This document shows, one piece after another, positions 1 to 64,000 of a stretch of 64,000 nucleotides of DNA. Position 1 is the stretch's first letter; the number at the start of each line of letters is the position of its first letter. The stretch spans positions 26,897-90,896 of the forward strand of contig JAIDCJ010000019.1 of assembly GCA_029055875.1 (NCBI GenBank), in the 5' to 3' direction. The stretch comes from Clostridia bacterium (GTDB taxonomy: Bacteria > Bacillota > Clostridia > Christensenellales > Borkfalkiaceae). The position numbers and the translations under genes were made by a program. Under the pieces are notes generated by a model. It ran no database searches. It was not told the DNA's origin and was given only the letters and a program-made list of their open reading frames with translations.

Positions 1-1
1 G

Positions 2-196
2 TATTCCACTTGTTCCGTGCTTCCTTGCGAAAACGAAGAAATTCTCGAACCCTTTCTCAAATCGGGAGAGGCGGAATTTCTGCCAATTCAGCCGTTTTCC
101 GATTTGCCGATAATCCCGAGCAAAACGGGCACAATTTGCGTTTGTCCCGACGAGCTTTTTGAAGGTTTTTTTGTTGCAAAGATAAAAAAATTATAA
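2..196 (+). CDS. 3' end of an upstream + strand gene (partial, product unknown)
   Basis: Frame 2 is open from the window edge to TAA at 194-196. It translates to a compositionally normal C-terminus (..EEILEPFLKSGEAEFLPIQPF..FVAKIKKL). The overlapping - ORF 57..239 has no RBS. Confidence 0.35.
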   Translation, partial: YSTCSVLPCENEEILEPFLKSGEAEFLPIQPFSDLPIIPSKTGTICVCPDELFEGFFVAKIKKL

Positions 197-239
197 GACT
201 CAAAACGCACAGTATTATACATTTTACTTGCTCATTCAT

Positions 240-268
240 TTGCTTTTTTTAGAGAAATAAGTTATAAT
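240..268 (+). promoter_or_regulatory. sigma-A-like promoter TTGCTT-17-TATAAT, 9 nt before ATG 278
   Basis: -35 at 240-245 and -10 at 263-268. No Shine-Dalgarno fits between the -10 and the ATG. Confidence 0.45.
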
Positions 269-277
269 TATTCCGTA

Positions 278-970
278 ATGAATGCGTATTATCCTTTGGA
301 AATCGTTGCGAGTTTTTTGGCCGTTGTAGTGGTGCTCACGCTGCACGAATTTTCACATGCGTTCGTTGCCTATAAATGCGGAGATCCTACTCCGAAGTGG
401 AATCGGCGTTTAACGCTCAATCCCTTGCGCCATTTCGATCTTTTGGGACTTCTCTGCTTTACGTTCGCCGGATTCGGTTGGGCAAAACCCGTACCCATTA
501 ATCCCGAGAATTTCAAGAAGTACCGTTTGGGTTTAGGACTTACGGCAAGTGCGGGCATTATCATGAACTACGTTTGCGCATGGCTGTTTTGCCCGCTTTA
601 TCTCGTTGTTTTGCATTACGGGAGCGGATTACCTGAATTTCTCTCCGTCTTTTTAACGACGTTGACGTTTTCGTTATTTGCATACAGTTTATCGTTCTGC
701 GTGTTCAATTTGTTGCCGCTTTATCCGCTTGACGGATTCCGCATTGTAGACGCGGTTAATAGACGCAGAGGGAAAGTATATCGTTTTTTGCGAAATTACG
801 GGCAGTATATTTTGCTCGGGCTCATAATTGAAAGTTATATTTGCAGTATGTTCGTGCGGTTCGGCGTCGGAATTATGGGAAATTTTGATATCCTCGGCTG
901 GATCATGAAATTTGCAATGGACATCGTCGGCTGGCCGATAACTGCGCTGTGGGGGTTGATTCCATGGTAA
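278..970 (+). CDS. site-2 protease family (peptidase M50) membrane metalloprotease
   Basis: HEFSH zinc motif in TM1, a second NLLPLYPLDG motif, and a multi-TM profile. Confidence 0.8.
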   Translation: MNAYYPLEIVASFLAVVVVLTLHEFSHAFVAYKCGDPTPKWNRRLTLNPLRHFDLLGLLCFTFAGFGWAKPVPINPENFKKYRLGLGLTASAGIIMNYVCAWLFCPLYLVVLHYGSGLPEFLSVFLTTLTFSLFAYSLSFCVFNLLPLYPLDGFRIVDAVNRRRGKVYRFLRNYGQYILLGLIIESYICSMFVRFGVGIMGNFDILGWIMKFAMDIVGWPITALWGLIPW

Positions 971-1761
971 ATCGTGAAAATTTTGAATCGGTAGTCGATT
1001 ATACGACGGTGCTCGATAATTTCGAGGGCCCGCTTGATTTGTTGCTTTTTTTAATTAATAAAGAAGAAATCGAAATAAAAGACGTATTCGTTTCAAAAGT
1101 TACGGAGCAGTTTTTGGAATATATGAAGGGGCTGCCGTACTTAGACGTAGATAAAGTGAGCGAATATCTCAATATTGCCGCAACCATTATTAAAATCAAA
1201 GCGCAGGCGCTTGTTCCGAACTTAGAGGAAGATCCTGAAATCGATGCGGAAATCGAAGAGGATAAGGCGCAGCTCATTCGAGCGCTCGAAGAGTTCAAAC
1301 TTATCAAAGAAGAAACGAAAAAGCTCAAAGAATTGGAAACAATCGGTTATTATTTCAAGGAACCTGATAAGGACGTAGGGGAAACCAAAACGGTTTTTTC
1401 ACTTGACGGACTTACGCTGGAAGGACTTGTAAACGCGTTTTCCACGCTCATGATGAAGCGGGAGAATGAGAAGAGCAACGAAGAAGTGCGGGAAATTCCG
1501 CGCGACGAATATACCGTTGAACAAAAGATTACTTTTATTTTGGAAAGTTTGGAAGAGCGGCAAGAAGTGAAGTTTGAGGAGTTGTTCACCAAGGACTACA
1601 CCAAATCGGAAATCGTAACGTCCTTTCAAGCGATGTTAGAGCTTCTGAAACATCAGTTTTTGCGCGTAAGGCAGGAAGAGACGTTCGGGGAAATTATTAT
1701 TTCACTCAATCCCGACCGCTCGGAGGAGGTACAACTTGGAGAAATTGACGAATATAATTGA
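949..1761 (+). CDS. scpA: segregation and condensation protein A
   Basis: N-terminal FEGPLDLLLFLINKEEIEI signature. Overlaps and precedes scpB. Confidence 0.85.
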   Translation: MGVDSMVNRENFESVVDYTTVLDNFEGPLDLLLFLINKEEIEIKDVFVSKVTEQFLEYMKGLPYLDVDKVSEYLNIAATIIKIKAQALVPNLEEDPEIDAEIEEDKAQLIRALEEFKLIKEETKKLKELETIGYYFKEPDKDVGETKTVFSLDGLTLEGLVNAFSTLMMKRENEKSNEEVREIPRDEYTVEQKITFILESLEERQEVKFEELFTKDYTKSEIVTSFQAMLELLKHQFLRVRQEETFGEIIISLNPDRSEEVQLGEIDEYN

Positions 1762-2452
1762 GGCGATTTTATTTGCCTCTGGCAAGAGTGTTCCGCTCGC
1801 AGATATTGCAGATAAGCTCGGAGTGACGAATGGAGAAGTAAAAAAAGCGCTTGCCGAGTTAAAGAAGAAGTACGGCGAAGACGGCGGGATCCAACTTCTT
1901 GAATTCAATAAAAAAGCACAACTTGCCTCGAATCCCGTGTATAAAGACGGAGTTTCAGCGGTACTTAATCCTATTCGCGAGAAAGAGCTCACCCGCACCA
2001 TTTTGGAGTGTGCGGCAATTATTGCCTATAAACAGCCTATTACGCGTACAGAAATTGAAATGTTGCGCGGCCTTAACAGCGATTATGCCGTAAATGCGCT
2101 TTTGGAATTGAAGCTCATATATCCCTGTGGAAGAAAGGATGCGGTCGGTCATCCGGTTTTGTTTGCAACGACGGACGAATTCCTCAAACGCTTCAAGTTG
2201 AATTCTTTGGAAGATTTGCCCGATTATGAAATGCTTATGGCGGCAATTACGCGCACTGACGACGATAAAGACAGTTATCTTTATGCGCGTGAAGAGTATT
2301 CGGAAATCGGTACGGAGCCCGCAAAAGAGGGTGAAGCTCCTACTGAAAAAGAGGATAGCAAAGACGAATCGGTTGAGCTTGAGCACAGCGGTTACGAAAT
2401 TCCCGATTTCTTGCGGGGGCTTGACGATACCGATATCGTAAAAATATCTTGA
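1736..2452 (+). CDS. scpB: segregation and condensation protein B
   Basis: IEAILFASGKSVPL.. and AYKQPITRTEIE wHTH motifs, with an acidic C-terminal tail. Confidence 0.85.
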   Translation: MEKLTNIIEAILFASGKSVPLADIADKLGVTNGEVKKALAELKKKYGEDGGIQLLEFNKKAQLASNPVYKDGVSAVLNPIREKELTRTILECAAIIAYKQPITRTEIEMLRGLNSDYAVNALLELKLIYPCGRKDAVGHPVLFATTDEFLKRFKLNSLEDLPDYEMLMAAITRTDDDKDSYLYAREEYSEIGTEPAKEGEAPTEKEDSKDESVELEHSGYEIPDFLRGLDDTDIVKIS

Positions 2453-2511
2453 TAAAAAAGAAATAAATCTTATTGTAAATAATTTCAGTTTTGTTCGCTC
2501 ATATTACGGAT

Positions 2512-3093
2512 ATGGGCGAATTTTTTGTTTACTCTCTCTTTACGGGAACATTGCTTTTTTTGTTCCCCGTATTTGTCCATATAGACGTTTACTTGGATAT
2601 TCGGGAGAATAAAACGAATTTTTCCGTCAGACTGTTTCGTCTCGTCAAGGTTGCGGGTGGGTACGTACAGATAAAAACGGACGGAATTGTAATTCATCTT
2701 TCAAAGAAAAAAGCAATCTTTTTTCCTTACGATAAGATGTTTAGAAGGAACAAAAAATTCCAGATCTCAGACGGATTTCAGCTCTATAAATTTCATCAGA
2801 TTGTGGAAACAGGCGGTTCGCAGACGATATGGGGAATTATGATTGCATCGGCATTGCAATCGGCAGGAGGCGCGGCTTGCGCCGTATTAAAGACGAAGCA
2901 TCCGTTTCTTTCCTTAAAGAACGGAACGCTACTTGCCGAGAAGGCTTGCTTGAAATATTCGGCGCAGGTAGCAATCATATTCAACGGACTTGTTATCACA
3001 ATCGCACTCACAAAAAGAATATTGGAGGTAATTATAAATTGGATCAGAAAAAAAAGATTGACAGCATTCTCGAAAAAACAGCGGAGCAATTAA
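2512..3093 (+). CDS. YtfI-like (DUF2953-type) membrane protein, putative sporulation protein
   Basis: Hydrophobic N-terminus. Sits immediately upstream of a GerW/YtfJ homologue, as in Bacillus ytfI-ytfJ. Start moved to ATG 2512. Confidence 0.35.
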   Translation: MGEFFVYSLFTGTLLFLFPVFVHIDVYLDIRENKTNFSVRLFRLVKVAGGYVQIKTDGIVIHLSKKKAIFFPYDKMFRRNKKFQISDGFQLYKFHQIVETGGSQTIWGIMIASALQSAGGAACAVLKTKHPFLSLKNGTLLAEKACLKYSAQVAIIFNGLVITIALTKRILEVIINWIRKKRLTAFSKKQRSN

Positions 3094-3422
3094 CGGGGCT
3101 TGTTGACGTAAACACGGTTATCGGAAAACCCGTTTTTTCCGCAAGCGGCGCACAGATTATTCCCTTCACCAAGGTTACGATGGGCTACCTTTCGGGAGGC
3201 GGGGAATACGGCGAGGTAAAGGCAATCAAAGAGGACGAAGCGTTTCCGTTCGCGGGCGGTGCAGGTACGGTAATCAATATCAAGCCCGCAGGATTTTTAA
3301 TCGACGACGGAAAAGATTGCCGCATTGTGCGCATTACGGATGATCCATTAGACGGTATCATTGAAAAGGCAGGGGAACTTGTCGGAAAAATCATAAGGAA
3401 AAGCGAGGAGAATGAAGAATAA
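3039..3422 (+). CDS. ytfJ: GerW/YtfJ family sporulation protein
   Basis: VIGKPVF..IIPFTKVTMGYLSGGGEYG..FAGGAGTVINIKP motif. GGAGG at 3024-3028 lies before TTG 3039. The longer ORF from 2829 overlaps the upstream gene. Confidence 0.7.
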   Translation: MDQKKKIDSILEKTAEQLTGLVDVNTVIGKPVFSASGAQIIPFTKVTMGYLSGGGEYGEVKAIKEDEAFPFAGGAGTVINIKPAGFLIDDGKDCRIVRITDDPLDGIIEKAGELVGKIIRKSEENEE

Positions 3423-4428
3423 ACTTTTATCGGCTTTTGTAGTCACTCTGTCGGCTTTGGTGATTGCAATTTTTCCCTGTCACTGTCAGGACAGTACAAA
3501 TGCCGACGCGGCAACGTTTTCCCAAGCCGAGTGTGTGGCTGAAGTTACTTCCCGCAGATTTTTGAATAAGCGGAATGCGGAGAGCGATCTGCCTATGTCA
3601 AGCACGACAAAAGTCCTTACGGCGATTCTCATTCTCGACGATTGCGATATTACCGAAACGGTAACCGTGCCCAAAGTTGCAGAGGGCACGGAGGGCTCGA
3701 GCGTGTATTTGCGCGCAGGAGACGAATATACGGTGGAGGAGCTTTTATACGGGCTTATGCTGCGTTCGGGCAATGACTGCGCCGTAACGCTTGCATTGCA
3801 CCACAGCGGCTCGATAAAAGCATTTGCGCAGGCAATGAATGAAAAAGCGGTCTCTCTCGGGGCGGAACACAGCAACTTTGTCAATCCGCACGGCTTGCCG
3901 GATACCCGTCACTATACCACAGCGCAGGATCTTGCGCTAATTTCCGCATACGCCATGCAGAATGAAAAATTCCGTGAAATCGTTTCCTGCAAATATTATG
4001 AGCCGAGGAATTGGCAGAATAAAAATAAAATGCTTTATAACTACGATGGTGCAATCGGTGTTAAAACGGGCTTTACCGTAGCGGCAGGGCGGTGTCTTGT
4101 TACTGCGGCAGAGCGATACGGCATGACGCTCGTTTGCGTCGTACTCAACAGTCCGCAGATGTATGAACGGACTGCGGAGCTTCTCGATCAGGCGTTTGCG
4201 CAATATGAGATGACTCAGCTTTGTACACCTGAAACGCCCGTCGAAGGCTATGCCGTGAAATATGCATTTTCATATCCGCTGACTGATGAAGAGCGGGATA
4301 AAATTCAAATTGATATCAACGAGGTTTCTCCGCTTCCCGAAGAGATAGGGGAAATTGCGGGCCAGATGCGAATTATGCTCGAAAATAACTTGCTTTTTTC
4401 ACAAAATTTGTATATGATGAAAAAGTAA
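3412..4428 (+). CDS. dacB: D-alanyl-D-alanine carboxypeptidase (S11, PBP5*-like)
   Basis: Signal peptide plus SSTTK (SxxK), SGN and KTGFT motifs. The scpAB-dacB-rluB synteny matches B. subtilis. Confidence 0.8.
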   Translation: MKNKLLSAFVVTLSALVIAIFPCHCQDSTNADAATFSQAECVAEVTSRRFLNKRNAESDLPMSSTTKVLTAILILDDCDITETVTVPKVAEGTEGSSVYLRAGDEYTVEELLYGLMLRSGNDCAVTLALHHSGSIKAFAQAMNEKAVSLGAEHSNFVNPHGLPDTRHYTTAQDLALISAYAMQNEKFREIVSCKYYEPRNWQNKNKMLYNYDGAIGVKTGFTVAAGRCLVTAAERYGMTLVCVVLNSPQMYERTAELLDQAFAQYEMTQLCTPETPVEGYAVKYAFSYPLTDEERDKIQIDINEVSPLPEEIGEIAGQMRIMLENNLLFSQNLYMMKK

Positions 4429-4447
4429 ATTTTTTCGGAGAAATACT

Positions 4448-5152
4448 ATGCGTATCAACAAATTTCTCGCGGAGCAGGGCGTTGCGTCCCGCCGCGGGAG
4501 CGATGAACTCGTTGCGGAAGGGCGGGTTACGATAAACGGCAAAACGGCGAAAGCGGGAGACGACGTGAAGCCCTCCGACACCGTGCTTTTAGACGGTAAA
4601 ACTTTATCGCATAAGGTCAAATACGAGTATTATATTCTTAACAAGCCAAAGGGCTGCGTTTGTACGGTTTCAGACGAAAAAGATAGAAAGACCGTTATGA
4701 GCTTTTTACCAGCGGGTGCGGGAAGGGTTTTCCCTGTCGGTCGGCTCGATTACGATACGGAAGGTCTTCTCATTCTTACCAACGACGGAGAGCTTGCATT
4801 CCGTTTAACGGCTCCAAAAAACGAGATTCCCAAGACGTACCTCGTGCGCGTAGAGGGCACGATTTCTGATATACAACTCAACCGTTTGCGCGCGGGGGTG
4901 GAAATTGAACGAGGCGTTGTAACGAAGAAATGCAAAATCAACGTAATTGAAACGAGCAAACAATACACGAAAATGCACGTTGTGCTCACAGAGGGCAAAA
5001 ATCGCGAAATTCGCAGAATGTTTGAAGTAGTCGGCAAGAACGTTGATTTCCTCAAACGTATTAAAATAGGAGAACTCACGCTTAGCGGCTTAGACCGTGG
5101 TGCCATTCGTAAGCTCTCCCAGGAAGAGATCTTTTATCTGAAAAACTTATAA
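4448..5152 (+). CDS. rluB: 23S rRNA pseudouridine synthase, RsuA/RluB family with S4 domain
   Basis: N-terminal S4 motif (MRINKFLAEQGVASRR) and catalytic GRLDYDTEGLLILTNDG. Confidence 0.85.
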   Translation: MRINKFLAEQGVASRRGSDELVAEGRVTINGKTAKAGDDVKPSDTVLLDGKTLSHKVKYEYYILNKPKGCVCTVSDEKDRKTVMSFLPAGAGRVFPVGRLDYDTEGLLILTNDGELAFRLTAPKNEIPKTYLVRVEGTISDIQLNRLRAGVEIERGVVTKKCKINVIETSKQYTKMHVVLTEGKNREIRRMFEVVGKNVDFLKRIKIGELTLSGLDRGAIRKLSQEEIFYLKNL

Positions 5153-5155
5153 AGA

Positions 5156-5180
5156 AAAACGGCGGAAACGCCGTTTTTTT
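5156..5180 (+). terminator. bidirectional intrinsic terminator between convergent rluB and lexA
   Basis: Stem ACGGCG/CGCCGT (5159-5164 / 5169-5174) with a GAAA loop, flanked by an A-run and a T-run. Confidence 0.7.
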
Positions 5181-5184
5181 GTTT

Positions 5185-5787
5185 TTATATACTGCGCATG
5201 AGTCCGATTACTTTTCCGAGAATCTGTACGCCGCTCGTTTCATCTAACACGAAGTCGGACAGCGTTGAATTTTCGGGGTGCAGAATTATTTTTCCGTCTC
5301 TCTTGAAATAGCGTTTTACCGTTGCGCCTTCTTCCACGCCGTCGTTGAACATTGCCACAACAATATCGCCGTTTTCCGCGCTCTCCTGCTTTCTAACAAC
5401 AATTTTATCGCCGTTTAAGATTCCCGCCTCAATCATACTGTCGCCCTTTACGGTAAGCATAAAAAGGTCGCCTTTGAATTCGGAAGAGGGGAGTGCATAG
5501 TAACCTTCGTAGTTTTCCGTTGCAAGAATCGGCTGACCGGCGGTAACCGTACCGACGAGGGGAACGTTAATACTTCCGCTATTGCGCACGGTTACGGCGC
5601 GTTTTTTGTTCTCCGCTTTATTGAGATGTCCCATAGCGCGCAGACGGTTGATATAATCGTAAACCGTTGCCGTTGACTTGATTCCAAGCTCTTTGCAGAT
5701 TTCCCGCACTGTAGGCGGGAATCCGTTTTCGTCGTTATAGCGGTTGATAAATTCCAACACTTCATCAAGCTTGCGTTTATCGAGCAT
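5185..5787 (-). CDS. lexA: LexA repressor
   Basis: N-terminal wHTH. C-terminal S24 domain with VTAGQP cleavage region, GDSM and VKR. GAGGT RBS before ATG 5787. Confidence 0.9.
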   Translation of the reverse strand: MLDKRKLDEVLEFINRYNDENGFPPTVREICKELGIKSTATVYDYINRLRAMGHLNKAENKKRAVTVRNSGSINVPLVGTVTAGQPILATENYEGYYALPSSEFKGDLFMLTVKGDSMIEAGILNGDKIVVRKQESAENGDIVVAMFNDGVEEGATVKRYFKRDGKIILHPENSTLSDFVLDETSGVQILGKVIGLMRSI

Positions 5788-5820
5788 AGTTTTACCTCGC
5801 AAAAAGTACTTCTTGTATTT

Positions 5821-5849
5821 ATTATATCATATACCAAATAGAATTGCAA
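5821..5849 (-). promoter_or_regulatory. lexA promoter TTGCAA-17-TATAAT
   Basis: On the - strand, -10 at 5821-5826 and -35 at 5844-5849, with an exact 17 nt spacer. Confidence 0.6.
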
Positions 5850-5859
5850 ACAAATGTTC
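5848..5859 (-). promoter_or_regulatory. candidate LexA (Cheo-type) box GAACATTTGTTT
   Basis: GAAC-N4-GTTT on the - strand, overlapping the lexA -35. One mismatch to GAAC-N4-GTTC. Confidence 0.5.
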
Positions 5860-5890
5860 TATTTTTTATAAAAAATTTTTATAAAAATTC

Positions 5891-5919
5891 TTGTTGTTTC
5901 CAGGAAAATGTAATATAAT
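5891..5919 (+). promoter_or_regulatory. promoter TTGTTG-17-TATAAT for the small Cys-rich ORF
   Basis: -35 at 5891-5896 and -10 at 5914-5919. Confidence 0.4.
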
Positions 5920-5939
5920 AAGGGAAAGAGGTGTTTCTA

Positions 5940-6131
5940 ATGGAAATAAAAATGTGCGTATTAGATGAAGACAAGGAATGCGACGGATGTCTTGAGTGTG
6001 AAATTTGCGATTTGGATCCCAACAAAATTTGCGATAACTGCGGCAAGTGTCTGGATATTAAAGATGTCGCCAGCATTAAAATCGATAAAATTTATCTTGA
6101 TCCTAACGAATATAATGAGGGAAAGAAATAA
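5940..6131 (+). CDS. small cysteine-rich protein (63 aa, 8 Cys), function unknown
   Basis: AAGAGGTG RBS 6 nt before ATG 5940. Cys pattern is C-x7-CxxCxxCxxC-x7-CxxCxxC. Divergent from lexA. Confidence 0.5.
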   Translation: MEIKMCVLDEDKECDGCLECEICDLDPNKICDNCGKCLDIKDVASIKIDKIYLDPNEYNEGKK

Positions 6132-6132
6132 T

Positions 6133-7350
6133 TTATCTCTTCATAAAATCACGGAATTTATCGGCGTATATGACGGGAATAATCGCGGCAATCTCGCTAC
6201 CGAAATCGGTGTAAGTCACCTGTGTTTCGGTGAGAAGTGCGCGGAGCGAACCGTATTGCGCCGATTTCTCATATGGAACGAAGAGGGTAGTGCGTATAAA
6301 TTCGTCTTGTAACGCTTCCATAATTTTTGCTTTTAACTGCTCAAAACCTCTGCCGTCTTTTGCAGAAACAAATATCGAATCTTTGGGATGAGCAGAAGTA
6401 TCCTGCACTAAATCGCACTTATTCATCACTGTGAGATAGGGGGAAGAGAAGTGCATATCGCGCAGGGTTTCAAGCGTTGTCTGCAACTGCATTTCATATT
6501 CGCCTGCTGCATCACATACGATGAGCGCAAGGTCGCAGTTGATTGCGCTTTCCAGCGTAGACTTAAACGCCTCAATGAGATGGTGCGGAAGGCTTTGCAG
6601 AAAGCCTACGGTATCTACAAGTAGAAAGGGAACGCCTTCTATTTCAAATGCGCGGGAAGTAGGGTCAAGGGTTGCAAACAGCGCATTTTTTACGAATACG
6701 TTTGCACCCGTTAGTGCATTGAGTAAAGTAGATTTTCCGGTGTTGGTATATCCCACAAGAGCGACGGTTTTTACCCGCTCTTTTTTTCTTCGCTCAGTAA
6801 GCTGTGCCCGCCGCTTTTCCGTTTCCGCGAGCTTTTGTTCCAAAGAATGAATGCGTGCACGAATGTGACGACGCTCCGTTTCGAGCTTGGTTTCACCGGG
6901 GCCGCGTGTGCCGATTCCGCCTCCCAATCGGGAAAGTGCTTCGCCCTTTCCTTTCAAACGCGGATACATATATTTAAGCTGGGCAAGCTCTACTTGGATT
7001 TTACCTTCACTGCTTTCGGCACGAAGTGCAAAGATATCGAGAATGAGCGTTGTGCGGTCGATTACTTTTTTTCCGTCCAATGCAGCAGAGATATTCAGCG
7101 TTTGAGAAGGGGAGAGCTCACCGTTAAACAATACTGTCACGTCAAGCCCGTCCAGTCGCTCCCGAAGTTCCTGTAACTTTCCTTCTCCGATATAGGTAGC
7201 AGGATTGATTTCTCTGATATTCTGATAAATCGTACCGGCATACTCAGCGTCAGCGCTTTCTATGAGTGCAACAATTTCGTCATACAACACTTTGTAATTA
7301 TCGTTTTCTATGGGTTGAATCACATAAACGATTTCAGATTTTTCCCGCAT
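6133..7350 (-). CDS. hflX: GTPase HflX
   Basis: HflX N-domain plus G-domain (GYTNTGKSTLLNALT, DTVGF, NKCD). Confidence 0.9.
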   Translation of the reverse strand: MREKSEIVYVIQPIENDNYKVLYDEIVALIESADAEYAGTIYQNIREINPATYIGEGKLQELRERLDGLDVTVLFNGELSPSQTLNISAALDGKKVIDRTTLILDIFALRAESSEGKIQVELAQLKYMYPRLKGKGEALSRLGGGIGTRGPGETKLETERRHIRARIHSLEQKLAETEKRRAQLTERRKKERVKTVALVGYTNTGKSTLLNALTGANVFVKNALFATLDPTSRAFEIEGVPFLLVDTVGFLQSLPHHLIEAFKSTLESAINCDLALIVCDAAGEYEMQLQTTLETLRDMHFSSPYLTVMNKCDLVQDTSAHPKDSIFVSAKDGRGFEQLKAKIMEALQDEFIRTTLFVPYEKSAQYGSLRALLTETQVTYTDFGSEIAAIIPVIYADKFRDFMKR

Positions 7351-7358
7351 AATTTGCC

Positions 7359-8417
7359 TTATTCGTCCTCGTCAGATTTGTGAAGCTTCACCTTACTTGC
7401 TACGGAACGCCGCTTATCCTCGGTGATTGCAGCATAGTGTTTTCGCGTCGTATTTACGTCTTTATGGCCCAAAACGTCGGCTACAATATAAATATCGCCC
7501 GTCTCGCGATAAAGCGCCGTACCGTATGTAGAACGCAGTTTATGGGGCGTTATCTTTTTGAGAGGGGAAACAATTTTAGCATATTTTTTAACGAGATTTT
7601 CTACGGCGCGCACGGTAATTCTGCGGTATTGCAGAGAGAGGAAGAGAGCGTTCTCGCCGTTTGGAATTTTGGGGTCTTGTTCCTTTTGTGCAAGGTATGC
7701 GGCAAGCGCGTCACCGACTTCCTCTGAAAAATAGAGAATTGCATGATTGCCGCCTTTGCGTGTTACAATAAATGAATTGTTGGAAAAATCGATGCTTTCA
7801 TTGTCGAGCCCGACAAGCTCGGAAATACGGATACCTGTGCCGAGAAAGAGGGTAAGAATTGCCGTATCTCGGATTTTAGTTTTATCGTGATATCCGATTG
7901 CGTGCTTCGAGAGACCGCTTCCAAATTCGGCAGTATCAAGCAAAGAGGAGACCTCGTTATTTTCAAGGCGGATAATTTCTTTTTCGTGCAGCTTTGGAGT
8001 CGCGACTTTTGCTGTATTGTTTACTTCAATGAGTCCCTTATTAAAGAAATACTTGAACATAGAACGAACGGTGGAGAGCTTCCTTGCCTTGGCGCGTTCA
8101 TCGCATGAGAGCCGTTTCTCCCCAAAGCGATAGTTAGAGAGATAGCTCAAAAATATTTCGAGATCGGTTTCCGTCACGCTATCTAGATCTTCGAGCGTGA
8201 GATCGCGTACTTCCTTGCCTCGAAATTTCTTTTTGACAAGAAAGTCGAAGAAAATACGTAGATCATAGCAATAGTTTAAGCGTGTGAGTGTGCTAGTGCG
8301 TGTTTCAACCCCACGAAAAAAATCTTCACAAAAATAGGGGAGCTCGTCTAAAAGTGCGTCAATTTTATCAAGGTTTTTCAGATTCCGTTCCTGATAATAG
8401 TTTGTATCTGTTTTCAT
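7359..8417 (-). CDS. tyrosine recombinase, XerS-like architecture
   Basis: Catalytic region is R..HKLRST..LGHKDVNTTRKHY. The N-terminal part and the VTRKGG motif resemble streptococcal XerS from memory. Start moved to ATG 8417 because a promoter occupies 8425-8453. Confidence 0.75.
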   Translation of the reverse strand: MKTDTNYYQERNLKNLDKIDALLDELPYFCEDFFRGVETRTSTLTRLNYCYDLRIFFDFLVKKKFRGKEVRDLTLEDLDSVTETDLEIFLSYLSNYRFGEKRLSCDERAKARKLSTVRSMFKYFFNKGLIEVNNTAKVATPKLHEKEIIRLENNEVSSLLDTAEFGSGLSKHAIGYHDKTKIRDTAILTLFLGTGIRISELVGLDNESIDFSNNSFIVTRKGGNHAILYFSEEVGDALAAYLAQKEQDPKIPNGENALFLSLQYRRITVRAVENLVKKYAKIVSPLKKITPHKLRSTYGTALYRETGDIYIVADVLGHKDVNTTRKHYAAITEDKRRSVASKVKLHKSDEDE

Positions 8418-8424
8418 ATTAAAC

Positions 8425-8453
8425 ATTATAGCACAGGTGAGAATAGAAGTCAA
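8425..8453 (-). promoter_or_regulatory. promoter TTGACT-17-TATAAT, 7 nt upstream of ATG 8417 (leaderless arrangement)
   Basis: -10 at 8425-8430 and -35 at 8448-8453 on the - strand. No Shine-Dalgarno is possible in the gap. Confidence 0.5.
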
Positions 8454-8799
8454 TTTTACGAATAATTAAAGTGGACTTTTTCTTTCAAAACCATTTTGCG
8501 GAGCATTTCGGGGAGCGAAAAAAGGGAAATAGAGCGACTCGAAGAGGCTTACAATGTGTTACGGCTTTGCTTGTCGAGGACGGAAAACTGAGTTTTTAAC
8601 GGCAAGAGGACTTCTCACGAGAGAGAGGCGCGCGCCCCCCGCGCGCGTCCTCGCGCGATAGCGCGGTGTTGCTTACTTGACAATAGCAACACTTAAGGGC
8701 ACTTTTTGACAATGCGCTGTCAAAAACACCCTATGGGGGAACAGAAAAGCTGCATCGGGATGATACTTAATTATTCGCAAAACACAGCTTTTACGAATA
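8454..8799. repeat. repeat-flanked, hairpin-rich insert (MITE-like or structured RNA candidate)
   Basis: - 11 bp direct repeat TTTTACGAATA at 8454 and 8789.
- Inverted repeat CGAATAATTAAAGT (8459) / ACTTAATTATTCG (8765).
- Four strong hairpins between 8625 and 8726. Confidence 0.45.
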
Positions 8800-9047
8800 G
8801 TAATGGGTAAAATATGCGCCGATAGGATGGATTTTGGTCGTTTTAGTTTTTTTGTGATTTTCTTATACCGCTATTCATTTTTAAGTTTCAAAAAAGTGAT
8901 TTGTTTATCTATTTTTTTAAAATTCATAATTAAAAATATCAGCACATTTTTGGGAGAAAATTCTCGTATGCTGATATTAATTGTATGCCATTATTAATTG
9001 ATTAAAATATTATGTCACACATAATTATAAATAGTATGTCAGAAATA

Positions 9048-10877
9048 CTATTTAATTTTTGACAGAATTCCGTATGAGTAAGCATTGATTTCAAGTTTTC
9101 CGTCTAACTTAATGCCGCTCAAGTACTCCTGATAAATTCCGTCAAATTGAATTGTGTATCTCTGTGATGAATTATTAACAAAAATATATGCTGCTTCGTT
9201 ACCTGTCCTGCGTTCATAGACAATACAACCACAGTCAGAAAAAATTTCCTTGTAGATGCCTTCCTTAAAGACTTCTGGTAATTTTTGTGTGCGAATCTCA
9301 CCAAGTTTCTGATAAAATGCGTGCAGAGAAGTATCTACCCTTGACCAATCAAAGCAACGGCGGCAGAACGGATCCTGATAGCCTTCCATGCCTATTTCAT
9401 CGCCATAGTAGATACAAGGAACGCCCGGAAGCGTAAATTGCAAAACAGCCGCCATCATAACACGTTTCATTCCGATTGTGCGTTGAGCTTCCGTAAGATA
9501 CGTGTGTGCCATTTCATTTTTATCAGAACAGGGTTTCCCGCCAAGTACCGTGAGAATGCGTACAGTATCATGTGTTCCGAGAATATTCATTAAACAGTCA
9601 AGCGTCTGTTTGGGATAATGATCGATGAGCATAGAAATTGTTTCGCGCAGTTCAGCTGTTCTTCCCGATAAAATAAAATTTATGATGGCGTTCTTTAAGG
9701 GATAATTCATGACGCTGTCAAGCTCCGTACCGAGTAAATAGCGTCTGCGTTCATCGTAGGAAATTTTATTGGACGCGTCTTCCCAAACTTCGCCGATAAT
9801 TAGTGCCTCAGGCGATTCTTCCTTAACGGCCGTGCGAAGCCTCTCCAAAAAGAAATCGGGGAGTTCGTCAGCAACGTCGAGCCGCCAACCTCCGATTCCG
9901 TGTCGTAACCAATTTTTCAGCACGCCGTCATGCCCAAAAATGAAATTCTGATAGGATTCAGACTGCTCGTTTATGGCAGGAAGCGTTTCAATACCCCACC
10001 AACTTGTATATTTTGATGGATATTCATCGAAACAATACCAATCGATATAGCGGGAATCCGGCGATTGATGTGCGCCGAGTTCTTCTTTATAGTTGCCGTA
10101 TTTGTTGAAGTAACGACTGTCATCTCCCGTATGATTAAATACGCCGTCTAAAATAATACGTATCCCCAAATCTTTTGCCTTTTTTACCATGCGATCAAAA
10201 TCTTCCGTTGTACCGAGAAGCGGGTCGATTTTCATATAGTCGCCCGTATCATAACGGTGATTGGAATACGCTTCAAAGATGGGATTGAGATAAATAACAC
10301 TTACGTTGAGTTCTTTCAGATAATCTAACTTTTCGTAAATTCCGTTCAAATTTCCGCCGAAGAAATCGTTATTCAGAACCTTGCCGTGGCTATTCGGTTT
10401 GTAGCTCGGAAGCCCGCCCCAGTCCTCTCGTAAGACTTTATTTTCTGAAATAAGATTTTCTCCCGATTTATAAAAACGATCGGGAAAAATCTGATACATA
10501 ATGCCGCCTTTCATCCAATCGGGCGTTTTATAGCCTTCCTCAAATACGATAAGCTGCCAGCTTTTGTGCGGCGGCTCAAAATTCCCGTAACGCATATCTG
10601 CGCAGCCATAAAAACGGCCGTCAAGGCGGAAACGATAGAAATACAACCCGACCCGGCTAAAATTGAGCGTGACGGAAAATCCGTCTTCCACGCGTTCCAT
10701 CGGAATCTCTTTTTCCTCATTTCCGTCAAGGCAATATAAGAAATGACATGTTTGAGCGGAGAAGTTATCTTCTCCGCCCTTTTCCTCTACAATATGAAAA
10801 GTAATAGAATGATTGGCCGGGATTGCTCCCGTGATAGATTTGCAATTTCTATCAAGTGAATTGTAATGGTAGTTCAT
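9048..10877 (-). CDS. GH13 alpha-amylase family enzyme (neopullulanase/cyclomaltodextrinase-like), cytoplasmic
   Basis: GH13 conserved regions (DGVFNHT, GWRLDVADE, EVWED, THD). No signal peptide. Lies downstream of the glg operon. Confidence 0.8.
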   Translation of the reverse strand: MNYHYNSLDRNCKSITGAIPANHSITFHIVEEKGGEDNFSAQTCHFLYCLDGNEEKEIPMERVEDGFSVTLNFSRVGLYFYRFRLDGRFYGCADMRYGNFEPPHKSWQLIVFEEGYKTPDWMKGGIMYQIFPDRFYKSGENLISENKVLREDWGGLPSYKPNSHGKVLNNDFFGGNLNGIYEKLDYLKELNVSVIYLNPIFEAYSNHRYDTGDYMKIDPLLGTTEDFDRMVKKAKDLGIRIILDGVFNHTGDDSRYFNKYGNYKEELGAHQSPDSRYIDWYCFDEYPSKYTSWWGIETLPAINEQSESYQNFIFGHDGVLKNWLRHGIGGWRLDVADELPDFFLERLRTAVKEESPEALIIGEVWEDASNKISYDERRRYLLGTELDSVMNYPLKNAIINFILSGRTAELRETISMLIDHYPKQTLDCLMNILGTHDTVRILTVLGGKPCSDKNEMAHTYLTEAQRTIGMKRVMMAAVLQFTLPGVPCIYYGDEIGMEGYQDPFCRRCFDWSRVDTSLHAFYQKLGEIRTQKLPEVFKEGIYKEIFSDCGCIVYERRTGNEAAYIFVNNSSQRYTIQFDGIYQEYLSGIKLDGKLEINAYSYGILSKIK

Positions 10878-10919
10878 GTTGTGTACTCGTGATTTGCGGT
10901 GAGCAAACCCGCCTTAAAC

Positions 10920-13346
10920 TCATTTGTTGATAGGCTTTATGTTCCAAATGTTATTTGCGTAATCGCGAATGCTTCTGTCTGCGGAGAAATATCCTGCAGC
11001 GGCGATATTGCAAAGCGACATTCTATTCCATTCTTTTTTATTGTTGCGGTAAGTTTCGGACATTTTGTTTTGGGTCTGTGCGTAAGAGTCGTAATCGGCA
11101 AGGCACATATAAGGATCCGCAACAGGTGAATTGCGAAGCAGATAATTTGATATATCGGCAAACGAAGTACCGTTGAAGCCAACAATCAGCGTTTCAAGAA
11201 CCTTACGCATGTCTGAGTTGCGGTTATAATAGTAACTTGAATTATAGCCGTTTTCCCAAATTTCTTTGACTTCTTTGGCTTTCAGACCGAAGATGAAAAT
11301 ATTATCCTCACTTGCAAGCTCTGCCATTTCCACGTTTGCGCCGTCCAACGTTCCGATTGTGAGTGCGCCGTTGATCATGAATTTCATGTTACCGGTACCG
11401 CTCGCCTCTTTACCTGCAAGCGAAATCTGTTCTGAAATTTCCGAAGCGGGCATCAACTTTTCAGACATGGTAACGTTATAGTTTTCCATGTATATAACGT
11501 TAAGCTTTTCCCGAATCTTGGGATTTTTATTAATATCTTCGGAAAGGAAACAAATCAACCTCATAATTTGTTTCGCCATTTCATATCCTGCGGCCGCCTT
11601 TGCACCAAAGATATACGTTTTGGGAAGAATATCGAGGTCGGGATTTTCGCGCAATGCGTTGTAGTCTGCAATGATATGCAGTACGTTCAGAAGCTGACGC
11701 TTATATTCGTGCATACGCTTTGCCTGCACGTCGAACACCGTGTTGGGATCGATATCTACGCCCTGATATTTCTTTGCGTATTCCGCAAACTGCTTTTTCT
11801 TAATCGACTTGATTTCGTCGAGCCGTTTTAATACGCTTGCATCATGTTCAAATTTCTTAAAATCGGCCAGTTTAGAAGAATCCTTGTCAAATCCGTCGCC
11901 GATGCAGTCAGAAAGCAATTCGCAAAGTTCGGGATTGGATTGATTGAGCCAACGCCTATGTGCAATTCCGTTCGTCACGTTGCAGAATTTTTGCGGCGTG
12001 TAATCATAGAAATCCTTAAAAATGCTGTCTTTAATGATATCGCTGTGAAGCGCAGAAACACCGTTCACGCTATGCGAACCCATGACGCAGAGATTCGCCA
12101 TACGCACGGTATTGTGCGAAAGAATCGCCATGTGGGAAATTTTGTTCCAATCGCCGGGGAATCTGTTCCACAAATCGTCACAGAAACGGCGGTTGATTTC
12201 TTTAATGACACTATAAACGCGCGGGAGCTTCCTCACAACCAAATCCTCCGACCAAGTTTCCAAAGCCTCTGCAAGCACCGTATGGTTGGTGTATGCGCAC
12301 GTAGCCGTTGTGATTTTCCAAGCGGTATCCCAATCAAAGCGGTTTTCGTCAATTAAAATGCGCATGAGCTCGGGAATCGCCAATGCCGGATGGGTATCGT
12401 TAATGTGAATTGCCGCCATTTGCGGAAGCAGCGTAAGCGAACCGTAACGGCGTTTATGATCGGAAACGATACATTGCAAAGACGCCGAAACAAGGAAATA
12501 TTGTTGTTTTAAGCGAAGTGATTTTCCCTCGTAATGATTATCCGAAGGATATAAAACTTTGGAAATAAGCTGCGCATCGGTATCTTCCCGCATAACTTCA
12601 TTGTAATTACCCTGCGAGAACAGCTGCATATCGAACTTCTGGACGGCGTGAGATCGCCAAAGGCGAAGCACGCTTACCGCCTCGGAATTCGCGCCCGAAA
12701 CCATCATGTCAAACGCGACCGCTTCCACTTCCTTTGCGTTATGGTAGACGATCTCCATTCCGTGATCCGTCCACTTTTCTTCGATTTCCCCGTCAAATTT
12801 TACGATGAACTGTTTATCGGTGCGCTGTGTGAGCCACGCCTCGCCGCCGGGGAGCCAGTCGTCAGGCAGCTCCATCTGCCAACCGTCTACGATTTTTTGT
12901 TTGAAAAGTCCGTACTGATAGCAAATCGAGAACCCCATTGCCGGATAGTTCTGCGTTGCAAGACCGTCTAAGAAGCACGCCGCGAGTCTTCCGAGTCCCC
13001 CGTTTCCGAGCCCCGCATCGGGCTCTTCCTCGTAAAGGTCCTCTAAACTTACGTTTATTTTCTTGAGTGCACCCTCTATGGCATTTTTGATTCCGAGATT
13101 GTAGATGCTGTTTTTGAGCGATCTTCCCATAAGGAATTCCATGCAAAGATAATATACTCTCTTCGCCTTTGCATTTTTCATTTTTACGTGAAAACGCTGG
13201 CGCTTTTCAAGCATATAATCTTTCACGCTCATGACAACGGCTTTATAAACCTGTTCTCTCGTTGCCTCTGCGGGCCGCAATCCGAAATAGCGTGTCAGCT
13301 TACCCGTAATTTGGCGATAAGCTTCTTGTTCGGTAAAGTTGTTCAT
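10920..13346 (-). CDS. glgP: glycogen/maltodextrin phosphorylase
   Basis: GT35 with PLP site EASGTGNMKFMINGALTIGTLDGANVE. Confidence 0.95.
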   Translation of the reverse strand: MNNFTEQEAYRQITGKLTRYFGLRPAEATREQVYKAVVMSVKDYMLEKRQRFHVKMKNAKAKRVYYLCMEFLMGRSLKNSIYNLGIKNAIEGALKKINVSLEDLYEEEPDAGLGNGGLGRLAACFLDGLATQNYPAMGFSICYQYGLFKQKIVDGWQMELPDDWLPGGEAWLTQRTDKQFIVKFDGEIEEKWTDHGMEIVYHNAKEVEAVAFDMMVSGANSEAVSVLRLWRSHAVQKFDMQLFSQGNYNEVMREDTDAQLISKVLYPSDNHYEGKSLRLKQQYFLVSASLQCIVSDHKRRYGSLTLLPQMAAIHINDTHPALAIPELMRILIDENRFDWDTAWKITTATCAYTNHTVLAEALETWSEDLVVRKLPRVYSVIKEINRRFCDDLWNRFPGDWNKISHMAILSHNTVRMANLCVMGSHSVNGVSALHSDIIKDSIFKDFYDYTPQKFCNVTNGIAHRRWLNQSNPELCELLSDCIGDGFDKDSSKLADFKKFEHDASVLKRLDEIKSIKKKQFAEYAKKYQGVDIDPNTVFDVQAKRMHEYKRQLLNVLHIIADYNALRENPDLDILPKTYIFGAKAAAGYEMAKQIMRLICFLSEDINKNPKIREKLNVIYMENYNVTMSEKLMPASEISEQISLAGKEASGTGNMKFMINGALTIGTLDGANVEMAELASEDNIFIFGLKAKEVKEIWENGYNSSYYYNRNSDMRKVLETLIVGFNGTSFADISNYLLRNSPVADPYMCLADYDSYAQTQNKMSETYRNNKKEWNRMSLCNIAAAGYFSADRSIRDYANNIWNIKPINK

Positions 13347-13378
13347 TCTGTCCTTTTATCTCCTGAATAATTATTGTC

Positions 13379-15175
13379 TTATTTTAGCATTCCCAAATAC
13401 AAACCTTCGTAATATTTTGCGGAGGTCGCCCATGAGAAATCTGTTTCCATTGCCTTCTTCACTAATTTTTCCCATTCCTTCGGATTATGATACAGCGCGA
13501 TTGCCTCGCGAATCACGTAAAGCATATCTTGCGAGTTGTAATTGTGGAAGGTAAAGCCGTTCCCGCCCGCGCCGTAAGGCGTGATGCTGTCGCGAAGGCC
13601 TCCCGTTTCACGCACAACGGAAACCGTACCGTAACGGGATGCAATCATTTGGGAAAGGCCGCAAGGCTCGCTCTTGGAGGGCATGAGGAATATATCCGCA
13701 CCCGAGTAAATTTTGCGCGATAAATCGGAATTAAACGAGATAATAGAAACCACTTTTCCGGGATATCTGCGGGCAAGATCGTTGAAATAGTTTTCGTAAG
13801 CCGAGTCGCCTGTGCCGAGCAAGACGAACTGCACGTCGTCTTGAAGCACCTGCTCGATGACTTCTCTGACAAGGTCTAATCCCTTATGAGAAACAAGGCG
13901 GGAAATCATAGCAATGACAGGCGTATCTTTCTTTACGGGAAGATTGAGCATACGCTGCAACTCCTCTTTACACGTCGCCTTTGCCTGAGGTTTTGCCGCA
14001 TTGTAATGAGCAAATAACGATTTATCCGTTTCGGGGTTATAATAATCGATATCGATTCCGTTCAGAATTCCGCAAAGTTTAAACTCGTTGCGGCGCACGA
14101 TTTCATCCAGCCCGTGCGAATAGTACGGATCTTTAATTTCACCTGCATAAGTGGGCGAAACCGTAGAGAATTTTTCACAGCACTCAATTGCGCCCTTCAT
14201 GAGGTTAATACAATGGTCGTATTCTACCAAAGAACGATATTGATTGGAAATACCGAATAAATCTTCCAAGATATCAAGCGAATATTTTCCTTGATATTCT
14301 ATGTTGTGAATGGTAAATACGGCACGGATAAACTGATATTCGGGACGGTAGCAGTAAATCGTTTTCAGATAAAGCGCCGCCAAAGCCGCCTGCCAATCGT
14401 GGCAATGCAAAATTTCGGGATAGAATCCGATGAACGGCAGAATCTCCATGACGCTACGGCAGAAGAACGCAAAACGCTCGCCGTCGTCATAATAGCCGTA
14501 GCATCCGGGGCGTTTGAAGTAGTATTCGTTATCAACAAAATAGAACTTCACGTTGTTTGCATCGTATTCAAAGATGCCGCAATATTGGTTTCTCCAAGAG
14601 AGCGGAACGAAAATATTGCCGAGGAATTTGAAGTCCTTGCGATATTCTTTTTTGATATCCTGATAGAGCGGAATAATAACACGAACGTCAAAGCGTTCGT
14701 CCTTGGCAATAGCTTTTGAAAGCGAACCGATTACTTCCGCAAGGCCGCCCGTTGCAATGAACGGCGCCGCTTCCGACGCAACGAACAGAATCTTCTTTTT
14801 AGGCTCCACTTTAATTTCTACAGGCGTTGCCTCCACTTTCTTCGGCTTTGTAGCAATTACCTCGGGCTCGATTTTGGGCTCGGGTTTCTTTGTTTCTTTC
14901 GGCTTAGGCGACTTCGCAGGCGCAATCTTTGCGGGAGCAACTGCCTTTTGAGGTACAGGTGAAGCCTTAACCGTAGGCTTTGTAACTTTCTTTACTACGG
15001 CCGCGGGCGTTTTTTTCGGTTCGGTTTTAGTAGCCGCTTGGGGTGCAGTAGCTTTCACTTCTTTCACCTTTACTTCTTTTGCGGCGGGAGCCTTAACCGC
15101 AGGTTTCACCTCTGCGGACTTTTGTGCAACAGTCGGCTTTTTTGCCGTAGTTTTTTTTGTTGTAGTTGTGCTCAT
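13379..15175 (-). CDS. glgA: glycogen synthase with an N-terminal Lys/Pro/Ala/Val-rich extension of about 125 aa
   Basis: The GT5 core begins at KKILFVASEAAPFIATGGLAEV. The preceding residues are low-complexity (KKPTVAQK..KPKETKKPEPK). Confidence 0.9.
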   Translation of the reverse strand: MSTTTTKKTTAKKPTVAQKSAEVKPAVKAPAAKEVKVKEVKATAPQAATKTEPKKTPAAVVKKVTKPTVKASPVPQKAVAPAKIAPAKSPKPKETKKPEPKIEPEVIATKPKKVEATPVEIKVEPKKKILFVASEAAPFIATGGLAEVIGSLSKAIAKDERFDVRVIIPLYQDIKKEYRKDFKFLGNIFVPLSWRNQYCGIFEYDANNVKFYFVDNEYYFKRPGCYGYYDDGERFAFFCRSVMEILPFIGFYPEILHCHDWQAALAALYLKTIYCYRPEYQFIRAVFTIHNIEYQGKYSLDILEDLFGISNQYRSLVEYDHCINLMKGAIECCEKFSTVSPTYAGEIKDPYYSHGLDEIVRRNEFKLCGILNGIDIDYYNPETDKSLFAHYNAAKPQAKATCKEELQRMLNLPVKKDTPVIAMISRLVSHKGLDLVREVIEQVLQDDVQFVLLGTGDSAYENYFNDLARRYPGKVVSIISFNSDLSRKIYSGADIFLMPSKSEPCGLSQMIASRYGTVSVVRETGGLRDSITPYGAGGNGFTFHNYNSQDMLYVIREAIALYHNPKEWEKLVKKAMETDFSWATSAKYYEGLYLGMLK

Positions 15176-15218
15176 AATATTCCCCCTATTAAAGCGCCGA
15201 AAAAGCGCACGATTCCAT

Positions 15219-16337
15219 TTAGATCATTTTTCCCTTTGCAATAAAGTAAGGAAGAGTTTCACAGCCTGCAAGGTGACGTCTGTCGCGAATGACTGCATTT
15301 TTATCCGTAATCACGCAATCGAGCTGCACGTCGGATCCGACCACCGTATCCTGCATGAGGATAGAATTCTTAATTACGCTACCCTTCCCGACGTTCACTC
15401 CGCGGAAGAGAATGCAGTTTTCTACCGTGCCGTCGATCACGCAGCCGTCGGAGATCAAAGAATTCTTTACAATTGCGTTTTCAGTGTACTTGGAAGGCGC
15501 AGAATCACGCACCTTAGTATAAATATCGCGCGCACCGAATAATTCGCTGCGAACGTCCTTTTCCAGCAATTCCATGCTGTGCTGGAAATACTTTTCAAGG
15601 CTGTTGATTCCTGCAAAATAGCCGTCGAATTTATAAGCGTAAACCTTCAAAGTATCTAAATTCTTTGTGAGGATATCTCTGCCAAAGCTCGAAAGTCCGC
15701 GCGTTACGGCATCTTGGATAATATTGATTAAGAATTCACGGTTGAAAACCATGATATTGATATAGAGATTAAACTTTTCATTCTTTTTGAGTTTGGGATT
15801 AATTTTTACCCCTTTCACGCGTCCGCTTGCATCAGGATCGAGCGTGAGGAAATAGGAAGAATGGTATTCGCCCTTTTCCTCATGATATACCATCGTGAAA
15901 TCGGAATGCTTGCTCTCATGATAATGAATGACGTCTGCAATGTCTACACGTGCGATTGCGTCGCAGTCGGAAATAACGACGTATTCCTCTTTTCTGCGGT
16001 TCAGAAAGCCCGTAATGCCCTTTAACGCTTCCAGACGGTTGGTGTAGGGTGCTTCGTTCTCATCGTAATAAGGCGGAAGCAACACGATACCACCGTCCTT
16101 TCTTGCAAGATCCCAGTCTTTTCCGCTGCCGATATGGTCAATCAAAGATTGATAATTATTCTTCGTGACGATACCCACCGTCGTGATGCCGGAATTCACC
16201 ATGTTGGAAAGCGCGAAATCGATTAAACGGTACCTTCCCCCGAAAGGAATTGACGCCATCGTTCTGTGGTGCGAGAGTTCGGGTATATTATCGTCATGTA
16301 TATTGGAAAAAATGACGCCGACTGCCTGATTAGCCAT
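15219..16337 (-). CDS. glgD: glucose-1-phosphate adenylyltransferase subunit GlgD
   Basis: GlgC paralogue lacking the GGxGxRL motif, with a left-handed beta-helix C-terminus. Position between glgC and glgA matches Bacillus. Confidence 0.8.
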
Positions 16338-17538
16338 TGTTTGTTTCCCCCTTGTAATCTTTATCGATTATCTGTCCGCCTGCAACCTTTACGCCTGCCG
16401 CAACGGTAATTTCTCTGCCAAGAACCGCAATGCCTGCATTCTTGTTTTTATCTTCTCCGATACATGCGCCGTCGTCAATCACAACGTTTTCGTCGATTAT
16501 CGAGTACGAAACCGTTGCGCCTTTCTTGACGACCGTTCCCGCCATAATCACGCTGTCCTTTACAACTGCACCCTTTTCAACGATGACGCCCGTTGCAAGC
16601 ACGGAATTTTCTACGGTACCATCAATTTCACAACCGAGCGCAATGAGTGAGTTGGAGACTTTTGCATCATTGCCGAGATATTCGGGAGGAGCTAACGGAT
16701 TTCGGGAATGAATTTTCCAGTCGGGGTCACCCACGTCGAACGCAGGCTTTACACCGAGTAAATCCATATTCGATTCCCAAAGCGAGGAAATTGTACCAAC
16801 GTCTTTCCAATAGCCGCTGAAACGGTAAGACTGCATCTTCTCGCCCGCATTCAGCATGGCGGGAAGCACGTCTTTGCCGAAATCTTTGCTGGAATCGGGG
16901 TTCGCTTCATCCGCTTCCAGATATTGATAGAGCTTTTCCGCCGTGAAAATATAGATTCCCATAGAGGCAAGATTGCTCTTGGGCTGTTTGGGCTTCTCTT
17001 CAAATTCGTAAATAGAACCGTCTTTATTCGTATTCAGAACGCCGAAGCGGGACGCCTCTTTGAGCGGAACTTCGATTGCCGCAATCGTGCAGGCCGCGCC
17101 CGTTTCCTTATGTGCTTTCAGCATTGCGGCATAGTCCATTTTATAGATGTGGTCGCCTGAAAGAATGAGAATATAATCGGGATTGTACTTCTTCATGAAG
17201 TTCATATTTTGGTAAATGGCGTTCGCCGTACCCTCGTACCAGGACGATTTCTTTTTCGCCTGATAGGGAGAAAGGATATGCACACCGCCGAAGGCGCGGT
17301 CCAAATCCCACGGCTGACCGTTTCCGATATACTCGTTGAGTTCCAGCGGCTGATACTGCGTGAGTACGCCTACCGTGTCAATCCCCGAATTGATGCAGTT
17401 ACTGAGCGGGAAGTCAATAATACGATACTTCGCGCCAAACGCAACCGCAGGTTTTGCAATATTATTGGTGAGCGCATAAAGTCTGCTTCCCTGACCGCCC
17501 GCTAACAGCATTGCAACGCATTCTTTCTTTCTGAACAT
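16330..17538 (-). CDS. glgC: glucose-1-phosphate adenylyltransferase
   Basis: [10 protein letters not shown] nucleotide-binding loop and FEEKP motif. Overlaps glgD by 8 nt. Confidence 0.9.
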
Positions 17539-17562
17539 AATAATTCCCCCAATAAACTAACT

Positions 17563-19536
17563 TTATCTTTTACGGTTTGCCGCCGTTGAGTCTTTTTTGG
17601 ATGCCGTCACTTTCGGCGTTTTTTCTTTTTCAGGCTCTAACACAAGATACATGCAAGAGAGCTTGGGCATCGATACGGGGAGTGAATAAGGTTTTCCGTG
17701 CGTAGGCGTTTTGACCGCAGAAATCGTTTTCTTAGTGAATTTCCCCTCTCCGCCGTATTTGATATCGTCCGTGTTAAAGACGACTTTATATTTTCCCTTT
17801 TGGTTGACGCCAAGCATATAATCGGTCATATCCGTACCGGCGAAGCAGACGAGCGCAATAACCTCGTTACCTGCCTTGTCGCGGCGGATAAAGGAAACGA
17901 TATTACGGTCGGCATCATCCGGTGCAAGCCATTCAAAGCCGTCCCAGGAATCTTCGATTTCATAGAGCGCGGGCGTATTTTTATAATATTCGTTGAGCGC
18001 TTTTACCATGACGGAAAGTTTCCCGTGCAGCTCGTAACTGTCGCGCAGGAAAAATTCCAGACCTTCGCTATAATTCCATTCCTTGAACTGCCCGAATTCG
18101 TAACCCATGAAATTGAGCTTCTTTCCGGGGTGCGCCATCATAAATCCGAGGAACGCGCGCACGCCTGCAAACTTCTCTTCATAGGTGCCGGGCATTTTGT
18201 TGATAAGCGAGCATTTTCCGTGCACCACCTCGTCGTGCGAAATCGGTAATACGTAATTTTCGGAGAATGCGTACATCATAGCAAACGTGAGTTTGTTGTG
18301 GTTATTCATTCTGAAATACGGATTGAGCGAAACGTACGAAAGAATATCGTTCATCCAGCCCATATTCCATTTGAAGTTAAATCCAAGTCCGCCGACCGAA
18401 CCGGGCTTTGTCACGAGCCCCCAGGCGGTAGATTCTTCCGCAATCATGAGTGCGTGCGGGAAGCGCAGGAAAACCGCCTCGTTGAGCTTTCTGAGGAATG
18501 CGATAGCCTCTAAGTTTTTGTTTTCGCCGTAGATATTAGGAACCCATTCTCCGGGGCGTTTATCGTAATCGAGGTAAAGCATGGAAGCAACTGCGTCCAC
18601 TCTCAAACCGTCGATATGGAATTTCTCAAAGAAGAAGCATGCACTCGATATAAGGAACGAGAGTACTTCGTTTCTTCCGTAGTCGAAACGGCGCGTACCC
18701 CAGCTCTTATGCTCCATTCTATCCCATTGGCTGTTTTCATAGAGCGGCTGGCCGTCGAACTCATAAAGTCCGTGCGCGTCTTTGGGGAAATGTGCAGGCA
18801 CCCAATCGACGATAACTCCGATTCCCGCCTTATGGAACTCGTCCACAAGATACATAAAATCGAGCGGCGTACCCATACGCGATGTAACGGCAAAGTACCC
18901 CGTTACCTGATACCCCCAGGAACCCTCGAACGGAAATTCCGTAATCGGCATAAATTCGACGTGCGTATAGCCCATCTCCTTTACGTAGGGAACAAGCTCT
19001 TTTGCAAGGTCGCGGTAAGAAAGAAAGTTTCCGTCCTCGTGGCGTTTCCAAGAAAGAAGATTTACCTCATAGGTATTCATAGGCGAAGTAAAAATGTTCT
19101 GCCCGTAATGCTGTTTCTGATATTCGCTGTCGTGCCATTTATAGCCCTCTAAGTCGTAGAGCTTGGACGCTGTTTCGGGAGCGGTTTCTGCGTGGAATGC
19201 CACAGGGTCGGCTTTCAGAATTTGTTTGCCGTCCTGCGTGGTTATACAGTATTTGTAATTGTCATACTGTTTCAATCCGGGAATAAACAATTCAAAACAC
19301 TCACCGTCTACCATGCGGTGCATGACATGCGTTTCAGCATTCCATTCGTTGAAATCACCAACAACGGAAACACGCTGCGCGTGCGGTGCCCAAACGCGGA
19401 ACGTGAAACCCTCTTCGCCGCTTTGCATATCTTTATGTGCGCCGAAGATTTCATAAATCCGATCGTTCTTGCCGTGGTGAAATAAATACAGCGGAAAGTC
19501 CGTATCCCGTTGAACTTGCGTTGTTTTTTTCTGCAT
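17563..19536 (-). CDS. glgB: 1,4-alpha-glucan branching enzyme
   Basis: CBM48 plus GH13 domains (DWVPAHF, GLRVDAVASM, AEEST). AAGGAG RBS. Confidence 0.9.
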   Translation of the reverse strand: MQKKTTQVQRDTDFPLYLFHHGKNDRIYEIFGAHKDMQSGEEGFTFRVWAPHAQRVSVVGDFNEWNAETHVMHRMVDGECFELFIPGLKQYDNYKYCITTQDGKQILKADPVAFHAETAPETASKLYDLEGYKWHDSEYQKQHYGQNIFTSPMNTYEVNLLSWKRHEDGNFLSYRDLAKELVPYVKEMGYTHVEFMPITEFPFEGSWGYQVTGYFAVTSRMGTPLDFMYLVDEFHKAGIGVIVDWVPAHFPKDAHGLYEFDGQPLYENSQWDRMEHKSWGTRRFDYGRNEVLSFLISSACFFFEKFHIDGLRVDAVASMLYLDYDKRPGEWVPNIYGENKNLEAIAFLRKLNEAVFLRFPHALMIAEESTAWGLVTKPGSVGGLGFNFKWNMGWMNDILSYVSLNPYFRMNNHNKLTFAMMYAFSENYVLPISHDEVVHGKCSLINKMPGTYEEKFAGVRAFLGFMMAHPGKKLNFMGYEFGQFKEWNYSEGLEFFLRDSYELHGKLSVMVKALNEYYKNTPALYEIEDSWDGFEWLAPDDADRNIVSFIRRDKAGNEVIALVCFAGTDMTDYMLGVNQKGKYKVVFNTDDIKYGGEGKFTKKTISAVKTPTHGKPYSLPVSMPKLSCMYLVLEPEKEKTPKVTASKKDSTAANRKR

Positions 19537-19729
19537 GGTATCTCCTTAATTCTCTGTGTTATTCCCCTGTTTTTTTAAGTTATAAACATACGTACCCTAA
19601 TCATAAAAATTATACTACATCTTGTGGTTTTTTTCAAGACTAATTTCCATTTTTTCCAAAATATTTTTTCGTGAAAAAAAGTACCGTTCTCCCATCTCGA
19701 AACGATACTTTTTTTCATACAATTAATAT

Positions 19730-19751
19730 AAAACGGCTTTTCAGCCGTTTT
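19730..19751 (-). terminator. intrinsic terminator after murC
   Basis: Stem AAAACGGCT/AGCCGTTTT with a 4 nt loop, touching the murC stop. A T-rich tract follows on the - strand. Confidence 0.6.
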
Positions 19752-21061
19752 TAGTCGCAAATGCTTTTCGCTATATCATAGATATCGCCCGCACCGAGGA
19801 CGAGTACTAAATCCCCCGCTTCAACTTCCTGTTCGAGTCGAACTCTCAGATCCTCGGGTGATTGAACGTACGAGGCCTCCGGCAACCGGCTGACAAGCGC
19901 AACAGCACTTCCCTTAAAATCAAATTTTTCACGTGCGGCGTAGGTTTTATAGATGAGCGGATTTTCCGCCTTTTTCAGCACGGATACAAACTCTGACATT
20001 AAATCACGCGTCCGTGTGAAGGTATGCGGCTGAAATACGAGCCGAACGGTGCCGCGGCACAGCCTCTGTGCACTCGAAAAACTTGCAAGAATTTCACGCG
20101 GATGATGTGCGTAATCGCAGATCATGGGAACACCGTGAATGTACCCTACTTCCTCAAACCGACGTTTTACACCGTGGAAATTTTCCAGCCCGCATTTAAT
20201 TTCACTAGGTGTAAAGCCCGCAAGCCGTGCTGCGGCAAAAGCCGCAAGCGCGTTGCAGATTTGGTATTTGCCCACGGTTTTAAGAGAAATTCTTTCGACG
20301 GGAATTCCGTGTTCGGTAACGGTAAACGTGTATTTCTCTCCCTCGGATTGCAGGTTTTCCGCTTGAATGTCACCCGCGTGGAGTCCAAAGCTCAATGCGT
20401 GCGTAAAATTACGGGCATGGATATCGTCCGCATTCACAACCACCTTTTGAGCATGATTTGCAAACAAACGATATGCTTCCACAAGCTCCGCCTCGGAAGC
20501 ATAGCAATCGGTATGATCTCTATCGGTATTGAGAATCACCGCAATTTCGCTGTTAAGCGATAAAAAACTGCGGCGGAATTCACACGCCTCGGTAATAAAG
20601 TATTCACCGCCCGTAGAATAGTAATTGCCAAAATCAAGGTCTTCTCCACCGATATGACAGGCGAATGCACGGTTGCCGCTTGCAAATATGTGCGAAAGCA
20701 TTGAAGTGGTTGAGGTTTTCCCGTGACAGCCCGCTACGGAAATGGTATGTGGATATTCCTCCGCCACCATTCCGAGAAGTTCCGCACGCGACAAAAGACG
20801 TTTTCCCGCCTCCCGCGCTGCTTTAAGCTGTTTCTGGTTTTCCTCGATTGCGCCCGTATAAACCACGTTATCCGCGTAAATATAGCCGTTATCTCCGATT
20901 GAAACGGGAATCCCGAGCGATACAAGTTTTTGGGTAAAGCTGCTTTCCACAGCGTCGCTGCCGCTTACGTTCGCGCCGCGGCTATGCAAAAGCTGTGCGA
21001 GCGCACTCATACTCACACCGCCGATTCCAATGAAATACCAGCTCTGTTTGTTCGAGAACAT
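19751..21061 (-). CDS. murC: UDP-N-acetylmuramate--L-alanine ligase
   Basis: GIGGVSMSALA Rossmann loop and GCHGKTSTTSM P-loop. Confidence 0.9.
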   Translation of the reverse strand: MFSNKQSWYFIGIGGVSMSALAQLLHSRGANVSGSDAVESSFTQKLVSLGIPVSIGDNGYIYADNVVYTGAIEENQKQLKAAREAGKRLLSRAELLGMVAEEYPHTISVAGCHGKTSTTSMLSHIFASGNRAFACHIGGEDLDFGNYYSTGGEYFITEACEFRRSFLSLNSEIAVILNTDRDHTDCYASEAELVEAYRLFANHAQKVVVNADDIHARNFTHALSFGLHAGDIQAENLQSEGEKYTFTVTEHGIPVERISLKTVGKYQICNALAAFAAARLAGFTPSEIKCGLENFHGVKRRFEEVGYIHGVPMICDYAHHPREILASFSSAQRLCRGTVRLVFQPHTFTRTRDLMSEFVSVLKKAENPLIYKTYAAREKFDFKGSAVALVSRLPEASYVQSPEDLRVRLEQEVEAGDLVLVLGAGDIYDIAKSICD

Positions 21062-21102
21062 ATCTCATACTACGCATACCCGAAAAAATTTGTTACATGA
21101 AA

Positions 21103-21130
21103 AAAACGCGCCCATTAAGACGCGTTTTTT
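21103..21130 (-). terminator. intrinsic terminator after csp
   Basis: AACGCG..CGCGTT stem flanked by an A-run and a T-run, 18 nt below the csp stop. Confidence 0.6.
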
Positions 21131-21147
21131 GTTTGCCGATTAGCCTA

Positions 21148-21360
21148 TTAGGAAACGGGCACGACGTTAACGGCACGAAGTTTGCCGCTGTCTTTCGGAT
21201 CGGGTTCCGTTTCAAACGTGACTTTCTGTCCTTCTTTCAAAGTGCGGAAGCCCTCCGTCTGAATTGCGGAGAAATGCACGAAAATGTCATCGCCACCCTC
21301 GTCGTTGGAAATAAATCCGTAGCCCTTTCCATCATTGAACCACTTAACGGTTCCGTTCAT
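21148..21360 (-). CDS. cold-shock protein (CspA family)
   Basis: [17 protein letters not shown] and VFVHFSAI RNP motifs. Long 5' UTR at 21361-21480. Confidence 0.95.
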
Positions 21361-21481
21361 AAAGTTACCTCCTATGGCGCTGACCGAAACGCAATGCTTG
21401 CGTGAATCGACTCTATTTACACCGTTTCTTATTATAGCAAGTCAAAGAGAGCTTGTCAATATCTTCCGTAAAAAAATTTGT

Positions 21482-23293
21482 TTACTTTTGTAAATATTTT
21501 TCAAGCAGCTTTGCGGAGTCCGCCATAAATGCCCCGGACTCTTCGGGCGTGAGCTGACGGTAGTTCATAAGCGCAAGATAATAGATATGCTCGATAGCTG
21601 TTTTGCGTGCTTCTTCATCCGCTGCAGAAAGTGCGAGTACCGCAGGATTTGCAGTATTTACAATTAAAGTGATATCTGCGGCAGATTCACCCATTTGATA
21701 GAAGCTGTTCATTTCGAACATTCTGCGCATAAACTCTGAAACGTTGATTACTGCGGGAACGGTTGCATCTTTGAGTTTTTCCGTCTTTACAGTCACTTTT
21801 TTCTCTTCGAGCACGGCCTTGAAAAGTTCTTCGATTTCTTTGTTTTCTCCGCTTTCCTCTTTGAGTGCACCCGCTACGTCAGCGTCAATGCGCATAAACC
21901 GTACGCGTTTCGGGTTTTTATATTCGATATAGCTGATAAAATGCGGGTCGATATAGGTATCGCAAACGAGTGCATCCAAGCCTGCATCCTTGAACATTTT
22001 AATATATTGCGCCTGTTTGTTTTCGTCCGAAACGTAATAAACGGCCTTGGGCTCTTTGCCCGCTTTCGCATCCTCTTCACTGATTTCTTCGCCTAAGCAG
22101 CTTTCAATAGGCACGTATTCCCTGCTCAGATTTTTGAAGATAAGAATATCTTTGACTTTTTGATAGAAATCGTCGTCCTTGATACAACCGAATTTTACGA
22201 AAGTTGCAAGGTCCTTCCAGCAAGATTCATACTTTTCTTTATCTTTTTTATAGAGCTCGATAAGTTTATCCGCTACCTTTTTTGTAATATGTTTTGCGAT
22301 TTTTTGGACTTGACGGTCGTTTTGCAGGAAAGAACGTGATACGTTGAGCGGAATTTCGGGACAGTCAATGACTCCGTTCAACAACATCAAAAATTCGGGG
22401 ATAACCTCTTTGATATTATCCGCAATGTATACCTGATTGCAATAGAGCTTTACCTGCCCGCGCTCTAATTCCACTTGTTTTCTTACTTTCGGGAAATAGA
22501 GAATTCCTTTGAGATTAAAGGGATACTCCATATTGAGGTGAATCCAAAAGAGCGGTTCGTTATAGTCCGCGAACGTTTCACGGTAGAAATTCTTGTATTC
22601 TTCTTCCGTGCAGTCTTTGGGTTGTTTGAGATAGAGCGGGTGAGTCGTGTTGACGGGTTTTTCGTCGTCTTTTCCCTTGGGATTCAGATAAATGTCATAC
22701 GGCATGAATGCACAATATTTGTTCAGAAGCTGACGGATGGCGCTTTCTTTTAAGAATTCCTTCTCGTCCGCTGCAACGTGCATAACGATTTTTGTACCGC
22801 GCGTTGCTTTGTCACAGTCGCCAATTGTATAGGTGCTGTTTCCGTCTGAAGCCCAATGCACGCTCTTCGCATCTTTCTTGTAAGATTTTGTGAAGATTTC
22901 GATATTTTCCGAAACCATATATGCGGAATAAAAACCGAGGCCGAAGTGTCCGATAATGCCCTCTCCGCCCGCTTTTTCGTATTTCGATACAAAATCTGCC
23001 GCGCCGGAGAAAGCGATTTGTGTAATGTACGCTTCCACCTCTTCTTCCGTCATGCCGATTCCGTTATCTTCTACGGTAAGCGTTTTTGCTTTTTCGTCCG
23101 TCGTTACCGTAATTTTATAAGGTTCCTTGTTTTTTGCTTCACCGAGTTCGACGAGCTTTTGGAGTTTTGTGATTGCATCCGACGCGTTTGCGACGATCTC
23201 TCGGAGAAAAATATCCTTTTCCGAATAAAGCCATTTTTTAATAATTGGCATCATGTTTTCACTTGAAATTTTAATATTACCTTGTTTTTCCAT
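21482..23293 (-). CDS. htpG: molecular chaperone HtpG (Hsp90)
   Basis: GHKL ATPase N-domain (REIVANASDA, DNGIGM, GHFGLGFYS). AAGGAG RBS. Confidence 0.95.
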   Translation of the reverse strand: MEKQGNIKISSENMMPIIKKWLYSEKDIFLREIVANASDAITKLQKLVELGEAKNKEPYKITVTTDEKAKTLTVEDNGIGMTEEEVEAYITQIAFSGAADFVSKYEKAGGEGIIGHFGLGFYSAYMVSENIEIFTKSYKKDAKSVHWASDGNSTYTIGDCDKATRGTKIVMHVAADEKEFLKESAIRQLLNKYCAFMPYDIYLNPKGKDDEKPVNTTHPLYLKQPKDCTEEEYKNFYRETFADYNEPLFWIHLNMEYPFNLKGILYFPKVRKQVELERGQVKLYCNQVYIADNIKEVIPEFLMLLNGVIDCPEIPLNVSRSFLQNDRQVQKIAKHITKKVADKLIELYKKDKEKYESCWKDLATFVKFGCIKDDDFYQKVKDILIFKNLSREYVPIESCLGEEISEEDAKAGKEPKAVYYVSDENKQAQYIKMFKDAGLDALVCDTYIDPHFISYIEYKNPKRVRFMRIDADVAGALKEESGENKEIEELFKAVLEEKKVTVKTEKLKDATVPAVINVSEFMRRMFEMNSFYQMGESAADITLIVNTANPAVLALSAADEEARKTAIEHIYYLALMNYRQLTPEESGAFMADSAKLLEKYLQK

Positions 23294-23334
23294 GCTAAGT
23301 ATCTCCTTGCAATTTTGTTCTTAATTTATATAAA

Positions 23335-23362
23335 CAAAAAAATCCGCCGTTAAGCGGATTTT
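23335..23362 (-). terminator. intrinsic terminator after ispH/S1
   Basis: Stem ATCCGC/GCGGAT (23342-23347 / 23354-23359) followed by a T-run on the - strand. Confidence 0.7.
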
Positions 23363-23379
23363 TCTAATTTGTTTTTGAT

Positions 23380-25512
23380 TTATTTCTCTTCGTCAGATCC
23401 GAGGAGCTCGGAGATAGAAGCGCCCTCAAAGCTCTCGCTCCAACCACTGTACTCTTCATCTTCCGAGTAGTTATTACGGTTGTTGCGCTTGCTCTTCTTC
23501 TGGCGGGGAGCTTTTGCATTATCGTCACGCTCACGGGGATACTCCACTTCGGGAGCGGGCTGTAACGCCTTAATGGAAAGCGTAATTTTGTGTTCTTCAG
23601 GATTGAATGCAAGGATTTGCGCGTCGATTTCTTCGCCGATGCTCAAAACGGAGGTGGGATTTTCCAACCATTCGTGAGAAATTTGTGAAACGTGAACAAG
23701 ACCGTCGATTCCCTTTTCAAGCTCTACGAATGCACCGAAAGGAACGATACGAACGACTTTACCGTGTACAACGTCGCCTTCCGCATATTTTTCAGCTGCC
23801 AAATCCCAAGGCTGGGGTTGAAGCTGTTTATAACCGATGGAAACTTTTTTGGTTTCGCGGTCAACCTTTAATACCTGGAACTGATAACGCTTACCAATTT
23901 CAAGAACTTCTTTCACGTCCTTCACACCCGTCCAGGAAAGGTCGGAAATGTGAGCCAAGCAATCAAATCCGTTTACGGAAACGAATGCGCCGAAAGTGGT
24001 GATACGCTCCACCTTACCCTCTACAATATCGCCGACGTGAATGGAATCGAAGAAAGCCGCTTCTTTTTCCGCCTTTGCAGCTTCGCGTTCTTCACGCTCT
24101 GCTTCCAAAATTACACGCTGGGAAGCGATAATTTCTTTTCTGCGTTCCTTACGGATTTCGATGAGTTTCAAACGAAGCTTTTTGCCCGTATATTTTTCAA
24201 GGTCTTTTACGAAGCCCGGACGAATTTCTCTTGCGGGAACGAAAACGGGGTACGTACCAAGTTCAGCCGTAAGGCCGCCCTTGTTGAAGCCCGTGCAGAC
24301 AACGGTGAATTCCGCGCCTGCCTCTACGTCCTTCAAAAGAGCTTCCTCTTCTTTAATTTTCTTTACTTTCTTCTCGGAGAGTTTTACCTTGGGAGCGGTC
24401 TCGATAACCATGACGTCGATATCCGAACCGATTTTCTCCGCATACGCCTCGCGGCTGTACTCTTCGCAGTCGAGCTCGGCTTTATCGATTAAGATTTCGC
24501 CCTTGCCCGAAACGGAAACGTAAATTCCCTCATCCCTTGCGGAAACAATATTTACGTTGAGAATCTGACCCTTGCGGTAACGGGTTTCGCGATCGATTCC
24601 CTCAACGATCTCTGCCATCGTGGTAGCTTCCGCTTGCTGCGCTTCTTCAGCAACGACCTCCGTTGCCTTCTGTACTTCCGCATTGTTTTTTGCCATCTTA
24701 AAAAGAACCTCCTGAGTCTGCCAATCGGGCGTACTTGCCCCCGCTATGACACCGACTCTTTTAAAAAATTGAATTTTTTCATATTTGAAATCGTCTGCGT
24801 TATTCAAGCGAATGACGTGCCCGCAATACGAAGACGCAATTTCACAAAGTTTTCTTGTGTTGCTGCTATTTGAGCCGCCGAGCACCAAAACGGCATCGCA
24901 ATTTTTTGCGATTTGCTCGGCTTCTTTTTGCCTACGCACAGTAGTATAACAAATTGTACGAAAAATCTCAACTGATTTTGGATATACTTTTTGAATATTT
25001 TCTGCAATTTTCAAAAATCTTTGTTCCGAAAAGGTTGTCTGCGCAACAAAAACAACCTCTTTGCCGCGCAAGATTTCAAAATTATCGTCTTCGGAAGAAA
25101 AAACGAACGCTTCGCTTGTGCACCAGCCGATAAGCCCTTTTACCTCGGGATGCTCTTCGTGTCCTGTAATCGCAATCGTTTTGCCCTTTGCACTCTCCGT
25201 TTTCACAATTTCCTGCGTTTTTTTGACAAACGAGCAAGTACAGTCGATAACCTCTATTCCGTGCTCTGCGCAGTATTCGTATACGTTTTTCCCCACGCCG
25301 TGGGAGCGAATAATAAGGTGCGCGCCGTCCGGCACTTCCTGTAAGGATTCCACTTTTACGATTCCGCGCTCGGCAATTCTTTTTACAACGTCCTCGTTAT
25401 GAATTAAATCTCCAAGCACGAAGGTGTTGTCAGGCGAAATCTGAATTGCCGTATCAACGGCTTTCTTCACCCCGACGCAAAATCCGTCGTTCTTCGCTAC
25501 GATGACTTGCAT
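23380..25512 (-). CDS. ispH: bifunctional IspH (LytB) / ribosomal protein S1-like (four S1 domains)
   Basis: The N-terminal ~285 aa is IspH-like (three Cys, HNEDVV). The C-terminus carries repeated S1 OB folds (GxVxxIxxFGAFV). Confidence 0.9.
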   Translation of the reverse strand: MQVIVAKNDGFCVGVKKAVDTAIQISPDNTFVLGDLIHNEDVVKRIAERGIVKVESLQEVPDGAHLIIRSHGVGKNVYEYCAEHGIEVIDCTCSFVKKTQEIVKTESAKGKTIAITGHEEHPEVKGLIGWCTSEAFVFSSEDDNFEILRGKEVVFVAQTTFSEQRFLKIAENIQKVYPKSVEIFRTICYTTVRRQKEAEQIAKNCDAVLVLGGSNSSNTRKLCEIASSYCGHVIRLNNADDFKYEKIQFFKRVGVIAGASTPDWQTQEVLFKMAKNNAEVQKATEVVAEEAQQAEATTMAEIVEGIDRETRYRKGQILNVNIVSARDEGIYVSVSGKGEILIDKAELDCEEYSREAYAEKIGSDIDVMVIETAPKVKLSEKKVKKIKEEEALLKDVEAGAEFTVVCTGFNKGGLTAELGTYPVFVPAREIRPGFVKDLEKYTGKKLRLKLIEIRKERRKEIIASQRVILEAEREEREAAKAEKEAAFFDSIHVGDIVEGKVERITTFGAFVSVNGFDCLAHISDLSWTGVKDVKEVLEIGKRYQFQVLKVDRETKKVSIGYKQLQPQPWDLAAEKYAEGDVVHGKVVRIVPFGAFVELEKGIDGLVHVSQISHEWLENPTSVLSIGEEIDAQILAFNPEEHKITLSIKALQPAPEVEYPRERDDNAKAPRQKKSKRNNRNNYSEDEEYSGWSESFEGASISELLGSDEEK

Positions 25513-26279
25513 TCCGATTTCCCTTTCTTCTTTTTGGAAGCGAGCATGGCACGGTGCCGTGCACGAATATCGTACATGATATTTTTAAGCTTTTCGTCCG
25601 CCTCGGCATAATCGTCGGGAGTAAGCTTTCGATCGTAATATTCGCTGAGCTCTACCGGCTCTCCGTAAACGACGTGCGTTCTGCGGAACAAACGCGGACG
25701 GTTGCAAATAACGACTGGAATAATGGGTGTCTTTGTTTTGATTGCGAGCATTGCCGCACCGCCGTGGAACGGAAGAAACTCTTCGTCGGACACTTTATTC
25801 CGCGTCCCTTCGGGATACATTGCAATTTTTTCGCCGTTCTTTAATATCTTCATGGCGTCAATCATCAGACGCACGTCCGAGCCGTCGCGCATCGCACCAA
25901 GCGTTCCCCATTTTCGCCCCAGATAACCGAGCACGGGAGCCTCTAAAATAGATTGCTTTGCAATAAAGTGAATCCCTTCACGCGTAGCATATTTGGGGAA
26001 AAAGATATCAAAATCGCTGTAATGATTGCCGACGAAAATATAGGCGCCGACCCCTACTTTCTTGTTGCCGTACCGCTTGTAAGGGTAAAGAAAAGCATGA
26101 AACGGATGAAGAATGCTCGCAACAAAATTCTGGCTCCTTATCATGTGGCGGCCCTTTTTATCTGCCGGAAAAAGAAGTCGCTTTTGTTTCTCCCACTTTT
26201 TCAGTTTTTTTTCACGCTTTTTATGTTTCTTCAGCTCTTTCTTCTGAGCTTTTGCGTTCTCCTGGCCACTCTCGGACAT
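25497..26279 (-). CDS. plsC: 1-acyl-sn-glycerol-3-phosphate acyltransferase
   Basis: NHYSDFD (HX4D) and YPEGTR motifs, with a Lys-rich N-terminus. Confidence 0.8.
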   Translation of the reverse strand: MSESGQENAKAQKKELKKHKKREKKLKKWEKQKRLLFPADKKGRHMIRSQNFVASILHPFHAFLYPYKRYGNKKVGVGAYIFVGNHYSDFDIFFPKYATREGIHFIAKQSILEAPVLGYLGRKWGTLGAMRDGSDVRLMIDAMKILKNGEKIAMYPEGTRNKVSDEEFLPFHGGAAMLAIKTKTPIIPVVICNRPRLFRRTHVVYGEPVELSEYYDRKLTPDDYAEADEKLKNIMYDIRARHRAMLASKKKKGKSECKSS

Positions 26280-27286
26280 TAAATTTTCTCCTGCAACTTT
26301 CTTTTTATCAGCGCAACCACTTCGTCAATCGTCATATCGGAAGAATCTATTAATACGGCGTCGTCCGCTTGTTTGAGGGGTGACATTTCACGCGAGGAAT
26401 CCTGTTTATCGCGTAGAATAATTTCCTCTTTCAGTTGCTCGAAGTTTACGGAAAAGCCCTTTGCCGTAAGCTCATCGTATCTTCTCTTTGCGCGAACTTC
26501 GGGGCTTGCAGTCAAATAGAACTTAAATTGAGCATCGGGCAGCACGCAGGTTCCAATATCCCGCCCATCAAGAACGCAAGACATTTTACTGGCAATTTCG
26601 CGCTGCTTTTCTACCATTTTCTTGCGCACACACGGAAACTTTGATACGGTGGAAGCCGCCATAGAAACGTGCGGCTCCCGAATCTTTTCTGAAACGTCTT
26701 CACCGTCTAAAATAGTTTTCTGCATGCCGTTCTCGTATTCTATGTTCAAATCAAGCGTACGCATCAAATCACATATTTTAGACTCGTCTTCTACGTCAAT
26801 TGCCGCATGAAGCACTTTTAATGCGCAAGCGCGGTACATAGCACCGGTATCCAAATAAAGAATGTCGTAATCCTTGGCAAGTTGCTTTGCAACCGTAGAT
26901 TTTCCGCTTCCGGAAGGCCCATCAAGCGCAATATTCATTCTTTGTGTAATGTCCTTTCTCAAATTTTTTGCACCGCGTAAATAAACAGGAACTGTCTTTA
27001 TGTTCCGCTCTACAAACAGCATGACACGGATACAAAGTTTTAAGCTGCCTTCAATTTCAGGCTCCATTGCGGAGAATAACGAACTCCCTTCAAAGCCTGC
27101 CTCCCGCGCCGCTTTGGCAGGATAGTAGGAATGGATATCCGAGGTGCTTGAAAAAACGATGCTCAATATTTCGTCGCGTTTAAGATGATTGCAGCTAACA
27201 ATCTGATCAAGCAGCTCCTTTACCGCGCTTTGAATCTCTTCTTTCGTATCCTGTTTAATCGTCGTAGCACCGCGAATTACCGTCAT
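26279..27286 (-). CDS. cmk: fusion of AroH-type chorismate mutase (N) and cytidylate kinase (C)
   Basis: - Residues 1 to ~118 align from memory to B. subtilis AroH (IRGATT, YPAKAAREAG, LCIRVML).
- Residues from ~125 are Cmk (IALDGPSGSGKSTVAK). Confidence 0.85.
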   Translation of the reverse strand: MTVIRGATTIKQDTKEEIQSAVKELLDQIVSCNHLKRDEILSIVFSSTSDIHSYYPAKAAREAGFEGSSLFSAMEPEIEGSLKLCIRVMLFVERNIKTVPVYLRGAKNLRKDITQRMNIALDGPSGSGKSTVAKQLAKDYDILYLDTGAMYRACALKVLHAAIDVEDESKICDLMRTLDLNIEYENGMQKTILDGEDVSEKIREPHVSMAASTVSKFPCVRKKMVEKQREIASKMSCVLDGRDIGTCVLPDAQFKFYLTASPEVRAKRRYDELTAKGFSVNFEQLKEEIILRDKQDSSREMSPLKQADDAVLIDSSDMTIDEVVALIKRKLQEKI

Positions 27287-27309
27287 ATGTTATCTCCCTT
27301 TTTCTCACA

Positions 27310-27338
27310 ATTATAGTGTTTTAATGCGAATCTGTCAA
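27310..27338 (-). promoter_or_regulatory. consensus promoter TTGACA-17-TATAAT for aroH-cmk
   Basis: -10 at 27310-27315 and -35 at 27333-27338 on the - strand. A GGGAG RBS follows. Confidence 0.65.
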
Positions 27339-27383
27339 ATATATATTTCTAAACACAAATACTATGTGTGACATATTACTGTG

Positions 27384-28610
27384 TTAAATTGCATTTCCCG
27401 CCATATATCCCGTAGAAAATGCAATTTGCAGGTTAAATCCGCCTGTGTAAGCGTCCACGTCAAGCACTTCGCCGCAGAAATACAAGCCGCTTATCCTTTT
27501 GCTTTCCATTGTCTTTGGATTAATTTCTTTTAACTCTACCCCGCCGGACGTGACAACCGCCTCCTCAAATCCGCGAAGTTTCAAAGGTGCGAGCGGGAAT
27601 CTTTTCAGCGCGTTTATCAGTTGAGCGCGTTCCTCTTTTCTGACTTCATTTACGCGTGTTTCAGGTTTAATTCTACATAAGCGCAAAACGTAAGGAATGA
27701 TTCCCGCAGGGAGCAATCCTCTCATTACGTTCTTGATCTGTTCGTTCTTGCGTTCAGCGAAGTCACGCAAAAGGCGTGCGTCAAGTTGCTTCTCGTCTAA
27801 TGCCGGTTTGAAATCGAGCATAAGAATTACTTCTTGAAGCGGTAAACGATTGATTTCTGCGGAAAGCGACAATACAAGCGGACCGCTGATTCCAAAGTGC
27901 GTAAAAAGTAGTTCCCCCATACGTGAAGAAATCGTTTTATCGTTTCTTTGGGCGGTTAGCACAACATTTTTTAGTGCGATGCCCTGTGCGGAAGAGAAAT
28001 TCTCTTTTAATTCGATTCCGACAAGTGAGGGAACGGGCGTTACAAGCGTATGTCCTGCATCCTCGGCAAAACGGTAACCGTCCCCCGTTGAACCCGTTGC
28101 GGGATACGAAATGCCGCCCGTCGCAACAATAGCCGCATCACACGGATAAAACTCGATATCAGTGATTATTCCCGCAATCGCATCATTTGAAAAATTAATT
28201 TCTTTTACAGTTTCATTGAGACGAATTTGTACTCCGACCGATTTGCACGCCCGTTCCAAGGTTTTGGTAACGTCGCTCGCATGGTCGCTTACAGGAAACA
28301 CGCGGTTGCCGCGCTCCACTTTCAGAGAAAGTCCGTGCTCCTCCATGAACGCCATTGTTTTTTCAGAAGGAAATCCGTATGCCGCACCCGTAAGAAATTT
28401 TCCGCCATGCACAACGTTGCTTAAAAAATCATCGGGCGAGCAATCATTGGTTAGGTTACACCTACCTTTCCCTGTAATATAAATTTTTTTACCGAGCTTC
28501 TCGTTTTTTTCGATGAGGATGACCGAGTTTCCGTTTTTCGCAGCGGCATATGCCGCCATTAAACCCGAAGCCCCTCCACCGATTACAATGACCGTTTTCA
28601 AGAGTACCAC
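27384..28610 (-). CDS. NAD(P)/FAD-dependent oxidoreductase, HI0933/YhiN (BaiN-like) family
   Basis: VIVIGGGASGLMAA dinucleotide fold and a C-terminal GEVLDVDAYTGGFNLQ motif. The start is possibly TTG 28601, after AGGTGG. Confidence 0.8.
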   Translation of the reverse strand: MVLLKTVIVIGGGASGLMAAYAAAKNGNSVILIEKNEKLGKKIYITGKGRCNLTNDCSPDDFLSNVVHGGKFLTGAAYGFPSEKTMAFMEEHGLSLKVERGNRVFPVSDHASDVTKTLERACKSVGVQIRLNETVKEINFSNDAIAGIITDIEFYPCDAAIVATGGISYPATGSTGDGYRFAEDAGHTLVTPVPSLVGIELKENFSSAQGIALKNVVLTAQRNDKTISSRMGELLFTHFGISGPLVLSLSAEINRLPLQEVILMLDFKPALDEKQLDARLLRDFAERKNEQIKNVMRGLLPAGIIPYVLRLCRIKPETRVNEVRKEERAQLINALKRFPLAPLKLRGFEEAVVTSGGVELKEINPKTMESKRISGLYFCGEVLDVDAYTGGFNLQIAFSTGYMAGNAI

Positions 28611-28667
28611 CTGTGTTTGACTTTCGAGAAAGCGAGGGCTAAGCCCTCGCCTAACAAATTACATTTT

Positions 28668-30086
28668 TTATACGGGATAAACGCCTGTCTTTGCGAGGTC
28701 GCTGTCAATCCCCTCATTTTTTGCCTTTCTCCACTTGAAGAAGTTTTCCGCGACTTCGGGGAAAGAAGCATAGGAAAGCACGTCTTCCTCCTGTGTATAG
28801 AATCCTTTTTCCACAAGCTCTGCTTTGAGCTTTTCGTATTCGGGCTCTAAGTCGTCTGCGGGACGGTAGGTAATGCGCCTTTCGCCTTTGAGGATTTTTT
28901 CCGCAACCTCTTCATTGACCGGCATAGGAAGCTGACCGTATTTTCCCGCGAACAAATCACGCGTTTCTTTGGTAACCATTTTATAACGTTCGCCCATGAC
29001 GACGTTCATTACTGCCTGCGTACCGACGATTTGTGAACTGGGCGTAACAAGCGGCGGATATCCGCAGTCTTTCCGAACGCTTGGAACTTCCGCGAGCACT
29101 TCAGACAGCTTCTCTTCTTTTCCTGCCTTTTTGAGCTGATTCATAAGATTAGAAAGCATTCCGCCCGGTACCTGATAGATGAGCGTATTGACGTCCACTT
29201 GGCGAACCTTGGGATTAAGCGAGCCCTCTTTTTCAAGCTCCGCAGCAACCTTTTTGAAGTGCGCTGCAATGGGAATGAGTTTTTCAAGATCGATACCCGT
29301 ATCGTAAGGCGTTCCTTTCAACGTTGCCACAAGCGGTTCGGTTGCGGGCTGCGACGTTCCGTTTGCAAGCGGAGAAAGCGCGGTATCCACAATATCAACG
29401 CCCGCCTGAATTGCCATAAGATTTACCATATCGCCCGTACCCGTCGTGTTATGGGTATGAAGGTGAATCTTGGTTTCGGGTGAGAGCTCCTTCTTCAATG
29501 CGGTAACAAGCTCGTATGCATCGAACGGCAACAAAAGATTTGCCATGTCTTTAATACAGATGTTATCCGCTCCCATGCCCTCGTAAGTTTTTGCAAGCTT
29601 CACGAAGTATTCAAGCGTGTGAACGGGACTCGTCGTATAGGAAATTGCCGCTTCGCAAACGCCGCCGTACTTTTTGCCGTACTTCGTAATTGCTTTCATG
29701 GATGACTCGATATTTCGGGGATCGTTCAAAGCGTCGAATACACGAATAACCCCTACGCCGTTTTCAAATGATTTTTCAACTACCTTTTCCACCAAATCGT
29801 CCGCATAGTTGCGGTATCCCAAAAGGTTTTGTCCGCGAAGCAACATTTGAATGGGCGTCTTTTTGAGGTATTTTTTGAGCGTTCTGAGCCGTTCCCAAGG
29901 ATCCTCGTTTAGGAAACGCATACACGAATCGAACGTTGCGCCGCCCCATCCTTCAAGCGAATAATACCCGACTTCATCAAGCTGTTCCAAAACGGGAATC
30001 ATTTGCTCGGTACGCATACGCGTTGCCGCATGAGACTGATGCGCGTCACGTAAGATTGTATCCATTATCATTACTTTTTTCGCCAT
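28668..30086 (-). CDS. oxaloacetate decarboxylase alpha / transcarboxylase 5S-type carboxyltransferase, no biotinyl domain
   Basis: HMGL-like TIM barrel (DTILRDAHQS, HLHTHNTTG) plus the conserved C-domain. Ends without an AMKM motif. Confidence 0.8.
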   Translation of the reverse strand: MAKKVMIMDTILRDAHQSHAATRMRTEQMIPVLEQLDEVGYYSLEGWGGATFDSCMRFLNEDPWERLRTLKKYLKKTPIQMLLRGQNLLGYRNYADDLVEKVVEKSFENGVGVIRVFDALNDPRNIESSMKAITKYGKKYGGVCEAAISYTTSPVHTLEYFVKLAKTYEGMGADNICIKDMANLLLPFDAYELVTALKKELSPETKIHLHTHNTTGTGDMVNLMAIQAGVDIVDTALSPLANGTSQPATEPLVATLKGTPYDTGIDLEKLIPIAAHFKKVAAELEKEGSLNPKVRQVDVNTLIYQVPGGMLSNLMNQLKKAGKEEKLSEVLAEVPSVRKDCGYPPLVTPSSQIVGTQAVMNVVMGERYKMVTKETRDLFAGKYGQLPMPVNEEVAEKILKGERRITYRPADDLEPEYEKLKAELVEKGFYTQEEDVLSYASFPEVAENFFKWRKAKNEGIDSDLAKTGVYPV

Positions 30087-30112
30087 AATTTACTCCAAGT
30101 TAAGGAAATTTA

Positions 30113-31294
30113 CTACCAAGGTATTGAGAGAAGAACGCCCGCAGCAAGCGCAGATCCGATTACCCCCGCTACGTTGGGCCCCATTGCATGCATTAATAAG
30201 TGATTGCTTGGATCGGTTTCCCGCCCGACGTCCTCGGATATGCGCGCCGCCATGGGAACCGCAGAAACGCCTGCCGAACCTATGAGCGGATTGATTTGTC
30301 CTTTCGTTACCTTAGACATAACCTTTGCCGTAAGCAAACCACCAATCGTACCGCAGTAGAATGCAACAACGCCGATACCGATAATTTTCAGCGTATCCCA
30401 GGTAAGGAAAATATCGCCCTTAGCCTTGCAGCCTACCGCAATTCCAAGGAATATTGTGACCGTATTCATAAGTCCATTCTGTGCCTGCGAAGAAAGACGT
30501 TCCACCACGCCCGATTCACGGAACAAATTGCCCAACATGAGCATACCGAGAAGCGGAACTGAACTGGGAAGTATTAATCCCACGATAAGTGTAACCGCAA
30601 TCGGGAAAATAATCTTTTCCACTTTGGAAACCTGACGAAGCGGTTTCATGCGAATTGCACGCTCTTTCTTCGTGGTCAGCAGCCGCATGATGGGCTTTTG
30701 AATGGCAGGGATTAACGCCATGTAAGAGTAAGCCGCAATGGCTATCATAGGCAATAAGTCCCCCGCCAATTTTTGCGTTACGTAGATTGCCGTAGGTCCG
30801 TCCGCGCCGCCGATAATTGCAATGGCTGCCGCTTCGGCTCCGCCAAAACCTAAAAGAATCGCGCCAAACAATGCTATAAATACGCCAAGCTGCGCGCCCG
30901 CTCCAATGAGCATGCTCTTGGGGTTTGCAATGAGCGGCCCGAAATCGGTCATTGCACCGATACCGAGGAAGATAAGCGGCGGGTAAATGACTTTATCTAC
31001 ACCGTAGTAGAGATACCACAAAAGTCCGCGGTCAGTTACGCTGTCGTAAGTATGCGCCGCATCGGTATACGTTCCCCACAACACGCTTTCCGCACCGGGG
31101 AGGTTAATTAAAAACATTCCGAATGCAATGGGAAGCAGGAGCATGGGCTCGTATTTCTTGACGATTGCAAGAAACATGAGAACGAAGGAGATAAGCAGCA
31201 TTACGTAGTTCTGCCACCCGCCTTGCGAAAGCCCCATGGAATCCCAAAGATTGGAGAATATCGACCCAACGTCGATAAGTAAATTACTTTGCAT
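30113..31294 (-). CDS. Na+-translocating decarboxylase beta subunit (OadB/MmdB/GcdB family)
   Basis: Polytopic membrane protein typical of the family. GGAGAG RBS before ATG 31294. Confidence 0.85.
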   Translation of the reverse strand: MQSNLLIDVGSIFSNLWDSMGLSQGGWQNYVMLLISFVLMFLAIVKKYEPMLLLPIAFGMFLINLPGAESVLWGTYTDAAHTYDSVTDRGLLWYLYYGVDKVIYPPLIFLGIGAMTDFGPLIANPKSMLIGAGAQLGVFIALFGAILLGFGGAEAAAIAIIGGADGPTAIYVTQKLAGDLLPMIAIAAYSYMALIPAIQKPIMRLLTTKKERAIRMKPLRQVSKVEKIIFPIAVTLIVGLILPSSVPLLGMLMLGNLFRESGVVERLSSQAQNGLMNTVTIFLGIAVGCKAKGDIFLTWDTLKIIGIGVVAFYCGTIGGLLTAKVMSKVTKGQINPLIGSAGVSAVPMAARISEDVGRETDPSNHLLMHAMGPNVAGVIGSALAAGVLLSIPW

Positions 31295-31307
31295 GAAAAC
31301 TCTCCGT

Positions 31308-31667
31308 TTACGAAATGACTGCAAGAACCGCGTCTGACTCTACGTTTGCGCCTTTTACTACGTTTACCGTTACCGTTCCGTCGCAGGGAGCAGTAATATC
31401 GTTATCCATTTTCATGGCCTCGAGCACCAAAATGGGCTGGTCTTTTTTTATCTTGTTACCGCTCTGAACGAGTACGTTCTTAATGAGCCCCGGAAACGGA
31501 GAAAGCACTTTCGTGCCGTTTACGTTACTTGCAGTAGCAGCCGGCGAAGGAGCCGCCAAAGGAACTGCTTTCGGTGCAGAAGGCATAGCGGGAACGCCGC
31601 TTGCGTCCACTTCCTCCACGCCCACATCATATTGTTTTCCGTTTACCGTAATAATAAAGTTACGCAT
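31308..31667 (-). CDS. biotin carboxyl carrier subunit
   Basis: Ala/Pro linker and LEAMKM biotinylation motif. Confidence 0.85.
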   Translation of the reverse strand: MRNFIITVNGKQYDVGVEEVDASGVPAMPSAPKAVPLAAPSPAATASNVNGTKVLSPFPGLIKNVLVQSGNKIKKDQPILVLEAMKMDNDITAPCDGTVTVNVVKGANVESDAVLAVIS

Positions 31668-31691
31668 ATATTCCTTCTCCTTATGATACTT

Positions 31692-32036
31692 TTATAATTT
31701 CCTGATTCGTTTTACAACGAAATCACACTTTACGTTTTCGCTCTCATAGACCGCCGCAACTGCCGCAGATATCACCGCTACAAGTTCGGGCGTAACTCCG
31801 TCTTCTGCTTGTTCAATAACCCCTTCCGGAATTTCGTCCTCTTTTTTCTTGCTCTTACGCGGCTTTCTTTGCTTGTGCGGTTTATTCACTTGTTCCATAA
31901 TTTTACCGAGAGCGGTAAATAAAAGAATCAAAATGACAATTCCCGCAAATACGATGAGAAAGCCAAACAGCGCATAGAACGCACCCTCGCCGACTTCGAA
32001 CTGAAACCAATCTAATAGACAATTTGTCATAGACAC
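31692..32036 (-). CDS. small membrane-anchored decarboxylase subunit (OadG/MmdD-like)
   Basis: Single N-terminal TM, basic linker, and position inside the cluster. Confidence 0.5.
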   Translation of the reverse strand: MSMTNCLLDWFQFEVGEGAFYALFGFLIVFAGIVILILLFTALGKIMEQVNKPHKQRKPRKSKKKEDEIPEGVIEQAEDGVTPELVAVISAAVAAVYESENVKCDFVVKRIRKL

Positions 32037-32037
32037 C

Positions 32038-33393
32038 TCACCCGACGAGCGTCTGCAACGACGCCACGAGATATTGCTTTAAGAACTGCGGTTCGATAAT
32101 ATTGTCAAGATAACCGCCCTTTGCCGCATGGAACGGGTCTGCGTTCTCTTCCGTATAGAGCTTTTGAAGCTCCTCTTTCTTTGCTCGTTTTTCATTTGCG
32201 TACTCGATTTCCGCGCCCGTCTGACTCTCGAAAAGTGAAATCTGCGAAGTTGCCAAAGCATAAGTGTAATCGAACCCGACCGACTTTGCCGCAAACAGCG
32301 AATATCCAAGCCCCGCAGCCCTGCCCGTAACAACGGCGATTTTTGCCGTGTCAATCGTATCGAGAATGGACAAATACTCGCAAATCTCTTTCAAAAGTGC
32401 GCTGTTATTGCTTTGCATGGTCTCTTCCACGCCCGTGCAATCTACGAACGTGATAAACGGCAAACCGTAGCAACAAGCAAACTCAGCAAAATTTCTAAGT
32501 TTTTTGACGTTGCCGCTATTTAATTTTACGTTATCGAAAACAGCCGCCGCAACTGCAATTCCACCGATACGGCAAAGCACGGTCTTGACTTCGGGACAGG
32601 AATTGCCGCCGAGTTCTACTCCGTTTTCCAAAACACCAAGAACCGCCTTTGCGTCCGCCTTTTTATTGAGCGCGGGAGAACTCTCATTGAGCTTCGCGTC
32701 GATCACTGGGATAGAAATGAGGTCGGAAATTCTCATGATATGCGAAGCAACTTCCCCCATGTTTTTAACGGAAATTGCAGGCAGAAGCGCATTTCCAAGT
32801 GCGTTATAACCGCCTACTTCCTCTTTTTTAAGATTCTTCCCTTCCTTAGCTGAAAGCACCATGGGGCTCGTAACAGCAAGCGTGCTCTTTTCCGTAAAGA
32901 ATACGCAGTCGCAAACGGAGGCAAGTGCCGCCGAAGAGCCGTACACCTCACCGCAAACCACGGCAAACTGCATAACGGTTCCTTTGAGCTGGGTTGCCTT
33001 CAAAAGCAATTCGGAAATACCCTCAAGCACGTTTACGCCCTCGCCGACCCGCACGCCGTAGGAATGCAGAAGATACACAACGGGGGTTGCATTTTTCTCC
33101 GCCGCGTTCAAAGTTTTGGCGATTTTCTCGCAATTCGCCTTTGAAAGCCCGCCGAAGGACTGTTCAAAATTTTGCGCTACAATATAGAATGGATACCCGC
33201 CAATCGTAGCAAAACCCGTGACAACTCCCTCACCCTGTGCATCTTCATGATAGAAGTTATCTTTGGAAAAGCTGAATGCTGCAAGCTCTACAAAGCTGTC
33301 TTCATCCGTAAGTGCCGCAATCTCTGCCCGCACGTTTTCGGATGCCTTTTTTAGCGTTGCTTTTCGCTCCCGTAATTGTTTGATTTTGTCCAT
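32038..33393 (-). CDS. acyl-CoA carboxyltransferase (MmdA/GcdA/12S-like)
   Basis: Two crotonase-like carboxyltransferase halves. GAGAGG RBS before ATG 33393. Confidence 0.75.
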   Translation of the reverse strand: MDKIKQLRERKATLKKASENVRAEIAALTDEDSFVELAAFSFSKDNFYHEDAQGEGVVTGFATIGGYPFYIVAQNFEQSFGGLSKANCEKIAKTLNAAEKNATPVVYLLHSYGVRVGEGVNVLEGISELLLKATQLKGTVMQFAVVCGEVYGSSAALASVCDCVFFTEKSTLAVTSPMVLSAKEGKNLKKEEVGGYNALGNALLPAISVKNMGEVASHIMRISDLISIPVIDAKLNESSPALNKKADAKAVLGVLENGVELGGNSCPEVKTVLCRIGGIAVAAAVFDNVKLNSGNVKKLRNFAEFACCYGLPFITFVDCTGVEETMQSNNSALLKEICEYLSILDTIDTAKIAVVTGRAAGLGYSLFAAKSVGFDYTYALATSQISLFESQTGAEIEYANEKRAKKEELQKLYTEENADPFHAAKGGYLDNIIEPQFLKQYLVASLQTLVG

Positions 33394-33470
33394 ATAAAAC
33401 CTCTCGGGTTTCAAAAAAACCCAACTTTTACCAGATAACATTATAATGCAAACTCTCTAAAAAATCAAGT

Positions 33471-33510
33471 ATCAAAAACAAAATAATCCCCGTGAAAAAA
33501 TTTCACAGGG
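33471..33510 (-). terminator. intrinsic terminator after the TVP38 gene
   Basis: 10 bp stem at 33488-33497 / 33501-33510 (one G.U pair) followed by a T-rich run on the - strand. Confidence 0.6.
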
Positions 33511-33527
33511 AAATGCAAAAAAATGTT

Positions 33528-34538
33528 TTATTGTTTGGAATTATCGTTCCCGTCCTCTTTCTTTTTTACGCCCTTTTTTACGATAGCACCGTCGGGATTT
33601 ACAACTTCCATCACAAATTCGTCTTTCTCTACTTTCTCCTCTACACGTGTTTCTCTGTGGAACTTTTTCTCGAACCAGGCAAGAATGGCATCAGATTTTT
33701 TATAGAGGAATACGAAAAGCACAATTACGAGAGCGATCAAAATACCCCAAGTGAGCAGTCCCCACCAGGTGTTCAATGGAATCAGCGTTATGGAGTAGCT
33801 CGTCGTAAAAATGGCAAGCACGCGGGAAATTAAAATGATTGCAAAGAAATACCAGACCGACATGGAAGAGATTCCCGCAACGAAGCAGAGAATATCGTCT
33901 GGAAACACGGGTAAGAGAAACATAGCGGAAAGGAAAAGTTTATCCTTCCCCTTAACTTTCTTCAGCCATTTATCAAGCGTTTCCTTACCAACCATCCAGG
34001 CCACCACGCGGTAGCCCGCATACCGACCAATCAAAAAAGCAACGAGCGATCCGATGAGAATACCGGTAAGGCTGTAAATACTGCCCATGAACGGACCGAA
34101 CAAAGCGCTACCCGCAACCACGGTCACGGCACTCGGAATGGGAAGAATGACAACCTGTAAGAACTGCAACAAGATAAAAAGTACAATCATGAAGTTGCCT
34201 GTTCTTTCAAGATACGCCTCAAAGCTCCCCTCGTCCTGAAAGATCTCCATAAACCCTGTTCTAAGCAGGATATAGAACCCGATTGCAAAGAATGCAAGCA
34301 TCGCATAGAGCGTGATACAGCTTTTATAAATTGCTTCTTTCTTTAGAAAGTAGCAAACGATATCCACGGTGAACACGGCAGCGTTAAGAACCGAACCGCT
34401 GGTAAGCGCAAGAAGATAAACCCAACTCTTCCATTCGGTTTTGAAATACGCGAGGCACAATACAAAGAACACTTCAACAAGCGCCGCCGCAAGGAGCATA
34501 CAAATGATATGGATAATTGCCTTTGACGAGTTTTTCAT
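33528..34538 (-). CDS. TVP38/TMEM64 (DedA-related) family membrane protein
   Basis: Multi-TM with the VILPIPSAVTVVAGSALFG..LIGSLVAFLIGRYAG core motif. Confidence 0.7.
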   Translation of the reverse strand: MKNSSKAIIHIICMLLAAALVEVFFVLCLAYFKTEWKSWVYLLALTSGSVLNAAVFTVDIVCYFLKKEAIYKSCITLYAMLAFFAIGFYILLRTGFMEIFQDEGSFEAYLERTGNFMIVLFILLQFLQVVILPIPSAVTVVAGSALFGPFMGSIYSLTGILIGSLVAFLIGRYAGYRVVAWMVGKETLDKWLKKVKGKDKLFLSAMFLLPVFPDDILCFVAGISSMSVWYFFAIILISRVLAIFTTSYSITLIPLNTWWGLLTWGILIALVIVLFVFLYKKSDAILAWFEKKFHRETRVEEKVEKDEFVMEVVNPDGAIVKKGVKKKEDGNDNSKQ

Positions 34539-34583
34539 GATAGACTCCCTATCCTTTATTATACTCGTTTTGAAGGAAAATTA

Positions 34584-35039
34584 TCAAAGTCCGCTTCTTA
34601 TTTTATCGATAGCACCTCTTGCAAGCTCGTCGCAACGGTTATTCAATTCGTTATCGGCGTGCCCTTTTACCTTATGGAAAATAACTTCATGCGTTTGGGT
34701 CAGAGCAATCAGTTTCTGCCACAAATCGGAATTAAGGACGGGTTTTTTATCCGCCTTTTTCCAGTTAGCACGCACCCAACCTTCTATCCAGTTTTCGAGA
34801 AAAGCGTTTACAACGTAAGCGGAATCACTGTAAACGTCTACGCGGCAGGGATATTTCAAGTGTTCGAGCCCTTCGATAACGGCAGTCAGCTCCATGCGGT
34901 TATTCGTCGTTTCCGCTTCACCGCCCGAAATTTCAAGAATGTGCTTTCCGAATAAAAGAATTGCGCCCCAGCCGCCTGCACCGGGATTGCCCGAACACGC
35001 GCCGTCGGTATAGAGCGTCACTTGTTTCAAGTCAGTCAT
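34584..35039 (-). CDS. rnhA: ribonuclease HI
   Basis: YTDGACSGNPGAGGWG, E..ELTA and HADNE catalytic DEDD residues. Confidence 0.9.
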   Translation of the reverse strand: MTDLKQVTLYTDGACSGNPGAGGWGAILLFGKHILEISGGEAETTNNRMELTAVIEGLEHLKYPCRVDVYSDSAYVVNAFLENWIEGWVRANWKKADKKPVLNSDLWQKLIALTQTHEVIFHKVKGHADNELNNRCDELARGAIDKIRSGL

Positions 35040-35121
35040 TGCGAAAGCCCCCCAAAAAAATTGCCTGCATTATAATATCATAAAAAGAAATACTCCAACC
35101 ACTTGAAAGCGATTGGAGATT

Positions 35122-35165
35122 TTTTGGCAGGGGAGACGCGATTCGAACACGCAACCTACGGTTTT
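35122..35165. repeat. att junction: 44 bp copy of the tRNA-Trp 3' part (distal end of the ICE)
   Basis: Identical over 44/44 nt to 60656..60699 (TTTTGGCAGGGGAGACGCGATTCGAACACGCAACCTACGGTTTT). Confidence 0.9.
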
Positions 35166-35211
35166 TCAATCGCGATTCAACCGCCAATCCTCGCCCCAAC
35201 CTAATTCATCT

Positions 35212-35265
35212 AAAAAGAAATAATAAAAAGCACCAAAGAACGGAATGTGCCGTAGACTTTGGTGC
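35212..35265 (-). terminator. intrinsic terminator downstream of the integrase
   Basis: Stem GCACCAAAG/CTTTGGTGC (35230-35238 / 35257-35265) with an inner ACGG/CCGT stem. A long T-rich run follows on the - strand. Confidence 0.6.
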
Positions 35266-35415
35266 ATGATAATCCATGAAAATGTCTACACTCACTCCTC
35301 TCTTTATTCAGTTACTCTTAAAAAAGAGAGGACCCGGGTCGAAACACACCCGTCGGCGCTTATCGCTCCGACCCGTGAGTGCCTATTAAAAATATATCAC
35401 ATATATTTGCAGATG

Positions 35416-36321
35416 TCAACATTCAGCTGCCAATTTTTTGAAAATTTTTCCATTTCTTGAGAGCGGAGTGACTTGTTCGCAGACGTTTTTGAGCTCGTTC
35501 GAATATAACCTTACATATTTCTTCGTTTCTTCCATGGTTCGATGCCCGAGCCAACGTTGCAGCATCATCGCGTTACAGTTATTTTCCACCATGATTTTGC
35601 CGAACGTATAACGGAAAAGATGCACTCCAGTCTTATTTACACCGCATCGTGCCATATAACGTTTGACTGCCTTGTAAACGGTGGAACGATCATACATCTT
35701 TCCACCATCCGTATTCTGAAACAAAGGACCGTCTTTGATATGACTTTTTACTAAATACATTCGCAGCAGGTTATTCAATATGTCGCTCATAGGAAGAACC
35801 AGGACGTCACGATTCTTTGTAACCCTCAACGTCACAAATCCCCTTTCAAAATCGACATCTTCAGCCCTGACATTCCGAACCGTTTTTGAACGTACGCCGG
35901 TATCGAGTATGAACGCGACGAGGACCGAGTCGGAATCGTCAGGCGAAAATTGCATTGTAAGTTTACAAACATCTTCGTCCGATAACGGCGAACGTACCGT
36001 CATTTCTTCGCGTTGGAACACAAAATTGGGAATGGAATATCCCGGCTTAATTTCTTCCTGATAAAAGTGACAAAGGCGGCGAAGCGCTTTCAGACGATTG
36101 TTTATCGTGCGCGGCATACAATCACGCTCCAGCTGAAAAAATACATAATCTTTTACAATGTTGTCCGTAATCTGCTTGAATCTGCTTATGCCCTCTTCTT
36201 CAAAGAATTTCATAAAATCCTTCGCGGATGCAGCATAGGTCTCCAAAGAATCGGGTGATAAATTTCGCACGATGTTGTCCCGCTGCCATGCCTTAATTGT
36301 TTCCTCAATTTCCTTTTTCAT
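35416..36321 (-). CDS. tyrosine integrase (phage integrase family)
   Basis: SAM-like N-domain and catalytic C-terminus (..HLFRYTFG..WLGHRTMEETKKYVRLY). Adjacent to the att repeat. Confidence 0.85.
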   Translation of the reverse strand: MKKEIEETIKAWQRDNIVRNLSPDSLETYAASAKDFMKFFEEEGISRFKQITDNIVKDYVFFQLERDCMPRTINNRLKALRRLCHFYQEEIKPGYSIPNFVFQREEMTVRSPLSDEDVCKLTMQFSPDDSDSVLVAFILDTGVRSKTVRNVRAEDVDFERGFVTLRVTKNRDVLVLPMSDILNNLLRMYLVKSHIKDGPLFQNTDGGKMYDRSTVYKAVKRYMARCGVNKTGVHLFRYTFGKIMVENNCNAMMLQRWLGHRTMEETKKYVRLYSNELKNVCEQVTPLSRNGKIFKKLAAEC

Positions 36322-36456
36322 AGTTCCTCCTTTTCTTTTGTGTATTTGAAAAAAGAACGCCCGTACTCGCGTACAGGCGGACTATCAAAATATCAAGATT
36401 AAAAAAATCGGTCAAGCGATATTGCCGCCCCAAACGCGATTTTTACCTAAAAATCT

Positions 36457-36479
36457 TGTACGTACATTCTGTACGTACA
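36457..36479. promoter_or_regulatory. GTACGTAC tandem pair (a), upstream of int
   Basis: TGTACGTACA-ttc-TGTACGTACA. Confidence 0.7.
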
Positions 36480-36640
36480 CGTTTTTAGCGCGAAATTCGC
36501 CCTCTAAGGCACATACCCCTCATATCGACTCATTGCTCGACACACGGCCGATTTGGGCCTCTCCGTCGATTTCTTGGGGCATTTCTTTGACGATACCCCT
36601 TCTCTTTTCAAAACTCATAGAGAAAGCACAAAAAGAAAAA

Positions 36641-36664
36641 TGTACGTACATGACCGTACGTACA
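36641..36664. promoter_or_regulatory. GTACGTAC tandem pair (b), after the lipoprotein gene
   Basis: TGTACGTACA-tgac-CGTACGTACA. Confidence 0.7.
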
Positions 36665-36690
36665 AAAATGCGATGCGGATATGATTGCCA

Positions 36691-37104
36691 TTATCCGAAT
36701 ACTATTTCTTTTTGCCATTCATTGTAGGACTGTTTTGTACGAGTAAAAACGCGACTTGCGGTTGAACTGTCAATGTCGAGACTGTCTCCCCACAAAAGTT
36801 GATCGTTGTTCGTTAAAACAATATAAGAGGTCACATCACCCCTTACCGCCTGATAGCATTTATCATGCCCTTCCACAGAAGACAAGGTATATTTTAATTC
36901 CGTTGTAGAAGATTCAGTACCATGCTTTGACATCCACTTTAATGTCTCGCCCTTCACTTCAATATAAATATGGGTTTTCGAAGATTCGACATCACATCTC
37001 CAGCTCCCCTCTATCCCCTTATCTCCGCACGCAACGAGTGAAACGCAAGCGAGTACGACGAGAAGCAAGCTCGTAAATACAGCAATCAGTTTTTTCTTCA
37101 TCAT
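36691..37104 (-). CDS. lipoprotein, unknown function
   Basis: Signal peptide with lipobox LVAC|G. AAGGAG RBS. Confidence 0.6.
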   Translation of the reverse strand: MMKKKLIAVFTSLLLVVLACVSLVACGDKGIEGSWRCDVESSKTHIYIEVKGETLKWMSKHGTESSTTELKYTLSSVEGHDKCYQAVRGDVTSYIVLTNNDQLLWGDSLDIDSSTASRVFTRTKQSYNEWQKEIVFG

Positions 37105-37130
37105 TTTACTCCTTTTTATTTTGTGATTTC

Positions 37131-37158
37131 ATTATACGGTTTTTCCAATATTTGTCAA
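37131..37158 (-). promoter_or_regulatory. promoter TTGACA-16-TATAAT for the lipoprotein gene
   Basis: -10 at 37131-37136 and -35 at 37153-37158 on the - strand. Confidence 0.6.
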
Positions 37159-37171
37159 GTACAATGCAGAC

Positions 37172-37203
37172 AAAAAGAAATGTCCGTACGGTTTGTACGG
37201 ACA
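37172..37203 (-). terminator. intrinsic terminator after ssb
   Basis: Stem TGTCCGTAC/GTACGGACA, 5 nt loop, then TTTCTTTTT on the - strand. Confidence 0.7.
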
Positions 37204-37206
37204 TTT

Positions 37207-37229
37207 TGTACGTACACTCTGTACGTACA
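37207..37229. promoter_or_regulatory. GTACGTAC tandem pair (c), 2 nt after the ssb stop
   Basis: TGTACGTACA-ctc-TGTACGTACA. Confidence 0.7.
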
Positions 37230-37231
37230 AC

Positions 37232-37540
37232 TTAGCTCTTTGGTGCGCGGTCCGTAAACTCAACCTGTGCATTGATGAGCTTTACGGCTACGCGCTTTTC
37301 ATCGTTCTTCTCATAGAGATCGATGTCAAGGTCTCCCGCTGCAAAAATGCCGGCACCCTTTTTGAGATACTTCTCGCAATTCTCGGCAACCTTGCCCCAA
37401 ACTTCCACACGGAGTACATCCGGCGCTTCTTTGCCGGGACGGTTGGATGCTACGGTAAGAGTGCAAACTTTCTTGTCGTCTCCGACGGCCTTGGTCTCGG
37501 GATCCTTTACGAGGTTCCCCTGGATTTGTGTTTTTATCAT
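37232..37540 (-). CDS. ssb: single-stranded DNA-binding protein (short, no acidic C-terminal tip)
   Basis: OB-fold SSB pattern (QGNLVKDPE...VEVWGKVAENCEKYLKKG..V..G.L). Confidence 0.7.
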   Translation of the reverse strand: MIKTQIQGNLVKDPETKAVGDDKKVCTLTVASNRPGKEAPDVLRVEVWGKVAENCEKYLKKGAGIFAAGDLDIDLYEKNDEKRVAVKLINAQVEFTDRAPKS

Positions 37541-37576
37541 ACTTTTCTCCTTTCCGCTCGCGCGGTATAAAATTTC

Positions 37577-40237
37577 TTAAATCGGTGTCTGAATATCTCC
37601 ACGCTCAAGCATGGCTACAGCATCCGGATAATCGAACAAAGTATAAACGACGTCGGAAGCGACGACCTTAAAGCTCGTCCGCTCTCCGGGCGAACAGATT
37701 ACAAAACATTCGCCGTTCCCGGCATTTGCAATTTGGTTGCGCTCCGTATCGTTTATTTCTCCCGCCGAGCGGTAAAGCTCCGTGAGGAGCGATAAGTCAC
37801 CCGCTGCCAGGGAGAAGATAAATGAGTACTGTGTGTTATTGATGATGGCCGTTGTTTTCTGAACTATTGCTTCATTTCCGATTATATCAGAAAGGTTCTG
37901 CGTTAGGAACATCATAGCGCCCTCGTACTTTCTAATTCGCTTGTACCATTGATAAACGAAATCAAGCGCAATCGGATATTCGGGATCAATAAAATTATAG
38001 CCCTCGTCGATTGCTACGAACGGATGAATCTTCTTTGTGGAATTACGATTTGTTTCGCGGATATTGATTATTTGCTGATCGAGATACCGCATGATAACAA
38101 GCATCTGTGCGTTGGCAACGACGTTGTTCTTTGCTCCAAGCAGCGATTGGAAGTTAAACACTACAAAGCGTTCATCCGACTTTAACGTCGAAGGTCCATT
38201 CCACAACATGGAAAAGCGGCCGCCCGCTGCGAACTTCGCAACGTATGTTTGCACGCGCTCCAGGTTGGCCCGTTTCGAAGGCAACGTCTCCGATTTTAGT
38301 TTCTCTTCCACCGTCTTCATGAGGTCATCGAACGTCGGATAGTCTTCTGCATGGAGCTGCGTGAAATCTGTCTGCTCCGTAATGCCGCGCTTCTCGTAAA
38401 CCTCAGAAAGAATGTTATTGAGTTCTTCAAGGCTATCAGACGTAATTCCTGCAAGCGTTATCCTGAAAAAGCTCTCAAGAAACTGCAAGTGCGACGAAAA
38501 AACCACCTCAGGCGACGCTGGATTACCGTCATCCGTGAGGATCTGATAAACGTGCAAAGGATTGATTCTCCCCTCAGTCGCGTTCCCGACGTCAATAAAA
38601 CGCCCGCCTACGTTCCTGCAAAGATTGATATATTCATTTTCGGGATCCAGCACGTATATCTTTGTATTCTCTGAGTACACAAGAGAAAGCAACGTCTTTG
38701 TGAAAAAGGATTTGCCGGAACCGGACTTTCCGATCGCTATGATATTGCTGTTTATGTAGCGCTGGTTCCGTTTCCATATATCGAGGACCACCGGATAATT
38801 ATCATATCCGAGCGTGAGCCCTTCCGTTTCAATAATCGAAGAAAACACAAAAGGAAATACCGCAGCGAGCGTTTCGGAATTGATGCCGCGTTCAAGGCGG
38901 CGAAGACCTGTTTTTCTCGATACGGTAGCAGCGGCAAACGCATCGAACTGACGTCCATGGAGAAAATTCAGCTTAAATCCCGCCGCAGTAATCTCTCTTC
39001 GAATCTCCTTCTTGAATGCCGAAACCGCTTCTTTCGAATTGTTAAAGCCTGTTATCGTGAAAGTACAATCGAATAGAAGCTCGTTCTCGTTCTGAATAGT
39101 CTGTGCGAGCTCTGCAATCGTCTGCACGTTCGTCTCCTGGCTTATGGCCTCGCTCAGCTTTCCGCTTCCCGTCTGCGACTGAAGCTCTACAACGGCGCGA
39201 TCCAAACGCTTGATTGCCTTACTCTTCTCTACAGGCTTTATCGTCAATACTACTTTTGTGTTATCGATATTAAAGATACCTGCACCCCATGCGTTTGTAA
39301 CAAATAGAGGATAATCGGATATAGCGCACGTAAACGATATTACGTCGTCGCAAATGCAGGACGATGCTGTGAACTTCACGTTTTCGGGTTTAATCCAATC
39401 CGCATATTGCTCCGGTGTCAGATTGTCAATTTCACGCTCATCGAAGTTTCTCGTATAGCAATACTTGAAAAAAACGGCGACGTCTTTTGCGCCGAGTAAT
39501 TCAGTATCGAGCCCGGCACGTCCTATTTCTGCGCATACAAGATTTATTTGTTGGTACAAATTCTTCTTCTCGGTATCATAGACTACGAAATAATAGAACG
39601 GCCGATACTGCTTCTCAATGTTGTTTATCGTATCGATTTGTTCCAGGCGGCTTTGCAAAATCATTACTTTCGCCTTGTCGATTGGCTTTTCCGCGCGTGC
39701 AGCTTCGAGCTTTTGGAAGATAGGAGCCGCGACGTCATCGTAATTGATAGGCCTATCGATTTTAACGATTTGCAAAACGGCGCTTTCGCCGAGCATATTC
39801 AGAAGTCTTGCAAGGATGGATATTCTCTTGTTTTGCTCAAATTCATCAAGGAGCGCAAACTCAACGCTTCCGATAGAAATAACTGCCCCGAAATATTTAC
39901 CATAATTGACAATTCCATCATCATCGATGCTCTCAAACGGTATCAGGTTGGAGACGTCCGCTTTCTGTTTCTTTGCTCCCTTTGTGTACTTTTTCCTGGA
40001 TGCAAGGTATTTGAGCAGATATACAATAATGTTGTAAGTTCTTTCATTCTCGTCTGAAAAGAAAAGAATAATCGAGAACCCAACGAAGACAGCCAATAAA
40101 ATCCATTTATAGGTGAAGTTCGTCATAGCTATCAATAACGCAATGCCCATCAATGCAATCGCAAGAAAAAGATCAAAGATGGTAAAGTTTCTCCACAACG
40201 TTGCGTTGACTTTACTCTTTTTAGGTATCATCCTCAT
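37577..40237 (-). CDS. VirB4-family conjugative ATPase with an N-terminal VirB3/PrgI-like two-TM module
   Basis: Walker A GKSGSGKSF and Walker B VAIDEG. The N-terminal 70 aa is hydrophobic. Confidence 0.85.
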   Translation of the reverse strand: MRMIPKKSKVNATLWRNFTIFDLFLAIALMGIALLIAMTNFTYKWILLAVFVGFSIILFFSDENERTYNIIVYLLKYLASRKKYTKGAKKQKADVSNLIPFESIDDDGIVNYGKYFGAVISIGSVEFALLDEFEQNKRISILARLLNMLGESAVLQIVKIDRPINYDDVAAPIFQKLEAARAEKPIDKAKVMILQSRLEQIDTINNIEKQYRPFYYFVVYDTEKKNLYQQINLVCAEIGRAGLDTELLGAKDVAVFFKYCYTRNFDEREIDNLTPEQYADWIKPENVKFTASSCICDDVISFTCAISDYPLFVTNAWGAGIFNIDNTKVVLTIKPVEKSKAIKRLDRAVVELQSQTGSGKLSEAISQETNVQTIAELAQTIQNENELLFDCTFTITGFNNSKEAVSAFKKEIRREITAAGFKLNFLHGRQFDAFAAATVSRKTGLRRLERGINSETLAAVFPFVFSSIIETEGLTLGYDNYPVVLDIWKRNQRYINSNIIAIGKSGSGKSFFTKTLLSLVYSENTKIYVLDPENEYINLCRNVGGRFIDVGNATEGRINPLHVYQILTDDGNPASPEVVFSSHLQFLESFFRITLAGITSDSLEELNNILSEVYEKRGITEQTDFTQLHAEDYPTFDDLMKTVEEKLKSETLPSKRANLERVQTYVAKFAAGGRFSMLWNGPSTLKSDERFVVFNFQSLLGAKNNVVANAQMLVIMRYLDQQIINIRETNRNSTKKIHPFVAIDEGYNFIDPEYPIALDFVYQWYKRIRKYEGAMMFLTQNLSDIIGNEAIVQKTTAIINNTQYSFIFSLAAGDLSLLTELYRSAGEINDTERNQIANAGNGECFVICSPGERTSFKVVASDVVYTLFDYPDAVAMLERGDIQTPI

Positions 40238-41928
40238 TTCTTAGTATCTCCTCTTTGGGACTGGCTCGATTTGTTCTTCAGTTGCTGAGAAGTCGCATTT
40301 TTCGCAAGAGCGCTATTCTGCCCTTCGGCCTTTCCCGCAGGAGCTGCGGCTTGCGAGGTTCCGTCTTTTTCAAATGCGTCGCTCTGATTGTCCTTCCCGC
40401 GCAAATTATCAACCACAACGTGTTGCGCAGGACGATCCACAAGCCCACGGTCTTGGGGCGATGCAACGCGACCGATCTTCCGCATGGCGCTTCCGAATTT
40501 AGATCCCATAAATTGCTGCCCGCCGGTCTTTTCGCCCACATAGTTGCCTGCCTTGGCCAACGAAGGGATGAGACCTTGTCTCTGCCTTCCGTATTTGTTC
40601 TGACCGCCGAAAACCATATTCTTTGCGCCGCGTGCAATTCCACCAGCTGCGCCAATGCCTGCCATCAACGTACGGGCCGCGTTTGCCATTTCCCGCCCTT
40701 CTTCAGCGCTCGTACCCATTAAACGCGCCACAAGAAGCTGACCGCCGCTAATGCTCAGCGCCCCGCCGATAAGAAGAAACATTTTGAAAATGTTCTGCGC
40801 CGCTGAGCTCACACCAAATCCTAGGCTTAACGAAGTAATCGGGCCGATCATCAAGATAAAGACGTTGATTGCTATTACCGCGCCGTAGGCAAGAACGACC
40901 TTCGATACGACTGCATCGCGCCAGGCTTTGAAGCGCGCGCCGTCGTCAAGAGGAATTGTGGCGCTCACCAAAGGCAGCGCGATAAATAATATCACTAAAT
41001 CGTAGATGCGCTTCACGAGGCCGAGCATCGACCATACAAGCGCAACCAGGATGATAACCATGGTGAGATACGCAAGGAAAATATTGAAGCTGTCAAGATA
41101 CACAATCGGTTCCCTGCCGCTTTTATAACCGGCATCAGATTGTTCAAATAAACCCAGCCAGTCCTTTTTATGTACGCCGAAAACGTCATCAACCGTTTGC
41201 GTATCGAAGTTTAAGTCATAAATGCTCTTTTGTATGTTTTGCTTTTCGTCCCTGTAATAGCCGCCTTCCATAACACGAATATAATCCCCGCCCTTTCCGA
41301 CATATACGTATCTCTTATTGCCATCTTCATCAGTTTGACAAAGGTAATCGCCGTTTTCAGAGGGTTCGTATTTGTAGTCGTAACTTATAACTTGACGTTT
41401 TGAAACAATATTTCCATCCGAGTCATATTCGTATTCCCACGATACAATTTGATTTTCTTCATCGTAAACGTATGTAGACTCCACGCACATATCGAAGATC
41501 CTCACGCTCAGCGATACGTCCTCGTTTTCGACTGTAGCGTTGTAGACCTGCACAAGAATACCGTCTGCAAAAGAAATCCCGATAACCATGACAAGCGCCA
41601 TCACAAGCGTATTAAAGAGCGCGAAGACACCTCGCCCGGCAATAGAAACCTGCGACTTCCGTTCCCCGCCTTTCAGGTTCACGATGTTCTTTATGATGGC
41701 AACTATCACGGCTGCAGCGGCTATAACAATGGAGACAAGGAATACCATTAAAAAGGCTTTCGTTATGACGTTGGATGAGAGGAAAACGTCCATGAGCGAA
41801 CCCTCTTCGCCGTTTACTTCCACTTTTTCGATGCCGACAAGCACCTTGAATAACGTGAACACCGTATCAAGGAATTTGTATGCAGAGAAAAGAAGCCGCG
41901 CAAATAGTTTTTTAATTAAAATTCCCAT
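40234..41928 (-). CDS. polytopic T4SS membrane protein (VirB6 analogue) with a disordered Gly/Ala/Gln-rich tail
   Basis: Seven or more predicted TM segments and an extracytoplasmic loop of ~170 aa. Positioned between the VirB2-like gene and virB4. Confidence 0.45.
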   Translation of the reverse strand: MGILIKKLFARLLFSAYKFLDTVFTLFKVLVGIEKVEVNGEEGSLMDVFLSSNVITKAFLMVFLVSIVIAAAAVIVAIIKNIVNLKGGERKSQVSIAGRGVFALFNTLVMALVMVIGISFADGILVQVYNATVENEDVSLSVRIFDMCVESTYVYDEENQIVSWEYEYDSDGNIVSKRQVISYDYKYEPSENGDYLCQTDEDGNKRYVYVGKGGDYIRVMEGGYYRDEKQNIQKSIYDLNFDTQTVDDVFGVHKKDWLGLFEQSDAGYKSGREPIVYLDSFNIFLAYLTMVIILVALVWSMLGLVKRIYDLVILFIALPLVSATIPLDDGARFKAWRDAVVSKVVLAYGAVIAINVFILMIGPITSLSLGFGVSSAAQNIFKMFLLIGGALSISGGQLLVARLMGTSAEEGREMANAARTLMAGIGAAGGIARGAKNMVFGGQNKYGRQRQGLIPSLAKAGNYVGEKTGGQQFMGSKFGSAMRKIGRVASPQDRGLVDRPAQHVVVDNLRGKDNQSDAFEKDGTSQAAAPAGKAEGQNSALAKNATSQQLKNKSSQSQRGDTKK

Positions 41929-41937
41929 AGACGTTCC

Positions 41938-42261
41938 CTATTCATTAACCCAAGTTTGGAAGACCGAAATAAGGATTGGCAGCAGTGCAGCGACAGCAAA
42001 CATGATAACGACTCCGACCACAACACCAACTGTCGCGGTTTTTGCTTCTTTGCGCTTTTGCTCATCGCCACCGGCGCGCCACCATTTCAAACCAATCCAT
42101 ACACCGAGGATTGTACAAGCTGCTGCGAGAATCGCAATCGTGGGCACCCACATGGAATTGAACATATCCGTAAGTTTGGTTTGGAAATCGCTCCAATCAC
42201 CACTCGATACCATCAAATTTCCTAACATCGATGCCAGCAAGTTTCCTAAAAGTTGTTGCAT
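41938..42261 (-). CDS. small two-TM protein, VirB2/TrbC pilin-like topology
   Basis: Leader-like N-terminus, then two hydrophobic helices separated by the basic loop KWWRAGGDEQKRKEAK. Confidence 0.4.
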   Translation of the reverse strand: MQQLLGNLLASMLGNLMVSSGDWSDFQTKLTDMFNSMWVPTIAILAAACTILGVWIGLKWWRAGGDEQKRKEAKTATVGVVVGVVIMFAVAALLPILISVFQTWVNE

Positions 42262-42305
42262 TTTTTAACCTCCGTTTTTTTGTGTTTTTATATATACAGC
42301 GTTTT

Positions 42306-42327
42306 TGTACGTACAAACGTACGTACA
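42306..42327. promoter_or_regulatory. GTACGTAC tandem pair (d), between the adhesin and VirB2-like genes
   Basis: TGTACGTACA-aa-CGTACGTACA. Confidence 0.7.
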
Positions 42328-42342
42328 TTCTTCGCTGGAATT

Positions 42343-45300
42343 TTATCTAACGCCTTGCCTTTTGCGCATCACAACCAATCCCACGGCAGCTCCCGCTACC
42401 ACAACGCAAGCGAGAACAATGCAAACAATTCCCGCGACGTTGACGTATTGCAAACTGACTTCATACGTATTCGAATTGCCGTAAGCATCTGTCAGAACAA
42501 CACGATAATCACCTTTTTCCGTCAAGGCTTTTCCGATCGAGTAGTTTATCAATTTACCGTTTCGGTAAACCTCTACCGTCACGTTCTCTTTGCTGAGTGC
42601 TTCAATCGTAATCTGATGTCCGCTCTTTACGATTTCAGCCGTAGGCGCTACGGAATCAACCGTAAGATTTAGCATATAAGCGCCATCTGGCCCATCAAAT
42701 TCAAGCACATAACGTCCGTCACGTGTGAGACATAATAAATTCCCTTCAAGAACGTTCACAACGCTGCCATCCAGGAGCGCCGTTACTGCATAGCCTTCGG
42801 GAACGGTGAGTACAAATTCTCTCGCCGTTTTCGGAAGGATCTCGAACGAGAACTCAACTGAGTTCCCAAGGGAATCATAAGCAGTTAAGGCATATTTCCC
42901 GGCCTCTTTTATCGTGCCGCCCTTGAATGCTATTGCCCCGCCATCTGCGGTCAAAACAATTTCGCCCATGGGCTCATTGAACGCAAAGCTGATATTGTCT
43001 GTAATGAACTGCCCGGGCAAAAGCGGCTTCGAAAGCGTAACGTCAACGGACCTATCAATGCTAAACGTGCGCGTGGTAATGTTCCCGGCATAGTCCTTTG
43101 CCGTTATTGTATAGCGGCCTTCCTCATCGAGCAAAATTTCGTCCGTAAAATCCTGCACGTAACCGTCCAACGAATACGTAGCGGACAAATAATCCGAAAC
43201 AGATACCTTGACGTTCCCCCGCGTTGCCCCTTTCGCATTTAGCTCGAGATCAGAATGCAATTCGATTTCGGGCGGTGTAAAGTCTATGATGAACGTGAGC
43301 TGCACGTCGTTGCCGACCGCATCGCAGATGTAAACGGTGTAAACGTCTTCCGCTCTTATCGTTTCTCCGAGTTGGAAGGTATTGCCACGTTCAGAAGTAA
43401 CCTCAAATACTCTGTAATCTTCCGTAATATTGAGTTTTAACCATGTTCGGGAAGCATAAGTGCGATTTGCATACTCTTGGAACGTTCCCAAAACGGTGTA
43501 GAACACATTTCTATCAATCGTTACAAAGAACGTCGTCGCATTTCCGATTCGGTCAGTTATACGGAAGTAATAAACCCCTGCATCAATGCACGATTCCCCG
43601 GAATACGTTACAAATGCGCCCTCTTTCCGTTTCCACTCGATAACGGCATCGTCTTCGTCACACGAAACGCTGAAGGCATGGTTCGTCGTGCTATCAGCAT
43701 CAAGTACTGAACCATCCTCTGCCGTTATTAGCGGCATCGGCGACGTTTGGTCGATAATGAACCGAAGCGTGAGCTCGTTGCCGGCCACGTCGCAGATATA
43801 AACCGTGTAAACGTCTTCTGCTCTTATAGCTTCTCCCGGCTTGAAGGTGTTCCCGCGCTCTGAAGTCACTTCAAACAAGGAATAATTCTCTTTCAAAACA
43901 AGTGAGATGTTCCCTCTTGAAAGATAGCAATAATCACCTTCATAGATGTAGGTCCCATTTCCACCGATAGAAAATGAAACATTTTGGTCGATCATCATTG
44001 TGAACTCATAAACGTTATTTACGCGGTCATACATCCTGAACGTGTAAATCCCCTCGGCCTCGATAACTTCGCCCGTATAGCTCGAAGCGCTACCGCTTCC
44101 AATCGAAAGACTTATTTGAACGTTATCCTCAGCACACGAAACTGTAAACGCACAATTCGTCGAGCTGTTCGGCGCGAGCTCGAAGCCGTCCACCGTTGTA
44201 ATAATCGGCACGGGCGGCAGCACGTCGATTATTACCGTCAATTCCAGGAAGTTTCCATAGAGGTCACAAACGGAAAAATAATAAGTGCCATCAATGGTGA
44301 GCGCTTGTCCGTTTGTAACGCTAACACCGTTGCTCGACGTGCAAACGAATGAAGACGTCTTTTCCGTAATAATTAGCGTTACGGCCGACTTGGAAATGTA
44401 GCTCCCGTCTTCAAGCTCTGAATAACTGCCTTCAAGCCTATAACTCACAATGTTGTCGAGCGTAATCGTAAACGACGTAACGTTTCCGATCGCATCGCGC
44501 GCCTCGAAAACATAGGTACCATACTGTGTAAAGATGTCGCCCTTCACATACTTCGCAGCGCCCAATGAACCGAGCGAACTTTCTTGTCGGTAATAATAGA
44601 CTGAAACGTTCGCCTCATCCCATCCGACGTAGAAATCGTAACGAATAACGCTGTCAAGCTGCACCTCGTTACCTGAGCTCGTAAAAGCGGAAATTTCGGG
44701 TGGAATACAATCGATTTCGAATTGATATTCCGTAAAAAGGTTCATATCTTCCGTCACGTAAAGGAAGATCTTGAACAAACGGCTCGTGGATGCGGATGCA
44801 GCAATCGAGGCCACAGACGTTCTTTCGCCAGTTGAAAGACTGAACAAGTCATCGGTTGCTTCGGTCCATTTGCCTTCGTTCCACACGTAAAGAATTACAC
44901 CGCAATTCGCTGAGAAAGTGAATTTGACGTCACTTTTAGTAATTCCCCCATCTTTTACTCCCGCAAAAACACCGGAAGGCAAACCCTTCATATAGAAGAG
45001 CGGGCCTATTTCAGACGTCCTTCCATAAATGTCAGTGATTCTAATGAGGTACTTCCCGCCCGTTCGGAGAATGTAGGAAAGATTTTCGGGTGAAATAACA
45101 GTTCCGTCATCATCTACGTAAATTGGAATTTCCTCGCCTGTATAGCTAACTTTGTACAATGCGATCGATACAATAGCATTATTCGAATCGTTATTTACAA
45201 CGGTTAGCGTGCACCTGGTCTCGCTTGTCAACGAGCTATGAGCAACGGTTATTTCTTCACCCGCTATTCGAAGTGTTAATTTTAGGCTATTGAAACTCCT

Positions 45301-47973
45301 GTCGTAAACGACGACTTCATAGGATCCCCAAAAACCGTTCTCATAGTTTAGAACCGGGAGCTCGTCGCCTTGTACGTAAATCATGCCAGCCAGGTTTCTA
45401 CCATTGATGTAAACCATGGAGTATTCGTCCACCGCATCGAAGATAGAATTGAGTTCTACCGATATGTAACGCAATAGGTTAGCATTCTCTGAAACAAATG
45501 CTTCGTTAAAGACGATGCCCTCTTTATTACCGTTTCCGTATTCAACGTTTGCATTGAGCACGGGAAGCTCGGTATCGATAAAAATTAGATACTGCTCGAT
45601 GTTTCCGCAAAGGTCCTGCTCTGTAACTAGATAATAGCCGTGATACCACGCATCTGAAGCCTTCAATATGGTTTCCAGCTTTTGCCCGTATTGAATACCT
45701 ATCTCAACCCCGTTCTGCATCGATACTCCATTAAAAACGAACTGAATTGCACCGGATATTTTATTTCCCGTCACTCCTATCTTTGGAGCCGTAAAAACAT
45801 AGTTGTGATTTGCAAGATAAAGCGGCAGTTTTGAATATTTGGAAAGTGCCGAAGGCAACACAAGGTTTTGTTGCGTAAGTGCATCCGGGCGCGTTACTCC
45901 GTTTCCGTCTGTCGGATTAAGTACGGTCGCACCGTTGGGCGGTAAAGTACGTCGGTCCGAAATGTAAGAACTAGCATACTTTGTCATTACCGCTTCGAGC
46001 TCTTCGTATGAACTGTAAACTTGCGCAACGCTTTCATTCGCAATGTTGACGTAGCTATAACGTCCACCGGAAAGCTCTTCCACTCGGTATTCCCTTTCTT
46101 TTGCCATTGCAAAGGAGAATGCGGCTTCATACGTAGCAAAGCTGTATGCGCCCGCTATGTTTGTATAAATTTTTGCGGGTAGCGTAACGGTGTACCAAGT
46201 TGATGCTTTATAGCCGTTCTTGATCTCTTCTAAGTTTTCAAACGTATCACGTACAAACAATCGAACGCTATACCACGCGCTAACGTTCCCGGCCATATCG
46301 TACGCTCGGAACTGCCATTCTCCGAAATTCTCTTTTTCGGACGAAATAGAAACGGCCGAACTCTCTTCCGTCATATTTTGCCCGCTCGGATCACGATATA
46401 CGATTTTTTCAAAGTCATAGTTATCGGTAACCGAAAACACAAAAGAATGATTAGTGTATTTAATACGGTCTGAATATTCAGATGCTTTATCTACCGTAGG
46501 CGCCGTTCTATCGATGACAAAATAATATGATGTGCTATTTTGTGCTCTATCGCTTATCGTAAGGATGTATCTTCCTTCGTCTGAAAACGTCTTTTGACTA
46601 CAATCGGTTGATGCACTCGATGGAAAGCTACTTCCAGTTGAGCGCGAATATTTTACTGTCAGAGCATCACTAGCATTTGTGAGCGGCGTTCCAGCTCCAC
46701 CAATAGTTGAATCCCACGAAATCGAAACCAAACTGCCATTGGTATAACCGCCATCCGCAACGCCGGAGAGTTTGAGCGTGGGAGCATTTTTATCGATAGT
46801 AAAGGTATATGACGAGCTATTCCCTGCCCTGTCGGTTATCGTCATTAGATAGTTGCCCTCTTCGGTCAACGCTGTCCGTTTATCGTACGGTATAGATGCC
46901 GACGTCGGAAAGTCTTTACCGGTACTGTAATCATACATGACGGTTAGTTTGTCGTTTTCATTCGAGCGCTGTGAATTTACCGTCGTAAACTCCTCGGTCC
47001 AGTTTGCAGTAACCACATTGCTCGTATATCCTTCGTTTGATACGCCGGAAAGAGAAAGCACGGGAGCCGATTTATCAATGGTAAAATGCTCTGTTGCTGT
47101 ATGCCCAGCATTATCGGTAAGCTTTATTGTGTAATTCCCTGCATCTGTAAATGTTCTTCCGCTTGAAAAACTGCCAATCGATGTTTCAACAAAACTTCCT
47201 TCATTACTCCGATAAGCAATCGACGACTGTACACCACTACAATAATCAGAACAATTTACTTTAACGGAATCATTTACAAATATTTCGCGGGAATTTAGGT
47301 ATTTATTATTTTTATCGTAAAGTGAAATACTCGGCGCATAATCATCCACCTTAAAAATTGCCGTTGCAATTATAAAATAGAGGTCCTTGTTGGATATACC
47401 GCTCTTCACCTCTTCTTGCAAAATTAGTTCCAATTCAAATAATCCCGATTGTTCCATTTCGCTTTTATGCACAATCACACTTTTTCCATAGCCACTATAT
47501 ATAGCCGTTGATTCGTAAGGATAAAGCGGATCTGATTCCATTCTTCTAACCATATAGTTGGCGCTAGAGGGAATCATAATCGAAATATCTGTGAAAAGAA
47601 AATATTCCCCATACCTTTCCCCAGTTCCATTAGATTGGTCCGTTTTGTACAAGTGAGCATATACGCTCTGATTACGCCATGTATAAGAGGTGGCAGTACC
47701 GGAATCTAATACGGTTGCATTATCTAAGGCCTCGGATGTTCCATTGAATCTTCTAGCAACTTTACTGACGTATGTGAAGCTTAAAGGATAAACCGACTTG
47801 ATTGATGCACCAGTAGTTAAATCAGACAATAGCTTCGCGTGCGTTTCGTCAGCTTCTTCATTCACGAAACTTTTCTCCCCCGAGGTCGTAACACCTAATA
47901 CAACGCCCGCAAAAATGACCATTATGCAGAATAATGCAATACATATTTTTCTAAATAAGCTAATCCTTTTCAT
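42343..47973 (-). CDS. giant surface protein (1876 aa) of tandem Ig-like domains with a C-terminal TM anchor
   Basis: - N-terminal signal/anchor.
- More than 10 beta-rich modules ending in ..D.AGN...F.ID...P.
- C-terminal TM plus RKRQGVR.
- No LPXTG motif. Confidence 0.7.
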   Translation of the reverse strand: MKRISLFRKICIALFCIMVIFAGVVLGVTTSGEKSFVNEEADETHAKLLSDLTTGASIKSVYPLSFTYVSKVARRFNGTSEALDNATVLDSGTATSYTWRNQSVYAHLYKTDQSNGTGERYGEYFLFTDISIMIPSSANYMVRRMESDPLYPYESTAIYSGYGKSVIVHKSEMEQSGLFELELILQEEVKSGISNKDLYFIIATAIFKVDDYAPSISLYDKNNKYLNSREIFVNDSVKVNCSDYCSGVQSSIAYRSNEGSFVETSIGSFSSGRTFTDAGNYTIKLTDNAGHTATEHFTIDKSAPVLSLSGVSNEGYTSNVVTANWTEEFTTVNSQRSNENDKLTVMYDYSTGKDFPTSASIPYDKRTALTEEGNYLMTITDRAGNSSSYTFTIDKNAPTLKLSGVADGGYTNGSLVSISWDSTIGGAGTPLTNASDALTVKYSRSTGSSFPSSASTDCSQKTFSDEGRYILTISDRAQNSTSYYFVIDRTAPTVDKASEYSDRIKYTNHSFVFSVTDNYDFEKIVYRDPSGQNMTEESSAVSISSEKENFGEWQFRAYDMAGNVSAWYSVRLFVRDTFENLEEIKNGYKASTWYTVTLPAKIYTNIAGAYSFATYEAAFSFAMAKEREYRVEELSGGRYSYVNIANESVAQVYSSYEELEAVMTKYASSYISDRRTLPPNGATVLNPTDGNGVTRPDALTQQNLVLPSALSKYSKLPLYLANHNYVFTAPKIGVTGNKISGAIQFVFNGVSMQNGVEIGIQYGQKLETILKASDAWYHGYYLVTEQDLCGNIEQYLIFIDTELPVLNANVEYGNGNKEGIVFNEAFVSENANLLRYISVELNSIFDAVDEYSMVYINGRNLAGMIYVQGDELPVLNYENGFWGSYEVVVYDRSFNSLKLTLRIAGEEITVAHSSLTSETRCTLTVVNNDSNNAIVSIALYKVSYTGEEIPIYVDDDGTVISPENLSYILRTGGKYLIRITDIYGRTSEIGPLFYMKGLPSGVFAGVKDGGITKSDVKFTFSANCGVILYVWNEGKWTEATDDLFSLSTGERTSVASIAASASTSRLFKIFLYVTEDMNLFTEYQFEIDCIPPEISAFTSSGNEVQLDSVIRYDFYVGWDEANVSVYYYRQESSLGSLGAAKYVKGDIFTQYGTYVFEARDAIGNVTSFTITLDNIVSYRLEGSYSELEDGSYISKSAVTLIITEKTSSFVCTSSNGVSVTNGQALTIDGTYYFSVCDLYGNFLELTVIIDVLPPVPIITTVDGFELAPNSSTNCAFTVSCAEDNVQISLSIGSGSASSYTGEVIEAEGIYTFRMYDRVNNVYEFTMMIDQNVSFSIGGNGTYIYEGDYCYLSRGNISLVLKENYSLFEVTSERGNTFKPGEAIRAEDVYTVYICDVAGNELTLRFIIDQTSPMPLITAEDGSVLDADSTTNHAFSVSCDEDDAVIEWKRKEGAFVTYSGESCIDAGVYYFRITDRIGNATTFFVTIDRNVFYTVLGTFQEYANRTYASRTWLKLNITEDYRVFEVTSERGNTFQLGETIRAEDVYTVYICDAVGNDVQLTFIIDFTPPEIELHSDLELNAKGATRGNVKVSVSDYLSATYSLDGYVQDFTDEILLDEEGRYTITAKDYAGNITTRTFSIDRSVDVTLSKPLLPGQFITDNISFAFNEPMGEIVLTADGGAIAFKGGTIKEAGKYALTAYDSLGNSVEFSFEILPKTAREFVLTVPEGYAVTALLDGSVVNVLEGNLLCLTRDGRYVLEFDGPDGAYMLNLTVDSVAPTAEIVKSGHQITIEALSKENVTVEVYRNGKLINYSIGKALTEKGDYRVVLTDAYGNSNTYEVSLQYVNVAGIVCIVLACVVVAGAAVGLVVMRKRQGVR

Positions 47974-47984
47974 AATTCACTCCT

Positions 47985-50213
47985 TTAATTCGCAACCTTC
48001 ATATTTGTTTGTGCATTCGCATCGATACAGGTCGATTTAATAAATTGTTTTATTTTCGTACACTCTGCTGCGATGAAATAGTTGTAACTCTGCATGGCGT
48101 TCTCGATTATCTCTTCAAGGATCCTCACCTTCCTCGCAAAGTCAGCAATCTGCAAAGCTGTAAACGTATCAGAAGGAATTTTACCGCGTAGCACTTGAAT
48201 CTTTGTACCGACTGCAATTTCTTTGTCGCGCTCTGCTTGCTTTGCGGCATCCATGGCCGCATCGCCTTTTTCGTCCTGCTCGGTCTCTTCGCTTTTGATT
48301 GTTTCTTCTATTTCTGCAAGCTGCATACACTCCGCATCGTTCTTCAAAAAGGCAGTTATCTTTACGATATCGTAATGGTTTTTCACCTCATCGAAATTGA
48401 TAAACTCCCGCGCCATTGTACTTGATTTCTCGAGCTTGTAAATCTCTTTTGCTTCGTATAACGGAGTGATTTTAGCACGTATTGGATAGTTGTTAAGACA
48501 GCTTATGATTGCGTTTCCACTAATGCCGTTTGATGGATCATTCAGATGCTCGAGCTCTGAAGGATAGATGAGCGGAACGCTCGTTGCGCTCGTCGATACT
48601 GACATATCCTTATTTTCCGAAAAGCTGACCTGCTTAGTCTTTTTCTTTCCGCACATATCGGAGAACGTCTCGCGGGTTGCGCGATCGTTACTTCCGATGA
48701 AGATTTGTACGTTACAGTTCGAGCGCACCGTGGCCGCAACTTCTTTGCCGTAAATATTGTCGAGCTGGTTGAAGTCTTGTATCACGGGAATCATATAGAT
48801 ATGCCGCGAACGGCCGACGGTAACGATTTTATCAATGTTGTAGAGCTTCGGAAGGTTGCCGAACTCATCCATGATGAAGTACACGCTTCGAAGCAGCTCG
48901 CCCCCTTCCGTTTTGGTCCTTCCGCGTTTTTCATTCTTCCGGGCCTTTTCTACGAGAGCTTTGTACATTTGCGTTATAAATAATGTCACTAGGCGGTGTC
49001 TGTTCGTGCGCTCATCGGGAATCTTCAGAAACAAAGCATTGGGAGCTTCGTCGAACTCGGAAAATTCGAGCTCATTCCCCGACGTGAGCGCCGCGATGCC
49101 GCCATCGGCCATCCAATTCAGATATGAGTTAACGTCTCCGAGATAGCTTGTGAGCGTACGGTCCTGCGAAACAAGCACCTGATTGCTCAGCCCGGGTGCC
49201 CGTGAAGTTTGATCGCGGGTTTCGAAGTATTCCAGGAGCTCGGTGCATTCGCCCTTCGCATAATCCATGACGTTCTTATAAAGGTTGTATAGATTGAACT
49301 TCTCACGCGGCATATAGCCGTCGCGCACGTCTTCCCAAAACGCAAGGGAAAGTGCGAAAAGAAGATCCCGCGCACCGCGCTGCCATCCCGGATCGTTTTT
49401 ACTCTCAATCGGACACATGGTATATATCAGATCTTGCAAGTCAAGATATATCTCGTCTTTGAGCTCAATTCCCCTCTGAGCGCGGGCCGCGTTCGCTTCT
49501 TTCTCTGTCAGGTATTCGACGTCATCGTAATAGTACTTCCCCGCACGCTGCACTACTTTTTCAAATTGCATTTTGTCGGTCTTATTCCATATATCATTGA
49601 ATGGATTCCACTTGGTGGAACGGTAAATATCTGCAAGATCGATTATGGAAACGTTGTAGCCTTCACGTTTCAATGTTGCCGCGTGTTTTCCGTAAAGCTC
49701 GCCTTTGGGGTCCGTAATAACCATCGAAGGCTTTGTCTTTGTACGAGCTAGGATTTCGATTGTCGGTGAGACGAACGCCGTTGTCTTACCTGTTCCCGTG
49801 GCGCCGATAGCAAGCGTATGTATCGGCTGCTTCAAAACGACGTCAATATCGCCTTTTCGCATTTCTGCATGGATAGGTATTCCGTCCGCGACTTCGGAAA
49901 GTTTGGAAAACTTCACCATAGTATATCCGTCGTTGCGTTCGATCTCTTTCTTAGACATGAAATGCGAGTCTTCCAAATCGACGTTGACTTTGAGAACCCG
50001 CTTGCTGCCCCGCACCCTGTAATCTATCAGAAGGAACAAGCCGCCCAGCAAGATGAGCGAGATCCACATGATATATAAAATCCATCCATGGAAAACAGCG
50101 GCAAACGATGCACGCTGCACTACGGTGAGAATGAGAGCACAAGCAATCAAAAGAGCAGCGGCCCCTAAGCCCACAAATAAAATTTTCAAATACGGCTTTT
50201 TCTTTTTATCCAT
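47985..50213 (-). CDS. type IV coupling protein (VirD4/TraG family)
   Basis: Two N-terminal TMs, Walker A GATGTGKTT, Walker B FIMDEFGNL. GAGGG RBS before ATG 50213. Confidence 0.85.
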   Translation of the reverse strand: MDKKKKPYLKILFVGLGAAALLIACALILTVVQRASFAAVFHGWILYIMWISLILLGGLFLLIDYRVRGSKRVLKVNVDLEDSHFMSKKEIERNDGYTMVKFSKLSEVADGIPIHAEMRKGDIDVVLKQPIHTLAIGATGTGKTTAFVSPTIEILARTKTKPSMVITDPKGELYGKHAATLKREGYNVSIIDLADIYRSTKWNPFNDIWNKTDKMQFEKVVQRAGKYYYDDVEYLTEKEANAARAQRGIELKDEIYLDLQDLIYTMCPIESKNDPGWQRGARDLLFALSLAFWEDVRDGYMPREKFNLYNLYKNVMDYAKGECTELLEYFETRDQTSRAPGLSNQVLVSQDRTLTSYLGDVNSYLNWMADGGIAALTSGNELEFSEFDEAPNALFLKIPDERTNRHRLVTLFITQMYKALVEKARKNEKRGRTKTEGGELLRSVYFIMDEFGNLPKLYNIDKIVTVGRSRHIYMIPVIQDFNQLDNIYGKEVAATVRSNCNVQIFIGSNDRATRETFSDMCGKKKTKQVSFSENKDMSVSTSATSVPLIYPSELEHLNDPSNGISGNAIISCLNNYPIRAKITPLYEAKEIYKLEKSSTMAREFINFDEVKNHYDIVKITAFLKNDAECMQLAEIEETIKSEETEQDEKGDAAMDAAKQAERDKEIAVGTKIQVLRGKIPSDTFTALQIADFARKVRILEEIIENAMQSYNYFIAAECTKIKQFIKSTCIDANAQTNMKVAN

Positions 50214-50221
50214 ACGGCCCT

Positions 50222-50578
50222 CTATATCCCCAACAACGTCGCTGCAACAAGCAATGCGACAAGGTAAAACGGGATAACCAATTTCAAAGCCCAATACGTG
50301 ATTTTTTCGGTTGGAGATATGTACCGGATTTCATCATCTTCGGTCATGAGCTTTTCGCTCTTGCGCCGAGCTTTGAAATGAGTGATGCGAACAAACAAAT
50401 CCAATGCAGGAAAGAAGCCCGCACCCACCATTAGTCCCGCAACTGCATCTTGGGAAAGTGATTTCGCAAGCGCAACGTTGATTATCACGGCGGCCACAAT
50501 GCAATAACCAATGGAAGCCCGCAATAACGTCATGCCCGTTTTATCGTCATATCTGCACTTGTATTTTGATTTCTTCAT
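50222..50578 (-). CDS. small membrane protein (three TM), unknown
   Basis: GGGGG RBS before ATG 50578. The longer ORF would begin inside the palindrome pair. Confidence 0.4.
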   Translation of the reverse strand: MKKSKYKCRYDDKTGMTLLRASIGYCIVAAVIINVALAKSLSQDAVAGLMVGAGFFPALDLFVRITHFKARRKSEKLMTEDDEIRYISPTEKITYWALKLVIPFYLVALLVAATLLGI

Positions 50579-50588
50579 ATTGCCCCCA

Positions 50589-50611
50589 TGTACGTACACG
50601 CCGTACGTACA
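50589..50611. promoter_or_regulatory. GTACGTAC tandem pair (e), 3 nt after the relaxase stop
   Basis: TGTACGTACA-cgc-CGTACGTACA. Confidence 0.7.
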
Positions 50612-50613
50612 AA

Positions 50614-51933
50614 TTAACGCTTCCCGTAGAGCTTTTCAATTTCCTGCTCGCGTTCGATTTCCTGTACGGATTTCAAGAAGTTGTCCTGCGTGTGCCGGCT
50701 CATGCTGGCGAATATCTTTGCAGCGCCTTGCAGGATGCTCTCCCGGCGACGTCGTTTATTCTTGGCCCGAACTTTCCGCATACGGCCTTTATTCCTAAAC
50801 CGTCTTCGAAGTTCCATTTTATCTGCCCTATCTATCTGCCGACAAATAGCGATAACTGCGTTTCCAACGCGGGCGCGATAGTCGTCCTTCAAACGGTCCA
50901 AGTAATCGACTTGGCTCATATCGAGATAGCTGACCGGCATTTCTTTGTTTCTTGTGTCTCCCTGCATGATGCGGTGCATCTCATCAGCCGTTAAACGTTT
51001 GCCGTTTACGTAGCCGAGCTTGTTCTCAAGCGCGAGCTTCTTGACCTCGCCTTCGATGCGTGCAAACTGCTGCATCATAGCTTTGTAGGCCTCATCTGAT
51101 TCCGGATCGGAAGCTATTAGAAGTGCGCCAACGCGGTCGATAATAGGCCGCAGGTCCTTCATGTTTTCTGCGTTGTATTGCAAACGGCCTTCTTTCGGTA
51201 GCTTTTCTGCAAGCTCGCGCAGCGCCTTGACGACGGTGCGCGGCGTGCCCTTTGCGCCTTTTTCTTTGATTTCTCCGCGCAGCTCCTTCAGGCGCCCGAG
51301 CGCGCGATCGCGCGCGGAATAGTATTCATCCGCGTGCTCATCAAGGTGCATATTCGCGGAGACAAGGTAGTTATCAATCGCACGGGAATCAATGTTCCCG
51401 CGCCAGGTATAACCGAGCACGCCGTTCTTGTTCCGTCTCTTCGGCTCTTTTTCGAAGAAAGCAAAGTGAATATGACGATTGTCGGTATCGTCATGCAGCG
51501 CCGCGTAAAGCTCGATGTTTTTCGGATCCAAGTGCGTACGTGCAAGGAACGAAGGAAAAGTCTGCCGCAAGAATTTAATCGCATTCTCCTGCGTATCGAA
51601 GCCCTTGCTGGTTTCTTCATCGAACGATATAAAGCCGTGCCAAATAGTGCTTTCCGTCTCTTTGAGCTTTGCGCGGAGCTCTTCAACCTGTTCGCTAGTC
51701 ATGGCACCTTCTAGATTAAAAAGCCCGGCATTCGTATTCGAACGCGTAAAATAATCCTCTGCCGTAGCGTTCTTGACGACTTTGGATCCATTCAAAGCGT
51801 AGGAAAAGAAATTGTAGTCTGCCGTCAAGTTATAAAACTGACGACGGCCTACGTATTCGGCGCGCGCATCCCCGCGAAGATTTGCGGGTGGCCGCGCAGA
51901 TGTGTATGCGATGTTGAAAATTGCTTTGGGCAT
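50614..51933 (-). CDS. relaxase, MOBP-like
   Basis: LHDDTDNRHIHFAF matches HxDxD(H/N)xHxH. Tyr-containing N-terminus. Follows a MobC-like gene and the oriT-like region. Confidence 0.7.
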   Translation of the reverse strand: MPKAIFNIAYTSARPPANLRGDARAEYVGRRQFYNLTADYNFFSYALNGSKVVKNATAEDYFTRSNTNAGLFNLEGAMTSEQVEELRAKLKETESTIWHGFISFDEETSKGFDTQENAIKFLRQTFPSFLARTHLDPKNIELYAALHDDTDNRHIHFAFFEKEPKRRNKNGVLGYTWRGNIDSRAIDNYLVSANMHLDEHADEYYSARDRALGRLKELRGEIKEKGAKGTPRTVVKALRELAEKLPKEGRLQYNAENMKDLRPIIDRVGALLIASDPESDEAYKAMMQQFARIEGEVKKLALENKLGYVNGKRLTADEMHRIMQGDTRNKEMPVSYLDMSQVDYLDRLKDDYRARVGNAVIAICRQIDRADKMELRRRFRNKGRMRKVRAKNKRRRRESILQGAAKIFASMSRHTQDNFLKSVQEIEREQEIEKLYGKR

Positions 51934-52404
51934 TTATTTATCCTCGTTCTTTTTTTTCATCTGAGCGATGAGCTCGTCCTTAACCAGCTGGAAGTCTTTG
52001 GGAAGCTGGGCGTAATAGCCGACGTCCATAAGCTCGGCGCTCACCTCTTCCCCCCGGATGCGGGCGTGCTCGATGTTGTAGAGTGAAGAAAGCATCGTTT
52101 CAAGCACGCTCAGCATGACGAAAATATCGTCCACCGTCAAGGAAGTCCTTTTCTCATGGCGTGAGAGCTCATCGAGCTTGGTTTTCAGATTTTCCCCCGT
52201 AGGCTCATCTTTTCCCAAGGACCTGCGCTTTCCGAAGTTCGCGTAAATTTCCTCAGCGCCGATTTTCACCGCGCGGCCGAGAAGGTCGTTCATGCTTTCG
52301 AATTGGTTTGTCGCATAAAGCTCTTCAAGCGTTATCAAAACGTCCTCGTTGTATATTCGAAGCGGAAACTGATTCCTTCGTTTTTGTGTTTTCTGCTCTT
52401 TCAT
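51934..52404 (-). CDS. relaxosome accessory protein candidate (MobC-like)
   Basis: Basic N-terminus with a possible RHH. Its stop abuts the relaxase ATG (TAAATG). Confidence 0.35.
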   Translation of the reverse strand: MKEQKTQKRRNQFPLRIYNEDVLITLEELYATNQFESMNDLLGRAVKIGAEEIYANFGKRRSLGKDEPTGENLKTKLDELSRHEKRTSLTVDDIFVMLSVLETMLSSLYNIEHARIRGEEVSAELMDVGYYAQLPKDFQLVKDELIAQMKKKNEDK

Positions 52405-52447
52405 AGCTCTCCTTGTGCTCTCGGAAAAATGGTTTCCATTTTGTCCC

Positions 52448-52593
52448 GCAGAAGTGACTCACCCTGAGTCTCTTCTGCACCCCAGGTGAGTCACTTGTTT
52501 ATATACTTCGTATATAAGCAGCTGAAAAATCAGCCAAGTGAGTCACCTCTTATCCTGCTTCACCTCGGAACGTGGTTTTTTTACGTTCCGAGG
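52448..52593 (+). promoter_or_regulatory. candidate oriT
   Basis: - 12 bp inverted repeat AAGTGACTCACC / GGTGAGTCACTT at 52452 and 52485.
- Third copy at 52536.
- TATCCTGC at 52551-52558.
- 11 bp hairpin at 52563-52593. Confidence 0.5.
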
Positions 52594-52694
52594 AGCGGAA
52601 TTACTATTCCGAACCCCTGCGGAACGCAGTTCAAATATGGAGCGAAGCTCTACCGATTTTCACGGCGCCACAGCGCCGAAATAAGGTTTTGATT

Positions 52695-55600
52695 TTAATG
52701 TCCTTTGCCATTGCTCGGACCTTTAGACGGGCCCCTAAAGGCCCCGCCTTGCCCTTGACCGATTCGGGTTGTTAGTCCTTTACACGCAGCGGCCACGGAC
52801 CGCTGCAAATAAGGTTCGCCCTTTTCAGGACGGTATAGGCCGGACGTTCGGAAGATGCGCGCCATCTGTTCTTGGTTGCCGTCGGTGAAGAAGGCAAGCA
52901 TATTCAGAAGGCGGTAGTCGCTACGGCTGTGATCGTTTGCTAAATTCTCACCGGCCATAAGCGCATCGAACTCAGGACCTTTTTTTGACTTTCGGATGCG
53001 GTCAATGATTTCTTGATCGCTCCCCTCTACGCTCTTGTTCGGTGTGAACGTCTGTTGCGGTGCACGTTCGCCAAGGGTGCGGCGCAGCCAGGCTTTCGTT
53101 GTCTGAGGTGTTTTGCCAAGTGTATGTACGTTTGTACGTACGTTTCCCGTCATCGAAATGAAGCGACCGCTATCATAGACCTCAATTTCACCGTCCGCAG
53201 TCTCTGTACGGTTCTTTATCTTCCCGCCAACGAGAATGTCGTCCTTCAAGAAGATATGGATGCCGTTCCCGGATGCGGACGTTTCGGTGTATGTCTCAGA
53301 AATCTCTGAGGTGAGTTTCTGAGCGGTTTCTGTCAGCTTACCGTCTTTATCGATGCACTTATCGAGATCGATACAGGAAATGCCGTTTGCAGCATCGAGC
53401 GCGAACGCAAGCCCTTCGGCGCCGTGTTCGAGCGCGTACTGCTTGGCCGTTTCGAAGTCGGTCCATTTCGAAGGATCATTTGATTTGGCCCACTTACCGT
53501 CAACCGGAGAAACGATCGTCTTGTCCTTTTTGCCCTTCTCGGCGTTCCATTTCGTATGGAACACGCACCAGTTTGGCAGAGCCTTCATTTCTTCCGGAAC
53601 GTTGGCGGTGAGCCTATCCATAGCCTCAACCGACCGACGACTCGGTGCGGTCCGCTGCGCGCTCTTGCCGACTTCTTTGCCTTCGAAGGCGGCGCGCAGT
53701 TCCGATCCGCTCAGCTTTACTTCCCTTCCGTCATTGCGGATAGTGTATTCAGAATTTGCATCGACAGACAACTTCATCGAGCCTTCTTTCTCTCCCGGCT
53801 TTAACCAGGCTTTGGGAACGAAAAGCACAAAATGAGAATATTCCCCCTGCGGGAGCTTTATCATGCGGTTCTTGCTTTCGCCTTCGGCGCCGAGCAGTTC
53901 GGCGGGAATATCGAGGTTCAGCCACTCACGGCCATTTTTCGGCACGTTCGCTTCGAAATTCGGCTTCTGAGGGGCATCTTCGGCGCTTTCGGATATTTTC
54001 TCAGCATCGTCTTCTTGCATTCTTAAATCGTTATTTTTCAAGCCCAAATACTGAATTAGCTTTTCAGTAGTAGGATTTGCTCCCCCGGTAAAAAGATTTT
54101 CTGTACGGGTCTCCCAATACCAACCTTCCGGCATTTCAGCGCCATCAAACGTGTCATTCATATTCCCGGTCATGAAAGCTCGAACATTCTCTGCGGTTTC
54201 TTCAGACGTCGCACCGGTGAGCTTGTAAACGAAGTATGTTTTATTTGCTGCGAAGGCGCCGTCCTGAACATCGAGCTCAGGATTGAAGTCCGGATCCTCT
54301 GCGCTAAGCTGTGCTGCCGTATAAACAGTATTTTCTTCTTTTAACCCCTTCCAGTTATATACGACACCATAAAGCGGAGATTGTAGGAGTTCTTCAGCCT
54401 CAATGTCATCGTGCAACGGTATTTCCGCATCATGAGCTTTTATCTCTTCCGGCGTTAAAGGCATATTGTCTTTGTAATCAGAGAACGGCGACGTTGTATT
54501 TAGAACGTGGCGTGCTTGGTCCACGTACTCACCTACGGATTTCTGGTCTTCTTGAGATAATGCAGCATAGTCCGATACTTCCATGTGGCGCTTGAAATAT
54601 TCAAGTGCAGCTTCGGCCTCTGCGCGCGCTTGAGGCTCCAGGAATGTGTCATTCTTTAGGAACTCGTCTATGTGATGCACTAAACCACCACCTTCAATTC
54701 CAATATCGAACCTGCAATTTTCATAGCAATCGGGCTTCCCTTCGAAAACAAAGTCAATATGTAACTTCGTTTTGTAATACCCTCGTTCACGATCGGACTC
54801 TGCATCAAGCTGCTTTAGCTTTTTATCTGCCTCAGACAATGACATGACGTCATATTGTTCGATATTAGGGAACCCGCCCGACTTTTCCGTCCATTCAACC
54901 GTAACATGGGGCTCACCGGTCTCTGCCGCAAGGCGCCGAGCTGCAGCTCGAGCGTTCGCTAATCTCTGCGCAGCCGTCTCTCCGGTAAAAGCGGAATAAA
55001 TATCCTTATACGAAGTGTTGGTTAATTCCGAAAGATGCAAAAAGGCACGCTCACGAATAACCGAATCTTCGCCGAGCATTCCATATACGGAAATAGGATT
55101 TGGACGGTTTACTTCTTCCCACAAGTCTTTGAACGTGGCTTTAGGATGAATAGATTGTCCGGCTTCGTCGTTTGGATAGGCTTTTGAATACCACTCTTTG
55201 ATATTCTCGTTTAATCCTTGTGCATCATTGGAAGAATTTTCTGAAATTTTTTCGGCAGAAGGCTTGACAAATGCGCGAGATTTACGTATAATAATATCAG
55301 AGTCAAGGCTTGCCATAACGTCGGGGAATTGGACCCCGGGGTTCACCGACAAGGCTTGGCTTTTTTCTTTGTTGTAATAGAGCACATTGCCCTTTTCGAT
55401 ATTGCGCTCAATAAATGCTTGGAAATTATCCTTTCCGTAAGCGCTCGTAAGGATGTTCGCATCTATAACTCGATTATCACGTCTGCCGAACCCATTCAGC
55501 TTTATCGCTCCGATAACGGGGCGATTTTCTTTATCAATCGATTCAGTCACTACAACTATGCTGTCATCCCGCGTAAGACTATCCATAATCATCACGGGCT

Positions 55601-56864
55601 CTGAAAGGAGACCAGGAAGCTGCTTTACCGTTTCAGCTTCAAGTCCATGATAATTTTCTTCCCCATCGCCCTCTTCCTGCATAATGCTCTTCAGGTGCTT
55701 TGCCGTCATGAGAATAGGAAGATTAGGAAGCCCGACGTCTTGGAGAATCTGAGGTGTCGTAGGCAAAACTTCAAGATGCGAATTTGTTGTGTCTGCGCCG
55801 CTCAGAACTCTATCAACTTGGTCCGCGAACGACACGTTGCGCTCGAACACGGGCATAGCTTCGCTTTCGTTGGAATGATTTTTTTCTTGTGCACTCTCTT
55901 CTGCACGTTCGGCTTGAAGGTAATGCTCTGCAACGTAGTCGGAAATCTTCTCTGCATCACGCGCAGCTGCGAAAAATTCCTTTGTATCTTCGCGGACCGC
56001 TTTTAACCAAGACGTCAGATAAGCGCCATGATTTTCAAAGTGGTGGCCGTCGATCGTGATGCCGAGCTCTGTTTGCATGAATACGCTGGCGAGCTCGGCG
56101 CGCAGCTCCTCTTTCGCATAGTCTTCTGTTCCGAAGATTCCTTTAAGATCTCGATTAAGGCGGCTTTCGTGGCCGGTGCTGTGCGCAATCTCATGCAGCG
56201 CGGTGGCATAATAGTCCTGCATCGATTTGAAGTCTTCGATCTTCGGAAGATGTATCTCATCAAGTGAAGGACTGTAATAAGCCTTCGAACCGCCGTAAGA
56301 AATGGGCGCAGCGCTGTTCTTGATTACTTGCTCGATTAAAGCGTTCTGACGTGCACGTTCCTCGGCCGCCATCTCCGGCGTGAGCTCTTCCTTCTTCCGT
56401 TCCGGGAAGTTATCGCATTGCTCGGCATTGAATACTTGATAGAACTTGAGCACCAGGCGCACGTTCTCTTCGAAGTATTTCATTTTTTCTTCTTGTGTCA
56501 TCCCTTCGACGGTTTTCTCATCGAAGGGTTTTTTCGTAAGTTTATCGTATTGGGACCAATAGGAAATTTCCCGCGCCTTTTCCCCGCGTTTGACGTGCGC
56601 GCCGAGCTCATGCGCCTGGTTAAACGTTACCCAGCGGTTATCGGTATAGCCCATCTTTGCAGAAACCATCATCAGATAAAGCAGATTGATCCCCCGATAC
56701 GGTTTCCCGGTGGAACCGTTCATAGGGATCTCGGATGCAGACTTATACCAGCCGCGTTCCCACTCGGCAGAGTTGTTTTGAATGAAATCGAGCATGGTGT
56801 TCACCATTTCGTTACGTTTGGCCTCTACCTTCTCACGGTAGCTCATCGGTTCTTTCTCGCTCAT
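52695..56864 (-). CDS. polyvalent protein: ArdC-like (ssDNA-binding plus HExxH) N-terminus, ~750 aa unassigned middle, Prim-Pol plus PriCT-like C-terminus
   Basis: - PYRGINLLYL..RWVTFNQA (ArdC N-terminal domain).
- LHEIAHSTGH.
- C-terminal IDLD and SASGNGIHIF primase-polymerase motifs.
- SDYRLLNMLAFF helical domain. Confidence 0.8.
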   Translation of the reverse strand: MSEKEPMSYREKVEAKRNEMVNTMLDFIQNNSAEWERGWYKSASEIPMNGSTGKPYRGINLLYLMMVSAKMGYTDNRWVTFNQAHELGAHVKRGEKAREISYWSQYDKLTKKPFDEKTVEGMTQEEKMKYFEENVRLVLKFYQVFNAEQCDNFPERKKEELTPEMAAEERARQNALIEQVIKNSAAPISYGGSKAYYSPSLDEIHLPKIEDFKSMQDYYATALHEIAHSTGHESRLNRDLKGIFGTEDYAKEELRAELASVFMQTELGITIDGHHFENHGAYLTSWLKAVREDTKEFFAAARDAEKISDYVAEHYLQAERAEESAQEKNHSNESEAMPVFERNVSFADQVDRVLSGADTTNSHLEVLPTTPQILQDVGLPNLPILMTAKHLKSIMQEEGDGEENYHGLEAETVKQLPGLLSEPVMIMDSLTRDDSIVVVTESIDKENRPVIGAIKLNGFGRRDNRVIDANILTSAYGKDNFQAFIERNIEKGNVLYYNKEKSQALSVNPGVQFPDVMASLDSDIIIRKSRAFVKPSAEKISENSSNDAQGLNENIKEWYSKAYPNDEAGQSIHPKATFKDLWEEVNRPNPISVYGMLGEDSVIRERAFLHLSELTNTSYKDIYSAFTGETAAQRLANARAAARRLAAETGEPHVTVEWTEKSGGFPNIEQYDVMSLSEADKKLKQLDAESDRERGYYKTKLHIDFVFEGKPDCYENCRFDIGIEGGGLVHHIDEFLKNDTFLEPQARAEAEAALEYFKRHMEVSDYAALSQEDQKSVGEYVDQARHVLNTTSPFSDYKDNMPLTPEEIKAHDAEIPLHDDIEAEELLQSPLYGVVYNWKGLKEENTVYTAAQLSAEDPDFNPELDVQDGAFAANKTYFVYKLTGATSEETAENVRAFMTGNMNDTFDGAEMPEGWYWETRTENLFTGGANPTTEKLIQYLGLKNNDLRMQEDDAEKISESAEDAPQKPNFEANVPKNGREWLNLDIPAELLGAEGESKNRMIKLPQGEYSHFVLFVPKAWLKPGEKEGSMKLSVDANSEYTIRNDGREVKLSGSELRAAFEGKEVGKSAQRTAPSRRSVEAMDRLTANVPEEMKALPNWCVFHTKWNAEKGKKDKTIVSPVDGKWAKSNDPSKWTDFETAKQYALEHGAEGLAFALDAANGISCIDLDKCIDKDGKLTETAQKLTSEISETYTETSASGNGIHIFLKDDILVGGKIKNRTETADGEIEVYDSGRFISMTGNVRTNVHTLGKTPQTTKAWLRRTLGERAPQQTFTPNKSVEGSDQEIIDRIRKSKKGPEFDALMAGENLANDHSRSDYRLLNMLAFFTDGNQEQMARIFRTSGLYRPEKGEPYLQRSVAAACKGLTTRIGQGQGGAFRGPSKGPSNGKGH
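53121..53142. promoter_or_regulatory. degenerate GTACGTAC pair (f) inside the primase coding region
   Basis: GTATGTAC-gttt-GTACGTAC. Lies at the Prim-Pol / PriCT-like domain boundary (encodes NVRTNVH). Confidence 0.4.
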
Positions 56865-56874
56865 ATACTTTTCC

Positions 56875-57084
56875 TCATTCGTCGGTTTCTATCAGATACT
56901 CTTCGGAAGGATCCTCTTGCGGAAGTTCCGAAGCTGGAGTTGCCCGACAACCGAAATATTCTTCCGCAGCTTCGATGATGCTCTTCCCTTCCGCTCGCGG
57001 GATTGTTATTTGCGGCTGCGATTGTTCGTTAGACATAAGCTCATCGAACCCGGGCCCTTTCTTTGATTTCAAAATTTCACTCAT
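56875..57084 (-). CDS. small acidic protein; the N-terminus duplicates a PriCT-flanking segment of the primase
   Basis: ILKSKKGPGFDELM versus IRKSKKGPEFDALM in the large ORF. The start overlaps the upstream ORF by 8 nt. Confidence 0.35.
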   Translation of the reverse strand: MSEILKSKKGPGFDELMSNEQSQPQITIPRAEGKSIIEAAEEYFGCRATPASELPQEDPSEEYLIETDE

Positions 57085-57286
57085 AATCCCCCCCTACATC
57101 CTGTGTTTGTTCCATATCGGGCCAAATACCCCATTTGCTTATATCTGCCTCACCCGTAACGCGCCATCCGATTCCTAGCACAATCGAAAGTATCATCAAT
57201 GCACCCATCAACCCAAGACAGAATTTTCCCCATATGTCTTTTATGAACGTCCAAAAGACATACATTATTGCTTTGAAAGTTTCCAT
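57077..57286 (-). CDS. small single-TM protein
   Basis: AAGGAG RBS 7 nt before the ATG. One hydrophobic helix. Confidence 0.4.
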   Translation of the reverse strand: METFKAIMYVFWTFIKDIWGKFCLGLMGALMILSIVLGIGWRVTGEADISKWGIWPDMEQTQDVGGDYE

Positions 57287-57516
57287 TTACTTCTCCTTTG
57301 ACACTCTAGGCGGGGCAACTACGTTTCCCCGCACCCTTTCCTCGGAAAACACAAAAGAAAGATAGATTTCAGACAAATGTTTCATGCACGGTTTTGCATA
57401 AATATACATTCGGGCCATGCCCTACGCGCGGGTGCGCGGTTTGTATAAATAATCTCTCTGAAATATCTCTCTTGTGCTCTCACAGAGTTAGATATAATTA
57501 TATATGGTGGTAAAAT

Positions 57517-57584
57517 TTCTTTACCAGGTCATTAAGTTTCTTTACTAGTTAAATCTCTTTACCGGTTAAATTCTTTGACTAGTT
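57517..57584. repeat. four iteron-like direct repeats TTCTTTAC(Y)(R)GTT
   Basis: Copies start at 57517, 57538, 57555 and 57571. Each ends in a small palindrome (ACCAGGT / ACTAGT / ACCGGT / ACTAGT). AT-rich GATATAATTATATAT is adjacent at 57491. Confidence 0.6.
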
Positions 57585-57591
57585 AAAATTT

Positions 57592-57951
57592 TTAACCACT
57601 TTCCGCACCATCATTGTTTGGAAGGAGCTGTTGCAAGCCCGCTTTCATCGCATCGATCTTCTCGTAATTGACACGGTAGGCCGTCCGCTGCATCTTCGTT
57701 CCCTGCATCTCGAACGTACGCTTGAGTATGTAGCCTTTTTTGACTAAATTTGCGAGTGCAGAAACGGCCGTTGGCCGAGAGATATTTGCGAAATCTTCCA
57801 GGTACGTCAAAGAGCCCTTCCATTCGCTTTCGCCGTCCTGGGAGAAGCTGTAAACGATTGCAAAAACGATTAGCTCATTGCCTTTGAGGTCTAACACGTT
57901 CAGCATCCAGCCCAAAACGGTGTAAAAGTTGTCGTCGCGTATTCTTGACAT
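57592..57951 (-). CDS. winged-helix DNA-binding protein (HTH_36-like), possible replication initiator or regulator
   Basis: ..LKGNELIVFAIVYSFSQDGE..GSLTYLEDFANISRPTAVSALANLVKKGYI pattern. AAGGAGA RBS before ATG 57951. Confidence 0.5.
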   Translation of the reverse strand: MSRIRDDNFYTVLGWMLNVLDLKGNELIVFAIVYSFSQDGESEWKGSLTYLEDFANISRPTAVSALANLVKKGYILKRTFEMQGTKMQRTAYRVNYEKIDAMKAGLQQLLPNNDGAESG

Positions 57952-57969
57952 TACGTCTCCTTTTGCTTT

Positions 57970-57992
57970 TGTACGTACGTTTTGTACGTACA
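57970..57992. promoter_or_regulatory. GTACGTAC tandem pair (g), 4 nt after the RHH gene stop
   Basis: TGTACGTACG-ttt-TGTACGTACA. Confidence 0.7.
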
Positions 57993-57996
57993 AGTC

Positions 57997-58224
57997 TTAA
58001 AGTCCAAGTTGCTGTTCTATAAAACGTCGAATTTCGGCCGATGCAGAAGTACCTCGAGCTTGACAGTCTTCCGCAAAGGTTTTCCATAAATCCTCACGGA
58101 TTCGAAGGTTTATTTTCATATCTTTTTTTGTGTTTTCAGTTGCACCAACAGAAGTGGATGCAATAATACTCCGTGCTGTATGGGACGGTGTTTCGCGCCG
58201 TTCAATAATGTTACCAAGAGACAT
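57997..58224 (-). CDS. ribbon-helix-helix protein, ParG-like centromere-binding candidate
   Basis: 75 aa with a flexible N-terminus followed by KINLRIREDLWKTFAEDCQARGTSASAEIRRFI (RHH). Overlaps the parA stop. Confidence 0.55.
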   Translation of the reverse strand: MSLGNIIERRETPSHTARSIIASTSVGATENTKKDMKINLRIREDLWKTFAEDCQARGTSASAEIRRFIEQQLGL

Positions 58225-59006
58225 TAGTCCACCCCCTTGGCCGCGAGAGTAGCGAGTATTTCATCGCAGAGCTTCTCATAGTCCTCGGCCACGCCGGAGT
58301 TCGGTGCATAATCGAACACGCTTTTGCCGTGCGACGGTGCATCTGCGGCCGCAACCGCAATGCGGATCGTGGAGTTAAAAACACGACTCCCGGCTTCTTC
58401 CGCGCGTTTTCTGATAACTTCGATTGCTTCTTTCGTGCTAGTTCTGCGAACATCAGCCATTGTAGCAACGAATCCGAGCACTTCGATGTCCGGCTTGATG
58501 GCCTGCACGTCGCACACACTTTCGAGGAGAAGATCCACACCTTTGAAGGAGTTATATTCCGGTTTGAAAGGAATGAGGACGTAATCGCTTGCTGTCAGTA
58601 CGTTTATGGTGGTGATTGATAAGGAAGGATTGCTGTCGATGATAACGTAATCGTATTTGCCATCGATTTTCTTTATTGCGCGCATCAGATAGCGCTCCCG
58701 GCCAACCTTCATGGCCAGCTTTGTATTTGCCTCTTCCAAACCAATATCGGACGTGATGATCGAGAGATTGTCTTTCAAGACTTCTTCTCGAGCGTGAGCT
58801 CCTTTATCGAGCTCGAGGAAGCAAAGCGCTTGCGGATAACCGACATTGTGCTCTGTAAGGCCGTACGACGTCGTTAAATGCCCCTGCGGGTCAAAGTCGA
58901 TAAGCAGGACCTTTTTCCCGCGCCGCGCGAACCCGTCCGCAAGAGCCATTGCTGTGGTTGTTTTCGCCACGCCGCCTTTTTGGTTTACTAAAGAGATAAC
59001 TTTCAT
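58224..59006 (-). CDS. parA: ParA/ParF-type partition ATPase
   Basis: Deviant Walker A NQKGGVAKTTT. AAGGAG RBS 8 nt before ATG 59006. Confidence 0.9.
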   Translation of the reverse strand: MKVISLVNQKGGVAKTTTAMALADGFARRGKKVLLIDFDPQGHLTTSYGLTEHNVGYPQALCFLELDKGAHAREEVLKDNLSIITSDIGLEEANTKLAMKVGRERYLMRAIKKIDGKYDYVIIDSNPSLSITTINVLTASDYVLIPFKPEYNSFKGVDLLLESVCDVQAIKPDIEVLGFVATMADVRRTSTKEAIEVIRKRAEEAGSRVFNSTIRIAVAAADAPSHGKSVFDYAPNSGVAEDYEKLCDEILATLAAKGVD

Positions 59007-59010
59007 TTTC

Positions 59011-59106
59011 ACACTCCTTTTGTGTGCTCAGTATCGGATATTCCGATTTCTGAGGGGCCAAGAGCCAGACCCGACCTGGCTGTAATCCGTTAGTCTCGGC
59101 ATATCG
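59011..59106 (-). promoter_or_regulatory. 96 nt structured leader, copy 1 (upstream of parA)
   Basis: About 93% identical to 60050..60145. Nested hairpins at 59027-59054 and 59063-59081. Confidence 0.6.
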
Positions 59107-59129
59107 TGTACGTACGTTTTGTACGTACA
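59107..59129. promoter_or_regulatory. GTACGTAC tandem pair (h), upstream of leader copy 1
   Basis: TGTACGTACG-ttt-TGTACGTACA. Confidence 0.7.
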
Positions 59130-59156
59130 AAATGGAGAAGTGATTGCGTTAAGCTG

Positions 59157-60044
59157 CTATTTATAAAGTCTTTTGAGTTGCTTTTCCAAGTCTGATGCAA
59201 GATTAGCCTTGTCGACCGATTCCTTTGCAATTTCTTCTAAAATATCTTGTTTGGCTTGTGTAGCATTCTTTTGGATATTATGAATTGCCGAATTAACTCT
59301 TTCTGATTTGGGGGTATGGTATATGTCGTAATACGTAAATAAGCTCAATGCTTTTTCTACATTGTCTAAAGCGCCGTAAATATTTCCATATTCATCGCTT
59401 AGCTTACTCAAATCATCTTGATACTTGCTTATAAGTTGCTTCGCAACAGCCTCATTATCCGCTTTGATTTTACCGAGGATTTTCACACCGCGCGAACCGA
59501 TGCGCCGCTTCGTATCAAGTTCAGAGCAATAGAACCAACATCCCTGAACTTTCCCAACGAGATACAATGTTTTATCAATACGGTTCCCATAAATCGCCTT
59601 GTGGCGGTTTCCTTCGCTACCATCAAGGTAAATATCGATTTTAGCAACGGAAATATCTGCGGTCTTCAAATCTACGTTCTGATAAAGAGCGTAAAGCTCT
59701 TCTGATGTGTACTTATAGCGTTTGTATCGCTTTCCCGCTTCCCGATTCTCGGTCATCGTTGCTTCGTAAACAATTTCATTGTCGCGGTGCAGGCGATAGG
59801 TACAGTCATTTTCAAGTTCTTTCGTGTAGATCGGTTTGGCATTTTTAATACGTCGTCCGTTTTCATCTCGCTCCCATTCAACCCATATAGCATCGATATA
59901 AACTGTGTAGCCAGCGGGAAGCCCTGCGCTTTTCGGCAGCGCAAACACATAGCGGACGGCAAATGGATCATAGCACCCACCATAGCCGAATTTTGTGTAG
60001 CACTCCAATCGAATAAGATATTTCTTATCAATCAAAAGCTCCAT
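59157..60044 (-). CDS. hypothetical protein (295 aa), beta-rich N-terminus and coiled-coil C-terminus
   Basis: AAGGAG RBS 9 nt before ATG 60044. No motif I recognise. Confidence 0.5.
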   Translation of the reverse strand: MELLIDKKYLIRLECYTKFGYGGCYDPFAVRYVFALPKSAGLPAGYTVYIDAIWVEWERDENGRRIKNAKPIYTKELENDCTYRLHRDNEIVYEATMTENREAGKRYKRYKYTSEELYALYQNVDLKTADISVAKIDIYLDGSEGNRHKAIYGNRIDKTLYLVGKVQGCWFYCSELDTKRRIGSRGVKILGKIKADNEAVAKQLISKYQDDLSKLSDEYGNIYGALDNVEKALSLFTYYDIYHTPKSERVNSAIHNIQKNATQAKQDILEEIAKESVDKANLASDLEKQLKRLYK

Positions 60045-60049
60045 CTCGT

Positions 60050-60145
60050 ACACTCCTTTTGTGTGCTCAGTATCGGATATTCCGACTTCTGAGGGGCCAA
60101 GAGCCCGACTCGAACGGGCTGTAATCCATTAGTCTCGGCATATTG
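60050..60145 (-). promoter_or_regulatory. 96 nt structured leader, copy 2 (upstream of the 295 aa ORF)
   Basis: Duplicate of 59011..59106 with 7 substitutions. Two of them form a compensatory pair in the second hairpin. Confidence 0.6.
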
Positions 60146-60158
60146 TTGTTCGTACGAT

Positions 60159-60548
60159 TTATTTTTTTAGAATGCGAAGCGGGCAAGATGCTGGCCGCGA
60201 AGTTAAAGTATCTTCCGATGCGCTTATAATCTCATCTGTTACTTGGCAGCGAACGTTCGGCGAATCCGAATACTCATCCGTGAGCGGACACGCAACGCAG
60301 CTCGACGGCATTTCATCAGCTTTTACATACAACGTCTTAATGCTTCCGGTCTTTTCCGTTCCTGAAAAGGAAATTCCATGATTACGGCAAAAATTTTCAA
60401 AAAGCATACGGTATCGAGTTTGGGGAGAATGCTTGCCGCTCTCCCAAATACTCACTGTCGCATGAGAAATATTGAGTTCTTGTGCTAATTTCTCTTGTGA
60501 AATTCTCAGCTGTTCTCTTACCTGCACCACTTGCTCGCTAAAGGTCAT
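60159..60548 (-). CDS. XRE-family HTH regulator with a Cys-containing C-terminal domain
   Basis: ISQEKLAQELNISHATVSIWESGK HTH. GGAGAAGGAA RBS before ATG 60548. The longer ORF reads through the palindromes. Confidence 0.8.
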   Translation of the reverse strand: MTFSEQVVQVREQLRISQEKLAQELNISHATVSIWESGKHSPQTRYRMLFENFCRNHGISFSGTEKTGSIKTLYVKADEMPSSCVACPLTDEYSDSPNVRCQVTDEIISASEDTLTSRPASCPLRILKK

Positions 60549-60564
60549 TTCCTTCTCCTCATCA

Positions 60565-60600
60565 TGTACGTACGTTTTGTACGTACACTTCGTACGTACA
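60565..60600. promoter_or_regulatory. GTACGTAC tandem triple (i), directly upstream of xre
   Basis: TGTACGTACG-ttt-TGTACGTACA-ctt-CGTACGTACA, with a 13 bp register. Confidence 0.75.
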
Positions 60601-60604
60601 AAAA

Positions 60605-60640
60605 AGCAAAACAAAAAGGCCCCATCTTTTCAGATGGGAC
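60605..60640 (-). terminator. intrinsic terminator just inside the ICE end
   Basis: 10 bp stem at 60617-60626 / 60631-60640 with a 4 nt loop. TTTTTGTTTTGCTTTTTT follows on the - strand. Confidence 0.65.
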
Positions 60641-60655
60641 CTTTTTGTCCTTAAA

Positions 60656-60699
60656 TTTTGGCAGGGGAGACGCGATTCGAACACGCAACCTACGGTTTT
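60656..60699. repeat. att junction overlapping the 3' part of the intact tRNA-Trp
   Basis: Identical over 44/44 nt to 35122..35165. Confidence 0.9.
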
Positions 60700-60733
60700 G
60701 GAGACCGCTACTCTACCGTTGAGCCACTCCCCT
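60659..60733 (-). tRNA. trnW: tRNA-Trp (anticodon CCA), 75 nt with encoded CCA end
   Basis: Manual cloverleaf:
- Acceptor stem AGGGGAG/CTCCCCT.
- D arm GCTC..GAGT.
- Anticodon stem GCGGT/ACCGT with loop CTCCAAA.
- T loop TTCGAAT. Confidence 0.9.
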
Positions 60734-60820
60734 ATGCGCAAAAATAATTATATATGATTCTTAAAATTTCGTCAAGACATTTTTAGGGAAATGCAATAAT
60801 TTTTTTGCGTATTAAAAATC

Positions 60821-62146
60821 TTACTTCAAAGATTCGGGAATGACGTCGTTGCGCACCAAATCTTCATAGGTTTGCGGTTTGACGATATACTCCGCTTTTC
60901 CGTCTTTTACAAGCACTGCGGGCGGAATTAAATTGCGGTTATAATTCGACGCCATGGAATAGTTATAAGCACCCGTAGAAAGCACAGCAAGAATATCCCC
61001 CGTCTGCGCTTTTGCAAGGTTAAAATTGGTACCGATTAAGTCGCCGCTCTCGCAACATTTTCCCGCTATGGAAACAATTTCGCAGGGTTTTTCATTTGCC
61101 CTGTTTGCAAGTAATGCAGTATATTTCGACTGATAGAGCGCGTAGCGCGGGTTATCGAACATTCCCCCGTCGATTGCAACGTATTTTCTGATACCGGGAA
61201 TTTCTTTGATTGCACCCACCGTATAGAGCGTAATACCTGCCTCACCAACGATCGAACGACCGGGCTCGATATTGATAAACGGCCGTTTTAAGCCGTATTT
61301 TTCGCATCCGTCTTTCACAGTTTCAATCAGCGCATAGAGATAGTCTCTATAACCTTCTACGCCGATTTTTGCGTCCTCATCCGTATACCAAATGCCGAAA
61401 CCGCCCCCCATATTCAGGGTTTCCGCCTCATAACCAAGTGTTTTTTTGATAGCGGAAATAAAAGCCAAATTTTTTTCAACTGCCAATACAAAGGACTGCT
61501 TTTCAAAAATCTGTGAACCGATGTGACAATGGAAACCCTTTAAGCGCAAATGTTTCTTCTGAAGAACGTAGGCGGTTATTTTTTCCGCAGTACCGTCCGC
61601 AATTGAGAAACCGAACTTAGAATCAGGCGTTGCCGTTTGCACGTATGCATGCGTGTGGGCCTCAACTCCCGGATTAATTCGGATGAGAACCTCCTGCACC
61701 ATGCCGCGCTTAGACGCTTCTTCGTCCAGCATATCCGCTTCGGAATACGCGTCCACAACAATTGTACCCACCTTGCAATCAAGTGCGTATTCGATTTCAC
61801 GTTTCAATTTGTTGTTGCCGTGCATACAAATTTTCTCTGCAGGAAAACCCGCTTGCATTGCAGTATAAAGCTCGCCGCCCGATACGACGTCTACGCCGAT
61901 TCCCTCTTGCTTTGCAATCGCGTAAATTGCCTTACACGAAAACGCTTTGGAAGCGTATAAAACAAGTCCGTTCCCGTCATAGGCTTCGTTGATAGTATCC
62001 TGATAGATACGCATCATATTACGAATATGCATTTCATCAAACACGTAAAGCGGCGTTCCGAACTTATTTGCAAGTTCTACACTATCCGCTCCGCCGATTT
62101 CCAAATGCCCGCGTTGATTAATCTTCAAAGTATCTCTTGTATTCAT
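60821..62146 (-). CDS. lysA: diaminopimelate decarboxylase
   Basis: PLP fold-III decarboxylase (YASKAF, HCHIGSQ, GGGFG, CESGD). Start moved to ATG 62146 because a promoter occupies 62154-62182. Confidence 0.9.
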   Translation of the reverse strand: MNTRDTLKINQRGHLEIGGADSVELANKFGTPLYVFDEMHIRNMMRIYQDTINEAYDGNGLVLYASKAFSCKAIYAIAKQEGIGVDVVSGGELYTAMQAGFPAEKICMHGNNKLKREIEYALDCKVGTIVVDAYSEADMLDEEASKRGMVQEVLIRINPGVEAHTHAYVQTATPDSKFGFSIADGTAEKITAYVLQKKHLRLKGFHCHIGSQIFEKQSFVLAVEKNLAFISAIKKTLGYEAETLNMGGGFGIWYTDEDAKIGVEGYRDYLYALIETVKDGCEKYGLKRPFINIEPGRSIVGEAGITLYTVGAIKEIPGIRKYVAIDGGMFDNPRYALYQSKYTALLANRANEKPCEIVSIAGKCCESGDLIGTNFNLAKAQTGDILAVLSTGAYNYSMASNYNRNLIPPAVLVKDGKAEYIVKPQTYEDLVRNDVIPESLK

Positions 62147-62153
62147 ATAAAAA

Positions 62154-62182
62154 ATTATAACATAACATGGCTTTTCGGTCAA
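62154..62182 (-). promoter_or_regulatory. promoter TTGACC-17-TATAAT, 7 nt before ATG 62146 (leaderless arrangement)
   Basis: -10 at 62154-62159 and -35 at 62177-62182 on the - strand. No Shine-Dalgarno. Confidence 0.5.
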
Positions 62183-62259
62183 GAAAAATAGACATAATCA
62201 CTGTGTTCGCAATAATTATGCCTATCATATTACTATGCAAAATGCAATAATTCAAAATT

Positions 62260-63423
62260 TCAGTTCCACTTTTGTGCACTTTCGCGGTATGCATCCCACC
62301 AGCTGAAACGCTCTGCACTCTCACCCGCAAGAAGTCTTGTCTTGCAAGTTTCTACGCCGTCTACATACACTACCGCCGTTCCCACTTCATCACCGAGTTG
62401 TACGGGCGCTTTCAAGCCCTCGTTCAAGGTATAATCAATCGAAACGTTTCCATTTGCGCCTTTCTTACCAAATACCGAAAGCGTATCCTCAACGATTACA
62501 GGAATCTCACACGTCTTGCTTCCCCTTACGCTTGCGCGCAGTTCGATTTCCTGTCCTCTTTCGAGAAGCTTCTTGCTTTCATAGCAGTTGAATGCGTAAT
62601 CGAAAAGCTTGCTTATCGTAGCATTTCTTGTTTTGGAGCTTTCAGAACCGATAACAACGGAAATCAATCTGGTGTCGTTACGTTTCGCCGTTGCCGCAAG
62701 GCAGAATCCCGCTTCGTTCGTAAATCCTGTCTTCCCGCCGTCGCAACCGTCGTAATACCGAATCAGTTTATTCGTATTCGTCATCTGCGTGGTTCTTCCG
62801 TCGGGATGAGCGAAGTCCTCCAACCATACTTTAGAAAATTCGTAATATTTCTGATGCTTCAACAATTCGCGAAGCATAACGGAAACGTCTTTCGCGCAGG
62901 AATACTGCGGCTCTTTAGGAAGCCCCGTGCAATTTGCAAACAGGGTGTTTTCTGCACCGAGTTCTTTCGCACGCTCATTCATGCGCGCAATAAACGCTTC
63001 TTCCGTCCCTCCGACCCGTTCCGCCAAGGCAACACAGGAATCGTTTGCCGAACAAACAGCAACGCTCTTCATAAGCTCGTCTGCACGGTAGGAAAGGTTT
63101 GCGCCCAAAAAGATTTGTGAACCGCCCATTCCGGACGCGTTTTCGCTGACCGTTATCATTTCGTCGTAGCTGAGCTCTCCCCTGTCAACCGCTTCAAAGG
63201 AGAGAAGCAACGTCATGATTTTGCACATACTCGCAATGGGTAAACGCTTGGTTTCATTTTTTGCATAAACCTCTGTACCGCTTTCATAATCGCAAAGATA
63301 TGCCGATTTACAAGCAGGATCAAGCGCGGTTTCTTCCGCACTTACTGTTTTAGGAATAGAGTTACCGATTGAAAACGTTCCTGCCGTCAATGCGGCAAGA
63401 GAAAGAATCAATAATTTTTTCAT
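62260..63423 (-). CDS. D-alanyl-D-alanine carboxypeptidase (PBP5/DacF-like, with C-terminal beta domain)
   Basis: Signal peptide plus SMCK (SxxK), SAND (SxN) and KTGFT motifs. Confidence 0.85.
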   Translation of the reverse strand: MKKLLILSLAALTAGTFSIGNSIPKTVSAEETALDPACKSAYLCDYESGTEVYAKNETKRLPIASMCKIMTLLLSFEAVDRGELSYDEMITVSENASGMGGSQIFLGANLSYRADELMKSVAVCSANDSCVALAERVGGTEEAFIARMNERAKELGAENTLFANCTGLPKEPQYSCAKDVSVMLRELLKHQKYYEFSKVWLEDFAHPDGRTTQMTNTNKLIRYYDGCDGGKTGFTNEAGFCLAATAKRNDTRLISVVIGSESSKTRNATISKLFDYAFNCYESKKLLERGQEIELRASVRGSKTCEIPVIVEDTLSVFGKKGANGNVSIDYTLNEGLKAPVQLGDEVGTAVVYVDGVETCKTRLLAGESAERFSWWDAYRESAQKWN

Positions 63424-63454
63424 AACCGTAGTTTGTGCGGTTATCTTTATTTTA

Positions 63455-64000
63455 TTACATAAGATTTCCGATTGGATGAAAGAGCATCACTAACAATATC
63501 AATTCTACAAAGCAAACCGCCAAAACGAAACTCAGCAATATAAGGAAATCCCGCAAGAGCATCAAAAAATCTTCTCGTTTGAAACGGAAACATTTCGCCC
63601 TTCCGAACGAAAGTGTGCTCGCACTGATAAAGATTACGTCCAACAATAAATGTACCGGCAGGTAAAGCACAAACACAATTAGTGCGCCCGACATTTTATA
63701 GACGGAAAAGAATATTGCAAGACTTCCGCCAAACGTGTATGCCCGGTAAGAAAAGACTAATGAAGGCAAGATTAATCCCGCCCAGTGAACACCCGCACAA
63801 AGAATGATTGCAAGGTAAACCGTATTTCCTAAAAACCGTTCCAAAAATATAATAAAGACGCTCTCGTTAGAAAAGCAAACGCGGTCAACGTAGCGGTCGC
63901 ATAAATTGATGTGATACGCATAAATTGCGGGTGTTTTGATAAATACAATACCCAGAACAATAAATATCACATAAACGCAGGCAAGCGCAATAAGCGTTTT
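63455..64000 (-). CDS. SpoIIM/DUF95-like integral membrane protein (5' end beyond the window)
   Basis: Polytopic membrane protein. The frame stays open upstream of GTG 63970 to the window edge. The sporulation-type neighbourhood is only weak support. Confidence 0.4.
   Translation of the reverse strand, partial: KTLIALACVYVIFIVLGIVFIKTPAIYAYHINLCDRYVDRVCFSNESVFIIFLERFLGNTVYLAIILCAGVHWAGLILPSLVFSYRAYTFGGSLAIFFSVYKMSGALIVFVLYLPVHLLLDVIFISASTLSFGRAKCFRFKREDFLMLLRDFLILLSFVLAVCFVELILLVMLFHPIGNLM

Follow-up and report, generated by a model that had tools for sequence, protein, structure and literature searches.

The segment from 35166 to 60655 of the window (the whole stretch of 64,000 nucleotides analysed) is very probably an intact, cargo-free integrative conjugative element (ICE) of about 25.5 kb with one 44 bp core, apparently equipped with a maintenance module. 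Every gene between its terminal repeats is co-oriented and intact, and a full conjugation and integration set is backed by profile searches; we therefore read it as a cargo-free ICE, an ordinary kind of self-transmissible element but of an undescribed family. The data demonstrate where the element begins and ends, that a relative has the site empty, that the distribution is patchy, which families the genes belong to and that the module architecture is conserved. New here are a Mollicutes-ICE-type T4SS in a host that has a cell wall (Christensenellales, an uncultured Clostridia bacterium of the gut), relatives that hold a ParA/wHTH/iteron backbone constant while the recombinase differs, a TGTACGTACA palindrome at eight promoter regions, and an ICE contig deeper than the flanking chromosome.

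The element is bounded by a tRNA-Trp gene and a partial copy of that gene, next to which lies the integrase:
35122-35165, minus strand: distal att site, partial tRNA-Trp 3' copy of 44 bp (perfect repeat)
35416-36321, minus strand: Xer-like tyrosine integrase, 301 aa (Phage_integrase, 77.3 bits)
60608-60651, minus strand: ICE-borne intrinsic terminator, a 20-pair stem and then a T run
60656-60733, minus strand: tRNA-proximal att site (60656-60699) inside the intact tRNA-Trp (60659-60733) (repeat, Rfam)

A reading of this DNA made from the sequence alone (the sequence-only reading) had correctly placed a perfect 44 bp direct repeat (35122-35165 and 60656-60699) around the co-oriented genes, and at up to 3 mismatches the assembly of 1,609,137 bp has no copy besides these two, which are the element ends. 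The tRNA-Trp(CCA), on the minus strand (Rfam tRNA, 63.9 bits), is the single tRNA-Trp among the assembly's 44 tRNAs. Read directly in the sequence, the repeat spans the third anticodon base (A36) to 3 nt beyond the encoded CCA, which confirms the end given earlier and fixes the start, previously put in the anticodon loop, at A36. To the left of the distal att site are rnhA and the terminator hairpin that the chromosome had originally, and the terminator at 60608-60651 is now downstream of the tRNA-Trp gene; because the element brings along a substitute for the tRNA 3' part together with a new terminator, the tRNA stays whole.

Comparatively, the nearest congener (G003) has an uninterrupted site at its one tRNA-Trp, with window positions 35082-35165 aligning to 10570-10653 and 60656-63000 to 10610-12950. 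Both flanks thus converge on this tRNA-Trp and overlap by 44 bp, which is the signature of a precise insertion. Within the genus, the relaxase is present in 12 of 101 genomes (best identity 58%) and absent from 89, and no near-identical copy of the element was found in the species-representative genomes searched. A comparison with relatives free of the insert had been proposed, and it yields an empty-site variant in the nearest congener; that all relatives carry the same genes here is contradicted both by this empty site and by the 89 genomes without the relaxase. The two-copy repeat, the empty site, the patchy relaxase and the complete gene set all support the ICE reading first put forward from the sequence.

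Functionally, we infer excision, transfer, regulation, replication and partition from the genes and sites that the element carries. The integrase has an N-terminal SAM-like domain and no arm-binding domain; its best NCBIfam matches (XerA/XerC/XerD) are all below cut-off, and among solved structures XerA (4a8e) comes closest, its R, K, HxxR, H and Y aligning with those of the integrase. This Xer-like recombinase would have targeted the single tRNA-Trp gene of the host and inserted the element in its 3' part by a crossover within the 44 bp common to attP and attB, the anticodon-loop end being the probable place, and on induction would excise it as a circle. Its site preference is judged from this one insertion because the host order offers hardly any relatives of it (1 of 300 genomes, 35% identity). 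Among the element's small ORFs, profile searches gave no match to an Xis-like or recombination directionality factor family, in agreement with an earlier statement that an excisionase is missing.

The predicted transfer region comprises the following features:
36691-37104, minus strand: lipoprotein, 137 aa (signal peptide and LVAC lipobox in translation)
37232-37540, minus strand: single-strand DNA-binding protein (SSB), 102 aa (Pfam SSB, 67.7 bits)
37577-40237, minus strand: VirB4 ATPase of Mollicutes-ICE type, 886 aa (NF045975)
40234-41928, minus strand: polytopic VirB6-like channel protein, 564 aa (MMCAP2_0566, Mbov_0396 families)
41938-42261, minus strand: pilin-like two-TM protein, 107 aa (Pfam T4SS_pilin, 34.6 bits, cut-off 26.6)
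42343-47973, minus strand: repeat-rich surface protein, putative mating adhesin, 1876 aa (translation)
47985-50294, minus strand: type IV coupling protein (T4CP) (T4SS-DNA_transf 159.6 bits, TraG-D_C, TrwB_AAD_bind)
50222-50599, minus strand: 125 aa ORF overlapping the listed T4CP start (ORF listing)
50614-51933, minus strand: relaxase, MobL / MOBP-related, 439 aa (Pfam MobL, 74.2 bits, cut-off 28.5)
51934-52404, minus strand: 156 aa protein, candidate relaxosome accessory (conserved neighbourhood)
52405-52694, unstranded: candidate oriT region (inverted and direct repeats)
52695-56864, minus strand: polyvalent protein, 1389 aa (Pfam and structure matches)

The relaxase is 26-29% identical to Bacillus plasmid MobL/MobP2 relaxases and falls below cut-off for both MobP3 and MobP2; a separate relaxase pseudogene, with three stops, lies at C2:135141-135446 of the host genome. 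Nine of 10 related loci have the 156 aa protein upstream of their relaxase; it has no profile match, which leaves its former label of MobC-like unconfirmed. Together, the two proteins would nick the predicted oriT in the 52405-52694 spacer, where several GTGAGTCAC palindromes and hairpins are found. The polyvalent protein carries, in order, ArdC-N, a zincin MPTase, MuF_C, LPD25, an NrS-1-type primase-polymerase and a helix-bundle domain, its C-terminal part matching NrS-1 primase structures (7ola, E 6e-30), and with the SSB (TIGR00621, 55.1 bits, above cut-off) it could shield the incoming strand and prime it once inside the recipient.

The coupling protein (conju_CD1115, 251.1 bits, cut-off 250) would feed this strand to a minimal VirB4/VirB6-like/pilin-like channel of the type known from Mollicutes ICEs. 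VirB4 scores 617.5 bits against NF045975 (Mbov_0397 family, cut-off 590) and groups with Mollicutes proteins in a tree (SH-aLRT 97), the VirB6-like protein reaches 151.8 bits for the MMCAP2_0566 family (cut-off 90) and 100.9 for the Mbov_0396 family (cut-off 70), and the pilin-like protein stays below the 40-bit cut-off of the Mbov_0395 family at 30.3 bits. With the curated VirB4 and VirB6-like families above cut-off and the gene order identical to that of Mollicutes ICEs, the transfer machinery is closest to that of mycoplasma elements. Neither a VirB8-like protein nor a cell-wall hydrolase was recognised in the element, and the host genome has PBPs and MurG; the channel may thus be incomplete or use host functions.

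At the surface, the 1876 aa protein may hold the mating pair together. Read by eye, it has an N-terminal signal/TM, a C-terminal TM and repeats, and its counterparts at the same position in relatives are 32-42% identical in the closer ones (L041-L049) and 24% in L050/L051. Its adhesin label is weakly confirmed, by a weak BiPBP_C match (E 9e-7, no qualifying domain stretch) and by the repeats and TM ends. The lipoprotein label is borne out by the translation; profile searches gave no family match for this protein or for the 125 aa ORF, and we would guess at a role of the former in entry exclusion or mating contact. Elsewhere, profiles uphold the roles proposed for the integrase, SSB, VirB4, VirB6-like, pilin-like, T4CP and MobL relaxase proteins, and likewise for the ArdC/primase-polymerase, wHTH, ParA and XRE proteins.

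The candidate maintenance module comprises four features:
57494-57597, unstranded: four iterons and an AT-rich tract, candidate origin or centromere (repeat analysis)
57592-57951, minus strand: winged-HTH (wHTH) protein, 119 aa from the ATG at 57951, candidate iteron-binding initiator (HTH_36, 31.9 bits)
57997-58224, minus strand: putative ribbon-helix-helix (RHH) protein, 75 aa, downstream of parA (RHH_1)
58224-59012, minus strand: small ParA-family ATPase, 262 aa (AAA_31, 162.5 bits)

ParA is without an N-terminal HTH and scores 120 bits for ParA_partition, below the 180-bit cut-off, and the RHH_1 match is also sub-threshold (16.9 bits, cut-off 20.5); the RHH label is thus weakly confirmed, and the designation as a ParF/ParG-type pair is not established. 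In L047, too, parA is followed by a homologue. The wHTH protein matches PHROG replication-initiator N-terminal families, is conserved in relatives and is shorter than typical iteron Rep proteins. The iteron array that had been reported is real, its four copies (spacing 17/17/21-38 nt) lying directly 3' of the wHTH stop codon. Arrays with 17 bp spacing follow the wHTH gene in all four loci checked (L043, L045, L047, L048), where the iteron sequence differs and position and spacing are kept.

Syntenic relatives occur in Christensenella, Christensenellaceae, Borkfalkiaceae and unclassified Clostridia gut MAGs; one has a 152 bp boundary repeat including tRNA-Pro and a different tyrosine integrase, another a large serine recombinase, and all keep ParA and the wHTH gene. 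We posit that the excised circle most likely survives until reintegration by means of the ParA/RHH/wHTH/iteron module, via origin firing and/or segregation. Of the plasmid-like maintenance suggested by the sequence-only reading, what stands is a real module conserved across recombinase types, along with the raised read depth; the maintenance itself is what we infer.

Alternatively, and with some but lesser probability, this is a true ICE in which the same genes, and the primase-polymerase with them, serve transfer instead of maintenance: ParA/RHH would act like VirC1/VirC2 in positioning or loading the relaxosome, the iterons would offer an additional binding site, and the ArdC/primase would be carried into the recipient cell to prevent restriction there and start complementary-strand synthesis. 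The excised circle would then replicate, if at all, as in ICEBs1, where the relaxase drives rolling-circle replication from oriT. The primase-polymerase belongs to a polyvalent ArdC protein, a class presumed to enter recipients, which counts against plasmid-like maintenance, its fusion to ArdC-N, zincin peptidase, MuF_C and LPD25 being a hallmark of the polyvalent proteins of conjugative elements; the near-cut-off VirC1 match of ParA (23.0 vs 24 bits), the SSB gene and the small size of the wHTH protein point the same way. So does the distribution of replication proteins, theta-type ones having been found only in MPF_T/MPF_G ICEs and rolling-circle ones in MPF_FATA (Cury et al. 2017, PMC5587801). 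However, an initiator-family wHTH gene followed by iterons and an AT-rich tract is the standard theta-origin layout and is kept in four relatives despite sequence change, parA adjoins the wHTH gene at a distance from the relaxase gene and oriT, and the ICE exceeds the chromosome in depth.

This last comparison, proposed beforehand, gave a depth of 28 for the ICE contig in the source sample, where the two chromosomal contigs next to it have 21.6-21.7 (1.29x), taken per contig on k=31 contigs. These contigs, which break inside the 44 bp repeat, display neither a circular attP junction nor an empty attB in the same species. The extra depth might stem from another gut population that recently acquired an identical element and now serves as a second host, rather than from extra intracellular copies. 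Beyond the depths themselves, such an origin, which we consider rather unlikely, fits a complex gut metagenome and a sister sample (X2) that has a related strain, with contigs covering the left chromosomal flank; yet none of the k=31 contigs joins an ICE end to a different flank, the loose ends at the ICE read as tRNA 5' halves, and the representative genomes searched hold no near-identical copy.

Regulation of the integrated element would centre on palindrome arrays and a repressor:
36457-36664, unstranded: two TGTACGTACA palindrome pairs (36457-36479, 36641-36664) upstream of int (motif search)
37194-37229, unstranded: palindrome triplet, 13 bp spacing (motif search)
42306-42327, unstranded: palindrome pair upstream of the T4SS core genes (motif search)
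50589-50611, unstranded: palindrome pair at the 125 aa ORF (motif search)
57970-57992, unstranded: palindrome pair upstream of the wHTH gene (motif search)
59011-59129, unstranded: 97 nt leader and palindrome pair (59107-59129) upstream of parA (repeat and motif search)
60159-60548, minus strand: XRE-family HTH regulator, 129 aa from the ATG at 60548 (HTH_3, 31.4 bits)
60565-60600, unstranded: palindrome triplet directly upstream of xre (motif search)

Ten of the genome's 11 exact TGTACGTACA copies are inside the ICE, in 8 intergenic pairs or triplets, and at up to 1 mismatch the window holds 21 against 0.8 expected. The triplet at 37194-37229 is just upstream of a TTGACA-17-TATAAT promoter of the lipoprotein gene, as read in the sequence; the ~160 nt between the int-upstream pairs contain no convincing ORF, and the leader is duplicated at 60050-60146 (93% identity). 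A repressor bound to these arrays at eight promoter regions would silence the element, the candidates being the XRE protein, which has a C-terminal four-Cys tail and DicA, RstR and MqsA-like matches below cut-off, or the RHH protein.

That the element is formerly mobile and now fixed (an immobilised ICE or an integrated plasmid remnant) is improbable, since, although no excisionase, hydrolase or VirB8-like gene was recognised in it and the relaxase pseudogene elsewhere indicates that such elements decay in this host, the 44 bp repeats are still identical, all backbone ORFs are open and full length against relatives, the integrase catalytic residues and the palindrome arrays at eight promoters are intact, the nearest species is without the element, and ICE and chromosome differ in depth.

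Two further features complete the element:
56875-57286, minus strand: two overlapping 69 aa ORFs (ORF listing)
59157-60044, minus strand: 295 aa protein (homologue search, AF2 model)

The 69 aa ORFs gave no family match in profile searches, and the first is weakly conserved in relatives. The AF2 model of the 295 aa protein (pLDDT 92) has no informative fold match, and its beta-rich N-terminal domain leads into a coiled-coil hairpin; the protein has 54 homologues lacking any Pfam match, two of which are fused to an NrS-1 HBD.

The element occupies the only tRNA gene of the window, tRNA-Trp(CCA), which was predicted by ARAGORN in agreement with Rfam (nothing else being returned by Rfam over the window), and is bounded by a perfect 44-nt direct repeat recovered with a repeat finder, with chromosomal genes on both sides.

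Boundary features of the element.
34584-35039: rnhA, left chromosomal neighbour
35122-35165: direct repeat, distal partial copy
35166-60655: the element, ~25.5 kb with one repeat core
60656-60699: direct repeat, copy at the tRNA gene
60659-60733, minus strand: tRNA-Trp(CCA)
60821-62182: lysA, right chromosomal neighbour

Read directly in the sequence, the repeat runs from the third anticodon base (A36) through the encoded CCA to 3 nt beyond, the extent already proposed in the sequence-only reading, and it has two copies only in the 1,609,137-bp assembly with up to three mismatches allowed, so that the recurrence at unrelated loci which that reading had named as evidence against an integrated element was not found. 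An identity block from the anticodon loop to past the tRNA 3' end corresponds to the anticodon-loop sublocation, a class of tRNA-targeting tyrosine integrases. Since tRNA-Trp is represented once among the 44 tRNAs of the assembly, the insertion occupies an essential single-copy gene, and this gene is left whole.

With rnhA and lysA used as probes in 40 relatives, the closest congener (G003) was found to encode an 87% identical rnhA, ~1 kb from lysA, with a single tRNA-Trp in between. BLASTN aligned the left flank (window 33007-35044 and 35082-35165) to positions 7673-9740 and 10570-10653 of the G003 locus, and the right flank (window 60656-63000) to positions 10610-12950; these coordinates overlap, and thus both flanks converge on a single copy of the 44-bp core. 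A three-way alignment gave the same convergence, identified the hairpin beside the distal partial copy as the original chromosomal terminator, and left an extra G003 gene of ~830 bp, between rnhA and the hairpin, as the only other difference at the site. Together, these alignments demonstrate that the element inserted precisely and site-specifically into tRNA-Trp and that the gene was reconstituted; it is now followed by an ICE-borne terminator. The comparison with genomes lacking the insert that had been proposed thus yielded an uninterrupted site in G003, and 12 of the 101 genomes searched within the genus encode the relaxase (best identity 58%), which sets aside the earlier concern that all relatives might carry these genes here without an empty-site variant.

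The extra G003 gene (locus L017, 472-1280) lies opposite window 35040-35092 and is absent at that site in the window's genome. In most congeners (G012, G023, G013, G011, G015, G018 and others), rnhA and tRNA-Trp are 35-39 kb from lysA and in opposite orientation, with tRNA-Trp adjoining lysA only in the host genome (G000) and G003; these two genomes seem to differ from the other members of the genus by a ~36-kb inversion, one breakpoint of which lies just upstream of tRNA-Trp. Two candidates were rejected: a stretch beside the distal core, within the ICE, that resembles a degenerate tRNA 5' half and whose score 562 of 5000 shuffles equalled (alignment A2), and a Thr_leader on the terminator/palindrome region, which was sub-threshold in Rfam (33.9 bits versus 55).

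The long ORFs enclosed by the repeats are without exception open and on the minus strand. Roles were assigned from Pfam, NCBIfam and PHROG profile searches and PDB sequence searches, and no cargo genes were found between the repeats.

Genes of the element in order from the tRNA end (all minus strand).
1. XRE regulator: HTH_3
2. 295-aa protein: no family
3. ParA: AAA_31, 162 bits
4. 75-aa RHH protein: weak, under cut-off
5. wHTH protein: HTH_36; PHROG replication-initiator N-termini
6. Two 69-aa ORFs: no family
7. 1389-aa polyvalent protein: ArdC-N, zincin MPTase, MuF_C, LPD25, NrS-1-type primase-polymerase (7ola, E 6e-30), helix-bundle domain
8. 156-aa protein: no family
9. Relaxase: MobL, 74 bits
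10. 125-aa ORF: no family
11. T4CP: T4SS-DNA_transf, 160 bits
12. 1876-aa surface protein: repeat-rich, TM at both ends
13. Pilin-like protein: T4SS_pilin, above Pfam cut-off
14. VirB6-like protein: Mbov_0396 / MMCAP2_0566 families
15. VirB4: NF045975
16. SSB: Pfam SSB
17. 137-aa lipoprotein: signal peptide and lipobox
18. Tyrosine integrase: 301 aa

As in other ICEs, the relaxase, T4CP, VirB4, VirB6-like and pilin-like genes lie in one cluster, and the element has its own recombinase and flanking att repeats within the chromosome; the conjugation gene set is complete and intact. Judged from its sequence, the integrase is Xer-like in size and fold class only: aligned to archaeal XerA it conserves R, K, HxxR, H and Y, and it scores under the cut-off of the NCBIfam equivalogs for XerA (124 of 220 bits), XerD (92 of 330) and XerC (87 of 335). 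Its relatives comprised one 35% match in 300 genomes of the order and none in viral contigs. ICEBs1 is a tyrosine-recombinase element at tRNA-Leu, and its model resembles our element in its insertion within the 3' portion of a tRNA gene that is reconstituted, in the identity block from the anticodon loop to past the 3' end, and in an XRE-family regulator at one end of co-oriented transfer genes. Unlike ICEBs1, our element has a short, Xer/XerA-like integrase of 301 aa without an arm-binding domain, distal to the intact tRNA, no recognised counterpart of Xis or ImmA, and a T4SS of a different family.

For the 156-aa protein, the label "MobC-like" given in the sequence-only reading finds no support in any profile; its gene precedes the relaxase in 9 of 10 relatives. 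The 295-aa protein, which occurs in one other genome among 300 of the order, gave a confident AF2 model (pLDDT 92) that had no match in the PDB by Foldseek, and an Atlas search returned no usable match; a fold match by VIA-align was discarded, as only a generic C-terminal coiled-coil hairpin aligned. Two homologues (P0010 and P0011) carry a C-terminal NrS-1 polymerase helix-bundle domain, and the sequences hint that the family could be tied to primase-polymerase function. A segment of 97 nt is duplicated at 93% identity before parA (59011-59107) and before the 295-aa gene (60050-60146), and is a leader and RBS region shared by the two genes.

The transfer machinery was typed with NCBIfam and Pfam profiles and a VirB4 tree. 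VirB4 scored 617.5 bits with Mbov_0397 (NF045975, cut-off 590), and the transmembrane VirB6-like protein scored 100.9 bits with Mbov_0396 (cut-off 70) and 151.8 bits with MMCAP2_0566 (cut-off 90), both proteins exceeding the curated cut-offs of these Mollicutes ICE families; the pilin-like protein reached 30.3 bits with Mbov_0395 (cut-off 40). The gene order of pilin-like protein, TM protein and ATPase is identical in Spiroplasma and Mesomycoplasma records, as is the three-gene channel core in ICEA of M. agalactiae and ICEB of M. bovis. By these matches, the predicted T4SS core belongs with NCBIfam families built for Mollicutes ICEs. Evolutionarily, the VirB4 proteins group accordingly in a quick maximum-likelihood tree (LG+G4, 24 proteins, no outgroup, thin sampling, and Mollicutes rows of deviant composition on long branches), where the window's family, a small-genome Christensenellales sister set and three Mollicutes proteins were separated, with an SH-aLRT of 97, from the B. 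thuringiensis-plasmid and CD1110 types; pairwise VirB4 identity to the Mollicutes ICEs is only 26-28%. Among 300 Clostridia genomes drawn, VirB4 proteins above 550 bits were found only in the host family and one family of the same order. In the latter (f19), all six sampled genomes (G171, G204, G234, G262, G289 and G420) encode a Mollicutes-ICE-type VirB4 (554-593 bits), which is striking in genomes as reduced as these (0.8-1.0 Mb, 99-100% complete).

The host encodes penicillin-binding proteins and a MurG homologue and thus has a cell wall, unlike the hosts of Mollicutes ICEs. A review describes VirB1 and VirB8 as missing from mycoplasma ICEs, ascribes this to the wall-less state, and regards the machinery as a special minimal solution for such cells (PMC12857230). 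Neither protein was recognised in our element by profile searches, to which hidden domains could be invisible, so that the element and the Mollicutes ICEs have in common the lack of a recognisable VirB1 or VirB8, as well as an SSB, a T4CP and a surface lipoprotein (PMC12857230, PMC6030558). They differ in that Mollicutes ICEs use a DDE (Mutator-like) transposase, CDS22, with no site preference, whereas our element relies on a tyrosine recombinase for insertion at a tRNA gene and carries a recognisable MobL relaxase, ParA/RHH genes, a wHTH-iteron unit and an ArdC/primase polyvalent protein. No DDE transposase was found between the repeats, and because the tyrosine integrase is the sole recombinase there and insertion is tRNA-specific, we do not file the element as a Mollicutes ICE (MICE).

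The relaxase matches Pfam MobL (PF18555) over residues 47-326 with 74.2 bits versus a cut-off of 28.5, and remains under the NCBIfam cut-offs for MobP2 (66.6 versus 200 bits) and MobP3 (73.5 versus 150 bits). No close plasmid relatives were found in PLSDB, the best relaxase and VirB4 matches having 26-29% and 25-28% identity, respectively. The pLS20-type Bacillus plasmids (MOB_L) share MobL/MobP2 relaxases at 26-29% identity, and the VirB6-like protein has a weak pLS20_p028 match; they exist as free plasmids, however, whereas our element is integrated, and their Gram-positive T4SS is different and fuller. The spacer at 52405-52694, rich in inverted and direct repeats, contains a candidate oriT.

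A scan of species-representative genomes revealed eleven loci with a related relaxase, in MAGs labelled Christensenella, Christensenellaceae, Borkfalkiaceae, Lachnospiraceae, Clostridia or Bacillota. By tBLASTn, ten loci had, in whole or in part, the common order parA, rhh, (ssb), wHTH, ArdC/primase, accessory gene, relaxase, T4CP, surface protein, pilin-like, VirB6-like and VirB4, and the window's integrase was not conserved across them. In three relatives (G019, G117 and G120), parA directly follows VirB4/SSB, and the window's order is thus the same circle with another opening point; on the window's circle, the lipoprotein gene, integrase gene, attP, xre and the 295-aa gene lie between SSB and parA. 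The G117 element ends in a 152-bp perfect repeat containing most of a tRNA-Pro gene and encodes a different tyrosine integrase (339 aa), likewise at the end distal to the intact tRNA, and the G118 element is chromosomal, between a TPP enzyme gene and pheT, with a 565-aa large serine recombinase. One backbone has therefore been combined with at least three integration modules, in line with the report by Cury et al. that integrases have evolved independently of conjugation systems (PMC5587801). As to circularity, G019 contig C5 showed no terminal overlap and G120 contig C7 no end repeats. Beside the G117 integrase lies a Fic/DOC-domain gene (L054, 4201-5250), a candidate cargo or addiction gene that is absent from the window's element, and in the G120 and G118 relatives UPF0236 (transposase-like) genes have inserted immediately past VirB4/ParA (L052, 4728-6119; L053, 1310-2779).

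The maintenance module begins with the wHTH gene, directly 3' of whose stop codon are four repeats at ~17-bp spacing, followed by an AT-rich tract. Four relatives (L043, L045, L047 and L048) have four or five repeats in the identical place and at the same 17-bp spacing, with sequences that differ between elements; a constant layout with changing repeat sequence is expected of a protein and its cognate sites co-evolving, and argues that the wHTH-iteron unit would be functional, as an origin or a centromere. Repeat array, AT-rich tract and winged-helix gene together would fit the arrangement of an iteron-type theta replicon; the wHTH protein matches initiator N-terminal PHROGs, yet is only 119 aa long. 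ParA (262 aa) is a small Walker-type protein with AAA_31 from residue 3 and no N-terminal HTH, scoring 120 bits with ParA_partition (cut-off 180), and the 75-aa protein encoded downstream, which scores 16.9 bits with RHH_1 (cut-off 20.5) and has a homologue that follows parA in L047, is probably an RHH partner. The ParF/ParG-type label of the sequence-only reading is not established, as neither protein reaches a curated partition-family cut-off. Candidate partition centromeres are the palindrome pairs or the iterons. Upstream of the G019 parA (contig C5, 12873-13000; L037), at least eight 9-bp repeats (RGCAAGCC-like consensus) lie between the promoter and the start codon, by sequence a typical type Ib centromere/operator layout, and the same repeat recurs within the ArdC-region coding sequence of G019.

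SXT/R391 (srpMRC), PAPI-1 (soj) and type Ib ICEs likewise combine a ParA-family ATPase, a small DNA-binding partner and a candidate origin. In the survey by Cury et al., 23 of 200 ICEs had partition systems, which were of type Ib in five cases, theta-type replication proteins occurred only in MPF_T and MPF_G ICEs, and MPF_FATA ICEs were never next to a tRNA (PMC5587801); unlike the ICEs in that survey, our element is of Firmicutes type with a tRNA site and an iteron-type unit.

From these genes, plasmid-like persistence of the excised circle appears likely. The main alternative is that the ParA/RHH and wHTH-iteron genes serve transfer. The primase-polymerase domain of the 1389-aa protein is real, and is weak evidence for vegetative replication because it resides within a polyvalent protein thought to enter recipients. 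Read data bear on the persistence reading through three runs of one study, assembled as k=31 contigs that end inside the 44-bp repeat. For the comparison of ICE and chromosome depth proposed earlier, the probable source run gave a 23.9-kb ICE contig at depth 28 and two chromosomal contigs left of the element at 21.6 and 21.7, a 1.29-fold excess that, as a single weak measurement, suggests extra ICE copies, either via a replicating excised form or in a second host. The loose contig ends at 35165 have the sequence of tRNA 5' halves and come from several organisms mixed together. In a sister sample with a related strain (X2), contigs cover the left chromosomal flank to 35159 and leave the ICE uncovered, which we did not count as an empty site since missing cover is not absence.

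From a regulatory perspective, the 10-bp palindrome TGTACGTACA has 21 matches in the window (at most one mismatch) versus 0.8 expected, 20 of them inside the element, and 10 of its 11 exact copies genome-wide are in the element. The copies form eight pairs or triplets at 13-14-bp spacing, all intergenic, clustered upstream of the int (two), lipoprotein, pilin, 125-aa/T4CP, wHTH, parA and xre genes; read by eye, the lipoprotein and int promoters have palindrome arrays just upstream of good -35/-10 hexamers. This distribution looks like control of the whole element by a single regulator. Candidates are XRE, predicted to be autoregulated by the triplet upstream of xre, and the RHH protein, for which omega of pSM19035 or KorB of RK2 would be precedents. 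None of the fetched relatives carries the motif, and two exact palindromes at 13-bp spacing occurred at 76 loci in metagenome contigs, none encoding a relative of an ICE protein. A stretch of ~160 nt without a convincing ORF (36480-36640), which is enclosed by two palindrome pairs, follows the lipoprotein gene and precedes the int promoter, may be a small RNA or regulatory spacer.

Thus, we posit a cycle in which de-repression at the palindrome arrays would lead to excision by the Xer-like integrase without a recognised helper and to nicking at the candidate oriT in the 52405-52694 spacer. Export would proceed via the minimal channel, with the giant surface protein as an adhesin, the SSB and the polyvalent protein would protect and prime the DNA in the recipient, and the circle would persist through wHTH-iterons and ParA/RHH until reintegration at tRNA-Trp. 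Taken jointly, the observations could be read as a Clostridia lineage ancestral or sister to the Mollicutes ICEs, an ICE/plasmid hybrid with a wall-crossing minimal channel, iteron replication, ParA/RHH segregation and free recombinase swaps, a composite that we put forward tentatively and consider rather unlikely to hold in full. If it were true, a minimal channel made up of VirB4, VirB6-like and pilin-like proteins and lacking both VirB1 and VirB8 would function in cells with a peptidoglycan wall, contradicting the view of this set as an adaptation to wall-less cells; the circle, once excised, would use its iterons as a replication origin and depend on ParA/RHH for segregation; and recombinase modules (tyrosine/tRNA-Trp, tyrosine/tRNA-Pro, serine recombinase) would have been swapped among lineages.

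Christensenellales are widespread in the gut communities of animals and humans and are heritable, and our full-text literature search found no description of their mobile elements or ICEs. The element offers a precisely delimited, cargo-free reference for a family recurring in Christensenella, Borkfalkiaceae and other Clostridia MAGs, and a case of module exchange in which one conserved plasmid-like backbone is joined to three integration modules. It also places mycoplasma-ICE-type machinery in a walled Firmicutes lineage alongside a recognisable relaxase, a candidate oriT and a maintenance module, and could help the search for their counterparts in mycoplasma ICEs. Its small size, single-palindrome regulon and simple Xer-like integrase are possibly useful genetic parts for gut Clostridia lacking tools. 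The general picture of ICE biology is unchanged: ICEs that occupy tRNA genes, ICEs that encode partition or replication functions, and polyvalent ArdC-primase proteins are known kinds. New in detail are the family itself, its connection, in a host with a cell wall, to the channel of Mollicutes ICEs, and the joint occurrence of a Firmicutes-type T4SS with a tRNA site and an iteron unit, a set absent among the 200 ICEs of Cury et al. (PMC5587801).

Elsewhere in the host genome, outside the window (contig C2, 135141-135446), a second related element has left a decayed remnant: part of a relaxase gene, interrupted by three in-frame stops, whose product has 37% identity to the ICE relaxase.

Follow-up and report, generated by a model that had tools for sequence, protein, structure and literature searches.

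Tandem TGT-N4-ACA box arrays dispersed over a 25.5-kb ICE: probable binding sites of an RHH protein encoded beside ParA

The 25.5-kb ICE in the window, which is the whole analysed stretch of 64,000 nucleotides from a gut Clostridia genome, has nine arrays of tandem 10-bp boxes. Judging from sequence comparison, these arrays are probably double-stranded DNA binding sites for the 75-aa RHH protein of the ICE (ParG/omega/RelB-like), which is encoded immediately downstream of parA. One RHH dimer would bind each box and read it via a two-stranded beta-ribbon, with base contacts through Asn39 and Arg41 that correspond to Asn5 and Arg7 of RelB. Neighbouring dimers, 12-14 bp apart, would bind cooperatively. 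Once the ICE is excised and replicates, the RHH protein may bind its centromere sites as the partner of ParA, like in a type Ib partition system. It may also be a global repressor, or a roadblock, where transcription enters xre, parA, the gene of the replisome organiser, the operons for transfer, and int, like omega of pSM19035 and KorB of RK2. The roadblock and centromere roles are conjectures under which the arrays would be operator and centromere sites combined, with one protein at nine places around the ICE. The arrangement resembles known plasmid systems, but here it is dispersed over an entire conjugative element.

The ICE is integrated at the 3' end of tRNA-Trp and is bounded by a 44-bp att direct repeat. 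One copy of the repeat (60656..60699) is the 3' end of tRNA-Trp, and the other (35122..35165) is located at the integrase end. An ICE-internal intrinsic terminator with a 20-bp stem (60608..60651, minus strand) adjoins the att repeat and would insulate the ICE from tRNA-gene read-through. The window contains 20 exact copies of the 8-bp palindrome GTACGTAC, where 0.28 would be expected, and none of the 100 shuffles reached 20. Eighteen of them are inside the ICE (36458-60599), as the preliminary description had counted, and the other two are the singletons that it had noticed in the flanking chromosome, at 2661 and 24250. The paired pattern [TC]GT-N4-AC[AG]-N2-4-[TC]GT-N4-AC[AG] occurs 12 times in the ICE, against 0.05 expected when the ICE is modelled as a first-order Markov sequence, and the 38.5 kb of flanks contain no copy of it. 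The recognition unit had been proposed to be a 4-bp GTAC box and is corrected here to a 10-bp box, TGT-N4-ACA, which is TGTACGTACA in this window. Two TGT[A/C]N half-sites make up this (pseudo)palindromic box, like in the RelB operator. Each array consists of 2-4 boxes with a period of 12-14 bp.

Eight of the nine arrays are intergenic, though intergenic DNA makes up 7.5% of the ICE. Array 1 (60565..60600), which is located after the ICE-internal terminator and before the RBS of xre, consists of three boxes that read TGTACGTACG-aag-TGTACGTACA-aaa-CGTACGTACA on the gene strand. Array 2 (59107..59129) consists of two boxes, 27 nt past the stop codon of a 298-aa ORF, and is followed directly by a tRNA-like leader and then parA. 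Array 3 (57970..57992) consists of two boxes, 4 nt past the RHH stop, with the start codon of the wHTH (HTH_36) gene 18 nt further on. Array 4 (53121..53142) consists of two degenerate boxes with a 12-bp period within the ArdC-primase ORF; in its counterpart in L048, an 84%-related element, both boxes are perfect and code for NVRTNVRT. Array 5 (50589..50611) consists of two boxes, 2 nt past the relaxase stop and 10 nt before the next start codon. Array 6 (42306..42327) consists of two boxes with a 12-bp period and separates the surface-protein gene from the T4SS pilin gene. Array 7 (37181..37229) consists of four boxes after the ssb stop codon; the last two, which read TGTCCGTACA and CGTACGGACA on the gene strand, can pair into a hairpin that has a T-tract. 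Array 8 (36641..36664) consists of two boxes with a 14-bp period after a 137-aa lipoprotein-like ORF; a T-tract follows it, and it resembles a terminator. Array 9 (36457..36479) consists of two boxes and is terminator-like on both strands. The pairs that had been listed at 36457, 36641, 37207, 42306, 50589, 57970, and 59107, the triple at 60565, and the degenerate pair in the primase ORF (53121/53133) were all confirmed, with a register of 12-14 bp that is mostly 13. In addition to that list, we have identified degenerate boxes at 37181 and 37194, which make the 37207 pair a four-box array, and a single degenerate box at 60147-60156.

A 12/12 sigma-70 promoter (37158-37131) is located 22 nt downstream of Array 7. 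A promoter-like site (36415-36387) precedes int, and Array 9 is located 41 nt upstream of its -35 hexamer. No sigma-70-like promoter was predicted between the ICE-internal terminator and the RBS of xre, which agrees with the earlier remark that this interval has no recognisable -10. Most arrays directly precede an RBS and have no detectable promoter, which gives no sign of a classical operator role at them. As for the earlier suggestion that the repeats may themselves specify an unusual promoter, their 12-14 bp period matches no conserved -35/-10 geometry.

The position of the arrays between a stop codon and the next RBS would also suit elements that act mainly as RNA, namely intercistronic hairpins with a role in the termination, attenuation, or stability of transcripts or as marks of processing sites, with protein binding to the DNA secondary or absent. 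Every pair in the window is a stable RNA hairpin, with a folding energy of -12 to -13 kcal/mol and a z-score between -2.3 and -6.8, and three arrays are followed by T-tracts and were called terminators. The 37181/37194 pair retains its hairpin by a compensatory change that breaks each single palindrome. A tRNA-like motif also follows several arrays within a few nt on one strand, and the group B arrays at that place are hairpin-competent in 12/12 cases, though this arrangement may just reflect duplication of a composite unit. However, a hairpin requires neither palindromic arms nor one sequence at all sites of an element, arrays are also found in frame within ORFs, and the box type tracks a DNA-binding protein. 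The relatives keep direct repeats of asymmetric boxes that fold at only -7.3 kcal/mol. Asymmetric boxes form direct, inverted, and everted pairs in the relatives, and the arrays there consist of 3-5 boxes; hence, the hairpin is not the conserved feature. These pair orientations and the 3-5 box arrays, together with a period that is constant within an element and spacers that are free in sequence, argue for protein sites. The reading of the pairs as RNA hairpins in the preliminary description is thus supported for the window and fails as a conserved feature. An action mainly as RNA is considered unlikely, and the hairpin or terminator activity of some window arrays is treated as a secondary use of sites that the RHH protein would bind.

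The comparison with related elements links the arrays to the RHH gene. The same motif architecture was found in homologous ICEs. The elements L004-L010, L013, L014, and L022, whose relaxases are 50-54% identical, exhibit tandem TGT-N4-ACA with a 13-14 bp period at many intergenic junctions. The elements L054-L063 and L069 have a different backbone, in which the common parts are parA, the RHH gene, and a p119-like domain only, and exhibit arrays with a 12 bp period. All 17 loci found with the ParA query have arrays, and the RHH gene directly follows parA in 16 of them; in the 17th, L067, the contig ends at the parA stop. L071-L074 and L077-L079 likewise have arrays together with parA-RHH. Every related element that bears the parA-RHH gene pair has arrays. 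No arrays were found in the sister ICEs without the parA-RHH module (L002, L003, L012, L015, and L052), which retain the relaxase, primase, p156, T4CP, and, in some, p119. The window flanks and the chromosomal portions of L071 and L073 likewise have no arrays. When the window is compared with L048, 99/110 box columns are identical against 246/384 columns in the remainder of the same junctions, which suggests that the boxes are under purifying selection.

These distributions also bear on an action of the arrays in single-stranded DNA after transfer, as hairpins at which the NrS-1-type primase-polymerase of the ICE or host RNA polymerase would prime the complementary strand (sso/ssi-like). The pair hairpins are possible on either strand, genes for SSB and for an ArdC-primase polyvalent protein are present in the ICE, and the sites are located along the whole element, including in-ORF copies in long genes. 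However, the array-free sister ICEs have primases that are 51-54% identical, the direct repeats of asymmetric boxes fold poorly, and the arrays accompany parA-RHH into a backbone in which no ArdC-primase homologue was detected. Such a priming role is extremely unlikely.

The proposed box reader is the RHH protein (57997..58224, minus strand), whose start overlaps the stop of parA (58224..59012, minus strand). ParA is a 262-aa Walker ATPase without an N-terminal HTH and would be the partner of the RHH protein. The RHH protein has a disordered N-terminal tail and the beta-strand K37-I-N39-L-R41-I. Its assignment as RHH is based on weak to moderate scores. Pfam RHH_1 matches it at E = 0.006, below the curated cut-off, and hhalign places residues 37-70 onto RelB residues 3-36 (E = 5e-5, probability 67%). 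The RHH profile matches DinJ (E = 0.007) and ParG (E = 0.069, with residues 25-74 aligned in both ParG and the window protein) in PDB. The AF2 monomer model does not exhibit the strand, and Foldseek was uninformative.

The box core and the period differ among the element groups and appear to track the DNA-reading beta-strand of RHH, a relationship that is confounded with phylogeny. The window and L048 have the strand KINLRI and boxes TGTACGTACA (13 bp period). The L054 group has KVDLRV and TGTACGGACA (12 bp), and the L004 group has RLELRI with TGTCCGTACA and TGTACGTACA (13 bp). The strand T/Q-x-Q-x-R of L014, L064/66, L022, L071, and L078 is accompanied by TGTCAGTACA, TGTAATGACA, and TGTAATTACA (13-14 bp). 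L077 has PIHIRI with TGTGTACACA and TGTATACACA, and L079 has LVNFKM with TGTAAAGACA, both with a 13 bp period. The strand Arg is invariant in 11/11 aligned RHH sequences, and L079, which is outside the alignment, has Lys there. All box types seen have the TGT/ACA ends. No simple residue-to-base code emerges from this comparison of strands and boxes; the middle residue is Asn both in RelB, which reads TGTAA/TGTCA, and in the window protein, whose boxes have TGTAC.

RelB of E. coli is an RHH protein with the strand I4-N5-L6-R7-I8, in which N5 and R7 contact bases, and it binds the operator relO (TTGTAATGACAT + TTGTAATTACAA), which consists of two abutting 12-bp palindromes of hexads [A/T]TGT[A/C]A (PMC2812701). 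This system is an experimental precedent for sites of the kind seen in the ICE. Both relO and the ICE arrays consist of tandem TGT[A/C]N (pseudo)palindromes, abutting with a 12-bp period in relO. Written as TGTAATGACA-tt-TGTAATTACA, relO contains two sequences that occur verbatim as boxes in L013, L014, L022, and L071. The strand I-N-L-R-I is identical in the RHH protein of the window. In both systems the TGT triplet is critical and the centre less so, and the site is located just upstream of an RBS. However, the antitoxin RelB has a single operator, located at the promoter of its own gene, and the RelE toxin as co-repressor, whereas no toxin gene follows in the ICE, ParA is the partner, and nine arrays are located around a 25-kb element. 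The period in the ICE is mostly 13 bp, and the N-terminal tail of its RHH protein is ParG-like, not RelB-like.

Omega/delta of pSM19035 (PMC9499535) likewise includes a small RHH protein with a disordered N-terminal tail that is encoded beside ParA. Omega binds arrays of short repeats, direct or inverted, at several replicon loci and is both a centromere binder and a transcriptional repressor, the two roles that are proposed for the RHH protein of the ICE. However, omega reads non-palindromic 7-bp heptads in runs of 7-10 that overlap defined promoters, whereas the ICE has 10-bp palindromes, mostly in pairs and mostly without a detectable promoter nearby. Activation of pSM19035 ParA needs at least 4 contiguous repeats (PMC9499535), and most ICE arrays consist of two boxes. 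ParG of TP228 (type Ib, PMC3130281) is an RHH protein of 76 aa that binds the centromere and has a flexible N-terminal tail. Its gene follows that of a small ParA, and parH is an array of short boxes with AT-rich spacers; these features are similar in the ICE. In contrast, parH is a single region of ~100 bp of 4-bp boxes upstream of the operon, and the ICE boxes are 10 bp and dispersed. The ICE differs from KorB and SopB by its proposed RHH reader and its tandem arrays. KorB and SopB are ParB-family HTH proteins with single 13-16 bp palindromes. The KorB operators (OB) of IncP RK2 and the centromeres of the phage-plasmid N15 are palindromes for partition proteins that are scattered over a whole mobile replicon, and they link partition with the control of transfer, replication, and maintenance operons.

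The preliminary description took the arrays as operators for one element-encoded regulator and named XRE, ParG-like RHH, and wHTH proteins as candidates; the comparative evidence favours the RHH candidate and not the other two. XRE repressors are common controllers of ICE and phage switches. The XRE-family protein (129 aa; 60159..60548, minus strand) is encoded by the first ICE gene, and the boxes could be its operators, with autoregulation via the triple array and control of the other units. The largest promoter-less array is directly upstream of xre, and XRE genes are also present in L048, L054/L058, L077, and L078. However, co-occurrence gives this candidate no support: L073/L074 have arrays and no HTH_3 gene called in the fetched ICE part, where the left end contains DUF4313, the tRNA-like motif, and parA. 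An XRE gene is not present at the corresponding end in all elements, and xre varies in its position and orientation relative to the arrays. The triplets are 7 bp apart, centre to centre, in the 10-bp palindrome, which would be short for a classical HTH dimer given known HTH-operator geometry. The XRE protein is very unlikely to be the box reader.

The winged-helix protein p119 (119 aa; 57592..57951, minus strand; HTH_36, DnaD_N-like) could instead read the boxes like a GntR/AraR regulator, with the arrays as its iterons or operators. Its helix 'ISRPTAVSAL' resembles the 'SRxTV' helix of GntR, and the largest arrays are often just upstream of its gene. The box is identical with the centre of ATTTGTACGTACAAAT, the AraR consensus operator, and agrees with GT-Nx-AC, the GntR signature (PMC3592433); the core TGTACGTACA and the AT-rich flanks are identical. 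However, p119 has no Pfam GntR domain, no GntR-family protein is encoded in the ICE, and p119, the sole winged-helix candidate, did not pass the covariation test. The box type is not tracked by its recognition helix, as L010 has group C boxes and a group C RHH protein, yet a group D-type p119 helix, and group B has one box type against three p119 helices. The array-free L011, L012, L015, and L052 retain p119 at 58-61% identity, whereas L014 and L022 have arrays without p119. In its place, L022 has a Phage_rep_org_N protein (Pfam match), and L014 has an ORF that is Phage_rep_org_N-like by its N-terminal sequence only. The protein p119 was rejected as the box reader on these grounds, and a role of this kind is highly improbable.

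Two copies of a tRNA-like minihelix RNA motif, which has no entry in Rfam, are located on the minus strand of the ICE. Copy 1 (60092..60139) is upstream of the 298-aa ORF, with the single degenerate box ahead of it, and copy 2 (59053..59100) is in the parA leader and begins just past Array 2. The motif is strand-specific and begins a few nt past several arrays.

The 25.5-kb ICE in the window carries nine arrays of two to four tandem 10-bp boxes (TGT-N4-ACA), numbered here from 1 at the xre end to 9 at the int end. The 64-kb window has 20 copies of GTACGTAC, against an average of 0.28 and a maximum of 2 in shuffled sequence, and 18 of the 20 copies fall in 36458-60599. The repeat arrays noticed in the preliminary description are confirmed. 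The pairs were found at 36457, 36641, 37207, 42306, 50589, 57970, and 59107 with a register of 12-14 bp, together with the triple at 60565 and the degenerate pair in the primase ORF at 53121/53133. The two copies outside the element are isolated, at 2661 and 24250. The 37207 pair becomes a four-box array when the degenerate boxes at 37181 and 37194 are counted. The arrays are confined to the element, and the enrichment that had been proposed for checking was found: the ICE has 12 occurrences of the generalised paired pattern, for which the Markov expectation is 0.05, and the 38.5 kb of flanks have none.

All genes of the ICE lie on the minus strand. The transcription order starts with xre, a 298-aa ORF, parA, the gene of the 75-aa ribbon-helix-helix protein (RHH, 57997..58224), and the gene of the 119-aa HTH_36 winged-helix protein (p119). 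It continues with small ORFs, the gene of an ArdC/metallopeptidase/MuF/LPD25/NrS-1-type primase polyvalent protein, a 156-aa ORF (p156), the MobL relaxase gene, a 125-aa ORF, and the T4CP gene. These are followed by the genes of a 1876-aa surface protein and a pilin, a 564-aa ORF, and a VirB4-like gene, and the order ends with ssb, a 137-aa lipoprotein-like ORF, and the tyrosine recombinase gene. Eight of the nine arrays are intergenic although the intergenic share of the ICE is 7.5%. The arrays precede several units, namely xre, parA, the winged-helix gene, the 125-aa ORF before the T4CP gene, the pilin operon, the lipoprotein-like gene, and int. As in the regulon of a KorB/omega-type partition protein, the sites are thereby spread over different operons of the element. 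The ICE is bounded by a 44-bp direct repeat (35122-35165 and 60656-60699), which is the 3' end of the tRNA-Trp gene (60659-60733, minus strand) where the element is integrated. In the 24.7-kb contig L050, int is followed by xre, which suggests that this contig is the excised circular form of an 84%-related element.

Many relatives of the relaxase are found in uncultured Clostridia and Christensenellales. The scan of reference genomes identified 47 loci, and the same motif architecture, which the preliminary description had suggested seeking in homologous ICEs, is present in 10 of them. The relaxases of these ten loci are 50-54% identical to that of the window, and their tandem 10-bp TGT-N4-ACA boxes lie at many junctions with a period of 13-14 bp and two to five boxes per array. 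The N4 core is element-specific. The core is ACGT in the window, CCGT and ACGT in L004-L010, and ACTG, AATG, AATT, and CAGT in L013 and L014, while L022 has mixed cores. A restriction or methylation site (GTAC, TACGTA, or CGTACG) is unlikely because the core differs between elements and only TGT/ACA is constant. Within one element the array period is fixed and the spacer sequence is variable. In the 84%-related element (L048/L050), arrays occupy the junctions where the window has them, with the boxes kept and the spacers different: 99 of 110 box columns are identical, against 246 of the 384 remaining columns. The site inside the primase ORF is conserved too, since its pair is perfect in L048. 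This pair (window 53121-53142, L048 8789-8810) encodes NVRTNV(R/H)T. Relatives have further conserved in-ORF pairs in the gene of the surface protein (L008 17940, L013 16094). An enriched word in array-free ICEs, ACACAAGA, was considered as an alternative repeat and was attributed to coding bias.

The arrays are inherited together with the parA-RHH module. The sister ICEs without arrays (L002, L003, L012, L015, and L052) have no xre/parA/RHH module, but the relaxase, primase, p156, T4CP, and surface protein are retained, as often is the winged-helix protein. The search with ParA as query identified 17 metagenome loci, all of which (17/17) carry arrays, and the RHH gene directly follows parA in 16/16 loci with sequence beyond the parA stop. 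This immediate order is kept at every locus where the region after parA is present. One group of these loci, L054-L063 and L069, differs in backbone and has only parA, the RHH gene, and a p119-like domain in common with the window. Additional ParA relatives, down to 55% identity, exhibit the same pattern of arrays and RHH gene. TGT-N4-ACA arrays are absent from L075, where ParA is 53% identical. Between parA and the RHH gene, L075/L076 instead have clustered AAGCT/GAGCT boxes (10830-10870), and this pair of genes may belong to another specificity class. Viral contigs gave no ParA relative. The par operon of the window is itself flanked by arrays, at 59107 upstream of parA and at 57970 directly after the RHH gene, and relatives are alike.

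The window ParA has 262 aa and matches AAA_31 from residue 3 (E = 1e-47) and NCBIfam ParA_partition below the curated cut-off (E = 8e-35). It is a Walker-type protein without an N-terminal HTH and has the size of type Ib proteins (about 200-260 aa). The start of the RHH gene overlaps the parA stop at 58224. This overlap with the stop of a small parA, for a protein with a disordered N-terminal tail, is the type Ib partition layout. Residues 1-16 of the RHH protein have pLDDT < 50 in the AF2 monomer, a ParG-like disordered tail. The protein matches Pfam RHH_1 below the curated cut-off (E = 0.006), and its family profile matched DinJ (E = 0.007) and ParG (E = 0.069, residues 25-74 of both proteins) in PDB. 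The RHH domain as a single-sequence phmmer query had no match in PDB, and the word-index search for distant homologues gave only 5 close relatives. In the AF2 monomer the strand is modelled as a helix, and Foldseek gave DinJ alone (E = 10), so that neither structural result is informative on the fold. The hhalign alignment places residues 37-70 on RelB residues 3-36 (E = 5e-5), where the INLRI strand is identical. The strand of the window protein is K37-I-N39-L-R41-I.

RelB is an RHH protein that contacts bases with N5 and R7 of its strand I4-N5-L6-R7-I8 (PMC2812701). Its operator relO consists of TTGTAATGACAT and TTGTAATTACAA, which are abutting 12-bp palindromes of [A/T]TGT[A/C]A hexads, and TGT is critical while the centre is less so (PMC2812701). 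Tandem palindromic or pseudopalindromic subsites in arrays of two to five boxes with a period of 12, 13, or 14 bp, as found here, are those of an RHH operator array. By comparison across the elements, the box type and the period follow the RHH beta-strand that is proposed to read the DNA. Strand KINLRI is found with TGTACGTACA (13 bp), KVDLRV with TGTACGGACA (12 bp), and RLELRI with both TGTCCGTACA and TGTACGTACA (13 bp). Strand PIHIRI is found with TGTGTACACA and TGTATACACA (13 bp) and LVNFKM with TGTAAAGACA (13 bp). In five elements the middle position is Gln, and their half-sites are TGTCA and TGTAA (13-14 bp). The box of group D is TGTAATGACA, and group B has a period of 12 bp. The RHH ORF of several relatives runs into and through the array without a stop (L004 516-1148, L006 364-996, L010 460-1092, L014 2507-3142, L064/L066 from 933, and L078 6793-7425), and the array is translated in frame as ..DLSVQxVRTNENG... 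These ORFs end in a conserved C-terminal domain of ~120 aa. A C-terminal domain is fused to the RHH in groups C and D and has no counterpart in the window.

The preliminary description had named the XRE, RHH, and winged-helix proteins as candidate readers. The window box matches the AraR core operator exactly and also agrees with the GntR signature (PMC3592433), which is why the winged-helix protein was put to a test. Its recognition helix does not follow the box type, and on this comparison the protein was rejected as the reader. L010 has boxes and RHH of group C but a helix of the group D type, and group B has one box type against three different helices. The winged-helix protein is also kept by array-free ICEs and is absent from the array-bearing L014 and L022. 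A Phage_rep_org_N protein (Pfam match) replaces p119 in L022, and the ORF in that place in L014 is Phage_rep_org_N-like by sequence only. No PF00392 match to a GntR-family regulator was found in the element, and the arrays were not classed as GntR/AraR operators. RelB is a better match to the boxes than AraR/GntR. The XRE protein is not favoured, as not all array-bearing elements conserve xre at the corresponding end. A primase or single-stranded DNA signal is likewise disfavoured, since a similar primase is present in ICEs that have no arrays. Proteins with two tandem MazE/AbrB-type (MraZ-like) domains are encoded between arrays in L006 (966-1364) and L022 (1280-1795). This type of protein is an additional DNA-binding candidate that is absent from the window.

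The pairs of the window were also described as RNA hairpins that could act in processing or stability. Each window pair is indeed a hairpin because the window box is a perfect palindrome, and these hairpins are stable, whereas relatives keep arrangements that do not form a perfect hairpin. Asymmetric boxes (TGTACGGACA, TGTACTGACA, and TGTAAAGACA) have neighbours in direct, inverted, and everted pairs, and runs of 3-5 boxes are present in relatives. A direct pair has a predicted folding energy of only -7.3 kcal/mol, while inverted pairs reach -12 to -14 kcal/mol. The hairpin is, on these alignments and folds, not the conserved feature. The varied orientation, the runs of 3-5 boxes, the constant period, and the free spacers fit neighbouring protein dimers on duplex DNA. 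As a set, the arrays do not qualify as intrinsic terminators or REP-like hairpins, since the structure is not conserved across relatives, and a T-tract is found at only 3 of the 9 window arrays. Side functions at the RNA level are plausible in the window because the pairs are hairpins and three arrays have T-tracts.

We consider it fairly probable that the arrays are binding sites of the RelB/ParG-like RHH protein of the ICE, the partner of ParA. Judged from sequence comparison, the arrays are most readily understood as a dispersed network of operator and centromere sites, a system of known kind in a new variety and not a new kind. Each box would take one RHH dimer, and binding would be cooperative along the array. 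The protein would act as the centromere binder for ParA once the ICE is excised and replicating, and as a global repressor or roadblock at the entry to the regulatory, maintenance, transfer, and integration units. This proposed double role is comparable to that of ParG/parH (PMC3130281) and of pSM19035 omega, which binds repeats that lie in direct or inverted orientation and overlap three promoters (PMC9499535). If RHH binds the arrays, genes of partition, replication, transfer, and integration would be connected through one small protein with a simple set of sites, and this link, if true, would span a widespread uncultured family of gut Clostridia/Christensenellales ICEs. The strand variants N, D, E, Q, and H at the RelB-Asn5 position, the box variants, and the 12/13/14-bp periods form a data set that could serve for work on RHH DNA-recognition rules and orthogonal repressor design. 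The arrays also flag the borders and regulatory module of such elements in metagenomes.

A 48-nt RNA motif begins a few nt after several arrays, including that of the parA leader of the window. The window copies lie at 59053-59100 and 60092-60139 (minus strand), and those of relatives lie in L054 (7784-8309), L058 (7743-8365), L063 (2965-3452), L073 (9689-9736), and L048 (3943-3990). The motif consists of an acceptor-like 7-bp stem GCCGARR/YYTYGGC around a 16-19 nt bulge and a T-arm-like 5-bp stem with the T-loop-like 7-nt loop TTCRAGT. The strand order is that of a tRNA acceptor/T-arm minihelix. RNAalifold predicted 12 pairs, of which 4 have compensatory changes, with G-U pairs on the gene strand. 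The covariance model identified 33 copies in 805 kb, all on the gene strand (33/33) and all in array-bearing elements (33/33), often in tandem with up to five copies, and in most cases with an array only a few nt ahead of the motif. The motif was not recognised by Rfam 15 (tRNA model included) or ARAGORN. It is not a tRNA, as there is no cloverleaf and 16-19 nt replace the D and anticodon arms. The motif beside some arrays is a candidate RNA family and may be an RNase P substrate, which would make array and motif a processing module.

The arrays might be two-level punctuation of long operons, a bacterial counterpart of mitochondrial tRNA punctuation with a partition protein coupled to it, but we regard this joint DNA and RNA reading as rather improbable. 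At the DNA level, the arrays would load the RHH-ParA complex and insulate or roadblock each transcription unit. At the RNA level, the hairpin and the adjoining tRNA-like minihelix would direct RNase P-type cleavage, leaving a protective hairpin at the end of the upstream message and a structured 5' end on the downstream one.

Predicted promoters lie near only some of the arrays. A strong terminator lies directly inside the tRNA-side repeat and is followed by the triple array and the xre RBS. The preliminary description had seen no recognisable sigma-A -10 there, and in agreement with this no sigma-70-like promoter was found between the terminator and the xre RBS (60548-60608). The sigma-70 scan found no promoter within arrays, and the TTGTAC and TACAAA-like hexamers would be just 14-15 bp apart with the period of 12-14 bp. 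A good gene-strand sigma-70 promoter (37158-37131) lies 22 nt downstream of the four-box array, and a weaker sigma-70-like promoter lies ahead of int. Only arrays 7 and 9 are located 22-41 nt upstream of sigma-70-like promoters, and for the remaining arrays the scan predicted none between array and RBS. Another gene-strand promoter (35419-35391) is near-consensus sigma-70 (TTGACA-17-TATATT with TG extension). It overlaps the int stop codon and is directed outward to the att repeat, with a GC-rich stem-loop and T-tract (GGGTCGGAGCG...CGACCCGGGTCCTCTCTTTTTT) downstream. The whole feature (35419-35170, minus strand) may encode a small RNA, or its promoter may drive transcription through attP in the circular form.

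Follow-up and report, generated by a model that had tools for sequence, protein, structure and literature searches.

Genes and features of the locus

The window, by which we mean the whole stretch of 64,000 nucleotides analysed here, contains a 25.5-kb ICE that is inserted in tRNA-Trp and starts at 60655. The tRNA-Trp gene (60659-60733) was the sole tRNA found in the window by ARAGORN and Rfam, and 44 bp of it are carried at the ends of the element. The element encodes a MobL relaxase, a coupling protein and a VirB4-like ATPase, as well as a polyvalent protein that contains the NrS-1 polymerase helix-bundle domain. The genes and features around the two leader copies are listed in Table 1. ORF295 gave no match in Pfam, NCBIfam or PHROG. 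The 75-aa RHH candidate next to parA is likely the partner of ParA and a DNA binder. A ParA search of genome contigs returned best relatives that were 38% identical and had neither the leader nor the palindromes.

Table 1. Coordinates of the genes, palindromes and leader parts in the window.
Feature	Position	Strand	Remark
75-aa RHH candidate	57997..58224	-	Weak matches: RHH_1 E = 0.0064; Arc-like E = 0.0032
parA	58224..59006	-	Small Walker-type ParA, 260 aa
Copy 1 P3, CACAC-AAAAGGA-GUGUG	59010..59026	-	SD 59014-59019 in and at the edge of the loop
Copy 1 P2 hairpin	59027..59054	-	5 bp + 6 bp, small internal loop
Copy 1 P1 3' strand UCUUGGC + discriminator-like C	59056..59063	-	Contiguous with P1b 3' strand
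Copy 1 P1b T-arm-like hairpin, GCCAG-GUCGGGU-CUGGC	59064..59080	-	
Copy 1 connector CUAACGGAUUACA, 13 nt	59081..59093	-	Replaces D arm, anticodon arm and variable region of tRNA
Copy 1 P1 5' strand GCCGAGA (acceptor-like 1-7)	59094..59100	-	Minimum-free-energy fold, covariation
GTACGTAC-N5-GTACGTAC pair	59108..59128		7 nt upstream of copy 1 minihelix
ORF295	59157..60044	-	Function unassigned; between the leader copies
Copy 2 P3 SD hairpin	60050..60065	-	4 bp
Copy 2 P2 hairpin	60066..60093	-	G.U where copy 1 has A-U
Copy 2 minihelix, GCCGAGA-CUAAUGGAUUACA-GCCCG-UUCGAGU-CGGGC-UCUUGGC-C	60095..60139	-	R2 covariance model, 69.1 bits
Single degenerate 8-mer GTACGAAC (on (-) strand)	60148..60155		Upstream of copy 2
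XRE-type HTH gene	60159..60554	-	First gene of the element

Structure of the duplicated leader

Alignment of 59011-59107 with 60050-60146 showed a leader present in two copies of 97 nt, identical at 90 of 97 bases (93%). This agrees with the initial annotation, which had described a duplicated leader with a common RBS at its end; both copies indeed terminate in CACACAAAAGGAGTGT. The ATG codons of parA (59004-59006) and ORF295 (60042-60044) lie 7-8 nt past the SD. The palindromes were also as first described, with an intact pair ahead of copy 1 and one degenerate 8-mer ahead of copy 2.

On the (-) strand the leader consists, in order, of P1, a 13-nt connector, P1b, P2 and P3, and all leaders fold alike. 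P1 is a 7-bp stem (GCCGAGA/TCTTGGC) which encloses the P1b hairpin (5 bp, loop of 7 nt), leaving a 13-nt bulge. P2 is a hairpin of 7-12 bp, and its sequence differs by lineage. Two of these parts had been recognized before, namely P2 as CUCAG-AA-AUCGGA-AUA-UCCGAU-A-CUGAG at 59027-59054 and P1b ("hairpin 2") as AGCCAG-loop-CUGGCU at 59063-59081, and both were recovered in the minimum-free-energy folds of the two window copies (z-scores of -3.05 and -2.45). The 7-bp outer stem, the third hairpin with the SD and the tRNA-like architecture had been overlooked.

The substitutions between the copies fall in alignment columns 3, 19, 31, 33, 37, 41 and 61, and the (-)-strand fold is unharmed by all seven. 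Columns 3 and 19 are unpaired. The roles proposed earlier for the other five held: columns 31 and 41 are a compensatory exchange of A-U for C-G, columns 33 and 37 belong to the 7-nt loop, and at column 61 an A-U pair gives way to G.U, on the (-) strand alone. The A-U pair in P1b of copy 1 is C-G in copy 2 and in every other homologue. All seven differences are confined to the 5' 61 columns, while the 3'-most 36 nt are identical between the copies. Since copy 2 carries alleles of the L101 lineage (see below) in its 5' half but matches copy 1 exactly in its 3' half, this mosaic pattern points to recombination rather than to a simple recent duplication.

Homologous leaders in related elements

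Four additional leader variants were found upstream of parA in related elements, at loci L090 (ParA 95% identical), L101 (91%), L092-096 (89%) and L102 (78%). A fifth (L097:934-1024) precedes an unrelated 338-aa gene, one with no relationship to ORF295. The same locus contains an array of five palindrome-plus-minihelix units (L097:330-1022), the minihelix being P1 with P1b. These five minihelices have diverged in sequence and pairing is perfect in all of them; the stand-alone ones have no SD downstream. The leader is thus portable between genes and not specific to parA. A role in coordinating parA with ORF295, as suggested in the initial annotation, is not borne out, for the relatives have the module before parA alone, L097 has it before another gene, its 5' domain is found in stand-alone arrays, and the homologues of ORF295 elsewhere follow short plain spacers without the leader. 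A specific association of the leader with ORF295 was rejected for the last reason and for the unrelated gene in L097.

In the relatives, the XRE gene is followed directly by the palindrome pair, the leader and parA. The window appears to have caught a gene acquisition, in which ORF295 arrived together with a module copy of its own and separated parA from the XRE gene. In L092 the module immediately follows the stop codon of the XRE gene and in L101 that of the polyvalent protein gene, and it comes after a DUF4313 gene in L090; no terminator was found between the upstream gene and the module at these three loci. Judging from this gene order, the leader is intercistronic in the relatives, and it is probably transcribed within a longer RNA, as part of the mRNA. 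In the L094 variant, a 5-nt deletion removes the 5' strand of the T-stem. The minihelix is consequently not indispensable, unless this deletion is an assembly error.

Covariation and strand preference

Our comparison covered 11 distinct P1/P1b copies, a small and phylogenetically narrow set (six element lineages, with five of the copies from one contig), and in these the minihelix was paired in 131 of 132 cells (99.2%). Changes on both sides were seen in 6 of the 12 pairs, so that the covariation for which the initial annotation had looked to homologues is present in the stems. None of 500 shuffles reached the observed values, and pairing fell to 26-52% when the 3' partner was slid along. The stems covary, but the nucleotides of the loop and of the connector are conserved. 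P2 is represented by at least five unrelated sequences, each of which forms a 7-12-bp hairpin at the same site. In P3, CACAC/GUGUG is replaced by ACAU/AUGU in L102, with the SD still in the loop.

The sense fold was more stable than the antisense fold in seven of seven leaders (in L101, -39.9 versus -31.6 kcal/mol), with sense-strand z-scores from -1.7 to -4.9 across the leaders. The minihelix contains six wobble pairs, and P2 has one in most leaders; all of them would be C.A mismatches on the opposite strand. The initial annotation had argued for a functional RNA structure rather than a double-stranded DNA site, and the covariation of independent homologues, the constant hairpin of P2 and the preference for the sense strand all support this. 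The duplicated stretch is a conserved RNA module of conjugative elements of gut Clostridia.

Database and model searches

The leader matches no described RNA family. Rfam 15 at the gathering threshold gave no relevant match in the whole window (riboswitches, leaders, ctRNAs, C4, YrlA and others), and nothing relevant was found in 58980-60200 at E <= 10. Neither the 50,697 phage records nor the 72,556 plasmid records returned a match to the leader in blastn. In IMG/VR, the 20-mer TCGGAATATCCGATACTGAG, the 19-mer GCCGAGACTAAYGGATTAC and the 18-mer GCACACAAAAGGAGTGTG were all absent in exact or degenerate scans, and a degenerate minihelix pattern hit 14 GC-rich stretches on unrelated viral contigs, which look like chance. 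A 19-mer scan of JGI metagenomes gave two matches, both of them chance. The covariance models R1 and R2, run on the window and 40 loci, detected no further copies in the window; weak R1 matches at 30651 and 27684 were dismissed as noise.

Resemblance to the top half of a tRNA

P1 and P1b stack as 7 + 5 = 12 bp with contiguous 3' strands and a 7-nt loop in all 11 aligned copies. On this modelled fold, they can be taken to imitate the acceptor/T-arm half of a tRNA. The pair G1-C72 and a G-C as the last T-stem pair (= G53-C61) are present in 11 of 11 copies. The loop has the consensus xUCRRGU, with U55 in 10 copies and C56 and R57 in all 11, and a U stands at -1 in eight. Real tRNAs need the U54/A58 pair of the T-loop. 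Among the aligned copies U54 was found in just six and A58 in just four, and the pair itself in only four, five others having G54/G58.

The loop of copy 2 (UUCGAGU) is a canonical T-loop sequence. Written as DNA, canonical T-loops are TTCGAGT in copy 2 and L101, TTCAAGT in unit 2 of L097, TTCGAAT in L102:549-590 and TTCAACT in L105, a possible distant relative. These five copies have the core G-TTCRANY-C; copy 1 and four others have GTCGGGT in its place, and the flanking G52/C62 are not conserved. RNase Z needs a discriminator that is not followed by CCA. No CCA follows it in any of the 11 aligned copies, which is therefore compatible with processing by RNase Z. The discriminator and next bases are C-CCU in the window copies and A-CAC, A-AAA, C-ACU, C-AUU, U-GAG, C-CCG or A-CAA in the others. 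The only A-CCA end belongs to the possible distant copy of L105, which ends TACCGGC-A-CCA.

The likeness to tRNA was spotted post hoc, and a relaxed descriptor gave 12 matches in 1.23 Mb of unrelated DNA, both strands counted (about 10 per Mb). ARAGORN in standard mode with a relaxed -ps threshold called no tRNA at the window leaders, and on the related loci its standard mode called only the real tRNA-Trp of L092. Calls that overlapped both window leaders were obtained with -mt and relaxed -ps; we regarded them as spurious, since unrelated coding sequence was called too. The Rfam tRNA model (RF00005) had no match in 58980-60200, even at E <= 10.

The GGA core of the connector is kept in most copies. 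A possible tertiary pair of the D-loop/T-loop kind, between the GG of the connector and U55/C56 of the loop, was noticed as one observation; in unit 4 of L097, a CG in the connector stands alongside a loop with G55.

Putative function of the leader

We give an even chance to the explanation that the leader, portable between genes, would be a tRNA-like module at which RNase P and RNase Z cut and which serves to process and stabilise transcripts. Among the options named by the initial annotation (a cis-regulatory leader, an antisense target, a protein-binding or a processing element), we favour the processing element, though without the gene-coordinating role attached to it. Host tRNA-processing enzymes would recognise the minihelix inside a longer transcript. 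RNase P would cut just 5' of G1, and the upstream RNA would then end a few nt past a GUACGUAC hairpin. RNase Z would cut after the discriminator, and the downstream message would start 1-9 nt before P2. Placed at the new start, the stable P2 would protect the message from 5' exonuclease, and P3 would present or partly mask the SD and so set the translation of the next gene. A weak promoter may also overlap the palindromes, for example with TACAAT/TACAAA at the 3' edge of the second 8-mer. If RNA were started at or near G1 by such a promoter, nothing would be left for RNase P to cut.

Among the closest known systems are the t-elements of plant mitochondria. Their ends coincide with mapped 5' and 3' ends of mRNAs, for which RNase Z and RNase P were held responsible (Forner et al. 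2007, PMC1920247), and the T-arm motif of t-elements is GGTTCRANYCC (PMC1920247). Like t-elements, the leader has a non-canonical tRNA-like fold with an acceptor-like stem and a T-arm beside protein-coding genes, and the GTTCRANYC core is shared by copy 2, L101, L097 unit 2, L102:549-590 and L105. However, the leader is bacterial, lies on a conjugative element and has no sequence relationship to them. Its connector has a fixed length of 13 nt and stands where t-elements have D and anticodon arms in degenerate form. A protective hairpin and one with the SD follow downstream, five of its 11 aligned copies have G54/G58, and its cleavage is predicted only.

In mascRNA/MALAT1 and in mitochondrial tRNA punctuation, a tRNA or its mimic in a long transcript is the signal at which RNase P and RNase Z cut. 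There, in eukaryotic nuclei and organelles, the signal is a real tRNA or a mimic of the full cloverleaf, whereas ours would be a mimic of the top half only, in a bacterial mobile element. Bacterial RNase P also processes non-tRNA substrates, such as the precursor of the C4 antisense RNA of phages P1/P7, intercistronic sites in operons and some riboswitches. These are a precedent for tRNA-like folds in RNAs of mobile elements and operons, but they have no similarity to the leader in sequence or Rfam model, and none of them has a T-loop on a stack of 7 + 5 bp. The ermC and aprE leaders are 5' stabiliser stem-loops of Firmicute mRNAs. As in these, a stable hairpin near the 5' end stands just upstream of the SD, which fits the role proposed for P2 (and for P1 too, if the RNA starts at G1), but ermC and aprE have single hairpins on primary transcripts and no tRNA-like domain.

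A wider proposal, which we put forward tentatively as somewhat doubtful, is that conjugative elements of gut Clostridia use mimics of the tRNA top half as punctuation. The mimics would be cut by RNase P and RNase Z and spread by recombination, flanking hairpins would protect the ends, and arrays of the L097:330-1022 type would release small RNAs. This would be a bacterial counterpart, on a mobile element, of mitochondrial tRNA punctuation and plant t-elements, and tRNA-punctuated processing, known from organelles and eukaryotic nuclei, would then reach bacterial conjugative elements. Should RNase P and RNase Z indeed cut the leader, it would amount to a compact and transferable "cut, stabilise, translate" cassette for expressing newly acquired genes. 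It would also be a new RNA family for annotation, now invisible to Rfam and tRNA finders, and a natural part for the design of polycistronic expression in Firmicutes. Even without cleavage, it is a well-supported new structured RNA motif of gut-microbiome ICEs.

The conservation of the loop and connector beside covarying stems is also what would be expected of a recognition surface. The leader might thus regulate by binding instead of cleavage, with the xUCRRGU loop and the connector GGA docking a protein, encoded by the element or by the host, or an antisense or small RNA, and a change in access to P3 and the SD controlling translation of parA and ORF295. The SD is embedded in a conserved hairpin, and par operons are typically under tight autoregulation. 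Nevertheless, we consider regulation by binding unlikely. The element yielded no candidate for an RNA-binding protein, neither a complementary sequence nor a promoter was found on the opposite strand, and no SD follows the stand-alone minihelices of L097. Moreover, the stable and independent P2 separates the minihelix from the SD, and a signal from P1b to P3 is hard to picture.

Still less likely, in our view, is that the leader is simply where a primary transcript begins. The RNA would be started at about G1 by a promoter over the GTACGTAC pair, itself the operator of the element's repressor, and the base-paired 5' end together with P2 would only stabilise it against RNase J or RNase Y, with no tRNA-processing enzyme involved. 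Stem-loops at the 5' end do stabilise Firmicute mRNAs. In most copies a palindrome pair lies 5-11 nt upstream of G1, and -10-like sequences (TACAAT/TACAAA) overlap its 3' edge, with TGACT upstream in two L097 units as judged by eye. In the window, a promoter of the XRE gene could fit only into the triple 8-mer region at 60560-60607, because the element starts at 60655. However, neither within the two window copies nor immediately ahead of them did a consensus scan detect a sigma-70-type promoter, and most copies lack a -35 element. The leader is present without an intact palindrome pair in L101 and in window copy 2. The T-loop-like conservation, the 7 + 5 bp geometry and the ACCA end of L105 would also be left unexplained.

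Conservation of hairpins alone cannot separate RNA from single-stranded DNA, and the element is conjugative, as its MobL relaxase, coupling protein, VirB4-like ATPase and NrS-1-type polyvalent protein indicate. It is very unlikely, however, that the structure was selected as a conjugation signal on the transferred strand, whether for priming, as a single-strand origin or as an ssDNA promoter. The module is joined to an SD hairpin and a start codon at conserved spacing, no promoter-like -35/-10 hexamer pair lies within the stems, and the T-loop-like features have no known role in DNA. A promoter of the Frpo type has to be on the template strand, but here the coding strand folds better.

We hold it to be highly improbable that the leader is non-functional debris, either decaying pieces of a tRNA gene or a repeat spread by recombination and carried with inserted genes: the element does integrate in tRNA-Trp, the window copies are mosaic as is typical of recombination and L094 tolerates a deletion, but remnants of an att site hold the 3' part of the tRNA only, whereas the leader also has the 5' acceptor strand, which covaries with the 3' strand, the five diverged copies on one contig remain perfectly paired, and the leader is unrelated in sequence to the tRNA-Trp of the att site. 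The last point, which holds for the 44-bp core, also removed a remnant of the element's own att site from consideration. A leader peptide was rejected as well, since the ATG that overlaps G1 in the seven gene-proximal leaders has no upstream SD, its frame is not conserved, and in unit 5 of L097 it stops after four codons. An intrinsic terminator or attenuator was discarded, as no U tract follows any hairpin.

Palindrome pairs

The GTACGTAC motif had 20 matches in the window against 0.28 expected, and 17 of these 20 occur as intergenic pairs or a triplet across the element. The corresponding pair pattern was found on 55 contigs in IMG/VR, all but one of them single-site, and none of them belongs to the loci searched with R1 and R2. 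For these pairs, though not for the leader, the closest match is with operators of the Omega/ParG-type RHH proteins and type Ib centromeres. As in type Ib systems, a small ParA is followed here by the 75-aa RHH candidate, and a short repeated motif lies ahead of parA as well as at the starts of several other genes across the element. Unlike the Omega/ParG-type operators, the motif is an 8-bp palindrome that occurs in pairs with a variable spacing of 4-6 nt and is also able to form an RNA hairpin; its role as an operator is putative. The 8-mers of the relatives are GTCCGTAC/GTACGGAC, mainly in inverted pairs.

Structure of the duplicated leader

Our repeat search of the window identified a 97-nt direct repeat whose two copies, one before parA (copy 1) and the other before ORF295 (copy 2), are 93% identical, confirming the duplicated leader of the initial annotation. 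On the (-) strand both copies fold into the two hairpins described there, and two further features were found in each. An outer 7-bp stem, GCCGAGA/UCUUGGC (P1), surrounds the former hairpin 2 (P1b), with 13 nt bulged out on the 5′ side, and a small additional hairpin (P3) carries the SD in its loop. The remaining hairpin is termed P2.

All seven substitutions in the ungapped alignment are structure-neutral. Columns 31 and 41 represent a true compensatory change (A-U versus C-G) and column 61 yields G.U on the (-) strand only, both as annotated earlier; columns 33 and 37 fall within the 7-nt loop, and neither column 3 nor column 19 is paired. In copy 1 the A-U pair is the derived state, because all other homologues have C-G. 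A fresh tandem duplication was rejected. Copy 2 matches the allele of a related locus, L101, at six of its seven distinguishing bases, and its 3′ 36 nt are the same as in copy 1 and unlike every relative; the copies are therefore a recombination mosaic.

Genomic context

The repeat sits within a 25.5-kb integrative conjugative element (ICE), bounded by a perfect 44-bp direct repeat of the 3′ part of tRNA-Trp. The element encodes a tyrosine integrase, a VirB4-like ATPase, a coupling protein, and a MobL relaxase, and all genes in the leader region lie on the (-) strand.

Features of the window around the leaders and the ICE
Feature	Position	Strand
tRNA-Trp promoter	60747-60775	
tRNA-Trp	60659-60733	(-)
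44-bp direct repeat	35122-35165, 60656-60699	
ICE	35166-60655	
Terminator hairpin	60608-60651	
GTACGTAC triplet	60566	
XRE-type HTH gene	60159-60554	(-)
Leader, copy 2	60050-60146	(-)
ORF295	59157-60044	(-)
Leader, copy 1	59011-59107	(-)
parA	58224-59006	(-)
75-aa ribbon-helix-helix (RHH) candidate	57997-58224	(-)
Winged-helix replication-initiator-like gene	57592-57951	(-)
Direct repeats, TTAAATCTCTTTACC-like	57494-57597	
ArdC/MuF/primase-type polyvalent protein, 1389 aa		(-)
GTACGTAC pairs	36458, 36642, 37208, 42307, 50590, 57971, 59108	
Tyrosine integrase	35416-36321	

A strong terminator hairpin opens the ICE directly after the rebuilt tRNA-Trp, whose promoter matches the consensus at 11 of 12 positions. 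The gap from this terminator to the XRE SD is only ~45 nt and is occupied by three GTACGTAC sites; a canonical promoter for the first ICE operon was looked for and not found. Just downstream of the winged-helix gene there are four direct repeats with a period of ~17 nt, which look like replication-origin iterons.

About 50 homologues of ORF295 were found, all uncharacterised, and the family has no match in Pfam, NCBIfam or PHROG. Elsewhere these homologues are found downstream of the polyvalent protein in a group of small ORFs, after short plain spacers. In two of them (P0008 and P0009) the protein is joined to the helix-bundle domain of NrS-1-type primase-polymerases, a hint that ORF295 may act in DNA replication or priming.

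Distribution of the leader

No match to the leader was found in phage records, plasmid records, IMG/VR or JGI metagenomes, and ParA has no close relative among the GTDB species representatives. A large protein collection contained ParA relatives at 60-95% identity, whose contigs were examined. The leader was present upstream of parA in L090/L091 (ParA 95%), L101 (91%), L092-L096 (89%), and L102 (78%), and absent from this position in L097/L098 (74%), L106 (73%), L103/L104 (72%), and most of L162-L167 (66%). In L092 the XRE stop codon is followed by the palindrome pair, the leader, and parA, in that order. The window is arranged likewise, but with an insertion of leader plus ORF295; the earlier suggestion that the leader coordinates parA and ORF295 was not supported. 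The XRE gene of L092 adjoins the same tRNA-Trp.

A search with a covariance model of the leader gave four additional matches in one contig (L097). A 690-nt non-coding gap of this contig (330-1022) holds five P1/P1b copies. The inverted repeat GTACGGAC-N3-4-GTCCGTAC stands ahead of four of these copies, and another hairpin ahead of the fifth. The last unit is the only one with P2, P3, and a gene behind it, and this gene encodes a 338-aa protein unrelated to ORF295. The spacers between the units are 40-170 nt long and rich in hairpins.

Under relaxed search criteria, L102 yielded a second minihelix (P1 plus P1b; 549-590; loop TTCGAAT) and the related locus L105 a possible distant copy (2340-2383), with a 13-nt connector, loop TTCAACT, and 3′ end TACCGGC-A-CCA; both loops are canonical T-loops. 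The latter lies in a different, ~170-nt parA leader, behind GTCCGTAC sites, and its 5′ acceptor strand is paired at five of seven positions, which alone is not significant. In L094 (1430-1528), an L092-type leader has a 5-nt deletion and the 5′ strand of its T-stem-like hairpin is gone; either the minihelix can be lost or the assembly is faulty.

Conservation of the fold and the strand on which it acts

Each homologue folds independently into the same four helices. P2 is a hairpin of 7-12 bp formed by unrelated sequences: CUCAGAAAUCGGA.../...UCCGAUACUGAG in the window, CUCAUUGUCGGA... in L090 and L101, CUUCUUAUCUGA-GGU-UCAGGUAAGAAG in L092, CGUUCGGAAACG-GAAA-CGUUUCCGAGCG in L102, and CUCAUCA-GCC-UGAUGAG in L097. 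In L102, P3 is ACAU/AUGU instead of CACAC/GUGUG, with the SD retained. In an alignment of 11 distinct P1/P1b copies, 99.2% of cells were paired and 6 of 12 pairs had both-sided changes, values reached by none of 500 shuffles, with covariation scores inflated by kinship among the sequences. Pairing fell to 26-52% when the partners were slid.

In each of the seven leaders the sense strand gave a more stable fold than the antisense strand (for example, -39.0 vs -33.7, -39.3 vs -32.8, -39.9 vs -31.6, and -41.9 vs -33.9 kcal/mol), with sense z-scores down to -4.9. P1/P1b contain six wobble pairs, and P2 has a wobble in copy 2, L090, L101, L092, and L102, all of which would be C.A mismatches on the opposite strand. 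The module is also joined to the SD hairpin and start codon. Together these observations point to a structure acting in the mRNA, not to a double-stranded site or a template-strand hairpin. The original proposal of an RNA structure rather than a DNA site is supported and extended.

Resemblance to the top half of tRNA

The geometry of P1 plus P1b is that of a tRNA top half, with a 7-bp acceptor-like stem and a 5-bp stem with a 7-nt loop, whose contiguous 3′ strands give a 12-bp stack followed by one discriminator-like base. In tRNA-style numbering, G1-C72 and the loop-closing G-C pair (as G53-C61) are found in 11/11 copies, and U occupies -1 in 8/11. The loop reads xUCRRGU; U55 is present in 10/11 copies and C56 and R57 in all, and textbook T-loops occur in copy 2 and L101 (TTCGAGT) and in L097 unit 2 (TTCAAGT). 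The sequence features agree in part with tRNA. However, the U54/A58 pair is present in only 4/11 copies, no tRNA model or finder tried gave a score, the resemblance was recognised post hoc, and a strict descriptor that matched both leaders in the window (2 matches) had 3 matches in 1.09 Mb of unrelated loci (both strands). We therefore call the minihelix a tRNA top-half mimic, not a tRNA.

Proposed function

The leader is a new structured RNA family, absent from Rfam, and its nearest functional analogues would be tRNA-like processing signals. For RNase P and RNase Z, an acceptor/T-arm minihelix is a minimal substrate, and RNase Z acts on precursors that lack CCA. The closest documented case is that of plant mitochondrial t-elements, tRNA-like folds with a GTTCRANYC T-arm core, whose ends coincide with mRNA ends that were ascribed to RNase P and RNase Z (PMC1920247). 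In the ICE relatives the module lies between cistrons. We propose that it punctuates polycistronic RNA, with RNase P and RNase Z as the candidate nucleases. After a cut at G1, the upstream RNA would end only a few nt past the GUACGUAC hairpin, and a cut after the discriminator would start the downstream mRNA 1-9 nt ahead of P2, a stable 5′ hairpin, with ribosome access governed by P3. This would explain why the parts come in this order, why P2 evolves freely in sequence, why CCA is missing, why the module can be carried from gene to gene, and why stand-alone arrays exist. Were the minihelices processed, the L097 spacers could be freed as small RNAs.

Among the alternatives, ordered by weight, a regulatory leader working by binding comes first. 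The second is a plain 5′ stabiliser of a primary transcript, with a promoter overlapping the palindromes. A ssDNA signal for conjugation is third, set against the sense-strand preference of the fold. Non-functional debris of a tRNA or repeat ranks last, perfect pairing being kept in all five diverged L097 copies.

Palindromic 8-mers

The 8-bp palindrome GTACGTAC has 20 matches in the window vs 0.28 expected. Of these, 17 are grouped as seven pairs and one triplet, with 4-6 nt between sites, in intergenic positions across the whole ICE (36.4-60.6 kb). The pairs frequently lie just before an RBS, often 8-20 nt ahead of the SD, and two precede terminator-like T-runs. Relatives carry GTCCGTAC/GTACGGAC in place of GTACGTAC; the palindrome is invariant within one element and co-varies between elements. 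The punctuation proposal leaves this unexplained; an operator or centromere for the RHH or XRE protein of the element fits better. The pairs may be such putative protein sites, RNA hairpins, or both.

At 37170-37230, a GTACGTAC pair runs directly into a second hairpin of other 8-mers (UGUCCGUAC-AAAC-CGUACGGACA) and a T-run, and downstream of these there is a strong promoter-like TTGACA-N17-TATAAT ahead of the gene at 36691-37104.
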